Shown piece after piece: positions 1-64,000 of a DNA stretch of 64,000 nt. The stretch is from Raillietiella orientalis (taxonomy: Eukaryota), in contig JAYWIR010000004.1 of NCBI GenBank assembly GCA_036172245.1, positions 2,976,001 to 3,040,000 on the forward strand, written 5' to 3'. The position numbers and the translations under genes are program-made. Positions within the stretch are counted from its first letter, which is position 1. Each line of letters starts with the position of its first letter. Under the pieces are notes generated by a model. The model ran no database searches. It saw only the letters and a program-made list of their open reading frames with translations, and was not told where the DNA came from.

Positions 1-210
1 AACGACTGCTGGTGAGGCCAGAAATGTGGGCTCTCCTCCAGAGAGTCATGACTGGGATCTTGTATTGAAGGGCCGCTCTCTGGATGGGTACTCCGTCTTT
101 CACCAGCTGCAAGGCGTTTTGCATCTCCGCTTCCGTCCACTTCCACTTGGACCCATGCCGCGAACGTCCGTATCCAGCTTCGGCTTCTTCGTTCACCTCT
201 ACCCGAGATT
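1..210 (-). CDS. bab: bab-like gene, exon encoding a pipsqueak-type HTH DNA-binding domain (runs off the window edge)
   Basis: Manual minus-strand translation after the acceptor ttaattacAG (212-211): (E)SRVEVNEEAEAGYGRSRHGSKWKWTEAEMQNALQLVKDGVPIQRAALQYKIPVMTLWRRAHISGLTSSR. This fits the Psq HTH pattern and is phase-compatible with the upstream exon. Not called in the ORF track. Confidence 0.85.
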
Positions 211-254
211 CTGTAATTAAAAGAGGTTTCGAAGAAAGCCAACTGGCGATTTAC

Positions 255-363
255 CAGAAATTAATGGTTGATGTATTTGTGACCAACCCAATGCATTCTG
301 CAGCTGAGCCGTGTCGAACAGGTGGCTATTCTCCATCATCTTCACATTCTCCAGCAATTTGGC
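255..363 (-). CDS. bab: bab-like gene, short linker exon (ends at 255, or at an alternative donor ending the exon at 288)
   Basis: Acceptor cccgtttcAG at 365-364, then AKLLENVKMMENSHLFDTAQLQNALGWSQIHQPLIS. It joins the BTB exon in phase 0 to give IKPGIAELIREEER|AKLLEN, the linker motif I recall from Bab proteins (IKPxIAEMIREEERAKM). Two phase-1 donors: GTTGGT at 287 and GTAAAT at 254. Confidence 0.85.
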
Positions 364-837
364 CTGAAACGGGAGGATCATTTGCCGAACACGATATTAT
401 TCCCTTTGCATTCGGATCACAAAAATTACTGGCTTTACGCAATGCTGCGAACAATTCCACAATAAAATCCCGATGGCGGGGAAATTGGGCCTCGCGATTG
501 GCTAGCCTGGTTTTGGGAGGCGATGATGCCATCTTTCACCGTGATAACTTGACCATCGCATTATGTCCATTACGAACGAGGAATTGTACTCGGGAAGAAA
601 AGGAACGCGGAGCTTTCCGTGTAATTTTTCATATGTACTTTTTCTAATAGTGAAATCTGTGGAGACGCCGGCAATCACACATTCCCGGGGAAGTTGAATA
701 CCCCCGCTGAAACGACGAGCCGCAGAAGCGGGATGAAAGAGCACAGGAGATGATGATGACACTTGAGAAGTAATTTCGTCAGATGCAAATTCGAACGTTC
801 GAATTTTCATACATACAAACAGTAACAAGGCAGGGAG

Positions 838-863
838 GAGTGAGTGAGTGAGTGAGTGAGTGA

Positions 864-900
<37 letters not shown>

Positions 901-925
901 CGCGCGCGCGCACGCGTGTGTGCGA
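838..925. repeat. Compound microsatellite (GAGT)n(GT)n(CG)n
   Basis: Directly visible; includes the palindrome gcgtgcgcgcgcgcgcacgc at 896-915. Confidence 0.95.
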
Positions 926-3900
926 GCGTTTTTTTTTTTCCTGCTTTCCAGGAAAGGAACTGATTGTACACACACGACAAATGGGATTTCCGTCGAATTC
1001 GTTCGTACGAAGCCTCTGCAACGTTTTCGCTGCTCCTACAAACGGGAGGGGATGGGGGGGGGGGGAAATGCGAGCAAGCTTCCTCGAGCAGAATCTACGT
1101 ATGTACATTACCGATGGGGGGGGGGGGCGAGGAAGAAGAGGGGGAGGGGGGAGGGAGAGAGAAGTCAAAAAGTAATAAAAAATGCGAGAGCGCTAATCCT
1201 CAATCTTTTTCGATCAATTATTCCATGACTTCTTATTAGCACGTCCCATCTTCCTTAAAACTAATGTGTAACTTAAAGTGTTCCTCATGAAAATTTATAT
1301 CTTGCCGGGATTATTAGCATACACTATACACTATGAGTACAGGTGCGAACACAAAGGATTGGGCTCCTCTTCACTCGGACGCGCCAGGCAAGGAAGCAAA
1401 GAGGAGGAGGAGGAAAGAGAAAAGAAGAAGGAAAAATAATAAAACCCGGAATGAGCTACTTTAAAATCCTCATAATTTTGCAATCAGTGCTTTTCGGTTC
1501 GTACCCTTTTTTACGAGAACTCGAGCTGTTCCCGCGGAGGACTTTCGAAAAGTTTCATTACCCCCCCCCCCCATAAATCGGGTCCACGCATTTTCCACAA
1601 TAAAGTTTTTATCCCACTTTATTTTTCTCCTTCTGGGAGGACGGAATCGAAAATTTTCACCGTCGGCTGCGAAATCAATATTTTCGCGTGGAGACGCCTC
1701 GAATTTATGTTTTCGCAGGAGGACGGCGAAAAGATAAACAGCGCCTCTCGTGCAGGAGTCACGGGGATTATAAAAACACACACAGGGACCGAGCGAAGTG
1801 CTCCAGGATCCTGCTCGCGCGCGTGCACGCGGAAAAGCTTCCTTCCTTCCTGTGTACACGTGTCCCTTCCGAAGAACACACCGTACGGTAACCGAAAGTC
1901 ATTGCAAAAGTTCAGCCGTATCACTCGGCGTCCACAACGCGCACCGAGCCATCATCGGAGCGATATGCTCGGCTTCGTTTCGAAATTCCTTACGAAATAT
2001 TGGAATTATGTACCAAGGAAAATATACAAACCAATCGAAATAAAAGGAGGAGGAGAAAGGGAGGGATAAAAAAAAAAAAGAAAAAAGAAAAAAAGAGGAG
2101 GACTCCATCAGAAGCTGAAGAAGAAAAGTGTTTACAAAGAAGGCTTTACCCCCTCGTTTGTAAGCACCAGAATCATTAAACATCCGCTTTCCATTTGTTC
2201 CTCCCATTTCTATAGACAAACAGTCAGAGGAATATTCAAATAAACAAAAAATTCCTTTTCTGTACACACGGCGCTCCGTACGGCGGGGAGCAGCGAGGCC
2301 GGAGGCTGCTCGAGAGCACACCACCAGCTGCTGCTGCTGCTACACATTAAAGAGTGTCGTCACCGCACTTCCACTCTCCCGCCGACGAGCGCAAAGACAA
2401 AAAGTTGGCCACTGTTAAGTTCGGCCGGGGATCGATGAATGATCTTTTGTGTACCGAAATGCCATCTGCAAATGAAATGCAAAACCTGAATGGATTTCAA
2501 GCGTGAGAACTTCTGTGCTTTTTACTGCAACCCAATTTCCACTGCGCGCGCTCTGCTCCCTCCGACGCTCTCTCGTAAAACACAATGGCGATTTAAAATG
2601 AAGAACGCTTTTTATCGAAACAGCCGTCGTTTCGCAAAAAGGTAGCCATCCAGCCACCCACCCACCCACCCACCCATCCAGAGTGGGTGATGCATTCCGC
2701 TGCTGGGAAGCTGGACGGCTTTCCAGACCTCACACAAATCCCGCCGCCGTCGAGTATGGGAATTTCGACACACGGAAATTATACGGAGCGGAATGCTTGG
2801 AAAATTAAGGTCATCTTCAAATACGTGGATGAGAAATCGGTGGTGGTGGTGGTGCGGTGGTCGTGGTGGTGGTGGTGATGATTGGGGGGGTTCGCGACGC
2901 AGCCATCGACGCTTCGTTGCAGTACACTGAATGCACCGCAGTACCGAACTCGTGTTTTTTTTCCGTTGGCCGATTCATTATGCAAAGAAAAAAGAAGAAG
3001 AAAGAAGAAGAAGAAGAAGAAGAAAAAAAAAACACCTTTGGAGAGACATTCGCAATAACGCGCAAACTCTTGGAAAAATGTTTCCACAGACGGCGGAATT
3101 TATCGTATTACATTAGCATGAGGAGAAAAATTTTTTTTTTTTCAAGGATTCAGCAAACTCAAACAAAGAAAGCACGGGAGACAACATTCGGCTGATCTAC
3201 TTTCGAACAAAAAACGACTTCTGTACGATAGCCGAGCGGAACAGCAAGCGACTGTGCCGGGGCTTGGGGAATGTACAGCTCTGCTGCAACGGGCAACCCG
3301 ACAGCACCGCTCCGGGAAAGGAGGGGGGGGGGGAAATGAAAATCATGATGATGATGACGACGACGATGATAAATAAGTAAATAAATAAAGGAAAAGCGAT
3401 GCAGGCTCGCCTACCCCAACACGGGAGGGGAGAAATGGGTGGACTTCACAAGGAAATCGCATGTGCCGCAGTTTTTCCTGGTTTTATTGCATTCGGCTGA
3501 TATGCAGCAGCAGCAGCAGCAGCAGCATCATACGGTACGCCCCAAAAGTAAAGAAACGGCGCGGTTCGGGAACCATCCACACAAGAAGAGCACACTCGCA
3601 ATTTATTGACTTTCGCGGAGAGTGCCCGTATGCAAATGCCCCTTTAACTTTGGTGATTGTCAGAATTAAATCAAAATATCAAAATGGTTTCAGGATGCAA
3701 TTAAGGTTCCCTCGAAATGAGTAATATCATTTGCATGCTGGATCCACTGTGGCGAACACACAATTGAACACCCTATCGATCTTGCGCTTCTCCTGCACAC
3801 ACACACACACACACATACACACATACTCGCCTCCCGAGAGGCAAGAGTTGCAGCCGATAAGGTTCCCAATACACTTGCTCGTCGCCGCCTCCAGTGTACA

Positions 3901-5167
3901 CAGACGGCAGACTGTTCACGAATTCATGTGAATGCTTTTCCTCGGAAAACTAATCTTACGATCATTAATAATAGCAAATTAAAATTCAAGCTTCGAATCG
4001 GACCAAACGTATTCCGATTTTTATTACCTGGCCTTTTTTATCAGTTGCGCCTTGGCAACCCCGGCCAGCAAGCAGCAGCAAACTGTACCAGGACGCCGTA
4101 CGGGAACGCTTTGATGCTTGACCAGAGGCCTTTTTCCTGTTCCGGCACGTAAGACGATTTCGCCGAACGCCATGCTTGCAACGAGATCTATACTATGAAT
4201 ACGTATACGCATCTCACTGAGATGCGCTGCAATGGTGAGCGCATAGGCGGCTAAGAAAACCGAAGAGTGGACCGGGCAAATCCGGAGAGGGGGGGAAAAA
4301 ATAAAAATAAAAAATAAAGTTGCATTGTTTTTTACTTTTATTTTGGATACGTGGCTCTCCCTCTCTCTCTTTCTCTCACACCCACCCACCCACACCCACA
4401 GTGTAAAGCACAGGAACAGAGGGCGAAAGCTCGAGGACTCTCGAGGCTATATACTTGTACGGGTTTTCGACGAAATTTACTCATCAATTAACACCGGAAA
4501 TGCTATCCATACTCTATACGCTTATTTGGGAAATATGAGGCTGAAATCGGAGACGTTGACGATAATCGCTTGCAATTACTATTTCCTCGTGGTCGGTCAT
4601 GTGTACGCGTCTATTATATCTGAATGTATATTACTGCCATTATGTGCACGTACATTTTCGGGAAAATGATACTCAACAGTTCGACTATCGATTTTTCGAA
4701 ACGGATGCGAAAAGCGCTCGTAAGCTGCTGCTGCTGCAGACGTGCAAACACGGAACACAAATGAATTCCGAAGAAGCCCGAGAACAAACCTGAAATTTTT
4801 TTTTTTTTTATATATATATATATATCATAGGAAACGTCCCAGCTGGCATTTAATGAATGATTGCAAACTTAAATGATTTTGCATCAATTATGAATCACTA
4901 TCAATCCAAGCCGGGATTCTGGAAAGAAGTTCAACATTCCATCAGGCGTGCCAGCCTCTCTAATCAGCATGTATCGCGTCGAGGCCAACATACGAAATCC
5001 AACTCAAGTGATGATGGCAATGCACGTGCGACGAACGTGCACAAATACAAAAACTCAGTACGGTACACAAAATAGCATAGTACATGAAATTTCACGCTGG
5101 GGCTCTCTCTCTCCACGCTCGGTTGGGTAAAAAACCAACTCGTCCAAACGTGGCTGGTTTTACTTAC

Positions 5168-5920
5168 TCTTTCCTCCTCACGTATCAGTTCAGCAATTCC
5201 GGGCTTTATATCCGAATCGTCAGTGAGTCTTTGGTCTGGCAGACTAGATGGAGTATTTGAAGGAGTAGGGGTGTTTGTAGGAGATGGATTGGGAGTGGAT
5301 AAGGATACCCGTGTCAAGGTGGAATCGGGATGGATATGAGGTGTAGTGAGATCAGGTTGAGTTGGCGCTATGTGCACCACTGAAGGTATGTCTGTAGAGG
5401 GAACATCCACCGACGCCTCGATGAACTCTGGACCACCAGTGCTCTCACCATCAGCAGAATAGTGCCGGCGTCTGCGCCGCGGTCCACTGATCTCGACGTT
5501 AGGAGCCAGGTGCGTGGTCCAAGTCTTTTCGTCGGAAGGAGAATCTTCATCGCTTCGCACTTCGGCCAGGCCTCTTACACGCAATGCTTCGGCAACGCGC
5601 AACAGTGATGGAATCTGTTCTTGGGATACGTTAATCTCTCCACGGTACATGAACTCGACTATGGGTTTCAGTTCAGAGAAACGAACGTCTTGCAGTATTA
5701 CGATAGGATGCTGGCATGGGTTGTCGAAGAGCAGTGCTTGAAAGTACGGTGAGCAGGCCGACAACACCATCTTGTGACACTTGAGAGAGCGTCCATCGCA
5801 TGCGAGAGTTACATCAACAAATGCTTCGTTCTGTAGCAGTTGATCAAATACGCTAGTTAGGTTCGACTGATAATTGTTCCAGCGCAGACAGAATTGCTGC
5901 TGTTGCTGTTGGCAACTCAT
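5168..5920 (-). CDS. bab: bric-a-brac-like BTB/POZ (ttk-type) transcription factor, first coding exon
   Basis: QQFCLRWNNYQSNLTSVFDQLLQNEAFVDVTLACDGRSLKCHKMVLSACSPYF...MYRGEINVSQEQIPSLLRVAEALRVRGLAEV is a Bab-type BTB domain. The exon ends at AGA|GTAAGT (donor at 5167). The ORF-track tail VSKTSH... is intron read-through. Confidence 0.93.
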
Positions 5921-5995
5921 ATCTTGAGGTCTACCTCAACAAGGCAAACACGTGGGGTAACACGATGCGGCACACAAACTCGGTTCAGATGCTCT
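5921..5995 (-). other. bab: 5'UTR portion of the BTB exon
   Basis: Polypyrimidine tract and acceptor ttgtttcttttAG at 5997-5996, with a branch-like CTGAT about 20 nt upstream. Confidence 0.65.
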
Positions 5996-6107
5996 CTAAA
6001 AGAAACAAGCATGCAATCAGATTGTTGACATACGTATGGAACAACAACACATTTTTGTATGACCCACATGAGACAAAAAAAAAAAAAAAAATAGGGAGGA
6101 GGGGAAC

Positions 6108-6151
<44 letters not shown>

Positions 6152-6495
6152 CGCACTGAAACTGAAACAAAATATGGCCCAAGGAATTCAAAACACGGGT
6201 AGCCGCACCGTTTCAACAGGAGGCACATCTTTCAACAGCATAAAAAAAAAAAAAATACAGGGGTGGTGGTGGTGGTGGTGGTGGTGGTGATGAAAAACTT
6301 GCAAATTTTTGCACATTGGAAAAAATAAATAAATGAATTTTCCGCACGGTGCAGGCAAAAAAAAAAAAAAAAACCGAATGCTGGAAAAAAGGAAAAAAAT
6401 TTTTTTCCTCGCACACACCGTTTCCACGGCGGCTCCTCTACCGAACAGCACCACCGAATCACGGTACATATGTTTTCATCCAAGAAATTACTTAC

Positions 6496-6605
6496 TGCAA
6501 GAACGTCACTTGAAGCACACACACACACACACACACACACACTGTGTCACCAAGGAAGACGACGGTGGGAGCTCGAAATGAACACACACACAACACGTAC
6601 ACTGA
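6496..6605 (-). promoter_or_regulatory. Candidate TSS (Inr-like TCAGT) and non-coding first exon of the bab-like gene
   Basis: Minus-strand TCAGTG at 6605-6600 is followed about 108 nt later by a consensus donor GCA|GTAAGT (6495-6490). This would give a 500-nt intron to the 5996 acceptor. Confidence 0.45.
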
Positions 6606-7289
6606 GCAGGCACACAATGCACGCACAATTACGACAATTAAGGCTTTGCCAATTGATACGGATGTGAGCCATCGTGGACGCAGTGTCAGAATGGAGAGGC
6701 AGAGTGGATAGGAAAGTGAGAATATTTACAATCCCGTCGGACGCCTGGTCCAACTGAGACAATGCCAGCGTTCGGCATCAAAACGAAATCCTATGCATAA
6801 AACGCCAAGAAGAACGAGGAGGAGGAGGAGGAGGAAGGAAAGGAAGGAAGGAAGGAAGGAAGAAGAAAAGGAAGAAAAAAGCCCTCCTTCTCCGCATGCA
6901 CGTTTACGACTGCTTCAACCGCAAGCGTGCCGACACGCCTCGGTCGCACACAACCTAGCCTCAATGATCAGCGTCTTCAGAAGCTGAATGAAACGAGAAT
7001 TTGCGAAAGGTTAAGTAGCGAATCAGCTGCCGCTCGCACGGTTAAAAAAAAATTTTTTGCTCGCCTACACCATGAAGCAGTTCGTAGTACGCTACCGTAC
7101 TCTACGCCAATTATGCGAGAAACGAGAGTACGCAAGCAAGCGAGGATTCGTGTGCATGTACAACACAAGCCACTCGACTCACCATAATACACCAAAATAA
7201 AAAATTTCGGAACGCACACAGCCATTTACAGCAGGAACAAGCAGAATGGGGAGGGCGGGGGGGGAGGGGAGGGGAAGGAAAAAAGAAAA

Positions 7290-7368
7290 AAAGGAAGGAA
7301 GGAAGGAAGGAAGGAAGGAAGGAAAGAAAGAGAGGGAGAGAGAGAGAGAGAGAGAGAAAAAAAAAAAG
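7290..7368. repeat. Polypurine compound repeat (GAAG)n(GA)n(A)n
   Basis: Directly visible. Confidence 0.9.
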
Positions 7369-7946
7369 ATATGTGATGCAGGAACAAGGAATCACAAAAA
7401 CCTACCAGATGTTTTCACTACCGCAAGCGGCCGCTGCCAATGTACTACACGACTGCGGGCTCGGCGAGGCCATTATAATATTATATCATAATACATGTTA
7501 GAGAATATCGTGGCTGGGGACGGTTCAGCTACCAATGATTCAGCGCCAAACAAACATACGCTCTCGCGTCACCTCTCTCTCTGCTCTCCGTAACCTCGGC
7601 TCCTCCGTCATGCTTAAAATAAAGATAAATTTATATTACATGTGCGCATGTAAGGGGAAAACTTACGAAGGGGAGTTTCCCAGAAAATGAATCTGTATTA
7701 TGCATAATGTATGTTTATTGATTTATTGATGGGTTCTGGGTTCATTCCGTATGCGATGTTTATATTTATATTATTTCGCAGGGGAATTTTTAATCCACTT
7801 TCGAAAAGGAAAAAAAAAAAAAAAAAGAGAGAGAGAGAGAGAGAAGGAAAAAAGTGTGATGGCGGATGCACAACATGCACTCGCAGGAACGACACGAAAT
7901 TTGCTAAAAGGATGCGGGAAATTAAAATGGTGAGCGAAAATTCCGG

Positions 7947-7958
7947 GGCGCATGCGCC
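7947..7958. promoter_or_regulatory. NRF1/Erect-wing-like palindrome GGCGCATGCGCC
   Basis: Perfect 12-bp palindrome upstream of the bab-like gene. Motif match only. Confidence 0.3.
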
Positions 7959-9139
7959 GCTCTGGCGACAACACTGCCTTCCGCTCTTCTCCAGCAAACG
8001 CGCCTTCTCCCATATTTTTGAAAGGGGGGGGGGGGGTGGGGAGGGGAGAGAGAAGGAAATAAATAAATAAATAAAATAAGAATCGCCAGCGCCTTCGTGC
8101 AAACGGCGACCACGAGTGCCTGCTTCAAGAGCCTACGACCACCAATCACCAGACACAAAAACTTAAGAATGAAGCCTACTCCAAAAACACACACACACAT
8201 TCACACGCACTCACGCAATGTAACGCAGTTTATCATACAAATATGCAAACACACAATTTCCGACTTTCCGTCCCCCCCAAAGAAACCACCCACCCACCCA
8301 CCCACCCACACATTCGATATTAAAACACTTTTTAAGGATTCCGCCAAACGTTTTTTTTTTTTTTTTTTATAATAACCGAACTTGCTAAGGAATAAATGCC
8401 AACAGAAACATGCACTTTGGCTTGAAAAAGAGAGAGTGAGAGAGGAAAAAAAAAAAAAAAAAAACTACCTACATACTGCATGTATAAATCGATGATGCAT
8501 CAGTAAGCCCTACGACACAAGTATGGGAATTTCTTTCTTTTTAAATAAAAAAACATGATTATGCCTCCCTTACGTAGCCATGATCACCCAGCTTTTTTTT
8601 TTTTTTTTTTACATATACATATGTACAATACCTCACACATGGGAAAAGGCAATTTCATTCAAATCATCTCCACTTAATGCAGTTTCAAATTTAAAAATAT
8701 CCACAAGCAGAAGAGCACTGATTCTGGCTACATGAAGAAGGCACGCTGCAGCATTACGGACCAAACATTATTATTATTATCATTATTACTATTACTTGGC
8801 GCCATAATCCACAAGCACCTTACTTACTAATCAGTAAACAAGTTATTAATGCTTCGTGCGAATGGGAAATGCTTATCGCACGGTACAGCACACGGCACGT
8901 TTATTTTATTTTCCCTTACGTTACTCACACGCGATCCAAGTGTGCAGGGTCTGTCCCTGTTTTGAAATCATCCGTACTTATAATCAACACGAAATTAAAA
9001 AATTGTACAAGCGCCGCATCACGGAAGCAGCAGCATGCACGTTGCAGACCATGCCCGCACACTTTAAATGACAAACAAAACGACGGCACGGATCTATTAT
9101 TTATCAGGAAAATACGTAATTCCCACATGCCCCCTTGCA

Positions 9140-9149
9140 CTCACTCACT

Positions 9150-9208
<59 letters not shown>

Positions 9209-9395
9209 ACGCACGCACGCACGCACGCATGCATGCATCCATCCATCCATCCGTATATATATATATTTATATATATACATACATACATATATATATGCAC
9301 CTACACAGAAACATAATCTCCGTAAACATACATACATATATACTTATACACACGCAAATCGTGTGTGTATGTACATATATATCTATATATATCTA
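9140..9395. repeat. Compound microsatellite (AC)n(AT)n(GCAC)n(CATC)n
   Basis: Directly visible. Confidence 0.95.
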
Positions 9396-9600
9396 CCTTC
9401 AATATTGCATACCTTTTGCACAGCTAACGTACCCCTCTTTTTCCCCTGCAGCGTCGATCCATTGTTCTAAATTCAAAACTTTACATTTCCAAAACTACCT
9501 CTCCCCTAAACATGGAATCGTCCTATTGTAAATATTCCGAAAAATAAATAGCTGCAATTTAAAGCTTCATAATGCAATGCCCCGCCGAATGTGATGCTGG

Positions 9601-9816
9601 CGTTGCCATGGCAACGAGGAATTAAATCTGTTTAAAGCTAATATATAAAATTACCGAGGATAAGGGGAATAACGCTGCATTGCCCACTGTGCGCACAGAT
9701 AAAAACCCGGGCGGACCAATCACAGCCAAAGTTTGAAAATAATAAAAGGCTCGGTTTATACCATAACGGTAATTCATATTTTTGGGGAGTAAACATTAAC
9801 AACACACGTGACGTCA
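9601..9816. promoter_or_regulatory. Cluster of TF motifs (candidate enhancer or alternative promoter)
   Basis: 16-bp palindrome CGTTGCCATGGCAACG (RFX X-box, 9601-9616); GGGCGG (9709-9714); CCAAT (9716-9720); GTAAACA forkhead site (9789-9795); overlapping CACGTG/TGACGTCA (9805-9816). Confidence 0.55.
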
Positions 9817-12800
9817 AAATGAGTGTTCCCGTACCTTCGAAATTGCGCATAAAATTCGAAGCTTGGATATTCATATTAGCTCGGCTGGATCATTAAACGG
9901 TTATAGTCTTTGTTTTAATCATACGAGTATAAACATTTTCCTTTTTATATTCGTACAGCACACTTCGCGAAGACAGGGGAAGAAAAAAGAGAGAGAGAAA
10001 AAAAAAAAAACCAACTGCGGTGCGTGCGTGCGCGTGTGTGTGTGTGTTTTGCAAGAATTAAAAGAGAGGCAGATCCCTGGAGTGGGTACGGGTCCCAACG
10101 AAAAAGTGCGACCACGTTCTCAAATCCGCAAAGAGTGGGTTGCAATACTTTGGTCACTAGTAGGCAGCGGCCTAGCCTTCCACGCAAACTTGTCATCTAT
10201 CAGCATGCCCTTCATTAATTGAATTCCAGTAGTCGCAGATTGGGAATAAAACTGAAATTTTGAAGCGCTGGCATTCTTGCATGCATGCATGTATTTTTTT
10301 TTTTTTGTTTTTTGTTTTTTTTTTTCCTTTTGCGTGTGCACGGGCACATTTTTCTTTTTTTTCCTTTTTCTTATCCCCCTTTCCCTCCCTCTTCCTCCTC
10401 GTACGTACACACACAAGAGACGAGCACGTAAATTGCTGTGTATCTGTACAGACACAAACAGAAACAGCTTTTCCTTAGTTATCCGCGCGCGCGATTGAAT
10501 GGGGAGGGGAGGGGGAGAGGGAAGAAAAGCCAAAAAAAAAAACAAAACAAAACAAGGCTGTGCGTTTTTTCCGCTCGTGTCCTCCCCAAACACCGTGACA
10601 CACCCAGCAACCACCACCACCACCACCATCACCACCACCATCCGAGCCTCACATGAGGGGAGCCGCGGCAACCCCCAGTACAACGCACAGGAGATGAACC
10701 GAAAATTCGTGAGCAACACCGCGATGATTGCGACTTACATCTTAATACTTACTATCTTCTGCTTCGGTACTTCCTTTTGCACTGAGTGCCGAGCATCCCC
10801 AAACAGCAAATTTGAGCGCCTTGCTACGTTTCACCGTGAAATTTGCGATCTTTCTCTTATGCAGAACAATGATAAAGAGAGCATATAGTTTTGGACCAAT
10901 CAGATCATACGTCATAATAATTCCGCCATTGATTAATGGAAATGTTTTCTAATGACAACGGCCGTGCCACGGATAAGTTTTGTGAAAATAACACTGTTTA
11001 AAATTCGAACACAATGGAGTGCATTGACCTCCGTCTTTTCACTTTAAACAGAGAAGAGGGAGGAAAAGAGAAAAGAAAACGAGAAAACATCTCCCTCACA
11101 AAGAAAATTACAGTGTACACATTTTTTTTTTTTTTCTTTTCATTCTCCCTCTTCTCTGCAGCATCGAGGAAACTGCAACGGAAAACTCACACACACACAC
11201 ACACACACACACACGTTGCATATCATCTGCTCACGAGTTTGCCGCGCTGCTCCGATAAAGTGTGCGGTGGCCGCAAAACGGCTTCCATCACTCATTAGAC
11301 TTTCATCGGAAGGTTCCCGGGGCCTGCCCGGTCCCCAAGATGCCCCACCCGGACGGGCAATATACCACATGGCATCAAAGACGTGTTTTGCCACCGCTGC
11401 CTCGGTGGATTTTTATGAAACCCCCGCGCGTGCAGGGCGAGCCACGGGCGCCGAGGAAGAAGAGAGGCTTAGTTAGATGTGGTCCACGAGCACGTTAGAA
11501 ATTTGCATTTCTAATATCAATTTATTGCCTTAACACACACACATTACAGACTCAGTCGATACACCATCTGCTTGGGAGGAGAGTTCAATGCCCAATAAGT
11601 AAGACTTTGTTTATCGTTTGGAACTGTTTGCTTCCACGCGGCCGAGCGCTTATTTACATATAATATAAAATACCATTTTTAGATTGACTGCGAAAGCTGG
11701 AAAAAACAGGCAACAACATTTTGACTGGAGTCTGGAGGGTGAAGAGAAGAAGAAGAAGAAGAAGAAAGAGGAAAGAATAATTGTATTATTTCCTATCCGT
11801 CTCGGATTCGAGGCTCGTCTTCGGCCCCCACCGCCACCACAAGAAAGGAAAAAAAATGTCGAAATCTTTAGACGCAACACGAATTTCGGCAACCAGTGAG
11901 TGTATATTGTGTCCGTGTGCGTGTGTTTTCGAGTCTGCAAGATCCTGTGCTGTGCATTCTCGAAGGAGGAAAAAAAAAAGAAAAAAAAAAATCACGCTGC
12001 GTAGTAATAAGGAAAAGTTTCAAAACATGGTAGGAGATGCCTGTGATTTATTTCAACTCATTCGAAAGCGTCGTATGCAAAAAGCGAGCTCCACGAACGA
12101 GCGTTCTTCGTGGGTTGATGTCTGTTCCACCTGATTGCCTTAGTGAAAATAATCACCCATTCATTATGGTATTGTACGCACTTCCCGCTTGCTGCCCCGA
12201 AGAGAGACGTCGGGCGGAATTTCTTGTCGAGTAATTTACATTACATACGATGGAACGCTTCGTCCAAGGCGGTAAGGCGTGTGCAGTTTGCCGATGCACT
12301 TTGCCGAAACCCTGCTCCGTGTGCAGACGCACCGGAGGGGAGGCTGCGGGGGAGAGGCTGTCTTCCGTGGTTCCAACGACAATCCGCTCATGGAGGAGGA
12401 GGGCTTGGCGTACGCAGCCCTGGCGTACGTCCGTACATGTTCATCCGTTTGCTGGAATTCTGTGCATGCCGAGATGTGTGTCGCCTGCTTAAGACAAGTC
12501 CAGGCTCGTGCGAGCCGAGGGAAGGTGTGAACGGACAGAGGAAAACGCCAAGGAAGGGAACAGAGAGAGGGGGAAAAAGGGAGGGGAAGGGGGGGGGAAG
12601 AAACGGATCCACCGCCGCTGCAGTAGTATCGACGAGGGGTGCTCGACACGTCACACGGAACACGCACACGGGGACCCCAGCAAATGGACCCAACGGCGGC
12701 GGTGGCTGGCAGCGTGCACAAGAACGCTGGCGTGTTTCTGGAACAGTGATGCGTAGGTGCTCCTCCTTGGCGCAAGTGGACATGCGAAGAAGGTCTGTGA

Positions 12801-14668
12801 GCGTTCAGTTTCTTCTTCCTTTTTTTTTTTTTTTTTTCTTTCTTTCTCTCCCCCCCCCCCCTTTTTTTCCCCCTCCCCCACCAGTGTTTAAGAGGCACTA
12901 CGAAAATCGGTTCCTACGAGCTCGGAAATTCCAGCTAAATGGAGATGGTGATTCTGTTGAAAGGAAAACAAAAGCTTTCATCATATGTGGAGCTAGAAAA
13001 CATCACTTAAACTCGTAAATCTTCAAGAAGGGAGCAAGTTCCTGGTTACAAAATAAAGAAAGAAAGAAAGAAAAAAAAAAAAAAAAAACGAAAAACAAAA
13101 GCAACCAATAAAGAGATATATTGTGAAATGGAAAAATGAACGTACGATATTTTAAAGGGGGTGCGAACTTTGTGTACGGATGCATGCGCGGCTTTCGACA
13201 CAACGTAACAACGAAATATGCAAATGAGACGGATACCAAGAGAATCGTAAAAGAAAGAAGAGAAAAAGTGAAAAGAGAGGGAATAAGAAGAAGAGGAAGA
13301 AAGAGCGCGCGCGGAGATTTCCAGCGCGCTCACTACATAGCGGATGTATTCGATCCGGAGGATTGAGCTGCATCCCGGCTAACCACGTCGTTTCCCCGTA
13401 GTGATCTCTGGGAGTGGCTCGACGAAAAATTCCTTGGGATTTGGCAGCTCGTCGATCCGCGCAGGTCTCGCGTTCCGGCGAATTTTGATCTTGGCTTTTA
13501 TGATGCACAAAAAATAGAAAAAAAAAAAAAAAATGAAAATGAAAATGACCCCCCCCCCCCCTTTCCTCCAAAAGAAAAATAATAAGGAAATGAGGATCGA
13601 CAGCAATCGAACGGTCCCTTTTTGAGTTTGAGAGAGGGGGAGGGATGAGGTTTTGCAAGTTTTCCGTCTTGCCTGCTAGCCTTTTTGGGGTTTGTTTTGT
13701 TTCCTATGCTTTTCCTCCTTATTCTTCTTTTTGAAATTTCATTATCGGATCGATAAGTAGCCAAGTAAGTAAAAGCCTATTACGAAATCCAGAAAACGCT
13801 GCGGAGCGATCCCGCTCATGTGGCTGCCTGCACTCGGGGTCTGCCTTCGGTTTACGAAACGTGGGAGCGAGCGACCCGTATATGCATATGCATGCGTACA
13901 CACACACACACGTATGCCCCCCACCCCACCCCACCCCTGCGCGCGTACACACCGACGCGCCTCCTGGCCCGAGCGCCGCTCCCCTCCCCCCCCCCCCCCC
14001 CCCCCGAGCCCCCGTGAGTGCTTTCTGAGAATCGTGGGGAGCGGGGAGGACCGGCTGGCCGCGGTCGTTTGGACGAAGGCGCCGTCCCTGCATACGAATG
14101 GCAATTTTGAAATTCCTTCGTCCTCGCCACTTTGATTTAATTGGGAACACACAGTTCTGTTTAGCTAAGCACAGTTGCAATGTAAGTGAATTTCGGAATA
14201 AAACATGATCTTGGAAAAACAAAAAAACGGGCAGCATCCATTTGCTCTCCGCTTCCACATTTTCAGACGCCGCTCATTATCGAATTTTTCGAACCGAAAC
14301 TGATAAGAAATCCGTGTTTTTTTAAGGAAGGGAGGGGAGGGGAGGGGAGAGAGAGAGGGAGGGAGGGGGGGGCGGCGGCGACGAGATCTGTTCTAATGAA
14401 CGGGATTCCTCTCCCACTATTCTGAAAAGCCCATTCCTGCATTTCCAGATTAACTTACATGGTTCCACAACGATCCTAACGTGCTGGAATGTTCTACCAG
14501 TCGGCGCAAGAACTCGGTTTCCACGGCAGTCGCGAAACGTGTGTTCACGGAGAATCCTTTCCCCTCTTTTATTGAAGAAACGAAAGAGTCGGGAACACGG
14601 GATGCTGGTTGTCAGCAGCAACCACATCGAACTGCAGCACGGCCTTGCGTGTGTGTGCGTGTGTGCGT

Positions 14669-14669
14669 T

Positions 14670-14699
<30 letters not shown>
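14669..14699. repeat. (GCA)n trinucleotide repeat, about 10 units
   Basis: Directly visible. Confidence 0.95.
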
Positions 14700-14700
<1 letters not shown>

Positions 14701-14899
14701 TGAGGGAACAAAATCAGCCAGGTTGACACTCCCGTTAGTTACCTTGTCGCACAACGCTGCGCGAAGAAGTTCCAACGTCCGCCGATCCGTTGTCGTACAG
14801 AGTGCTGGTTGCGGGCAAAAACACGTTCTCGTCTCGCGGTTAGCGGGGGGAGGGAAGGGAGTGACCGAAGTCGTGTCGGGATGAATGAAGATGCCTGCG

Positions 14900-17800
14900 A
14901 GAAAGGATCTCGGTCACCCCCGTACGTGCACGCGAGTTCGTGGAACAAGGTGGAGCGGACCCTCAGCAAACCAAGGTTTCGGACATGAGAGCGGAATCCC
15001 GGGGGGGAGGGATGTCCCACGAAACGAGGTTCTCCGAGGAAGGAAGGAAGGCGCTTCACGAGACGCGCGTGCTTTCAAGAGCAGAGTCGGAAACTGACCG
15101 AGGGCCGAGAGGAGCTCTGCAAGGGCTGGAAGCCATTAAACATGGACCGGGGTGTTCCGGCGCTCGGCGGTAGTGCGGCTCACCTGAGCAGGTCGCGCTG
15201 CGATGAGCCAGGAGCCTTCGGGAAGAAAGTTCCTTTCCACGCTCGAAAAGGAACTCCGCAGTGACAAAGTCCCCCCGGAAGTGACGAGGAGGACGGTGCG
15301 TACACAGCGAAGGAGAGAGCTTCTGTACAGGATCCCTGGCGCGGCTGGCTGAGGAGGCTGCAACGCGCGCGGCCGTAGAACGCAAGACGGCAACGCCAAG
15401 GGGGTCCGTTACCAAGAGAAGAGTACCTCCACACGTCGACGCAGTTTCCAGCGTCGCAAGACGCAAACTGGACAAGCAGAGCGTGCCAGCATGATCTTCG
15501 GCGATCAGGCAGGCTGGAGCTCCTTCCAGAAATCGTGGAGACAGGCGGCTTTGGAAAGCTGATCCTGCTGCAGCTCGGTCTGAACGCAGCAACGCGACGC
15601 TCGCCATGCGCAACCGTCGGGGATTCCTTCCGACCGCTAGCTGTGCAGCTTCTGGCAGCGCGGTTGCGGCTGGCTCATGTCGCAGAGGAACTGTAGTGAC
15701 CTTGCGCGAGATCACACCTATGCATACACCTCACCACGGAGCTCACCTCTTCAAAAGTGGGACGACTAAGAAGAGAGATGAAAAGACCGCAGGAAACGCA
15801 TGTTGGCAACTCTGGTCTTTCCTCATGGGCTAGGTAGGTGCAGTGGCAGGAATAAGTATTGCATGCACCTCTCCCCCCCTCCCCCATGCGAGGAAGCGGA
15901 GGCAGAGTTTCAAGAAGTCAAACAGATGGAATTTCCTAGTAGCAAAAAGGGTAGATGCAGACGGGATCTCCGAAGAAATGGCAGAGGCCACAAGACTTTG
16001 GATTTCGCAAGCTGACTCTCTCGTTTCTGAGTGCGGAAAGCTCGTCTTTTGCCAGATGCAGGAATGGCCGTAAAAGCGCACCGAAAAGCAGCTCCCAGAC
16101 CAACACAGGGGTCCCCCCCTCCCCCAGTGTTCTTCGCTTCCATCCAAGGCACTTGCAGAGGCGGTGACTGGACAAGCGTCGGGACGCCGTCGGAAAACGG
16201 GTGCGCGGCCCACCGGGGGGGATGCTGATTGACATTGGCGCTGCCCTGGAATTCCCAAACCAACTTACACCACTTTCCCGCCAACACGGTGAAGAGAAGC
16301 CTTGGAACCGGTCGCAGGAAGGGCTTTCGGATCTTCCTGAGAGCTCCCACGATGGCTCGGGGAGGAGGGGAGAGACTGGGCGGGAGAGAGGAAGGAAAAT
16401 CGAGCCGGTGAAGAGAACTGAGCCGACAGAAGCCAGGGGGGAAGAGGATGAGGGAGGCGGGGGGTGGAAGGCAGAATCAGAAAAGCCCTTGTGCCGAAAG
16501 GCAGAGCCGATCATCGTGCGAGAACGGAATTCTGAGAGGAACAGGTGGGACGTCCCAGGAAGTGCTCTACGAAGACGCTGCTTGCACACGACGCGGAGAA
16601 GCCAATTCGAGAGCGACCGCCGAGAGCCATGGGTGCTGCAGGCGAGCGTGCCAAGCTGCTCCATGGTGTTCCGAGACGAGCACCATCCGTTTTGCTAGAG
16701 AAGGACGACGCGATCATTTTTGCATTTTCCTCTGGGAGATGCTTCGCTGCTCCTCCCAATCGGCCGGCACGGGAGCGCGGTGGAGAGCCGCTGGATCCCC
16801 AGACGTGAGCGAACGACAGCGCCACAGACGTGCAGCGTGCGATTGGTGATTCAAAAGACTGACTAAATGGCCAAGGATGGGAGCCAAGGATCGCCAACCA
16901 GGGGTGGATTTGGTTGAAGTACGGAACGATTCGCGGAGGTACGAGCCGTCAGAGTTATCTGCTCTCTTCCGATGCTGTTGGAATGATAAGGATGAAATTA
17001 AGAGACGATAACAAACAAATTAGGATCTGTACCGTGCAAAAGACGATGGCGCGAATCAAATCGGATCTCGGCTCGATGAACGGAAAGCAAAAGAACTCCA
17101 TGGTCAGTCTGGCAGCAGAGTGGTGGTGATTGTACTAAGGAAGCGAGTGCGGTCCGGGCGTTCCACGAGTCCTCTAGGGCTCTTCGCGGGATGAGTGGAA
17201 AAGTCTTCGTGGAAGCCGTCGGATGCAAAGTATAAGTCGAACGCACCAGATAAGTCGAATCTGAAGGCCCATCAGCCCGAGTGGTGTTGGAGATGGGATG
17301 GTGGCAGGCAGCACACGGAAGCGGAACGGGAAGGCGAACGGAAGAGAGCGAAAATATGGAATGGCGGCCAGGGAGGTCGTCCCGTATGGGGCCGGGGGAG
17401 TTGCGACTGACTCGCGCGAGAGCAATAGAGCAAGAGCTGCGGCCAAAGCCCTCAAGGGTGCTTGGAAACGGAAACGGAAATGCTACAGGTAGCCGGGCTT
17501 GATAAAGTACTCGTCGTTGCGGGTTGCTTCTTTGGGGGACTCCGCAAAACCTGCTTGACATAGCGCGCCGGTCCAGCCGCGGCTTGGCATCCTTTCTCTG
17601 TCTCTCTCTCTCTGATGAGATGAACATACCGATTCGGCAAAATACGGGAAAGGGGGGAGAGGGGGGGGAGAGCAATCGGGCGTTGACCTCGAATTTGTGA
17701 TGCGAAATGGACAACTAATGGCAAAAGATGATCAGAGCGAATTTCTATTCGAAAAGAGATCGGATGCTCGGACGAGCAGTGGCGGGAGACAAGCGAATAC

Positions 17801-19450
17801 CTGAGAGCCACTCCGCCTAACGAAAGAGGAAGCCGAACGGGAAGGCAGTCTTCAACCCGAATCGGAGTCACTCTGCACGGAGGTCGTGGGGATGTTGGCC
17901 TGCCAGAGAGGATGGTGGAAGATAGCCACAAGGAGCCGGCGGTGCAGCACCAGTTGCACGGATGCCGACTCGTGTTCTAGTACGCATTGCCCACGGTGTC
18001 ACTCCCCGTGGGCAGTTCGCTGCCAACTCTCGAAATGCTCGTCCTTTCGAATGCTTTGAATGAGCCAGTGCCCCATACTCCGGAAGCTGAACAGGGTTTG
18101 TTGAGGACGGAGGAAGTGGAAAAGAGGGACGTGGCCGCTGCTGCGGGAATTCAGTCCACTTCGAGCAGCAAGTAGTTTCAGGAGAAGAAGGGCCATCGTC
18201 TCTTCCAGCAGCTCCGCAACTGCGAGAAAGGAGGGTTTGCGTGAGTCGCCCAAGAGGACTTTGGCTACTGGAATCCAGTACACCATGAGAAAGGTATCAA
18301 AATCGTAACGAGCATAACCGATGGTTCTCACCAAAGGAGGGACCGAGGCGAGCGGAGCGCGGTGGTGGCCACTCCGCATCCCCACTGGATCCAAGAGCGT
18401 CCAAGGATGGGGTGTCCCCAGAGTTTCCTGGAATGGACGCCAGGTTCGAGAGGGAGCGGCAACGGCGCGGACCTTCCCGTTTCGGAAGAAGAAGCCGGGG
18501 GAAGAGAGACACAAGCCACGGGGACGTGGACGTGCACCTCAGGGGAGCGTGTGCAGGAGAGGTGGAACCACGGAGGCTGTGCTATTCCCGCTGTGACGCC
18601 GCCGCTTCTGTGTCTTCCTCTTCCCATCCCACCCACCCCGGAAAGCGGCAAGTTCCGGAGCCGCGTCTTCCTCTTCTCGGGAAGCCGAGCTTCGAACGAC
18701 GAAAAGATCCCGCGGCGTCCGTGTACCATCAGGCAAATGAAAACCATACTGCGGCTCTGATGATTCAGGAAGGAAAAACAATAAATAATCAGCAGCAGCT
18801 CCGGCATCGATTAAATTCCCTTACCCTGCTCTCCCTTCCCTCAAATCGGAATTACGTTTCCATCCATCTTTAATGGAATCACATGATGGAAACTATAAAG
18901 ACGGGACCGGCCTTCGCTGCCACGTGGTCATACACTACGGAAACACAGAGCGCGGAACTGATTTGTATACAGAGGACGATCCCCCGCGTCCGCATCGCGA
19001 ATGGAAACTGCATATGACCTGTGAAGCTGCGTGAAGTTTACTAAGGAAGGATTCTCATCAGAAAGGGTTCGCGAGGCGTAGGTGAAAATGAAACCCATTT
19101 GCCGGCCGTTCTCTTCCCTTTTTGCAGAGCAGCTCGCCTTCGGGAGCCGCCGGGTTTATAGCGGAGGGAGGGAGCGCCGAGAAGTCCCCGAGATCCTAGT
19201 GCCGACGAACCAGTGGAACAGGAATCACTGGGTTGGAAACAACAACCAGCAGGAAGCGCTCTGGGAGACGGTAGCGCCGAGCCGCGCCGCTTTTACGATT
19301 GTACAAATCATCTGTATAGCAGAAGTCGGGATCCCGATATGTTTGCCTACGCTCAGAAGATGGGTTCGACGGATTCTGCGAGCCAGGGTCCGCTTCGCGC
19401 AGCATCTTCCTCCGCCCCCTTGATCTTTGAATAAGCAGATGCGCCATGGA
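14900..19450 (+). mobile_element. Heavily decayed R1-clade (Waldo-like) non-LTR retrotransposon
   Basis: Degenerate motifs in the expected order across frameshifts: gag-like GKLILLQL (~15550) and knuckle-like CWQLWSF/PHGLGRCSGRNKYC (~15800); APE-like GWIWLKYGTI...SYL...IRMKL (~16900); RT-like MVLTKGG...WPLRI (~18320) and FRKKK (~18480); C-terminal FAYAQKMGSTDSAS (~19350), resembling the R1 YLHKMGxxxSP motif. Confidence 0.5.
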
Positions 19451-19679
19451 AGACAAAACCGAGTGGTACCTTTGTACAATCCATTACCCTTTTTGTTTGT
19501 TCATCCAGGAACATGCAGTTCGTGATTCGCCATCCCTGGCATATTGATCCAGGAATAGGTAACTGGATTAAAAGTACCCGAATTTAAATTTATTGAAAGG
19601 AAGGCAAAAAAAAAAAAAAAAAAGTTTGCCGTACAACACATTACCCGCAGCGCGCTTTGGCGAGAGTGCAACTCGGACG

Positions 19680-19960
19680 TGTTTCGACAGCTCAAACCCA
19701 GCATCCAGTATGCAGCATGGGGATGCGCGTTCACAGGATCGGCTGCAGCACTCTTATTCTGCGCGGACATTGCAGGCGGGAGAGCCAAGCCCAAGGAGCG
19801 AAGGGCCTGGAGAGGGCGCAAGAATCGCGGGAAAAAAAGCGAGATCGTTAAGGAAGGTACCGCACGGAATCGGGAGTTTCCAGGATTTCTGCCAGGGGGA
19901 GCGCAACGAGCAGAAATCTCCGAGATCTGGAAAATGAAAGCGAGCCTGGAAAAGGAGCGA
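19680..19960 (+). mobile_element. Old CR1/L2-like LINE 3' fragment
   Basis: LKPSIQYA and KGLERAQ resemble the post-RT RPxLEYA...LERVQ motif. Very degenerate. Confidence 0.3.
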
Positions 19961-20419
19961 CCGAGAAACACTTGATGGGGACGGCGGGCGCCGATGCAGG
20001 AATTTTTGACCCAAGAAAATCGGAAGCGCCCATTCCTTCCAGCGCACCTTTCCTCCTCTTCCTCCGACACAACACCAAGTACGCTACGCGAAATACACTT
20101 TTCCAAGGACGGAAAACTGGAAAAGCAGGTGGCAAGTGGCTCCCACCACAGTGGTCAGAATCTCCCAGCTGGTAAGAAGAGGGCATCAAGGAACCCATGG
20201 GCTCCGGAGAGGAATTTCAAGACAGCAGCGAGCAGCAGCCCGGCAGCCACGAGGACCGAAGTGCATTGAAAGTTTTCTTTTGCTTCCCGTCTCTCTCGCG
20301 TGGAAGCTGTGCACCCAGAAAAGCGAGAAAGAGGCTCTCACTTGAGCTGCACCCTCCACCCCCCCATCCCTTACGAGTGGTGGCGGTAGTAGTAGGGACT
20401 CTCAGAAGACGGAAGATGC

Positions 20420-21000
20420 GTCTATTTGTCATACTGGTGTGTTCTGGAAAACATCGCATCAGGTATCACCAGCTCTGAGCCGAAAATTGATGCCACCGAG
20501 GTCGGGCTGCGTACCGTACAACTTCACAAAACACACATAGTTGGCAACGTATGCTTAGCGTATGCGGTAAACTGCTTCTTCGAGTGATTAACGGTGGACG
20601 AACTGAACTGCTAATAGGAAAGGAACGTGGGTTCTGAACGTTTTCCATCGTCGGGAACGGTGAGGTTCCAGAGAGAAGCTAACCTGATAACATGGGCCAC
20701 GTTGCACACACATGGATCTCCGAGGAGAATACGTGCATGTCGGCATGGCGTTCGACAGGTCCTCGAAGCACTTTTGGAGCGATGGGCGCCTTACGAGCGC
20801 CAACCGGTCCGTCTGTATCGAGAGGAGATCTCCAGCGTTCCTTCTAAAATAATTTTGATAAACACTGACCGGGAAACGTGTGCATGATGTGTCCACGCAT
20901 GACTTGAAATATTTATTAATCCTGCGTCCAGAAGACGGGGTTTCTGCGCGAATACGCTGAGTGCTGCTGCGGTGCACACACACCGTTCTTCCGAAGAGTC
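20420..21000 (-). mobile_element. Old LINE reverse-transcriptase fragment
   Basis: SVYQNYFRRN (like QHGFRR) and CFEDLSNAMPT (like FLDLSKAFDT) occur in order in one frame. Confidence 0.35.
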
Positions 21001-23293
21001 GGCGGCACGGCGCGGTCGCCTTTCGTTGATGAGGGAGCAGCAGCAAACTTTCCTTTGCTTCACTTTTCGGGGATCCTCCTCGCCCTTGGTGATTCCGTGC
21101 CTCAACTGCCAAAACTACGGAATTTCGGACCTGTTGAGTGCCGGGATAGGAATTTTCCCAAGACCGTGGAAAAATGAACAGCATCACGACGCGGCGAAGA
21201 TGATTTGCTTATTGATTCGGACGCGGAAAAAATCAATGGACATTTCGTTGTTCGGATCAATGATTAAAATGTGCATAAATCGCGGTGCGATGAAGCCAAA
21301 TGGACATGGCATTAGTATATTGTGTACCATGCCGAACAAACACGTGTGACGTGTGACGTATGGATATCTCAGACAACATGATCTAAAAGAACGAGATCGA
21401 CTTGACCGCGCGGTAAAATCCAAATACTCCTCGCTTTAATGACATGCCCGTCAAACAAACGCATTCAGTTATTCCTTGTCCTCCCGAAGATGGAGAGTGG
21501 TAGGAGGAAGCAGTCGAGCTTTCTGGAATCGTCATCGGTGGTTCCCCGGATCGCTTCCAGCCGATTCTCCTCCGCCTTTCGGGTTGAGAAGCGCCAAAAG
21601 CAAGCCAACCTGCGCTCTTTTCCTTTGCATTCAATTCTGCCGTGCCTCCGTTCGGATCTCTGCTTGTTGTTTTCCACTATAAATTTTTTTTTTTTTTTTT
21701 TCATTTGTCAATCCCCCTCCCCCCTCCCTTTCCTGTACAACACACGCATCCATTCGCGCTGCCTGCCCCCCTTTTGTACGGAGCATGCGCGGATTCGATT
21801 CCTTTCCTTTAAGTGCTATGGAAGGTTGTAACTAGCGTGCTTTTTTATCTATACTTGGACCGTTTCAAACATGACATGGACCACGAATGCCCAGTTACAT
21901 TCCTTGTTCTGTTCCAAGTGTTGCCTTGAAAATCGCATTACTTTCTATGAGCTGTCCATGTTTAAGAAGGCCCTTTTCATAAAAGATATTGGATGCATTT
22001 TTTTTTTTTTTCCTCTCTCTCCCTCCCTCCCTCTCTCTCTCTCTCTCTCCTCAACCCCATCCAAAAAGACACAGCTGTTTATCTAAATCGGGACTGTGCA
22101 GAATGAGTTATCCAATTTGCTATCAAGCGAGAGATTTCGTTTTTAATCAGACAAGGCCCTACGACACAACGGATTCCGTTTTACTTCGATTGATGAATGC
22201 ATCAACTGATTTTTCCACATGAGTCGAAGATGTAAGAACTGCTCGAAATTCAGCGCGCCCACAGTCTGCTTCCCAGTCAGATCGCACTCCAGCGCGGCAG
22301 TTAAGTGGTCCACCGTTGCCTGGAGATACGAAAAGTCGTAAATACAACAAAACAGCAATTTTTCGAGTGATCACATTTCTTTCTGGTAACGTGATCGTTC
22401 ACAGAAGGAAGATGGGATTTTGAAGGATGACGGTTTCCCGAGAGCCAGGGTGCTCAAGCAAAACCACGAGGAAGCAAAATCCTTTTGCAAGTTCTTTTGC
22501 CACCTCAGGACAACACACTTACCATCTCCGAATGATTTTCCTTTCCAACGGTTCGAATGAGCACTCCCCATATCTGTCTCGGCCTTTCTAATGAGCTTTT
22601 CTTATTCCGCATTCGTTCAGTGGATATCCCACATTAGAGATTTGAATGAAGATATAAAATAATACGCGGCTTTTGTAGGAAACGCACTTCCGTTTGCTGC
22701 AACACGAAGCGATATGGATTGCTCTTGTAAATTGGCTTACTTCAGCTTGAAAGGACGGTATTGCTCTGCAAAGCAGGGGTACCATTACCCCTGCTTTAAA
22801 AAGAAGAAGAAGAAGAAAAAAAAAAAAAACGAGACGATGTATGGGGGGGGGGGGGAGAAAGAAGGAAAGCAAATAAGACAATCAAAAAATCGTTCTTCTT
22901 GCATTTTCGGCTTCGGTGTCACACAATTCGTGTTTGTCCCGGTGAGTGCCTATCTTAGAAACTGCGGTTATTTTACCGACGTATTTATCACCAACCCACA
23001 TTTGCTGGCAATTATCACGAAGAAATCCATTCCTCCAATCTATGTGAGGAATACTTTTCCTCGTGGAACACTTCCTCGAAAGCCAGCCATCTTCTTCCAA
23101 TTGTGATCTGCACCACGGTAATGGCAATGAGGAGCCTCGCGTTTTCTTTCCTTTTGCACGCAGCGAGCGAGAGGTTCGTACGCGTCGCAGGAACCTCTTG
23201 AAGGAACATCATCAGTCTTTTGGGGCAGGGGAGCAGGAGGAATGTGCTTAAGAAGAATAACCGACTGCTCTGAAGTCGAAGATGCTTTCTTTC

Positions 23294-23324
<31 letters not shown>

Positions 23325-26300
23325 GGAAATCAAAAATGGGACTCCATCGGTAAAGAATAGGCCATGCTTGCAGTTTCAGGTTTTGATGTTTTGATTTGGC
23401 TTCCACTATGTGCAATGGAATGAGCTTTAACTACGTGGGTTCTTCCTACCCATTACTTGGAAGTTCCCGGGACCATGGGAACCCCAACGAAAATGTGCAC
23501 AAGAATGCGGTTGCTGATGTACATCCCCAATCCGCCGGAATCATGAACACTGTGCTTCCCAAACACTCAAACCTCGAACCCTAATGGTAATGTTTCTCGT
23601 GTGCCTCATGGCCGTTGGCGCCGTCTCAGTTTCTCTCCGGAGACTTACGATATTCGGCAAGAAATTTACAAAAAAATAAAAAATGCAAGCACAGACGTCA
23701 ATAAATCCATGGCAGCATTTTATTCAGTAAGGCCCTCCTTCCTCGTATGCGTTGCTTCCCCACTACACAAAACATGATCGGTGCAAGATGGATGTGGACT
23801 CCATGGCAATCGTCAAGCAGCCAAACAACGTTGCATTCCAAGTGTTCTGTCCGAAGACACGTTAGGGAGAGGCCTTCCATCTCGCTGATTCCTAGATTCT
23901 CCTGTTGAGAGCATTTGGGTGTCTTGGCCTCTGCACTCGTCCAAGTGCCACCAGGATTAACGTGTTACGTTGTTATAACGTCCGGAGCACCTCGGGGCAT
24001 CAATGCATTCAGTGTGAGGCATTGCACCGATCGTAACTTTCGATTTATATAATTCGTAAAGTTTTTGGTGAGTGTCATCCGACGCGGTGTTCTTTGCGGG
24101 GAGACTCCCGGCCGCCATGGTTTCCGGGTGCTTCCTGCGCGATTCCAGGTACACCGGCGGTTCAACCCGATTCCGAAACCCTGCGATGCGCGCACGGGGA
24201 AAGACCGAACCCACGGGAACCGCCGCCGCTTTCTGCGGGATCCCTCGCACCGTCTCGAGCATCCTTCGATTCGCCGGACGCGTTCCACGGCGACCTTTTT
24301 TAAATGCACGCGCTCCTATTGTGCAATCAAATCAGATGTAATTGCGATTTTTACTTCGGGGACGATTTCGCGTTCAACTTCGTGAAAATTCGAGATTCAA
24401 GCAGGTGTTTCGGGATGTGATTGACGTGACAAAAGAAGGAGAATCCCCGAAGACGAGAACCACCTGAAGAACAAAAAGTGTCCACACGCTCTTACAGCAG
24501 CAAAGACTTTCGCGCAGTGACTGATGGGAAATGCTTCTTTCTTGGAAAAGTATCAGATTTTTTTTTTTTTGTGCGTCTCCCCTCAGGAGGTGCGAAACTA
24601 GAGATATATGTACACATAACATGTATTTATTTATTTTTTCGAAAAAAAGGCTCTTCCTTACGAAAACAAGAGAGTGGTTGTCTAGGAAAAGGAAGGGGGA
24701 AGGGGAACAGGATCAATTCAAATAAAACAGGATGAGCTTGATGCAAACCGACTTGCAGTTGTTCAAAGGTAGTGGTTTTAACAGCCACGGTGAGGACTTC
24801 GGGCTCCTTCGCAGGAAGGCGCTCGCTGTTCGGTCGAGGAATGCCCGGAGGTGTGCGGGTGTGCTACCACAGCTTCCTCCCTCTCTGTACATCCGCGTTG
24901 CTGCCCTCTTGCATGGTTGCAGGCCGAGCCCCTGGTGGACGCGATTACCACACTGTATCAGATGGAGGAAGCAACGAGAGACGTTCGCCCAATGTGAAAC
25001 TAATGATGAAATGTTTCTCTTAGGACCGCGTCGAAATGAAAGTTATTAATCCTGATGCTGGAAAGCTTCGCACTCTTGCGCACGTAAAAGGACCTGGGAG
25101 GAATTCCGAAGGTTGCAGCGAGATTATGCAGAATCGATTTCCTTACGATTCTTCCAAAATGGATCTGCGTGCCTGAGTTTTGTGTTTTGTTTAGCAATAC
25201 GTCCTGCTAACATCACCTAATAATAGAAGTGCTGTTCGTTCCGAATAATAATAGAAACACGAGTTGAAAAAATTGCACGCGCAAGCGCATGCCTTCAGTG
25301 AAAAAAATTGCACGAAAGCTGTTGCATTCGATGCAGTTCTTATTTTTAATTCCCCCACCCCCCTCTTCCTTCCCCCTCCCCCATGCGCACAAATTTGCAT
25401 GGAAGTTCTTCCTGGAGGTCCTTGGCCTAGGTGGTGAAGCGGGCTGTCTTGCGGAAAACCCTCAACCTCACCGTGCCCGGAGAACGAGGAAACTTCCGGC
25501 GAGAAGTTTGCTTGGTTACGGGGGGGGGGGGAGGGAGGGGATCCCACCGAAAGGGGCGCGGCAGCTTTGGGAAGCGGGAGTGCCATCTGAGAAAGGAGGC
25601 GTTCAGCCGCTCTACTCGGGGGGGATCGCTGCTCGCTTCCCCGCGACCCTCCCCCCCCCCCCTCCCAGTTCGGCTTGGGAGCGAAAGCGCGGAACGGCAA
25701 GAAGCCGCGGTGTCACCACCACCGCCACCACCTCCAGACGATGACGCCAACCGTCTGAATGGAAGGATCTGAAGCGGATGGGATCCCGCCACCAACATCC
25801 GACGCCCGTTTCGATCCTCCGAGTGGACCGCGCATCAGGAAACGGGCATCACCCACCCACTCGGTTCTGCGACATGCCGATCATCGGAGACGTATCGGAA
25901 GGCGCTCTTCCGAGCCTCGAAGGGAGATGGAAGCACCACGAGGCTGCTCCGCGGCACGAGCATTCCTATAAATAAAAGGCGTTTTATGTAGAAAGTGGAA
26001 TGCGCCAGGACTGTGCACACGGAGGACACACGAGCGCATCTTGCACAACTTTTATGTGTTGTTTCCGTGATCCTGCAGCACACGGGGACCCCTTTGTTCT
26101 AATCGTGACTTTGACTGATTGGCAGCTGCGGTGATGAAAATGGAACTCTCTGATTTCCGATTTCTAAAAATGCCGTAGAAATAACATTGTGCAATGGACG
26201 CTCTCAAGGTGAACACGAAGACTTTGGAAAACCATTCCCTGAAATGGGTCCTTACGTACATTATATTTGTATTCCGATTGTGTGTGATGTGTCTGCCTAT

Positions 26301-27827
26301 TCACGATGGTTGGTTGGTTGCTTGGTTGTTGTTGCTGCTGCTGCTGCTGCTGTTTTCTTTTTTTTTTTTTGTTCTTCCGAGAAATCGTATACGTGGGTAT
26401 GCGTGCATGCAGGCTGCTTCGTAGGAACAATAATTTCGTATTTGTTTTGCAATTTTATTATGTGAGGTCTTTGCTCTTTGATCCACGCACGCTCGCTTCC
26501 CTTTTTCCCTTCAGCCTCTCTCTGGCCTTACTTATCTTCCGATACGCATTTCTTGCTTTTCACGTTTCAGGAGATTCCTTCCTCTTGCGCACCGGAGGAG
26601 ATCCTTCGGTGCACCATGCTGACCACCTCTAAAGGAACCCTCCATTCTACTTTATGTATTGTCATTTCGTTTCCTCTTCTCTGCTTTGAGAGGATTCGCA
26701 TCGTTCCTCACTTCTTTCTTTCTTTTTATTATTATTATTATCAGTCATTTCGTCTTGTAGCATTCACTTAATCAGACATGCGGCCAGCCCGTGACACCGG
26801 GAGGCTCGGCGTACTCGAGCGGCAGTTTCGCATTCTCTTCGGCTGTGATTCTCTTCGGGTCCAGCGACAGAAGAAAGAAGAGGAAGAGGAGGCGAGCGAG
26901 AAATCACAGCGAAGGGGTGTATGTAAGCAGGCCGAGCATTCGGAAATGGGAATCGAACCGGGAATGCCGATCCGAATTCTCTCGAATCATCGAGAGAATA
27001 ATGACGGCAATTAAATAATGTGGACGTAATTTGGAAATTTTCCCCTCTTTCCCTTCGCACACACATCCCTGCCTGCCCAGCACATGGAATAAAGGAGGAA
27101 TCCCTCGGTCCATTTCGGAGGGGGGAGAAGGAAAAAAAAAAAAAAAAAATTCCTTCGCATGTTTATGGTATCCGTACGTGATATGCAATGGGAACAAAAG
27201 ATTGAAAATTGCAAACATCTCTTTGTGTCGGAGGAAAGGCCCGCTGCTCATTGTGTGAATTTGCGATAATCTTCAACAGAATTCTCACAGAATTTCTAAA
27301 TCAGTTCTCATTAGTGCTGACCCTTGTCACCACTCCTACGAGCGTGGGTGGTTAATTCCATTTTAGATTGGCCGGGGGGGGGGGGGATTTTTTCTTTTCC
27401 GTTTTAGATATTTTCTTTGATCGATAGCTGTTCGTATTCCAGCACCACTATTCCGGGAAGGAAAATAGATCGATGGGAAGGAATCAAGGAGAGGAATAAA
27501 TGGGAATCATAAGTGCGTATACGCCGATTTGAAAAACACAACTTTGAAATAAAAAAAAAAAAAAAAATCGCCGTCATAATAAACATGGAGAAAAATTCAG
27601 ATTCGGGAATGATGCTCACCGGCTTATTTGTGGGAAATCTGCTTGAAGGGGAGGGGGAAAAAAGAAGAAGAGGAGGAGGGGGGAGGGAGAGAGAGAGAGA
27701 GAGAGAAGTGGGGGAGGAGAGAAAAAAGCAGGACAAAGTTGGCATAATCTAATTTCTTTATTTGGAATTCACGTAAAACGCCAACTGTACCATATTATTC
27801 CAGGAGTCGAATAAAAAAAAAAAAAAA

Positions 27828-27859
<32 letters not shown>

Positions 27860-29654
27860 AAAAAAAGAAAAAAAAAAGAGCTCGCGGAGGTAAATGAAGC
27901 AACTTTTGTAATTGGGCATTTCGAATACTCGACATGACCCCCCCAGAGAAGAAAGAAAGAAAAAGGTCGCGAATGGCTAAGGAATTACACAGCAATCCGA
28001 ATGCAAGCCGTAATGAGAATCGCCATCTTTTGCGAAATTTTTTCCTCCTTTCTCGAAGCGGTTCTCCGCATGGAAAATAGAATTTCATCGATTTTTTGGA
28101 AGAATACATTAGAAAGTGCAAACATCTGAAACATGCAGCTCTGAATTAACATCTATGATAACACCCCAAGTGATTAATGGTTTCGCATGGAATTGGCGAA
28201 CCCGTATAAAATTGTGGAATGCTTGATAAAAATCGGGAGATCACGTCGAGGAAGAAGAAGCATCGGATGCAGCCGAACGCAGGAAGATGGGAAACTTTTT
28301 TCCAGAAAGCCCGAAAGGTTTCGTCGTCTTGGCTTCGCGATGGCCAGGGGGGTTGCGAAACCGTTTCCATCGCAACTCGGAAACTGCACGACTTTCATCG
28401 GTGGTCGGAAATCCGATTTTCAAAACAAACACGGTGTGTGTGCCTCCATGAATATTCAAAGGAATTTTCATTTTATTTTATTTTATTTTATTTTTTTTTT
28501 TAAAAAAAAAAAAAAAAAATCCCGGAAAACTTGAAGCAATTTCAAGCGCTTCCCAGCCGCGGTTTATGTCCGCGTTTGGATTCATTTCTCTCTGATGATG
28601 ATGATGCAAAGTGGAGATGTTTTCCTTCTTCCTCTAATGGTTATTTATGCTATAACATGATGGAAATATAATTGCATTTTTCCTCCATGCATGGCTGAAT
28701 TTTCATCCCGAATTTACATCAAGTAAACTCGTAAATTCGGTTTTCCGCAGAGCTGAAACGAAATCGCTGCATTTACAGCACGGCAGCTAAATAATAAAAG
28801 AACTCTTTTATTGCGGCCGCTCCGTCGTTTGGCTCGTATTTTGTCGCAGAGTCCATGCAGTCATCAACTGGAGGAGGCAAATCTCGACTGGCTAATGTCA
28901 ATAAAGACGCTGAGTGAATCTTTGGTGAATCACTCAATATCGATGTTGTTCCAGAACCTACTTCCCGGGAGCAGGGAACAGCGCAGTGTGTGTGTGTTTG
29001 TGTGTGTGAGCACACGTCCCGCACCCAAACAACGACGACGAAAGCCGCTCTTCCCTCCCTCCCCCTCCCCGTCTAAATAGAAGCGCCACCCTTCTGTACC
29101 CTTCTGGCACGACCGATTTGCACGACGAGGAAACCCGCAGTGCCCAGGAAAACGTGAGCCCGGCTTGGGAAACTCAATCCCGGGATTCAAAAGAATAGAG
29201 GGAGGTTTCCGTAATCTACGAAAAAATCCTCGCCGGCATCTGATGGAGTGACAGATGGACCGTCGCTCAATATTATTCATGCGAGTTCACGAGAGCAGGG
29301 TACGAGTAGTCAATGATTGGAGGTACACACACACACACACACACACCAACATGATTGGGGGGGGCTGCTGCTTCCCATTTTCACTTTCCCCGTGTAGCTC
29401 CCGACAACCGCTACGGGATGTGGAAAAAACACTGGTGGTGTGCAGCAGCAGCACGGATCTTTCAGAGGTCCGGAGGACTTCGATGCGACTGCATGCATGC
29501 AAACTGAAAAGTCAGTTCACCTGCAGGCTTTTTCTCCCGGCTAGGAAAGCACCAATTTACAGTTTACCGAGGAGGTGCCCCCTCAGCGGGAGGGGGCAAT
29601 CAGCGCATTTTTCGTTTTCAGGCGAAGCCATTTTTGGTTGGAAAAAAAAAAAGG

Positions 29655-29695
<41 letters not shown>

Positions 29696-30949
29696 CACAC
29701 GCACACGTCGTCAGGATCAGCTCGAGATCAATTTTGGAGCGAAGCGCCAATAGCTCGAGGATTTGTTCATCACACACATCTCGGACGCATCAGTTTCCGA
29801 TGAATGCAGCCAAAGCTGAAATGGAACGATCTTCGAGGTTCAGAAGTTCATCCCCGTCTTATTTTATTTTATCAAACTCACACAAAACGGATACACGGAA
29901 TGTACATTGACCTTGACATTCTTACAGTATTTATGTTTACATGTTTTAGTGGTACATGCGGTTAACATTTCCACCAGTGTTTTGGGCTGGAAGAATGCAC
30001 AAACCTCGTGATAAAAGAGTAAATATTTCATTTTTTGCTTCTTTTTTTTTTTTTTTTCGGAAAAAAAAAAAAAAATTAGTGGCGCCGCTATTTCGCTTCC
30101 TCGTTGCAAGGATCGTCCTGGAGAAAATCCGTTTTCCAAGACAAAAGGGACCTTTAGTGATTGTGAATTCAAAGTGCTCCTTCCTAGAAGGCAGAGAGCC
30201 TCCTCGCTGGCCATCTATTTTGTGCGCCTTCGCAAATTCCCATTACTCGTATGACATCGCGAATGAGGAATTTCGCTAAAGAATCTCTAATTTAGTGTCG
30301 AATCACTGCCTGGGATTGCCTGCCCTGTGTGCTCTGATGAATAATAAATAGACAATCACAGAAACAGAGCCGATTTTTTGTGATTTAATTAATAAGCCGA
30401 AAATTCGTTTTTGCCCAGAAGGGAAATTCATTTTCCACGATAAGTGTATTCTAGAAATAATTAGAATCGCGCGTTCTCGCGATGGCGGGCGCTCGCGCGG
30501 CCCGGGCGAAGAGGCCGTCCGAAGACAAAACCAACACTCTCCCCCCCCCCCCCCGGTGCACGCGTGTGCACGAGCCACGTGAGTGTTGTGCACAGCCGTC
30601 CGAATTCAGAGTTTGCTTCCAACTTTTTCGTGCATTACTTCGCTCGGCTGTTTCTTTATTCTTCTCCCCCCCCCCCAACTCCCCTCCTATTAGCTTCAGA
30701 CGGAACACCGGGCTATCTCGAAATACCTACCAAACACTACTGCTCCATTTCGTTTTCTCAGCGTGGAAAACTTTACGTGTATACACAAAGATGAGCTTCA
30801 GCGCTGGAGAAAAAAAACGGAAAATTCTCAGGGAAAGCACGTGTAATCAATCATGTGTACACACACACACACACACAGAAGTAGGTTTTTTCCGATGCTG
30901 AGACTTATCTTTTAGCATCCTTTTCGAAACGGGGTTTGGGCTTGCGGTG

Positions 30950-31280
30950 CAAGCAGAAGATTTCAGCTGCATGTAGAAACGAGAGGAGATTTCGCTCCAT
31001 TTCTTCCCTCTTACATGCAGAATCTTCAGAGTCCGAAATAGCCATGGGACGAAACTGACCTGCCAATGTCATTCCTACAGTTCGGACGATTCCCAACTGC
31101 AGTCCGACTGCTAACATTTCCCTCTCCATGCGTGCCATGGAGGGAAAACCCCTCCTGCCTGATTGTGACCTTATGCATTTCTTGAAGTGACCTTTCCGTC
31201 CCAGATCATTATTTGAGAACCAACCTGGTCTGGCAAGTGCCTCTACGAAAGCGCAAGCCGCGTCGGGAAGACCCTCCACG
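30950..31280 (-). mobile_element. Possible old LINE RT N-terminal fragment
   Basis: GFPS...GQFRPMAISD resembles the FP..WK...YRPIxLL region. Weak. Confidence 0.25.
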
Positions 31281-33399
31281 GATCGGTCACCATTTTTTTT
31301 ACCGAGACTTTTAGAACGTAAGGCTCCGGAAATCGCAAATCACCCGAGTTAGGAAGCATTCCAAAAGTAAAATTTACTTTCGAAACTCCAAACAGTGTCT
31401 TTCAAGAGCCCCCTCCAAAAAAAGAAAATCGATATTCTTCTGAATCGAAAGGAAAAGATTTCACGAACGTGGGAACAGCCGCCGAAGAGCCATCACCTCG
31501 GAGCACTCGCGTATCCTTCCCGTGATCTAAAATCACTGCATCCACTCTAAAGGAAAAAAAGAAAAAAAAAAAGGGTCACACATCGCTTTTCGAAGGAAGC
31601 ATCTTTTGACCGTCGCGGTGCGGTGGCGCTTGCAAGCTGAGCACTAAGGTGTCCACTGGTGGGAATCCTGGAGCATTTCAAATGTCACGAATAGCTGAAT
31701 CCCGCGGGGAGCCCTGGGCCGTCCTGGAGAGCAACAGCATCGTGCGGTGTACCAACGCATGGGAAGGCTGGCGGTGTATTCGGCAAGCGAAAATTCCAAA
31801 GCACCGGCATGGAAGGTTCTTGCTGATGTCCCGCGCAGTTCCGTTTTCAGGCCGACCCCGGGGAATCGTACCGTACGCACCCTCTGTTGTGGTGTGTGTG
31901 TGTGTGTGTGTTCCCCTGTGCTCCATGTCGCGTGTTTCTTGCGAGCCATTCCCCATGTTGGGCCCGCGCCCTTTTCCGAAAGCGATGCGCCCGCCGCCGC
32001 GCGGCCAAGCGCGCTGCTTACCGACGACGGAACTTTTCTTTCTCCTTTCTTTTACCATCATCATCATCAACATCATTTTCGTTACTTTTCCGTCGGCGTG
32101 ATGTTCGCCTTCCGCCGCCGCTTAGCCAAGTTTCGGTGCTTCCATTCGGATTGGTATTAATTACAAGCAACGCGGAGGTGAACTGCCGTCGCCAGGGGAG
32201 GCTCCGCCGTTCCTCAACTTTCTGCCTCCGCGAGCACTCCTACGTGTGGGGGATCCCGGCAAAAGGCAAAGAGGGGAGAGCCTTCCGGCTATCCACAGAG
32301 TGCTGCGGAGGTGCTTGCGGGAGAGAGTATGCTAAACACGTGTCCGTTCCGAAGACAGGAAGGAAGATGTCCACGCTGCTCGGGACACTTCGCCCCGACC
32401 GACCCCTCGGACCCCGTGCAAAAAAAATTGCGACTCCCAGCCAAAAAGGGAGCTGGGGGAATCGATCGCTGTACAGTGGAGCCGGGAGGTTGTGTATGAG
32501 TGAGTGCGTCGCATGAAGCTTTTTATGTGTGTGTGTGCATTTGTGGGCATGTACACATCATGAATGCTTCATGGAGCCCGGTGAACCATTTACGTGATTC
32601 GTATGTGTGTGTGTGTTTACATCGGCGAGCGGTGCATTCCTGTGCGACTGAGAACACTTTCCGTAAAAGTTCCTGTTGGGCTTTGTCTGGGGGGAGGGGA
32701 AGCGATCGATCCCGTAAGCGTTTTACACACGCCTTACTTTGCACCGGCGAGAATTTGATTTCACATCCCATGTCCTTGGAACTTGGTAATTATTTCCTAT
32801 TGAAGTCAGTACCATTGCATCAGGGAATGGTTTTTATTATACGGATTGCAGTACCATCTCGCCGAATGCATATCTCCTGCATGGGAAGGGATGAAGGGGG
32901 AGAGAGGGGGGGGAGGGGGAGGGAACTGCAACTAATTTAGCTTCCCCCCTTAATTGAAGTAAACTCTAAACAGGAATTTTGAGAAGCGAAAGGGGGAAAA
33001 GTTGAAGCAAGCAATCCTTTGTCTTCTCGCTGACATTTTTTTTTTTCTTCTTTCCCCTCTCTCTCTCTCCCCCTCTCTTCCTCCTTTTTTTTTTTGTGTG
33101 TGTGTGTGTATTCCCCCCCCCTCCCCCCCTTTTTTTCTTTTTACCCCTTTTGAACCACATGCCACGGCCGATGTGCCACGGTCTACGCGCGCGCGTCTAT
33201 TTGGGGATGGGTACGCGCGCTCCCTGTTCGATTTTCGTTGGGAATTTCAGCACGTTGCTAATTAGCAGCACACGAAGTGTAACGGAAGTCTTAAGTGTTC
33301 CGGCCTATGCTAATTATCCTCGGAACATGCAAAAGTATATCTGCAGGTCGATCGGTAATTATACATTCTGCTCATTAACAATTTTCGAGACATTCCTTT

Positions 33400-34900
33400 C
33401 CTCCAAGGATGGCGGCCGGCGTTTTCGGATCGCCGTCGCCGGGTCGGCTGCGGCGGGGTCGGGAGAGGGCGTTCATTGGGGGGAGGGGGGCTCCGCCGCC
33501 GCCGTGTGTGCATGCGTGCTCCTCTCCGCTCCCGTCGAACACACCCCGAGTCGTGGGGCAGGGGAAGAGGAGGAAGGAAGGGAAGGGGGCGAAATTTCGT
33601 GGACTTTTTTGGGGGGGAGGGGGGGAAAGGTTCGCAGGAGCACCGTGCCCACCGCACGACTCCGCGCGCCAGTGACGAGGAGCCTTCGCCACGGTTCGCC
33701 GCCATGCTCGTCGTCACAAGGTCCCTGCAGGACGAGGGGCGGCTTGCCCCCCAGGTGGCGCCTCGCCGAACCCTTCCGCCAGAGGTGCAGAAGCCGCCGA
33801 GAGTCCACCTCTTCGGCACGGTTCCCGCCCACCCCATCCCTTCGCAGCCCGGGGACAGCTCGCGATTGGACTTCCGGTGTCTCCCAGAAGGATCGGAAGC
33901 CGTGGAAGCGGAGGCATCAGCGTCAGGAGAAGAAGCAGCATCGGCGTTCTCAGCGGCCACCGCGCCGGAGGGTTGCATTTGCATGTCTGGGGATGCTCCC
34001 CGTCCTCCTCGCGGGATGGTCCAGCTGCTAGCAGCGCTCTGCGACCGGTATCCCCCACCCCTTTTGACCACCGCGACGACCTCCAGGAAGAACTCGGGCG
34101 GCGACACCAAAACAGCGACGCCGGACCCAAAGTCTTCCCGGAGCTGGAGTTCTTCTTCCCGGCGCCGCCCGTGGTGCAACTTGCTCTGGTGCACTGTGCC
34201 CGGGAGCAACGACGGCTCCTTCCAGCAGGCGGCGCAGCTCGCGACTGAACTTCCGGTGTCCTCCAAAAGGATCGGCAGCCGTGGAAACCGCGGCATCAGC
34301 CTCAGGAGCAGCAGCACCGGCGTCCTCAGCGGACGCACGAGCGTCAGCGGGAGCGGGAGACCAGCGACACGGTCAGGACCGGAGTCTCGGCGGAGGCCGA
34401 GAGCACCGGCGGGACTGGAGATGAGTGCTTCACAGTCTGCTGCGCGGGAGCACCAGCATCGGAAGCGTCGCCTCCGGACGAAGGAGCGCCAGAGGTGCAG
34501 AACTATCGACAGGGTCAGCAGGAACGGAGTTGCCAGGAGTGTCGTCTATCTTGCGCAGTGGCCGTGACCTGCTGCTGGTCTTCGCTCCAAGAGGCCCCAT
34601 GAAGGAGCCACCCGGATTCCCTCCTGGCTCCTCCTCCCCCTCCAGGCGTACCTTTCTCGACGTCCTACAACTTCGGCTGGGGCAGCGCCGGAAGGAGAAG
34701 GTCGCAGGCGGCGGCAGCAGGGCGGTTGACAGTCGACTTCGGAAACGGGGAGCGTCGCCACCTGCTGCTGACGGGGAAAAGGAGGGACCCGCAGCACCGG
34801 TGTCCGGACGCCCCGGGTAACTCTCCTCTGGGGCATACGAGTCCCCGTCCTGCTTCGAACAGCGGGAGGGGACGCAGCTTCATACCTTCGCGGGCTCCAG
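33400..34900 (+). mobile_element. ORF1-like remnant, homologous to 55500-57000 (-), with an internal ~105-bp direct repeat
   Basis: DPQHRCPDAPGNSP-LGIR (~34790, one frameshift) aligns with DPAKRSRSVQGKSPILGIR (~55950, minus). Direct repeat at 33856-33960 and 34235-34338. Confidence 0.45.
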
Positions 34901-34999
34901 GGAAAAACCTTAAGGTTCCCCGGGGGGGGGGGGGGCACGGGATCAAGAACCTCTGGAGGGGCCGAGCAGACAGGAAGCCCCCTCGCTCACGCGGGACGA

Positions 35000-35520
35000 C
35001 GCGTTCTTCTGGACTGCAGGCGGGGGAGGTTTTTTCCTCTGGGAGGAGGAGGAATCTCGCCAAGAATCAGGAAGGGACCCTCGTGGGTCCTCCCGGTGGC
35101 AGGACGGCCCGGGTAGGCCAGGGACTCGAGGGAGAGAAGAGGGCAGGGGGACGAGCGGCTCTTTGAGGGCGGCATGCTCCAGGGGGGAGGAAGCGCCCGG
35201 GCGCTCTGCTACTGCTCGAAGACACGCGCTTGAGGGTGGTGGTCCTCGGGCATCCCACCCGGTGGTCTCGGGGTACGCGGGCTGGTGCGGTAACCCTTGA
35301 GCAAATCGAGAAGGGGAGGGCGCGCTCCTCAAGAGGAGACTTCCGCGTCGAAAAAGCAGGAAGTGGGGAACTGCTCGAGGGATCCGCTGCACCCCGCACC
35401 GCCAGCGGGGAGGGAATCGAGTGGGACGGAGGACCCCGATCTGCCCTGCGAGGTAGGGTCGCGATAGCGCCCGGAGAGAGCTGGAGAGGGAGGGAGAGAT
35501 CCTCCAGGCTCCCCCCCCCT
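35000..35520 (-). mobile_element. Degenerate L1-like post-RT fragment (second family)
   Basis: RALSRPYLAGQIGVL resembles LxxPxxxGGLG; compare ARRPTDGGIG at ~58670 (+). Confidence 0.3.
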
Positions 35521-35649
35521 TTTTTTGCGGGGGTGGCCCGAAGCGCCGCCGTTTTGCAGGACTCCGCCGAAGTGGGAGCAGAAATGGGGTGGGTCGGGGG
35601 TAGACTCTCCTGTTCCCACAAGCGGGCTTCGCTCCCTGCTTTCCCGGGG

Positions 35650-36500
35650 CAGCGGGCGCGCGAGAGGCCACGGAGTAGCTTTCTCCCCCCGCCTTCCCGA
35701 GTGGGAAAGCGAAGAGGAGAGAGGGGATCGTCAGAGCTTTGGTATCCCTTCGACCCCTTCCCGCTCGCCTTTCCTTTCGTCTGGTGCTCCCCATCCCGAT
35801 CTCACCCCTCGAAGCGCTCCTGGCGCCTACCGGCGGGCAGGCATCGAGAGACCGTGGCCTCGGGCCGATGCTCAAAGCGGATGCTGTGGGGGCCACTGGG
35901 GACTCCAGGAGAGCGCCAGTGCGGGATGGGGTGAGCAGGAGGGTGCGTCGCCGCCATGGACCCCCCTTTCGCCGTCATGAGGGCCTCTCGGAGACCTCGC
36001 ACCGCCTCTGCCCCCGTCCGCCTCCTGCGAGCAGCGTGCATGGGCCGTCGCGGGCGGCGTCTCATTCCTGCCCCCCGGGAAGGCCTCGGGACTGGAAACG
36101 GAGAGGCCGACGGGGAGGTGGGAGGTGGAGGAAGAGTCCATTCCTCTCAGGAACGCCCCCCCCCCTCCTCTCAGTGCCTTCCTAGACCCGCCCCAGTCCC
36201 CCCCCTCTCCCGCAGTCCGCCTCAGCAGACGATAGGGAAGGGAGAGCGAGATGCAGCGGGACGGCTTGGTTCCTTGCAATCCCGCAAAATGGAACCCGCC
36301 TACCCCAGGACTCGCGCGGAGATGTTGGCGTCCGGGAGAGCTCTCCTGGAGGTTCCCCACGTCCGCGCGATCCTCCGCAGCCGAGGTCGGGCCGCTCCAG
36401 GAGGCGGCTCCTCCTCTGGAGAGGGCCTCTCCCCCCCTCTACCGCCTATGGATCAGGCCCTCCCCGTGAGACCTAGCAGCCCTCCCTGTCTTTTGCCCCT
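35650..36500 (+). mobile_element. Strongly diverged family-A LINE fragment (post-RT region)
   Basis: APVRLLRAA matches VPARLLASR and GLVPCNPAKW matches GWMVCSPANS of the better-preserved copy at 52605-54328. Confidence 0.5.
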
Positions 36501-37739
36501 TTGGAGGCTGGTTCCCGGCGCCGTCAAGGACCGAACCCTCTCCTCCTCCCGGAACCTCCCCGGGAGCGACCACGAGTCCGCCACTTCCGCACCGCCTCTG
36601 GGAGACCCTCACAACCGAGGCTTCTCCTCCTCTTCCACCTCCCTGCTGGTCCCGCTGAGACTGCGCGGGGCGGCTGCGGGAGCGGGGAGATCCCGAAGCC
36701 GCCTTTCTCTCCTCCTTTTCCTTCCCCCCCTCGTTCCTTGAAAACTTCGTGACAGCTTTCGGGAAAAATTTCCAGGGGCTGGAGGAGCGCTCCCATCGAT
36801 TGCGCGAGGACCCTGCCGTGGATTTCTCTTTCCGGGAATATCCGGGAACTCCACGCTTCGCAGCGCTCTTCCTGAGGAAGCGGAGGCACCTCGGAACCGG
36901 GAAAGGTTTCCTCCCCCCCGGAATCCGGGAGCATTCGGATCCGTCTTCCCAGCTCTCTCCTGCACCGGGTTCGCTTGGGAGAGAGCGGCCTCCGGCAGCT
37001 CGACGGCGACTCCAGGGACGTCCTCTGGCTCTGCAGGTGGCGCGGACGCGCCCGACGAAGGGCGGCGATGCCCCACCCTTTAAGGGAGTGGGAGTGGGGT
37101 CAGGTTTCTCGGTTCGCAATCCGGGTCACCGAGAATCCCTCTGGCGCCGCGATGTACCGCGTGTCGCACCGCTCCGGTCCTCTCTGCGCCGTTCACCTTT
37201 TCCCCCATGAATCTCAAGCAGAGGAGGGAGGTCGTGCTTGGATTTCTTCCAGGGAAGCCGGAGAGGGAAGAAGGCGACGGCGGGGCTCCTTCTCCTCCGC
37301 AAACCACGAAGATCCTCCGCAGCGCCCGGAGGCATTCAGGGAACAGACGGGGGTGGCTCAAGATCCACCCCCCTTCCAGGCCCTTCTCCCCTAAGGCCTG
37401 GGGGCAAAGCACAGGAAGGTAAAGAACCGCGCTCCCCACCCTCCCGGCACCCTTCCGACCACGCCCGGCTCGAAAATCGCCAACGACTTCCCTCCTCCTC
37501 CTCAGTTCCCGCCCACGCCGGATCAAAGTAAGGGCATGGGGGGGAGAGAATCCCTTCTGCGGCCGGGAGGAGGAAGAGCAGGAGCAGGGGATGCGGGGTG
37601 CGTTTTCATTCGAAAGGGCGCCACTCTCTCCACGTCCCTTCGAAAGGAGGCGAGGGCGCCGTGCGTGCGTGGAGGCATGAGGTGGGGGGAGGGGCGTGCC
37701 GGAAGGAGGCGATCGCCGCCTTCCATCCCCCCCCCCCGG

Positions 37740-38500
37740 AGCTCAAGGGACCTGCCGGAATGCTGGCACACGGACCCGCGGTGGAGTGGAGTGGAGGGGA
37801 GAAAAAAACAAGTGGGGGGTGGAGGGGAAAAGTGGGGTGGGGTTGGGGAAGTGGTCCTCTGCATCCTTTGAAGGATGCAGGCAGGTTCTGGGTCACGGAG
37901 GTTTTCCCGGGTGGTGCCGTCTCGTCGCCATACTCGTGGAGCGAACGGTCCAGTGGGGGCGTCGTCCTGGCTGCGTCCCCGGCGGCTACTACGACCTGCT
38001 GAGGCATCTGCCGAGGACGCAGCCGGAGGTGGTGCGCCTCTCACTAAAGGGTGTCCAAAAACTCATGCCTGGGGTTGTCCATACCGGAGGTGAGACGTTC
38101 CTCAAGGGACCGGAGGGCAGCATAGCCTGCCAGCAGGTGCAGGAAGGAAGGACGCCCACGTTCCCTACGCCTGCGACAGTTCGGACCCACTCCTCCCTTC
38201 CCGCCTGGGTCGGGCAATGCCGGCGGGCGCCGCACGAAGGGTGGGGAGGGGGGAGGGATTGCAACAGCAGAGACGCCTCTCGCTCATGCCACTCGAAGGA
38301 GAGAGTGCGACTGTTCGGGAGCACCGAGTTGGGCAGTGCCGAATCTTCCCGGAGAGCTTCCAGGGGCTCGTCCCAGCGGAGGAGTCCCTTCTCTCGTCTT
38401 TCCTCGTATGGAGGTCGCCAAGTACTGAAGAGCCGATCGTCTAGGGGCCCACGGAGCCGTCTAACACTGCCCATGTCGCCCGGAGGTGCGCGTAACTCCT
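37740..38500 (-). mobile_element. Diverged family-A LINE 3' fragment
   Basis: KGLLRWDEPL...SRTLSFEWHE...SLLLQSLP; PNCRRRRER..FLHLLAGYAALRSL; ACILQRMQRT at the C-terminus. Confidence 0.7.
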
Positions 38501-39399
38501 CGAGTTATAGAGTACCCCAGGAGGGACAATCCCATGGATTCCATCTCCGGAGGAAGGAAGTCCGTTCCTCTGACTCTTGCGAGGAAACCCTGAAGGAAAT
38601 CACCTCTTCCTTGTTCTCTCCGGTGGGACTCCCTGGAGGGGAAATGACCCCCCCTTTTCTTCACCAAAGGGACCCCCAGGAATGGATTTGCTCCTGGTTG
38701 CTTTCTCCGAAGAGCATCCGAAGGGACGCTTCGGATGCTCTTCTTTCACGCTCTGGAACTGGTTCCACGGTCCTCAATGGAGGATCCCCCTCCTCCCCCA
38801 GGGGTGGAGGGGCGGCTCGATTTTCGCAGTCGGAGGGGAATCCCGAAGGACTCCTTGATTCCTGGAAGGACCCCAGAGAGTCATTGCTATCCCGGAGGCC
38901 GGCCAACGGGGGCATCGGGTTACCGCTAGTGGCGCCGCACTCGAAGCCAACCGAGGACAGCCAGCGCCATCCTGCGAGGAGACTTGAAACCCGCGGCGCA
39001 CCCCCCGTTCTCGGCGTCGACCCTTCCCTCGGGAGGAATTCGAATCTGCGACGCATAGGTACCGCCACGAGCAGAAGCCATGTGGCCGCCAGCGCGAGCC
39101 TTCTTTGGTTGGGGTGCTCGGGGGAGGAAGGGGGTGCCTTCGGCATCGTCGTCGTCATGGGTACCGCGAGCGTCACCACCGCCTCCGCCGCCGCCGTAGA
39201 AATGTCGGCCTTTCCAGCTCGCCTCCCCTTGGCGCGCCGCAGAGGAGAGAGAGGCTGGGACCACGGCAGCGGTGGAGGGCGAGGAGGAGGAAGAGCTCGG
39301 CGACTCTCCCCATGGCAGTCCGTCCTTGTGGCCGCTGCTGCGGGGTGGCGCCTGCGCCAGCGGCGGGCAACCTGGGCGGAGTCCCCGCGCTGAGCCTCT

Positions 39400-39833
39400 C
39401 AGCGCGGGGACCAGGCTACCTCGTTCCGCAGCGAGATCCTCGAGGCGGCAGGGGTGCCACATCTCGCCGTCGCTCGTTCGAGGGACGTGAGGCGAGGCGC
39501 GTGCACCCCCTCTCCCTGAAGACCCCGACCTCAGACCATCCTCAGGGAGGGGGGTGGGCATCGGCGTACCGGCACGCGGCGGCACGTGCGCCGCATCCTA
39601 GCAACGCGCGACAGGTGGGAGCCTGCCCTTCTCTCTCCCCCCTCCTGCTCCGAGGCCCCCTCCAGCCTGCTGGCTTTGCTGGGGGGGGGGGGTCGCAACC
39701 GAGGCGGGTGGCTTTTCGTAGGCGCTCTCTCTGTTGTGTCCGAGACTGGGGGGAGCTGCTGACCTAGCGGTGCACGACGTTCGTCTGCGGGCTCTCCCTC
39801 CACGGAGGGCTCCGGTCCGCAAGATGGCGAATT
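39400..39833 (-). mobile_element. Probable LINE 5'-end remnant, copy 1
   Basis: Shares a 22-nt terminus (one mismatch) and weak flanking similarity with 42950-43422. Confidence 0.35.
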
Positions 39834-40549
39834 CGGTGATGAGGCCGCTCCTTCTCCTCCTCCTCCCGCCGGGGAACGAAAAGGGGGGGGGGGGAATGGG
39901 AGGGAAGGGGAGTGGGGGAATGCTGGTGGACTGAGGATGGGGATGGATGGTTGTAGATGGGAGGCCACGAGAAGCCGCTTCGGGATGACGGCCGCTGGAA
40001 AGAGAAGAGATTCGGGACGGAGGCGGCGCTGTCAGTTGGATTTGGGGACAGGACTGCTGCGGGACTCCGGAAGCTGCTCACGGGTGTCGGGGAAGAGATG
40101 GGGGTGGGCTTGGCCGGGGGTTTCGAGGCGATCAGATACGCGTGGGTCGGGTAGGGGAAGGGGGGGGGGAAGACCGCGACCTTGGCGGTCGGCGGGTCTC
40201 TTGCAGGCCGAGGTCAGCAGAGTAAACACGGCGCTGCTAGGGTGACGGAGGGAAGGAAACCTTTGCTTACGCCGCCGCCCGAGGGAACGGCGGACACGGC
40301 AAGGCGCGAGGAGCGGGAAGGATGGTGGCGCTACCTGTGGGCGGGTCTCGCGTCACCCAGGTGGCTCCTTTGCGGCCACCCTTCCTCGCCGCCAATCAGC
40401 GTCGGGTGGGGCGGTGCAGCCGCTTCCTCCTCCTTTGTTCTTTTTTCCTTGCGGCCGCGCAGCGCCGTTTCCTGCCTTTCCTCCCGGATCCCTGCCGCCC
40501 CCCTCCTCCCTTCCGGGACACGCAGGCGCCGAGTTCCCTCGGCGTCCGC

Positions 40550-41350
40550 GTGGCACTTACGCGCGCCGTCATTCGCTCGCCCCGGCGGCGGCCGCGCTCA
40601 CCGGGAGGTGCTACACCATGCGTGACTCTCCGGCCCGCGCCCTCCTACGCCCCGCGTACACAGGCGACCCACGCGTGCCGATCCGTACGCATGCTGCGTC
40701 GCCGCATTGCGTTTCCCGTCCGCGCAGCGTGTGTTCCACGCAGCCTGAACGTCCGCGCGCAAGCTGCGCGACACGCTCGCGCCCAGACGACAGCAACGGC
40801 CACGCTGCTTTCGCCCGCGCTCGCGCAGGATGCGCACCCCGCATTCGTGTGCACGCCAGATTGGCGCGCTGCAGGCGCACGCCCGCGCGCGCCTGCACGC
40901 ATTGTGTGCGCGTACCGCGCTCGTTTGTCTTTGCTGTCTGCCATTTTTTTTTTTTTTTCTTCCCAAATTCGCGCGCTGTGCGCACACGCCTGCACACATC
41001 GCCGTCGTGCCACGTGACTCTGTGCATGCTGTACGCATCGCGTTGCGTGCGTGCCGCCGTGCAAGCGCGCGCAGCTCGCCGCGGCACGTCCGTCGTGTCC
41101 ACGGCAGCGACAACGCGCGTGGTATACCTTCATCGAGAAAGGAGGGGAAGCCTCGCGCACGCGCGTGCGTCGCGTCCTCAGGATCCGCGTACGCGCGCGC
41201 GTTCGTTTCCACGCTCTCCGACATGGCGGCGACGCATGCGCGCAGTCGGCGTGCATTGCGTAAACGGCGGCGGCTTCCCTCCGCGTTTCGCAATGCGCGG
41301 TCGCGCTGGCTGGCGGCAGCGGCTCGCGCGCCACTGCCGCCGCGGAACCT
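40550..41350. promoter_or_regulatory. CpG-dense, promoter-like island
   Basis: Extreme density of CG/CGCG/CACGCG. Outward-facing YY1-like motifs: AAAATGGCAG on minus (~40947-40938) and ACATGGCGGC on plus (41221-41230). NRF1-like CGCATGCGCG at 41233-41242. No LINE motifs recognised. Confidence 0.55.
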
Positions 41351-42049
41351 CCCCCCCCTCTCCGTTCCGGTTCTTCCCCTCCCCCCTTCCACCCCACTTT
41401 CCTTTTTCCCGCGTTCCCTCCGTGCCACTCGGGAGCTCCGCATTTCTCCTTCCGCCCCGAGGAAGGGGTACGGACGAGGGTTCATCCGACCCCTGCCGTC
41501 CCCTCCCCTCCCCTTCCTCCTCTGCCGCCGTCCCGCGCTTGCTCGGGGACCGGGAACGTCAATCCGGGCGTCCTCCCTCTCCCGCCGCCATTGCCTGATC
41601 CTGCCGTCTCCCTGGGATACGCAGAAATGGCGGAAAGGGCGGAAAGCGAGAGGAGGAGACGCAGCCGGAAGGGACGGGCACGAAGGAGGACCCCTCGCGC
41701 CTCCATCCCCTTGCCCACCTTATCCCCTGCGCATCCCGGGAGAGTGGAGGAGAAGGCGTCGCCGCTGCATGTGCGCGCTCTTCGATCGGGGATGGGATGG
41801 GAGAGGTCTCGGAGGAACGCGCGGGGACAGGGAGCGAAGGTGGCCTGTGACCGGCCGGGGGTCGCGCCCCCTACTCTTTCTCCGCCTCTCTGGGAGACCG
41901 CGTGACTCCCCTCCGGGAGGGGCATCGTCCGACGAGCACGGGGCGGTTTCTCCCAGAGCTGTCCAGGGAGGCGAGTCCGGGACGTGGCCGCCACTCCTCG
42001 AGCGGCGCGTCCGGAAACGGGTACCCGCGGATCCGGGAGTAGGGACGCT

Positions 42050-42230
42050 GCTTGCTCCGGGAGCGGCATCCGGACGAGCGCGCCGTATCGTAAATCCCGG
42101 CCCGGGAGCGAGCGGCTGCGGAGGATCGATACCGGGTGCGGGAGCCGGAAGGATGGGCGCCACGACTCCCCTGGAGGGTCTTTGCCACCGGCTTTCGGGG
42201 AGGGGGGAACGAAGGGCACGCGGTTGGGAT
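42050..42230 (+). mobile_element. RNase HI-like retroelement fragment
   Basis: VNPGPGASGCGG...ATTPLEG aligns with FSNVSVDTCHGACGCGWILVDGDDRATLLRA at 61070-61175 (-). Confidence 0.35.
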
Positions 42231-42949
42231 CGCCACGGCAAAAGAGGGGCGCACTCTTCTCTCCTCCCTTTCCGCATCCCTCTTTCAAGGATTTCTCTTG
42301 TTCCTCTTTCCCCTGAGTGTCTTCGCAGAGAATTCCCCTCCCCTGCGGGCATGTCCCCGGGAACAGGTCACGAAAAAGCCCCCCCCCTTCCTTCCCCAAA
42401 ACCGAAGGCGCACGCGTGAGTTTCCTAAAGATGCTTCCCCGGGACTGTCGGGATGACTCTGTTGTTTTTCTCGCCCGTCATTCTTGTCGCTCCTTTTCTT
42501 TCCCCTCCCCTTTGAAAGAACAAAGAGAAGGGGAGACGCCCCGAATCCCCCTCCAAAATGTGGGAGCAGATCGCCCGCATTTGTCACGAGACTGACCTCA
42601 GGGGTGGTCTTCCTCTTCGACGAGGGCGAGACTCTAAGGGGAGCAGGAGCAAACGCTTCTCGGCACTCGTCTGCATTTTTTCGCGATCCGCCGGACGAGG
42701 GCAGCAGAGAGGAGTGGCAAGGATTGCGGCAAACCGAGCAGAGGCATCTATGAACGAAAGGAAGCACCATGCGCGTCCAGACCCGCGACGGCCGGCAGCC
42801 TGTCGGTACGATTGCTCCTCAAGGGAACGGAAGAGGGTGTCAACAAGCACACATCTTTTCTCCCTAGGGCTCTCCCCCCAAATATCTCCAGGGGTGCCTC
42901 CTCCCCCCTCTCTCCCCCGGTTTCCGGATAACGGACTGCCTTTCCCTCC

Positions 42950-43422
42950 GCACCTCATACCTCCCTGACTGGTGGCGCGCGAGCCGGGCAGCGTCGGTCA
43001 CTGGAGCAGTGGGGGAGGCCGCCGCCCTCGCTGCTCCCCTGCGGCCGGCGGTCGTGGAGTGAACGACCGGCTGCTGTGGCGGTGGGGAAGCTGCGCTTCC
43101 TTCGGAGGAGGAATGGCAACGGCCTGCCGGGAGAGAAAGGGCGTGGCTGCGCGCGTGCGAGGGGCCCCAGGTCCTGCATCCCTCTCTCTCCCTCTCCTCC
43201 TCCTCCTCTCGGGAAGCATTGTAATTGCCGCCGCACTCTTGCGCAACGCTGCGGGCGGCCTGCCGGGCGCCTCCCAGGCGTTCCTCGCCTCCGCCGTCCG
43301 GTGCTGGGTGGGGCGCGGGGAGACGAGAGACCGAGATTAGGGAGCATGAGAGGGAATGGAGCCGGGAGGGGCGGAAGCGCGGGCTGACCACCCGGTCCCG
43401 CCGGTCCGCAAGATGGCAAATT
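42950..43422 (-). mobile_element. Probable LINE 5'-end remnant, copy 2
   Basis: Reads AATTTGCCATCTTGCGGACCGG on the minus strand at its right end, as at 39812-39833. Confidence 0.35.
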
Positions 43423-44469
43423 GAGTCGGGGGGGGGGGGGTAGAGGATGATGGGGGTCCCACCCAGAGAAATGCATGCGCCCGTCGTTGTGGCAACGGTT
43501 GGTCGCGTCCGAAAGCGGCCCGCGAAGGGAAGGGGAGGTGCCCCCCTCAGCATTCGTTTGCCTCCTCTCCGTTGCTGGCCAGATCTTCTGGGGTGCGTGG
43601 GGAGGGGTGAGGGGTGAGGAAGGGGAGTTGGCGGAGGGACGACGGGTCTCCGCGATGGGGACCGGCACAGAACACGTGCAGCCTTTCTGTCTTGCGGAAG
43701 GGGAAGAAGGGCTACTACCTGCCCCCCCGGAGGGCGGGTAAGCCATTTTCCCGAGTTAACCCTCCTGAGGACCCGAGGACCGTGGGACGGTCTCCCTGAC
43801 AGAGCCGGCGCATGCATCTCGGCAGACGCTCTCCTGGGAGGGCGGGGGCTGGTCGGCCGACCCCTCCCTCGTCGCTCAGAGAACTCGGAGCAGGCGGCAG
43901 TTGCTGTTGCTGCATCGCCACCGTTTTCTGCCGCTCTCGAGCGGCGGAAGACGGGACGACGGGTGGTCGCAGGTGGCGCCGCCACCTCCGCGGGGCGCGG
44001 ATGCTGCAGACGGAAGGGGGCGGTTCCGAATGGGGTCACCCGACGACCGGGACGCCCTCGCGCGGCGGCGCGCGCGAGTTAGGAAGTGATGAAATCCACC
44101 ACGAGGAGCCGAAGGGAGGGCACCCTTCTGTTGGTCTCTCCCTCCCGCACCAGAGGATGCTTCCCTTCCCCGCGCTGCTTACCCTCTGCAGACGGGAACC
44201 CTGATACTCCTTCTCCTTGGCGGGGGCGCGGGCGCGCTCCTCCGGGACTCTCCCCTTCCGCCTCCCTGGACGCCTGCGCGAGCGTTCTGGAAGAAAGGTC
44301 TGGGGGAAGGGAGAGAGGGGAATTCGAAGAGCGAGGATCCTTCGACAGGACCCCTTCACCATCCTGGCCCCATTCCTCATTCTCCGCCGACTCAGAGCCT
44401 GGAAGAGCTGCCTTAAGAGGGAAAAGGGGAGGAAGGAGAAACCCTCATCATCCTGGTTCCCTCAGAGGA

Positions 44470-45417
44470 GTTTTCACGAGGTCGCTCCGAGGGGGGGGCA
44501 ACCCTTGTAAGAATCCTAAGGTATCCAAAATCCACAAGAGGGGTTTTTCCTTCGGGGAGGGACCTCCAATGCCAACGCAAGTCCCGGAAGCATTCCGACT
44601 CGCCAGTGTCCCATCCGGGATGCCAGCCCCAGTCCCTCGTGACGTGCGCCTGCCACCGCCTTGCTGTCATCCACAGGGAGAAGGAGACTATGGGAATGGC
44701 GTCCCCCTTCGTCCGGCCCCTTTCGGTGCGACTCCTCGCCTCCTCGGCTTCGCGGAGGTCAGCGCCGAGCGGCGGCCTCTGCCGGGGGCTACGCTGCGCC
44801 AAGCACGAAGGGGAGCCTCATCACCTCTTTCGGGTTGCCCCTCGGGGATTGCGGGGTCGCAGCAAGGCGCTCCCACACTCTCCGGAGGGCAAGAAGCGGG
44901 TGTGAGTGATTTTACCTTCCCCGCACCGCTCACATCCCGGACCCGCGTCCTCCCCGGTACAGCGATGTGGGCGCGCGCTGAGGGATGCAAAACCGGACCC
45001 TGCCGGGCTCCAGGGAAAGCACAGAACTGTCCGAAGGCACCTTAGGGACCTCCAAGAAGATCGGTCCAGCATAGAAGTCGTCTCTTGGAGTGGCTTTTCG
45101 CACGGTCACCCCAAAATATTCACTCAACAACAGACCTACATATGCGGCACGACACGACGTCCCCTACCCGCTGGGCCTGCCTGGGACTGGCCGAACAGAC
45201 GCCGCGCCTTTGGCTGCTGCGCTGTCCACGCGCTCAGAAGGTTTTTCCTGCCTTGGATGCTGCAGGACACCTCCCACCTTACCGGAAGGTCGCTGTCCCT
45301 TACTCTCCTTAGGGAGGGCAGTACTGGGCAAGAGGGGCGAACGAAGAAGCCCACAGCTTGCGTGGGTCGTACGCGATCTCCTGCAGCGGCTGCCGAGCGG
45401 ACCTGCCTCGCTGCAGG
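44470..45417 (-). mobile_element. Family-A L1/Tx1-like 3' fragment
   Basis: RWEVSCSIQGRKNLLSAWT, a degenerate zinc finger, and a tail motif near 44470-44495. Confidence 0.7.
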
Positions 45418-47092
45418 TTTTATTTACATAAAAAATAAACTTACAAGTGGGTGGCAGGACATTTGGTCCTGCCACGTTACATGTATATACAAAAAGGAAC
45501 CTGCGTAGAACCGGCGCGCAGACCGGTCTCGACAGAAAAGGGGAAGGGGAACAAAAAAAAATAAAAATAAAACAAAAACATAAATATATACAAAAAAAAT
45601 TGGGAGGTTTCGGGAAAGGATCACCGGATGTTGGAGGGCGTCCTTTGCATCCTTGGCAGCATGCCGGCAAGTTTCTGGTTTAGGATCCCCAGATAGGCCT
45701 GTTATGAAGGGGACGGTTCAATATATGGCGTCCCTATTATTTTGGCTTCCTCTGGCGTTGCTCCATGTAGCCACGATCCCGCGTAGGCAGCAAAGTGCTG
45801 CTAGGGATGCGGCCGGCGTGAGGGCATCGCTCTGGAAGAGGAGCTTCATATCGTCTCTGGGGGTTGCCCTCGGGGATCCGCAGGGACGCAGCAAAGCTTT
45901 CCCACAGGGGCCGGAGGGCAACACAATCCACAAGCAGGTGTGGGAGGGACTCTCTTTCCCTGCGCCTGCTGCAGTTCGGGTTCACCTCTTCCCCCGGGTC
46001 CAATGGTGTCGGCGGGCCCCGATGCAACAGCAGGATCGCCGACTCCTGCCACTCTAGGGGGAGGGTTGCACTGCTCCGCCACGCTCGGTGCCACTTCACC
46101 TCCTACGGATGAATTTGTAGCAGTAGCTCCCCCCAGCGTAGCAGTCCTTTGGGAAGGACACTCAGGGTGGCAGCATCTGTCAGCTCTCGAGTTGTCCACG
46201 TACTTAATTGCTTTTTTCTGTTCTCAATTGTACACGTCGCCTCCCACTTGGCTTCCCGTAGGGAGAGCAGCACTAGGGCAAGAGGGTGAACGACGCCCAA
46301 AGCAGATTCCTGGTGTTAAGCAGGATCTCCCTCAACGATTGGCGGGCGTATCTGCTGTTCCGCAGGCAGGCGCGCTCCACCTCGCTTGAGTCGTGGGTCT
46401 TCTTCTCTCATGTGGGGACTGACCCTTGCAGCCAGGCGGTGCAGTTCGAGGAGGCGCAGGAGATCCAAGTATTCTTCTGCACCAAGGCAATCACTTCTTT
46501 CAGTTGGAGGCCAGAATGCCTCAAACTGTCATGTCACGAGAACCGAAGATGTTCTTTTGCGGACGGTTGCTCTCTTGAGGAGGAGGTGTGCTGGCGCGCA
46601 CCAAGGCGTGGTCCATAGCCTCGCCGCGAGGGCGAATCTTTGATATGGAGCTGACTCTCCATCTTCTCCAGAGTAAGGAGGCCCAGTCCAGTATCCCTAC
46701 GCGGAGCACAAAAGTCTTTCAACTGGACTCGGAACCTCCCTGTGCAATATAGGGCTTTTCTGAGTAGGTCCTCGCTCCGTTTCCTGATGTCGGGTGGGAC
46801 GAGGAAAACAAAAAGTAGGGGACGGAGGAGGGAACCGCAAACGCGTTCTACACCGCGGCCCGTTCCGGCAAACAAAACCTGTTCTGGGACGGGTCGAGCG
46901 CCACCTCTACTTTCCAGATACAGCCGCACCAGGGTGCTGCTGCAACGCAGAAGTCCCCCTACGGAACACCGAGGTACTTCAAGCACCCTCCCGTGGGAAT
47001 CTTCAAGAGGATCCAGTCCGATCTCCGGTCCACGCCACATCGACCGGTATCAACGACGACATCGCCCTGTTCACTTCCAGGCCCGTTCTCGC
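45418..47092 (-). mobile_element. Family-A L1/Tx1-like copy, RT6-7 to 3'UTR
   Basis: TGLEVNR, LKYLGVP, LKDFCAPRRDTGLGLLTLEKMESQL, TLPLEWQESAILLLH, CSRRRERESLPHLLVDC, then 3'UTR with AATAAA. Confidence 0.85.
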
Positions 47093-47094
47093 CC

Positions 47095-47715
47095 GCCGAT
47101 GTCTCTGGACCTGGAGTGTGTGCGCACTCCAGTTGTGTCAGGTGCGGGAACGTGAATTGCTCCGCACCTGCTTGTGGACTGTGCTACTTCACGACCTCTG
47201 GGGGGCCGTTTCGTGACGACTCTCCGCCCCACAAGTGGCGACCCCATGGACGCTGTAAGATCCCTCTTCGTACGCGATGTCCTTCGTCCAGCAGCCTTGC
47301 TAGCAGCTCTCTGCAGCCTACGTGGGATTGTAGCGACCTGAAGCGATGCAAGCGGAGGACAGAGCGACAGAGGTGCCGCGTCCACTTCGCCGTCTGATTC
47401 ATGAGGATGACAACAAGATGGTCCCATCTGGATAGCAATATCCAGCAAGATCTTGCAGGCATCCTCCAAAGAATGCACAGGACCTCCCCCAGCAGGACGT
47501 TATCCCTTCCCGTGCCACCCAAAGTTATTTATATCTATATTTCTATTTCGATTTTCGTTGCCTCCCGTCTTCCCTACTGTCGAGGTCATCCTATCCGGTG
47601 TGAGCACTGGACACTCGGCAAGCTGTTCCGGTCAGGACTTGATAGGGTCAATGGCCCTACCATTTTGTTTTGCTTGCTGTTTGCAAGAAACGCCCCGATG
47701 ATCTCGGGTGAAAGT
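47095..47715 (+). mobile_element. Family-A 3' fragment (zinc finger to tail)
   Basis: SSCVRCG zinc-finger remnant, DLAGILQRMHRT, 3'UTR and tail hairpin at 47694-47708. Confidence 0.8.
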
Positions 47716-47719
47716 CCAG

Positions 47720-47950
47720 ACCAGCTCCCCAACTTGGTAACTCGAAGAAACTCTCGAATGTTGACGTCGGGGTGGTCATGGGAGAGCAGCGGCAGAAGAT
47801 CGCCGGCGTAGGTCGACACGCAGTCATGACAAGGCACGGACTAGGCAGGGTGGCCAGAGTCTCGCCCCTGAATTCCCGCAGCACCAACTCGAAGTCCGTG
47901 CCGAAGGGCAGGACAGGACAACGGTCGCGCGTTCCGGGATCTCCAGAAGG
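47720..47950 (-). mobile_element. RT domain 4-5 remnant
   Basis: GTRDRCPVLP..FELVL (like RQGCPLSP.LF.LVL) followed, after a frameshift, by VSTYAGDLL (like YADD). Confidence 0.55.
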
Positions 47951-48029
47951 AGCTCTTGATCGACGCGGACGACTGCCCCTTGCAAATGGACTGCGACCGC
48001 GAGGGCTCCTGGCGCTTCCGCTCCCAGCC

Positions 48030-49140
48030 AGCCTCACAGTCCCTGACCAGTCAGGAATCTAGGATCACTTTGACCGCCTGATGCAACCCTTTGTTCTGAA
48101 TGAGAACGGCAACTGGCCTGCAGCAGATCAGTCCGAAACGGTGTACATCTGTTCTGTACCGACGTAGATAACTTCCTCAGGAATCAGTCCAAACATTCGC
48201 AAGCAGCTTGGTGGACCTCGTTGGTCCGACACCAGCTGTTGATGCTGCATACGTCTCTTCCCTCCTGGAGGAAGTGCACTCTTGCTGATCAGAAGGAAAC
48301 CGGTCCCTCATCTCTTTCCCGAGTCAGTGCATGCAGCTGCTGCACCAAAGCTCTCCTCAACCAGCTCACCAACACTACGACCCCGAGTGCTCGACCTCAT
48401 GGACTTTTGCACTGGGATGTGCTACTGGACATTCTGGAAAAAGACCTGCAGTGGCCCCCGGCGCTCATGAAGATCCGTACCCTACCCTTAAAGTGGCAGG
48501 AGTCGACATTGATGCTGTTGTACTAGGGCCTCCTTTACAAAGCCCCCTGGCATCATTGGATACGGGGGTGCGTGGATCTAAACTGTACAAGGTGCGGGGA
48601 GCGTGAATCCATCCCACACCTCCTAATGGACTGTGTTGTCCTCCGACCCCTTTGGAAACGCTTTGCCGCGACCCTTGGAACCCCCGGCGGCAACGCCAGA
48701 GACGTTTAAAAGTGCCTCTTCCTGCGAAACGTCCTCACGCCGGTCGCATCCCTAGCGGCACTGTGCTGCCTACGAGGGATCATGGCTGCATGGAACAACG
48801 CCAGAGGAGGCCAGGACGACAGGGACGCCATCTATTTTTCTGTTCTCTTCATGAGGACAGCGTCAACACGGCCCCACCTGGGAGTCTTGAAACAGGAACT
48901 TGCCGGCATCCTTTCAAGGATGCTGAGGACACCCTTGAGCATCCGGTGATCCTTTCCCAAAACCTCCCAATTTTTTTGTATATATTTATCTTTTTTTTGT
49001 TTTATTTTCATTTTTGTTTGTTCCCCTCCCCCTCGTCTGTCGAGACGAACCTCTCCGGCATGCGTGCCAGCTTCCAGGAGAATTATTATTATGAAGTTTG
49101 TTGATAAAAATAAACGCCCCGGCGTGATCGGTTATCAACC
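48030..49140 (+). mobile_element. Family-A 3' fragment
   Basis: GLLHWDVLL, IRTLPLKWQESTLMLL, CTRCGERESIPHLLMDC, 3'UTR, AATAAA at 49109. Confidence 0.85.
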
Positions 49141-49159
49141 AAAGCACTCCCACGCGAAG

Positions 49160-50760
49160 CATCGACAAAACTTCCTAGTCAGGCCGTTTTGCTGCCGGTG
49201 CTTCTCTCTTCTTGAGCTTTCCGACGGCAGCCACAATTCTGTTTACCGCGAACGGCTCTCTGGAGGTGTTGCGCGACTCCTGCCGATTGAAGAAACCCTC
49301 GGGCTGCAAACGCCGCGCGAAGCGGGAACGCGACAGCAGTCGTACTCCTGCAATGCCCTTGAGTACATGGATGTGTGAAAATCTCTTGCAGTGCGCCTCA
49401 CCACTTTTGAGTTCGCTTAAAAGACCTGTGTGCTCCGCGTTAGGATGGTGGACTGGACCTCCCTACGATGGAGCGGATGGAGAGACAGCTCCGATTCAGA
49501 AGACTCGCCCTCGCGAAGAAGTTTTGGACAACGCCATGGTACGAACCAGCACGGCTCCTCGCCAGCAGAGCGACCGGCTGCGTAGGATTGACCTCTATCC
49601 TCGTGGACAACGACACCAGCCTGAGGCAAGGTGGCCAGTTTAATAGAATATTTTGTTTACAACGAAATCAGCTGCGTCGATTGCTTGCCTTGGTGCAGGA
49701 GAACATATGGGTCTCCTGCCTCCCAGCGAACTGCACTGCCTGGCTTCAGGAGTCAGTTGCAGCATGGGGAAAGATCCACGGCTCGAGCGAGGTAGAGTAC
49801 GCCTGCCTCCGGAAAGAGAGGCTCGCTCGACAGCCCCTGCGGGAGATAGTATGCAACCCACGCAAACTACTGTGGACCTCGTTCCTCTCCCTGAAAAACG
49901 CGAGGGACAGCAATGAACCGGCAAGAGGGGAAGTGTCCTGCCGTATCGAAGGCAGGGAAAAACTTTTAAGCTCGTGGACAACTCGGGAACCAGCGGACAC
50001 TGCGACCCCAAGTGTCCCGCCGAAAAGACTTGTACGCTGGGGCGAGTTGCTCACGATACCTCCGGAGGAGGTGAAGTGGCCCCCAGCGTGCTGGGATAGC
50101 GGCACCCTCCTCCTCGAGTGGCGGGAGTTGGTTTATCGCCCGAATTTTTTTCAATTACAATTAGCATCTTAATTTGGTAATCTATCCCTCAAGTGGCAAG
50201 AGGTAGCGTTGCTAGTGTTGCATTGGGGAATCTCATGCCAAGCACGTCTCCATCATTGGACACGGGGGAGTGTCGATGCCAATTGAGAAAGTTGCGGAAA
50301 GAAGGAGACCTTCCCGCCCTTATTAAAAGATTGTGTCGGTCTCGGAGCCCTTTGGGAATGACTCTCATCGATCCTTAAAATCCCGGTAGGCGAGCTCAAG
50401 AATATTTTCCTCTGCCTCTTCATTCATGAGTGACGCCCTGCCGCCAGCCGCATCTCTAGCTGTGCTCTGCTGTGGAATCGTGGCAAGCCAGAACGCCAGA
50501 AGAAGGGGTTACAATAGCAGAGGTGCCATCCATTGGACGGAAATCTTCTTGTAAGACCACTTCCCGATGGCCCAAGTGCAACCAAAAAACACAGAACTTG
50601 TCAGCATCCTGAACAGGATGCAGAGGACGTCTCACGGCGAACAGTGATCCTTCTCTGCTTGCCCTCCCCTCCCCATGAAACTTCCCCTACCCCCTTTTTT
50701 TTTTTCTTTTTGTCTGTTTGTGGTTTTCCCTTCCCCTTCGCCGCTGGAGCGGACCTCACC
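49160..50760 (+). mobile_element. Family-A fragment, post-RT region to partial 3'UTR, with an AT-rich insert at ~50130-50190
   Basis: MERMERQLRFRRLALAKKFWTTPWY...CTAWLQESV...EVSCRIEGREKLLSSWTTRE (ORF 49468-50172). Confidence 0.85.
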
Positions 50761-50764
50761 GATC

Positions 50765-51133
50765 TGTGTGATCAGGTGGAGCGCGCCTGCCTGCGGAACA
50801 GCAGATACGCCCGTCAACCGTTGAAGGAGATCCTGAGTAACACCAGGAATCTGCATTGGGCGTCGTTCACCTCCCTTGCCCCATTGCTGCCTCCCTAAAG
50901 GATTCAAGGGACAGTGACCTTCCGACACGGTGGGAGGTGTCCTGCCACATCCAAGGTGGGAAAAGCCTTCTGGCCGCGTGGACAACGAGGCAGCTCACGG
51001 ACTCTGTGACCCCGAGTGTCCCGCAAAAAAGACTTTTACGATAGGATGAGCTTCTCACAATGCTCCGGAAGAGGTGAAGCAGACCCCAGCGTGCTGGGAT
51101 AGCGGCACCCTCCCCCTCGAGTCGCGGGAGTTG
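50765..51133 (+). mobile_element. Family-A internal fragment
   Basis: QVERACLRNSRYARQPLKEIL and RWEVSCHIQGGKSLLAAWTTRQL. Confidence 0.8.
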
Positions 51134-51199
51134 GTTTATCGCCCGAATTTTTTTCAATTACAATTAGCATATTAATTTTTGACATTGAATTTATTACAA

Positions 51200-52600
51200 T
51201 TATCACGCAGGGGAGTTTATTATAAAAAATAAGCATACATGTGTAGAGCCATCAGCCCTACATTGTCCGAAAATGCTCGGAATCTGCCGAGTAACCGGCA
51301 TGCAGGTCAGCGAGGTCGCCTCGACAGCAGAAGGAGAGGGATCAAACAAAACAAAAAAAAAAAGTATATACAAAAATTGGGAGGGTTAGAGAGATGATCA
51401 CCGGGTGCTGGAGGCGTCTTCTGTATCCTTTCGAGGATGCCAGCAAGTTCCTTGAGTATGTCCCAGGCGGGGCCATCTAGCTGCCGTCTTCATGAAGCTC
51501 AGGGCGAAACAGATGGTTCAGGTGGCGTCCCTATCGCGCCATCCTCCTCTAACGTAGCTCCAGCCCGTCACAATCCTCGTAGGCAGCAAACAGCTGCTCG
51601 GGGTGCGGCAGGCGAAAGGGTATCGCTCACGAAGAGGCGCTTCATCACGTCCCTGGGATTGCCCGTGGGTGCACCAAGGGTCAGTTGCGTAACGCAACCA
51701 CAGGGGCCAGAGGGCAACATAGTCTACAAGCAGGTGCGAGAGGGATTCCCGTTCTCCGCACCTACAACAGTGGAGTCCACAGTCCCCCGGGTCCAGTGAA
51801 AACGGCAGGCATTTCACGGGAGATCCCAGTGCAACAGCAGAATTGACGGCTCCTTACACTTCAGGAGGAGGTCTGATTGTTCTTCAGCGCTGGGGAGCAC
51901 TCGAGGTCTTCCTTTAGAATTCTCACCTCAGCACAATAGTCCTTTCAGTGGGACAATTGGGGTCGCAGCATCCGTGATCTGGCCCGTGGTGCAACCACCT
52001 AGTTCCCTCGTGTTCTGACTGATTTCGCAACGGACCTCCCATTTGGCTAGCTGGTTACTGCGTAGGTGCTCCCTGAGAAGGGCAGTGCTGCAGCCAGGGA
52101 GGTTTTCCTGGTAGGCTGCACGATGACGTCCTGCAGCGAGCGGATGTCATAGAAGGAGTGCAGCAGTCGCTGCTGCATCTCGGGGTCCGCTTCGTTGTTC
52201 TTGGCCCATGTGCGGACGGTTTCCTGCAACCAGGCGCTACCGTTCACAAGCCGGTAGAAGACCCAGTTGTTGGTCCTGGTCAGCTTGGCCACTCGTCAGA
52301 GCTCCAGTCCGCAAATGGACACGTTGCGTCTGCGCCGCTGCGCCAGGAACGAAGACAGTCCCACGTAGCCACTGGCTCGCTTGACCAAGTATTGTACGGG
52401 TTCGCACCAGTTCGTGCTCCAAACCTTCGCCACTGGCAAGCGTCCTCCACTGAAACTGCCGCTCCCGGCTCTCCAGCATCAGGAGGCCGAAGCCTCCGTC
52501 GCGAGGTGGAGCGCACAAGTCCTTCAGGCGGACTTGAGGTCTCCCTGTACCCACAGGGCGATTCTCAGGAGGTCCTTCATCCACCTTTTAATGCTACTCG
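51200..52600 (-). mobile_element. Family-A copy, post-RT region to 3'UTR
   Basis: LKDLCAPPRDGGFGLLMLE, SAWLQETV, CCRCGERESLSHLLVD, 3'UTR. Confidence 0.85.
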
Positions 52601-52604
52601 GTGT

Positions 52605-54328
52605 TGCCACCCGGATACGCCAGGACGTTTATTCAAAACTCTCCTTAAGGTCATTACAAAACGTGGTACAAGACCCACTAACGGCCAACATTTCGCAGGT
52701 CCTGCCAGGACGCCGGGACGCAGACCAGCGTACTCTCCTCAGCAGTGGAAGGGGATGGGGGAAAAAACAAAAAGAAAAATGAAACAATAAGAAAAAAAAA
52801 AAGAATTTGGAGGGTGGAGAAGGAGGGTCCATGGGAGGAGGGTCCATCCTTTGCAGGATGCCCTCGGCATCCTTCTTCATTGAAGCCAGCTGGGGCCATC
52901 CGGTAGCTCTCTGCAGGAAGCGAACAGCATACGAGATGACATCCCTCTCGTCGGCGTCTTCATCTTCGGCTTCACTCCAGGCCGCCACAATCCCACGGAT
53001 GCAGCAAAGTGCTCCCAGGGCTGCGGCTGGCTGCAGGGCTTCCCTCACGAAGAGAAGGCGGTAAACGTCTCTGGAGTTGCCGCCAACCGGAATCCCAAGG
53101 GTCGTTCCGAAACGTTCTCACAGGGACCGGAGGGCAGGACAGTCAACTATCAGGTGGGGGAGGGACTCCCGCTCCCCGCACTTGGCACACTCAGGATGTA
53201 CTCTCCCCCACGTCCAATGGAAGCGGCGCGCGTTGCAGGGTAGACCCCAATGCAACAGCAGAAGCGCCGACTCTTGCCACTTCAGGGGGAGAATCCTGGA
53301 TCCGTTTAACACTGGGGACCACTTCAGGTCATCCATCTGGATGCCGAACACCTCGCCCCATCTCAGAAGTCCACGCGGAAGAACACTCGGGACCGTGGCA
53401 TCTGCTAGCTCTCCCATGATCCAGCCGCTCATCATCTTTTCTCTGCCTGCGATACGGCAAGAGAATTGCCACCTCGGCGTCCGGCTGCTGTGAAGCGCCC
53501 TTGTCAGAAAAGGCATCGCCGTAGCTAGGGGGGTTGTCTCAGCCCACGTTATGCTCACGGGATACTCCAGTATCTTCTGCAGAGTGTGGTGGGCGTAGAA
53601 GCCACTTCGCAGGCAGTTCCACGTCTCGTGGCTCCTTTCGTTTAACTTCGCTCATGTGCCAGCACACTCCTCCAGCCAGGCGTAGGAGTTGGCGGGGCTG
53701 CAGACCATCCAGCCGTTCTCCTTTGCCAGGGTGGCCATGCGTCCAAGGAGAAGGCTGCATCTTCTGATATTCCGGCCGGGGCACAGAAGATAAGACGCGA
53801 GTCCTTGCATCCTGGAGACACGGCTGGCTAGGAGGCGGGCCGGAACGCACCAAGGAGTGCTCCACAACTTCTCTGCGATGGCCATAGTGCGCAATCGCAG
53901 CTGGATTTCCAAGCGCTCCAGCGTCAGGAGGCCAAGACCGCTGTGCCGACGCGGAGCGCACAAGTCCTTCAGAGGCACTCGGGGCTTCCCGTTTCCCCAC
54001 AGGGCGATGCGGAGGAGGTCCTTTGTCTTTTTCAACTAGAGGGGAACGGGCAAACGAAAAGCAGGGGATGGAGGATGGGAGTGACGAACGCGTTCCACAC
54101 GGCGGCCCGTTCCGGCAAGAGGAACTTGCCATCCCAGAACGGGCCGATCACCAACTCTGCCTTCTGAAGGCAGCTGGAACACACCTCCGCCGGAGAATAG
54201 TCGGTACACCGAGGTACTTAAAGTACCGAACCGTGGGGATCCCCAAGCGGATCCAGTCCAATTGTTTTGCCCACGCCGAACCGACTGCTACTACGGACGA
54301 TTTCTCTCTGTTCACCTCCAGTTCGGAG
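52605..54328 (-). mobile_element. Best-preserved family-A copy, RT6-7 to tail
   Basis: LEVNREKS..FKYLGVP; LKDLCAPRRHSGLGLLTLERLE; ILPLKWQESALLLLHWGLP; CAKCGERESLPHLIVDC; GILQRM; AATAAA plus tail. Confidence 0.9.
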
Positions 54329-54334
54329 GGTGGA

Positions 54335-55005
54335 GGGAGTGGTGCACAGGGGAATCCCATGAAAAGTGCACTTCATCATTGGACACGGGGGAATATGGAT
54401 GCCAAGTGTAGCAGGTGCGTCGAGAAGATCTTCCCGAAGTTGCTGCCAGACCGTGCCGCCTTCCAACCCCTTTGGGATCGCCTCACGACGATCCTAGGAA
54501 TCCCGGTGGTCGGCCCCAGGGACATTTGCAGACACCTCTTCGTGCTTGGTGCCGCACTGTCGCCAGCCGCGTCCCTCTCTGTCCTCTGCTGTCCTCGCGG
54601 GATTGTGACGACCTAGAACGCAGGAAGAAGAGGCCAAAATGGCAGGAACGTCATCCACTGGACACGGATCTTCCTGAGAACCTCCTCGAGGTGGCCCCAC
54701 CTGGGTGAACTAAGGACACAAATTGTCAGCACCCTAAACAGGGTTCAGAGGGCCTCCCAGCGAAGTGTGATCACTCCCCCCCCCTCCTGCCAGGAAAAAT
54801 TTTCTTCTAGTTTTTGTTTTTTTGTTTTTTACCGGTTTTACCTTACTCATCGCCGCGGAAAAGGACCTCGCCGGTCCACGTACCGGTCGTAGCAAGTTTC
54901 GAGCACGTGGTAGAACCACGTGTTCTACCACAGAACCGATATCTCGACTGTACTTTTATTCTTTTAAATAAATAAATGCCTCGGCGAAACCAGGTGAAAA
55001 GCCAC
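54335..55005 (+). mobile_element. Family-A 3' fragment (zinc finger to tail)
   Basis: HHWTRGNMDAKCSRC...FQPLWDRLTTILGIP; hairpin at 54907-54931; AATAAA plus tail. Confidence 0.85.
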
Positions 55006-55029
55006 CTCCGAGGAATGGCAGGGGCATCG

Positions 55030-55455
55030 AATGTGCCAAGAGGCCAGACCGACAGCGGTGCCATCCACTGAACTGAACTCCTTTTGAGGATTGCCACGAG
55101 ATGGCCCCATTTGGGAACTAAAGAACACTTACTTTTCTGCATCCTCCAGAGAATAACACAGGGACACACAGTGATACCTTTCCAACCCCCCTCCCCCTTC
55201 CCTCCATCCAAACAAACAACTTTTTCACTTTTTTATTTATCGTTTTGCTTTTTCCTATCCCCTATGTCCCCGCATCGGACCCCAAGTGAGGCAAGCGGGA
55301 AAGAACTTTCAGAAACGAAACGCCGCTGCTGGTCTGCCCGGTACCGCCAGCCCGGCAGGTCCACTGTAAAATTGAATGTGGTAGGACCACGTACCCTATC
55401 ACCATACTTGTAAGTTTATTGTCTTTCAGCAAACGCCCCACGTGACCAGGTGGAG
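55030..55455 (+). mobile_element. Family-A extreme 3' fragment
   Basis: FCILQRIT C-terminus, 3'UTR and tail cgccccacgtgaccaggtgg. Confidence 0.75.
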
Positions 55456-55499
55456 ACTCCGAAGCTGACGGAGAGGGGATCTTCAGGGAGCCGGTGAGG

Positions 55500-57000
55500 A
55501 ACTATAGGAGCAAGGGTTTCATTTCGTCCAATCATTTTCGAGATGCCGCACATTGACATCTAGCGGGAAGTCAAGGAGGTGCTCGGTCGCTTCCAGCAGA
55601 TGAATGCATTTCCCTAGTAGACACCTCGCGTTGGAGGAAGGACCCTTACCTCGTGGAAGCTCTCCAGGGTCGATCCAGGCATGGTGCGACAGCGTCCTCC
55701 GTATCTTCCCACCACGGTCCATCCGAGTCTCCGGGTGTTCGTCAGGGAAGATGTGGTCGACGCTCCTTTCCATCCCGAATGCCCCAGTACATAGGCTGCA
55801 CGCGTGCGTCGTCGCTCACAACTCGCCGACCTGACTATGCTTCCTGTTGGTAGCAACCGCGGGGAGGTCTGAGGTTAAGATCGTCTGCAAGCAGGTGGAC
55901 CGTTCCTCCAGCCATCCGCGCTTCTCGGATTCCTAAAATCGGACTCTTTCCCTGAACAGACCGGGACCGCTTGGCAGGGTCACAACGTCGGTCACGACGA
56001 GGTCGATCGACCGCCTGATCGCGAGTTGTCCGGCTCGGCAGTCCCCTCGCACGTCTCGCACCACGCAATCCACTGCTGGCTCAACAGGAGAGGCCTCCCC
56101 GCACGAGCTGGCAAAGCCACACCGTCAGCACAGCTTTACGCCCGATCTCCACGGCGCCATCCACCGAGATCTTGCAGACCTCTCGGAGGAGCGCCAGATG
56201 GAAGGATCGGAGGGCGAGCGCTGCACTGCGCCTTTCTCCGTCGTCGCGCGGCCCGTTGACACCTCAACAGGTCACTCGTGACCGACGAGAGGACGAGAAA
56301 TGTTGCCGGGAATCTGAGGGTGTGACTTCCTCTTGCTGCGCAAGCGGGACGTCCGAAGGTGACACGGGAATATGGTCGATCGCAGCTGACCGTTCCTCTT
56401 TTTCACCCTTCGACCGCGGGGCTTCCTCCAGAGGGGAGTCCCACGATGCCACGGACATTGCCTCTTCTCCAGAAGCCGGCTCTTCACCCCTCTTCGGGGA
56501 CAGCTGCCTTCTCGGGGTCTCGGGCCATCGTCCGGATACCCTGCGGCTGGTCGCGCTCTCCGTTCCGCTGGCGGCTTCCGCGTCGGAGTCCGAGAGCCGC
56601 CGCGCCTCCGCTGGGGGCCTCCTCGAGGCCTCCCTTTATGCCCGGGTGGACAACTGCAGAGTTTCCTTCAGCTCCTCGACAGCCTGGAAGTAGGCGGCAC
56701 CGTCCTTTCCGAGCAGCTCGTCCGTCGTGGTGTCGACAACCTCGATCCTTCTCCGCTTTCCTCGATCGGCGCTTCGGTCGCGTTTCGCGCGGTGCGATCG
56801 CGGTGGGGCGATCGATTTGAACGCCCGCGCAGGGACTCGGCTGCTTGTCTCGCATGTTTTCCGCGCCTCCTCGTCCCCATCTGGTGCGGATCTGCCGCCG
56901 CCTACGAGCACAGATGATGCCGTCTGTGACCACGAAAACAGCTTGACGGACATCCTTGGGGGAGGTGGCTCCCGATCACCGGGGAAGGGTGGGGAAGCCA
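55500..57000 (-). mobile_element. ORF1-like remnant with a degenerate Zn-knuckle-like segment
   Basis: Mostly one reading frame with a few stops (IEVVDTTTDELLGKDGAAYFQAVEELKETLQL...), then CSLCTGAFGMERSVDHIFPDEH. Homologous to 33400-34900. Confidence 0.5.
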
Positions 57001-57319
57001 TGCGAGGAAGGAAGCAAGCCAGGAAGGAGGAGGAGAAAAGCGAGAGGCTGTTGCACCATGTCCAAGGCTCTTCTCTTCCTAAAAGAGGGGCCGCTTTGCC
57101 CGCCGTCTCTGCCACGCTCCTCGGCAGCAGTGGCGATGACAGACGCCCCTTCGTTCCTGCCGAGCGAGGAGCGCGTGGAAAGGAAGCGGGAACCAATGGA
57201 AAACTCCGGGAAGGAAAAGGTGGAAACAAGAGGGATGGGTGAGGAGGTCGGATCAAAGAATGCGACCCTGAAAAACACTGTTCAAGCCACATCGAGGAAG
57301 CGAGAGCGGTAGAGAAGCC

Positions 57320-57710
57320 CCCTGGCTCCTCGCTCTGAACCTTGGATTCTCCCGAGGGCATGGATCGAGGACGAGTGTGGATGCCAGGTACCATGTGTCG
57401 GTTCTGAGTCGGCGTGCGGGAGGTGCTCTAAGTGGTCAGCCATCCTTCTCTGGGACATCTGGCTGGCTACGAGCGCAAGGGGGACACGTTCGGCTGTGAA
57501 AGTCCGGCCTCGGGCCGGCAGGGAGGATCCACCGTAATCCCGGTCGGCCGGAAGAGCGAAAGACACGTGCAAACGATCCCGGAACCTTGCCTCCCGCATC
57601 ATCTCCTAGGCAACCGGCGGCGAGGACCGATAGACGCAGGAAAACCGCTGCCAACTTTCCAAAATCGACTCCTTCCTCTTCCAGTTGTTTCCGTTGGGAT
57701 GTGATTAACC
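57320..57710 (+). mobile_element. Second-family L1-like C-terminal fragment
   Basis: AILLWDIWLA resembles the L1-type W.IW motif and is followed by a frameshifted GGS..RNPG-like stretch at ~57522-57543. Confidence 0.4.
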
Positions 57711-58307
57711 ACTCTTTAAAGGATGATGCTAGGCTCCCGGGTTTTATCACCCGGACACGCTGAGGAGCTTATTCTAAAAATAAACCCACCGTTCTGCCAG
57801 GACCCTTGGCCATACCACGTGCCGAAGTTCTGTTCAGCTTGCCATTTGGGGTTCGATGCGGAGACACGGGAGATGGGAAGGGAGGAGGGGAATAAAACGA
57901 AAAAAAAAAAATGGGTTCAGAAAAATCGTTTGTTTGTGGGGTTCGGGAAGGGATCACAGTGCGTCCCGCGACGTCCAGCTCGTCATCCTCTGCAGGATGC
58001 GGGCGAGTTCTTTTCTAGTGCTTTCCAAATGGGGGTCATCTCGCGGCGATCCTCCTAAGGAGTTTCGCCCGGTGGATGGCACCTCCTTCTCTCTGGCCTC
58101 TTCTGGTAGCGTTCCAAGCCTCCATCGTCCGCTCAGGGCAGCAAGCGGCTCCTGGGCACGCGGCTGGCGTCAGTGCAGCACGCACGAAGAGGAAATTCAT
58201 GATGTCCCTGCGGATGCCCCAAAGGGACATCTGAAAACGTCCCCAAAGGGGTCAGAAGGAGATTCTTTCCGTTCTAATCGAGCGATTGGAACGGAATGAA
58301 TCGCTTG

Positions 58308-58550
58308 GTTTACCATCTGGTCACTCCGGGACGTTTATTATAAAAAGTAAACATACATGTGTAGGGTCATCGGACCTACATTGTCCGAAAATGCTCGGAA
58401 CCTGCCGAGTAACTGGCACGCACGCTGGCGATGTTCGCCTCGGCAGCGGAAGGAGAGGGGCAAACAAAAAATAAAAAATAAACAAAAAAATATATACAAA
58501 AAATTGGGAGGGTTCGCTTGGTTTGCACGAAGGGTAGGAGGGAGGATGAG
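58308..58550 (-). mobile_element. Family-A 3'UTR-only fragment
   Basis: Close match to 51200-51390 (acattgtccgaaaatgctcggaa...). Confidence 0.8.
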
Positions 58551-59299
58551 GGCACGTGATACAAGCGCGTCCGCGCATTGCCCAGGGAACAGACCGCAAG
58601 CGAAGGTCGACCTCCCTCTTCACTTTGCCGGGAAAGAGGGCTTCTGTCCAGTGGACTCTTTTCCTTCGCAGCTCGGAGACCCACGGATGGAGGAATAGGG
58701 AGCGAACGGCCGCTGCTTTCCCCTGACGGAAAAACAGCATTCAAACAGGACCAGGAGAACGAGGATTTGCGAACTCAGGGTGTGTCTTCTCCCGATTTTG
58801 ACTCCCCACTGACCTCGCTTGTGTCATAGCGTAGAGAGAGGCGCTACTTGACCTCCCTCCCTCTAGGACATGCCCTCCCTCTTTCTCCTCCGGGAGTTCA
58901 TTGCAGCGTCCCGTGACCCATCAGAATCACTCCGCACCCAGAAATTTCCATCTTTGATTTCGCCGAAGGACTGTCGCCACGCTGGCACCGGGCACGCATC
59001 GGGGTGGATGCATGCGGACGCGCCTGATGCGGAAGGGGGAGCTGGGAGGCGACTGTGGAGAAGGCGCGATCTTCGCAGCCCCCACCGACGAAGAAGAAGA
59101 CACAGCACAACAAGAGGTCAGAATAGGGCACCAGCGACCGGAAAAGGGGAAGATGCATGAACAACGGTTCTTCCCTGGGACGACAACTCACTGGTGGAAC
59201 TCCACAGCATAGCACGAGCGTGAGAGAAAGATCAAAAGCTGAAAAAGGAGGATTGATGGTCTGGAATACTTCGCTTTCCCTCCTCCCAAGTGTTTCGGG

Positions 59300-60157
59300 A
59301 ACGCTGATGCAGGAGAGATCTATCCAGGCGCAACTGCTGCTTGGTAGGAAGAAAGAAACCTTTCGGCAGGGGGCCGACGCGTGAAGTTGCGGACGCTGCG
59401 ACCCCCAGTGCCTCAACTAAAGGCCTGTTACGCTGGGCTCGGCTTCCGGAGATTCCTCCAGAACATCTGGTGTTGCCAGTTGTCTCTACGGACAGCTTTT
59501 CCCTCCCATCAGAGTGACAGGAGCTGGCGTTGCCGGTCTTGTGTTGGGGTCTCTCACGCGAATTGGGGTCTCTCACGCCACTGGACCCGGGGGAGGGTGG
59601 ACCCGAGCCGTTCCGGGTGCGGGGAAAGAGAAACTCTCCCGCATCTGCTGGTCGACTGTGTTGCCCTTTGGTCTTTTGGGGCATCCGCAGGGACATCATG
59701 AATTTCCTCTTCGTGCGTGCTGCACTGACGCCAGCCGCGTGCCCAGGAGCCGCTTGCTGCCCTGAGCGGGACGATGGAGGCTTGGAACGCTACCAGAAGA
59801 GGCCAGAGCGAAGGAGGTGCCATCCACCGGGCGAAACTCCTTAGGAGGATCGCCGCGAGATGACCCCCATTTGGAAAGCACTAGAAAAGAACTCGCCCGC
59901 ATCCTGCAGAGGATGACGAGCTGGACGTCGCGGGACGCACTGTGATCCCTTCCCGAACCCCACAAACAAACGATTTTTCTGAACCCATTTTTTTTTTTCG
60001 TTTTATTCCCCTCCTCCCTTCCCATCTCCCGTGTCTCCGCATCGAACCCCAAATGGCAAGCTGAACAGAACTTCGGCACGTGGTATGGCCAAGGGTCCTG
60101 GCAGAACGGTGGGTTTATTTTTAGAATAAGCTCCCCAGCGTGTCCGGGTGATAAAAC
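59300..60157 (+). mobile_element. Family-A 3' fragment, probable donor of the inverted duplication
   Basis: HWTRGRVDPSRSGCGERETLPHLLVDCVALW, ELARILQRM, 3'UTR and tail. Confidence 0.85.
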
Positions 60158-60949
60158 TGCTTCCTTCCTCTATGGGGGGAGTGAGTCGATAGGAACTGCT
60201 CAGGCGCCGCTCAGAACGACAGGAAACGCTTCTCGTTCCGGAAAGGAAAATTTCACAGAGAAACGCTCCCAGAAAACTTTCTGGAAACGAAAGGAACGAG
60301 CTCGAGGGGGGCTTCTCGAAGGTCGAAGGGGTTTCCAGAAGAGTGGTCGGAATTCGCACACCAGAAGCGGTGGCAGGGATCCACCTCGTCTGCAGCTGAG
60401 AGGACCTCTCGTGGTGGCAGATTGATTTCTCTCTCGGGAACCGAGAACGTTCCTCTTCCACGCTTCCGGTTATGCGCATGAAGAACGGCAGAGGCTTGGG
60501 ATGCACATCCTCTTGTAGTCGGAGCGACTTCCCTCCAGTCCAGAGAGCCTGAAAGCAAGCTCTGGGGGAACAGGACGCTGCCAGCTTGGCTGCTGTGCCC
60601 CCGATCTTCGAGAACCTGCGCTCAGCTTCTCTGATTCGTCCGCTGGTCGCCCCAGAGATCTTCAGCAAGATCCGGCTCTAACGAGAACACTGGGGGTCCC
60701 CTTCCTTTCCCCTTTACTGCCAAGCCTCCTTCAGGTTTAGCCGTGTGGGGTGAGCGTCGTGGAGAGGGTGCTCAACACTCCCCTTGGCGATGCGAACGGT
60801 GCAGCTGGGAACTGGGGGGTTCCTGCCATCGGCGGAGTGCTCTGGGAAGCGCCTTTCCTCTCCTCGCTCGCTTCCTCCCTCCGTCTTTCCTCTGGGACTT
60901 CCTATCTGGATGCCTGGTTCGGGTGAAAGGCGCTTGCTTGTGGCTCCAC

Positions 60950-61180
60950 TGCCTTTGTCCCCGGCACGGCGAAAGGTGCTGCCCACGCTGGGCGCCGAGT
61001 GGAACACTCCAGCTGCGCTTCCGGGTCCGACTTTTTCGATCCCCATGTAGGGGTGCTGCAGCGTCGATCCCACGCCCTCAACAAGGTGGCTCGATCGTCT
61101 CCATCCACGAGTATCCATCCACACCCGCATGCGCCGTGGCACGTGTCCACAGAGACGTTGGAAAAAGGTGCGTTTTGAGT
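60950..61180 (-). mobile_element. RNase HI-like retroelement fragment
   Basis: FSNVSVDTCHGACGCGWILVD and FAVPGTKAVEPQ (like V.GDSxLVxxQ). Confidence 0.35.
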
Positions 61181-61379
61181 ACGCATCCTGAAGAGGGCTT
61201 GCGCGCGGCCCCCACTCGAGAGACGAAGTCAGCGAGAAGATAGCCACCGTTCTTGTGCCACCATCTTGCGGGAGCTGTAGGAGAGTGTCAGCAGCACCTG
61301 TGGTGCGCCCAACCCCCCGCTTTCCAACCATCAATTTATTTATCCTCCCTATTCGGACACTGCTACGAGCAAGGTTCTT

Positions 61380-61545
61380 CGGCTGACCAGCGACTCTGCG
61401 AACCCTCCTGACTGGACTTTTTATTCCTCATTTTTTTTTTTTCCCGTTCGCGAGGAACGACGACGTTCCTTGTTTTTGCACGCTGCCTCCCCCCCCTCCC
61501 CATTCTTCAATAAATAAAGGCCCTGGAGTGACCAGGTGAAAAGCC
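61380..61545 (+). mobile_element. Family-A-like 3'UTR/tail fragment
   Basis: aataaataaaggccctggagtgaccaggtgaaaagcc tail. Confidence 0.7.
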
Positions 61546-61899
61546 ACACACACCAAAGGAAAAATTCTCCTCCGGAGAACCAATTCATCCCGTGCGCTCT
61601 CTTTTGATGGCTCAGAAATGTTCATCAATCAGGGAAAAACAGCATCCAAAAAGCACCCTTCCTCGGTGGGTTAGCATCTCGCTGATCTGTTTGCTGAACA
61701 AGAGTAAGCTGGCTGGTTCTGCCGGATGGGAGGAAAGAGACGACGATGAAGCCAAGACGACAGTCTCGTTCATCTCTTCTGTCCATTTCCGTGTGGTGGC
61801 GGCGGTTTGGATTTATCGCCAGCGGTGATTCATCGCATCTTCAATTCCGGCAGAGGAAACCGCGCAATACAAAATTCCCAACGTAAATTTTTTAACTGA

Positions 61900-62100
61900 G
61901 GATAAATCTTTGCCCATGGGAGAGCAGCATTAAAATTCATGCTTTTATCTAAATCGAATAGGGGATGAAGAATGAAGACCTTCGCTCCATGAAGATTTAC
62001 GCACGTGCTCACGCCGATGACTGCGCGAATTCAAAGCTCGGAAAGGATATCGAAGAACCGATAAATCCTCGATTCTGGATGCCGTGTGCCTTCTCTTTCG
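61900..62100 (+). mobile_element. Old LINE RT remnant
   Basis: IYARAHADDCA resembles the LAYADDIA catalytic motif. Confidence 0.35.
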
Positions 62101-64000
62101 AAACATACCATGTGTGCCCCCGTGGTCCAGGCTTTTTGTGCACGAGGAGCTCGGTGTTTGCGCCCTTCATCCATGCAACCGGGGCGGGCGAAGATTCGAT
62201 AACGAGTTTGGGACAGTTTTCGAAGACTGGTTCCTCGTCGACCTTTCAGTCCAGGAGAGAAGTCGACTCCGCAGAGTATTTCTTTCTGTCTTCTCCTCCG
62301 AAAAGAAATACTGAGAAGCAGATGCACCAGGAAAGCATAAGATCAGAATAGGCAAAGAAGAGAGCGCAGAAACCTAATAAAGAGCAATGATTAATCTGCA
62401 GACGGCAAGTATGGCCGTCATCACGATTCGGAAAGATGTGGGTTCTCGGAATTTCTCAGTAAGCAATGAACAGAGAGGTCAAATCGCTACTGCTTTCACC
62501 AATTTATCGATAAGGAACGAAATTATTACTGATCAGACTTTGTTGCGCCAGCAGCCCTGAGATGGCACCAAAGTTCAAAGCAATGGAGAAATCGGGTGAT
62601 TCCAAAAAAACAGAAACAAAACAAACTTGTACCAATATTAATCAACTGTTTGTACGATAATGGAATATCGCATAAGGTATCGTATTTCCCTTCCAGGTGG
62701 CTTTCAAACTGAGAATCCATGGGAAGATGCCAGGGCCTTAGCACCGAAACGAAAGCTTTAGTCACGTTTAGCCAATTCCAAGGACCGAGTCCAGCTACTG
62801 ATTCTGCCTGTAATCTCCGTGATCCATCAAGATTGCAATATCCAATAAATTATCAGAGGCAAGGCGAGCAAACGAATTCAAAGGGAGTTATGCGATTGCT
62901 TTGAGGCTGCTCGACGCAATGAGAAATGTGAGCCAATGAGTTGCATCAGCATTTCCAGCAGCTGCTGGAGTAATTACGAAAGAATTGGCTCTAATGAAAG
63001 TTATTATCAGTGATGACAAGAAGAAAGCAAAAACTGAGCCTAAGTGTGTTAGGACTAGCAAACACCGTTTCTTTGGTAAAGCGCTGGATAAACTTTTTAC
63101 CTTTACATACACACATTGTAATGTGGAACATACCACCGCTTCCTTCCCAGACATCTTCTACTTAAGATTTTTGAAAGAGATGCACCACAAGGAAGCTGGA
63201 CAGTTCGTTAGCAGTTGCGCCAAAGTACTTCCTGAGAGTTTGGGGCAATGCAGGCAGCCGAATATCCTAGAGAGCTCTTCTGCATAACGAACATGCGGCA
63301 TCATTTGATCCTAAGCTCTCCACACTTCAATATCAAACTGCTTCTTCCAGAAGTGGCCTTTTTCAAGAACCCTTTCGGCACCCGTCTTTGGCGACGAGGC
63401 ATCATTCCCGAGGAACGATGAATTCCGAAAGGAAAGGAAAGCAGTAGCTAGTAAACCCAGTGGACAACCGGCAAAACAGTATTTGAAAAGAAAAAGAAAA
63501 AAATTTTTTTTTCCAAAAATCCTTTCCACATTATTCTTTTGTAATTACATCGCAACTGCAATGTAGTCTACACATCGAAACTTGCACACCACATTCATTT
63601 GGGACGACGGCTTAAGATGAAAAACTTTCTCTGAGGCATGGGAAGGCTGAAAGTATTTGTCAGAATGTTCTCGGTGAAATGTGTTGTCAGAGGTTACTGC
63701 TCATAAGCATGATGTTCTTGCTAAGAAAAGCAAGAACCAGAGTTACATGAATATCTCGGGGCTAATGAATGGATCACAATAGTGGATTGTATGAGATCCC
63801 AATGGATTTCAAAACTTTCATTCTCAATGGCCTTCCACGTCTCCAAATAGTTTGATATTATATTGTTGGACAAAACTTAAGGAATACATCTCCATGACCT
63901 TCTGCATATTGCAGAGCGTTTTTCATCAGTTTCTTCTCCCTCAAGATGTGTAACTGACTTATGCAGCCTGCGTACTGATGGTCACCTGTAATTGGCAGTG

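Follow-up and report, generated by a model that had tools for sequence, protein, structure and literature searches.

Repeated insertion with preferred targets probably built a mixed-orientation LINE nest in Raillietiella orientalis

Introduction

What kind of locus packs LINE fragments edge to edge on both strands? A sequence-only reading of a 64,000-nucleotide stretch of the Raillietiella orientalis genome (the window, in whose positions coordinates are given) had described such a pile-up and proposed either a transposon trap that yields small RNAs or a family that prefers to insert into its own copies. Our analysis makes it likely that the core is a nest that arose as members of one L1-clade LINE group, with preferred targets, inserted again and again by target priming.

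Results

Extent and setting of the pile-up

The pile-up is real, and by profile coverage it spans ~17 kb (44,651-61,545) rather than the 28 kb first claimed. The LINE group covers 97% of 44,651-56,750, 81% of 44,651-61,545 and 6% of 33,400-44,650. This density is beyond chance: 31 random 8-kb tiles from contigs C1-C58 all had at most 35% LINE coverage, compared with 98% at 48,001-56,000 of the window. Where about 15 fragments had been counted, we found 16 LINE pieces or elements and two short tail stubs, which occupy both strands and lie edge to edge as described. Best identity to another copy is 59%-89% per piece, leaving out one 97% tract and one piece without a match; ages or lineages thus differ, in line with the different ages originally noted. 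The supposed single family proved to be one clade with many sub-lineages, which share a 3'-terminal motif and differ in their 3' UTRs.

The pile-up lies in non-coding DNA flanked by a BTB gene and a laminin-alpha gene; exons of the latter lie on the minus strand just beyond the right end of the window. A profile search found the LINE group absent from 1-33,399, as the sequence-only reading had noted, and the 33 kb beside the BTB gene contain none of four profiled repeats. The left 11 kb (33,400-44,650) hold only one of the 16 LINE pieces (37,800-38,390) together with two other dispersed repeats, C and D, and ~80% of this part matches none of the four repeat profiles. A 100-bp piece of repeat C is present again at 33,855-33,958; protein comparison of repeat C with the LINE group gave no significant match. 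Repeat D is probably a tRNA-headed SINE, a label taken from its B-box-like word, which is kept in five of seven aligned rows (by eye); ARAGORN found no tRNA gene there. Pfam returned a single weak zf-RVT match in six frames of 33,001-62,102, because the LINE copies are too decayed, and Rfam had no match in the window. High GC was considered as a sign of dead LINE DNA and rejected: the GC-rich neighbours contain laminin exons or have no match. The features are:

33969..34757, no strand given: repeat C, a ~0.8-kb dispersed repeat, unclassified, whose ends are fairly sharp; identity with other loci 66-77%
37800..38390, minus: very old LINE-group ORF2 3' fragment (E 8e-43; best identity 60%)
38385..39070, minus: repeat D, probable tRNA-headed SINE, with a B-box-like word at the right end and an A-rich left end
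44659..45417, minus: H0, two pieces of an old ORF2 3' part, hosting the H1 3' end in sense at ~position 4560
45419..47088, minus: H1 3' part, model positions 3840-5559, which stops at AATAAA and lacks the terminal hairpin motif
47090..47713, plus: E4, 5'-truncated, antisense in H1 at 3852; flank TCCAG
47715..48348, minus: H1 reverse-transcriptase pieces, model 3071-3520 and 3658-3852
48362..49138, plus: E5, 5'-truncated, antisense in H1 at ~3070
49147..49413, minus: H1 piece, model 2810-3061
Within 49414..51203, plus: three ORF2 pieces (49,414-50,131; 50,176-50,769; 50,774-51,134)
Within 49414..51203, minus: two tail stubs (~50,132-50,175 and 51,135-51,203)
51204..52564, minus: E8, 5'-truncated, tail abutting the second stub (by eye); best identity 78%
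52604..54322, minus: E9, the youngest of the long copies (89% to L100), inserted into E8 in sense at ~4130; its end is of the GTGGCA type and its flank CACCGA
54339..55000, plus: E10, 5'-truncated, sense in E11; flank GCCAC
55005..55456, plus: E11, an old 3' end inserted into H1 in antisense (position 2654)
55457..56722, minus: H1 ORF1 end and endonuclease domain, model 1329-2654
57741..58259, minus: E12, with the left arm of an inverted repeat (57,741-58,223)
58310..58513, minus: E13, 200-bp 3' end; surrounding DNA not recognised as LINE
59333..60157, plus: E14, with the right arm of the inverted repeat (59,675-60,157)
61185..61542, plus: E15, a decayed 3' end that keeps the terminal motif, next to the flank GCCAC; weak, E ~5e-7

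The elements belong to the L1 group

Window pieces match four intact copies (L094-L097), in which ORF1 has a CCHC knuckle and ORF2 has AP-endonuclease, reverse transcriptase (RT) and zf-RVT domains. An ORF1 followed by an ORF2 that starts with AP-endonuclease, continues with RT and has a cysteine motif at its C terminus places them in the L1 group, as do 5'-truncated copies with target-site duplications of 11-18 bp. The element's 3' end consists of AATAAA and a small conserved hairpin-like motif. The strict terminal motif has 399 exact matches (control 0), and in five folds the stability of the hairpin was not above that of shuffles (z -1.1 to +1.2). We considered whether the sequence following AATAAA is a target common to the insertions and rejected this, since it belongs to the terminus of the element itself and precedes different duplications. 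In RT trees, which were quick and had long branches and few named references, six Tx1-side rows branch without the LINE group (SH-aLRT 100; 84 in the other tree); constraining the Tx1-side rows together with groups A and B was not rejected (p-AU 0.38). Judged from these sequences, the LINE group appears to lie outside the sampled Tx1 cluster, and a sister position would still be compatible. Family A, which gives the genome's best RT matches, was rejected as the window family, being a different group and 24% identical to the window.

An old host split by younger inserts

H1 survives on the minus strand as five colinear pieces. We propose that this one old host would have been split by successive younger, 5'-truncated inserts of several sub-lineages. 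Most head-to-head and tail-to-tail joints would follow from such splitting. Two window inserts have target-site duplications above null, one of them inside a host: E5 has a 13-bp duplication (12/13) starting ACCAA (score 10, null maximum 9), and E13 a perfect 11-bp duplication that includes ACCAA. Two observations count against the reading of H1 as a single host: the 49,414-55,456 block has no duplication around it (156 model positions are absent), and the candidate duplication of E4 is weak (7/8 match, not above null). The stub junction occurs twice in 49414..51203, so part of the block is a local DNA duplication. Twin priming at 54,322/54,339 was rejected, since each piece has its own 3' end.

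Only seven of the 12 distinct window tails map into a host of their own group, and only one falls exactly on a recurrent position. Antisense-only nesting was unsupported, with four antisense and three sense cases in the window and 34 and 22 in the sample (p 0.14).

Young tails prefer own copies, lineage words and recurrent positions

Tail flanks, which the sequence-only reading had proposed to tabulate, are not random: they comprise own-group copies, lineage words and recurrent ORF2 positions. Own-group flanks adjoin 18 of 70 untrained young tails (26%) versus 27 of 350 in the control (Fisher p 6e-5), where the interval on the rate is broad at 3-13%. Young tails also cluster, 21 of 91 lying at most 20 kb from another (null mean 4.8). 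In one lineage, 7 of 31 tails (23%) sit at a single position. For Tx1-clade elements, PMC4494074 sets target preference at one kind of sequence in >20% of flanks; our 26% and 23% lie just above that threshold. The proposed preference for own copies therefore holds in a weak form. Strict self-targeting does not, with about three quarters of insertions elsewhere and 51 of the 70 young tails in DNA unrecognised by the profiles. In this weak form, self-preference characterises the elements across the genome rather than this particular locus.

Each sampled sub-lineage has its own word of 4-7 nt at the duplication start (WCARY, CTYCC, ATTTCAA, ACCAA, CRCCRA or ATCATCC), the words having been derived from and tested on the same data. 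The lineage word is present in the upstream duplication copy of L108, L112, L119, L132 and L133. One lineage has WCAR after 26 of 31 tails (chance 1 in 64), and the E9 lineage has CRCCRAA after 31 of 87, a count that keeps duplicated segments (11 of 61 on large contigs, 20 of 26 on small contigs). The 14 tails of a CATATC-type lineage gave no clear word.

Positions within hosts also recur. There are 53 pairs at most 3 nt apart, against a mean of 1.3 and a maximum of 7 under a uniform null, near-duplicate loci having been dropped only at 37/40 identical flank bases. Eight loci share antisense position 1961; in a comparison of three of them, identity is 92-95% between the inserts but 65-71% between the hosts, so that a single transduced unit is an unlikely source. 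The E11 junction (55,456; antisense 2654) falls at the same nucleotide in L075, L076, L086 and L090, in diverged hosts. As to what selects the word, we lean towards the endonuclease; base pairing between the nicked strand and the 3' end of the RNA seems the less likely agent. A search of the last 300 nt for extended complementarity to the 1961 site gave nothing above background (8 nt).

Own-copy enrichment alone fits targeting and selection alike. A rival explanation is that the pile-up is a passive graveyard, in which random insertions survive in the BTB/laminin-alpha gap and hits on dead copies cost nothing. The group is abundant, at ~10% of the genome (interval 4-17%), and patchy, being absent from 23 of 35 tiles; most young tails lie outside own copies, and the 33 kb beside the BTB gene are free of profiled repeats, all as a graveyard would have it. 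Selection, however, cannot yield lineage words or the same nucleotide across diverged hosts, and we regard this explanation as improbable on its own. Passive survival probably contributes to clustering, yet is insufficient.

Similar nests occur across the genome

The genome-wide density comparison went against a unique locus. The LINE group is dispersed on every large contig listed, and seven other 10-kb stretches, one on the same contig, are 86-100% dense. Around ordinary matches, 12 of 27 loci are at least 70% dense, these loci having been picked for containing a copy and having also trained the profiles. The locus itself is ordinary in this genome, one example among many nests.

These nests weigh on the proposal of a dedicated piRNA cluster or endo-siRNA trap, read through, for example, from the laminin gene, which points toward the block on the minus strand and has exons just beyond the right edge of the window. 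Both strands are covered in 44,651-61,545 (32% plus, 49% minus), the near-perfect 484-bp inverted repeat would give a long duplex if transcribed, and the genome has one Maelstrom-family match. Against this, nesting alone explains the orientations, comparable nests are frequent, we found no promoter or expression evidence, and the core is one clade (97%), whereas piRNA clusters are described in PMC10697812 as containing many different transposons. A search for RdRP gave no match anywhere and does not bear on the question. We consider a dedicated small-RNA locus quite unlikely; secondary small-RNA output may come from such nests.

Near-identical tracts between inverted copies

The E12/E14 arms are 99.2% identical over 484 bp (4/484 columns differ) and have different flanks; the next best genomic match to E14 is 76% among 40 scored candidates. 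Part of H1 (~45,500-46,470) is identical at 897 of 900 columns to a copy that lies 70 kb off in inverted orientation (G000:C4:3092381-3093428). By sequence comparison, such tracts look like gene conversion: later non-allelic conversion would have homogenised nearby inverted copies. An assembly or polishing artefact behind the pile-up or these tracts is very improbable: near-identical inverted pairs do occur elsewhere too (L113/L114, L126/L127), but the arms differ at four columns and in their flanks, the partner of the H1 tract carries a separate 11-bp duplication and terminal motif and has diverged ends, and most window pieces show 59-89% identity with their best relatives, alongside colinear hosts and target-site duplications.

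Discussion

The nest reading suggests how a block might grow. Target words probably sit in conserved ORF2 codons, so that each landed copy would offer new targets to sister lineages; this feedback would enlarge nests, and the neutrality of insertion into dead copies would help. A bolder version, to which we give little credence, is that a guild of sub-lineages splits its own ORF2 into lineage landing sites, a few bases in the endonuclease loop or the RNA 3' end fixing each one, and that nests assemble themselves into sources of dsRNA and antisense RNA by antisense nesting and inverted arms kept by conversion. If true, small-RNA loci would arise from the elements' own targeting, not from a host trap.

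The best solved relative is human LINE-1 ORF2p (PDB 8sxt and others; E 3e-44), which shares the endonuclease, the RT and a cysteine motif at the C terminus; both elements also make target-site duplications. Human L1 ends in poly(A) and its target consensus is rich in A/T, whereas the window group ends in a conserved hairpin-like motif with 2-4 A and has lineage-specific words.

Behaviour of this kind is known from Tx1 and Zepp and is varied here. According to PMC4494074, Tx1 prefers Tx1D, Tx1-Mar prefers Mariner-N4_AMi, Tx1-9_AMi prefers Harbinger, and Kibi and Koshi, also of the Tx1 clade, target microsatellites. Like those Tx1-clade LINEs, the window group is an APE-type non-LTR element whose relatives differ in targets, transposons included, with partial preference possible. 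Unlike them, it has ORF2 codons of its own group as recurrent targets and words of only 4-7 nt; its host is an arthropod-like animal, and its RT appears to fall outside the sampled Tx1 cluster. Zepp and ZeppL, green-algal L1-clade LINEs, insert into existing copies (PMC8226300). They share with our group own-copy insertion, only a partial preference here, and clusters of mostly 5'-truncated 3' ends. As described there, each chromosome has a single Zepp cluster and ZeppL is not present beyond the centromeres, whereas the window group is spread over all large contigs, has most of its insertions in other DNA than its own copies, and forms nests in both orientations. Drosophila dual-strand piRNA clusters also consist of dense, fragmented transposon DNA on both strands, but in PMC10697812 their definition is by piRNA output and they contain many families, while here one clade forms many similar nests. 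A partial literature search, with Repbase outside its scope, returned no paper on arthropod L1-type lineages that reuse sites in their own ORF2.

The locus thus matters as an example, one of many. Dense mixed-orientation LINE blocks can come from nesting alone, and sequence is insufficient for the label of piRNA cluster. Closely related L1-type proteins with different short words, together with intact ORF2 copies, make a change of APE specificity directly testable.

A dense LINE block lies in the gap between two genes

We mapped the window's L1-clade LINE group (group B) with profiles trained on natural copies from outside the window. Sixteen pieces or elements and two tail stubs were recovered, in line with the roughly 15 fragments counted in the sequence-only reading. 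Group B covers 0% of 1-33,399, where that reading had also seen no LINE, 6% of 33,400-44,650, 97% of 44,651-56,750, and 81% of 44,651-61,545. The pile-up is a real feature, but not one of the 28 kb originally proposed. The left 11 kb of the proposed extent contain one very old B fragment, an unclassified 0.8-kb repeat C, and a probable tRNA-headed SINE (repeat D; 38,385-39,070); what remains there matches none of the four repeat profiles. Repeat C (33,969-34,757) is a dispersed unit of ~0.8 kb with copies 66-77% identical; its left edge resembles a splice acceptor in several copies, and its minus strand has the potential to encode a start rich in Ala, Asp, and Pro.

The assembly comprises 210 Mb in 491 contigs, and the window corresponds to G000:C4:2976001-3040000. 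A BTB/POZ-domain exon (4,964-5,932, minus strand; Pfam E 2e-26) resembles arthropod bric-a-brac/tramtrack proteins. None of the four profiled repeats occurs in the 27 kb that follow it on the right, which is what one would expect of regulatory DNA near a developmental gene. Minus-strand 3' exons of laminin-alpha, with short introns and oriented towards the nest, occupy window ~63,860-64,000 and the sequence just past the right edge (locus L041, 1-6000), with a stop at ~63,860 as read by eye. The LINE block between these exons and the BTB exon therefore lies in the non-coding gap separating two genes. Plus-strand open frames at ~62,200-63,300 look coding-like, have no Pfam match, and may belong to a small gene in convergent orientation to laminin. 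The segment at 40,560-41,340 is rich in CG and GC dinucleotides (~69% GC) and matches none of the four repeat profiles; CAAGATGG words are present near 33,405, 39,820, and 43,410. On both sides of the window (L053-L051 and L042-L043) are long blocks of 60-70% GC, in which the four profiles match almost nowhere.

Younger inserts probably split one old host element

Five minus-strand stretches run colinear along the B element, and we read them as one split host, H1.

Pieces of host H1, with positions on the B model
56,722-55,457, minus strand, piece 1, model 1329-2654
49,413-49,147, minus strand, piece 2, model 2810-3061
48,348-47,929, minus strand, piece 3, model 3071-3520
47,912-47,715, minus strand, piece 4, model 3658-3852
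47,088-45,419, minus strand, piece 5, model 3840-5559

Thirteen candidate inserts in the window were tested for target-site duplications against a null, and two exceeded it: E5 (48,362-49,138), with a 13-bp duplication matching at 12/13 (score 10 versus a null maximum of 9), and E13 (58,310-58,513), which lies outside H1. The insert at 47,090 (E4) has a duplication of only 7/8, and no flanking duplication was detected for the block at 49,414-55,456, where 156 model positions are absent. Identity to the best relative is 59-73% for the H1 pieces (one tract excepted) and reaches 78-89% for inserts, in keeping with the proposed nesting order. Seven of the 12 distinct window tails lie in a B host, four antisense and three sense.

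Group B is one of at least two L1-type groups

The genome holds at least two L1-type groups: A, with the best RT scores but only 24% identity to the window, and B. Intact B copies encode an ORF1 with a CCHC knuckle, then an ORF2 of 1,198-1,212 aa with AP-endonuclease, RT, and zf-RVT domains, whose best relative among solved structures is human L1 ORF2p. The best homologues are ~30-34% identical, including Xenopus Tx1 and a zebrafish pol-like protein; a separate protein library yielded one 619-aa protein with 65% identity. In two quick trees, A and B grouped as sisters on long branches, apart from the sampled Tx1 cluster, with a joint clade with Tx1 not rejected (p-AU 0.38). Group B consists of many sub-lineages that have unlike 3' UTRs but share a terminus made of AATAAA and a 24-nt motif. 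A strict form of this motif occurs 399 times in the genome versus 0 for the control.

Young family A elements with a long open ORF2 are found at L102, L103 (G000:C71:70000-90000), and C114; on small contigs, A copies lie on one strand at a spacing of ~5.2-5.7 kb, resembling head-to-tail arrays. In separate young same-strand arrays (L094, L095, L097, and L099), what comes after a tail is the 3' portion of another copy's ORF1, around positions 1200-1350. At L098 (9744, minus strand), a tail sits antisense at ~3481, within codons of the RT D-L-x-K-A-F-D motif.

Tail flanks reveal lineage-specific target words

We examined 100 of the 399 strict tails; 30 had been used in profile training, leaving 70 as a clean test. 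Their flanks comprised 18 in B, 1 in the SINE, and 51 without a profile match. B flanks were thus enriched over control pieces (18/70 versus 27/350; Fisher p 6e-5; control tile bootstrap 3-13%), which supports a weak self-preference in insertion. The proposed preference of the family for its own copies stands in this weak form, with most test flanks outside any profiled repeat.

Flanks are not random but sort by lineage. WCAR follows 26/31 tails of one lineage, 12/13 flanks of another start with CT plus a pyrimidine, and a mixed third set (n = 13) has ATTTCAA after six tails and ACCRA after three; a fourth set of 14 tails has no clear flank word. In the lineage of E9, CRCCRAA follows 31/87 tails. 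Flanks in the window fit these words. E5, E13, and the stubs have ACCAA, E9 has CACCGA, and E11 has CTCCGAA with one mismatch. At loci with both ends, the flank word is the first bases of an 11-18-bp duplication and is therefore part of the target.

Insertion sites also recur. Among 200 non-redundant tails from all sampled loci, a set skewed to B hosts and left out of the enrichment test, 56 lie in B, with 53 pairs at most 3 nt apart versus 1.3 under a uniform null. Model position 1961, antisense, is an insertion site in eight loci; in three that were compared, inserts are 92-95% identical and hosts 65-71%. Antisense 2654 is used in five loci, the window's 55,456 among them.

We suggest that the nests are best accounted for by target-primed reverse transcription at a short lineage-specific word, which might be picked by the endonuclease or by terminal RNA pairing; the DNA is compatible with both. 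With a matrix built from non-hot-spot flanks, six of seven junctions at 1961 were outscored by only 0-11 of 11,152 intact-element positions; a short DNA word could therefore be enough. A search for longer RNA-target complementarity, between the last 300 nt and the 1961 site, found none above background. The neutrality of landing in dead copies probably adds to the clustering.

Dense nests recur in the genome

Background density was estimated from 35 random 8-kb tiles (80 drawn). Mean B coverage was 10% (bootstrap 4-17%): 23 tiles had none, six had at least 30%, and two, both on small contigs, at least 50%. For a large contig, the window is thus at the upper end of this distribution, but it is not unique. 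Seven other 10-kb stretches are 86-100% B (six around an intact ORF2, one on the window's contig). A B share of at least 70% is reached at 12 of the 27 loci taken from around ordinary matches, several of them carrying both strands. Chosen for holding a copy and used in profile training, these loci show that dense nests exist, not how often. Among young tails on contigs C1-C10, 21/91 have a neighbour within 20 kb versus a null mean of 4.8 (three duplicated partners removed). At G000:C37:501637-502266, one lineage has three same-strand tails in 630 bases, with an identical target word after each.

Inverted tracts, a small-RNA reading, and known systems

Three near-identical pairs involve the window, all inverted. 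The tract at ~45,500-46,470 matches a copy 70 kb distant at 897/900 columns; this partner carries a separate 11-bp duplication and a separate terminal motif, and its ends have diverged, a pattern that fits gene conversion between two old insertions, with a template-switch chimera as the alternative. The pair 57,741-58,223 and 59,675-60,157 differs at four of 484 columns, has no further close relative among 40 scored candidates, and might reflect either conversion or local duplication. The third pair, 46,259-46,382 and 50,774-50,897, is 91% identical. Elsewhere, L113/L114, L126/L127, and L231/L232 hold inverted near-identical segments 9-13 kb apart, LINE tails and flanks included. In this genome, such inverted duplication or conversion seems to be frequent.

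A candidate reading of the block is a dedicated small-RNA (piRNA) trap. The 484-column inverted repeat could yield double-stranded RNA if transcribed, and a Maelstrom-family match is present in the genome. Against a dedicated trap, the LINE content is of one clade, many similar nests are present, and nesting suffices to explain the orientations.

The closest parallels to nesting at preferred targets are Tx1-clade elements, which prefer other transposons and microsatellites as targets (PMC4494074), and Zepp, which nests in its own copies (PMC8226300). Group B operates like both, but differs from Zepp in lacking its confinement to one cluster per chromosome. No report of arthropod LINEs with such nesting was found in the literature searched. 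The nesting of group B at preferred targets is a variant of known Tx1/Zepp-like behaviour, new in form.
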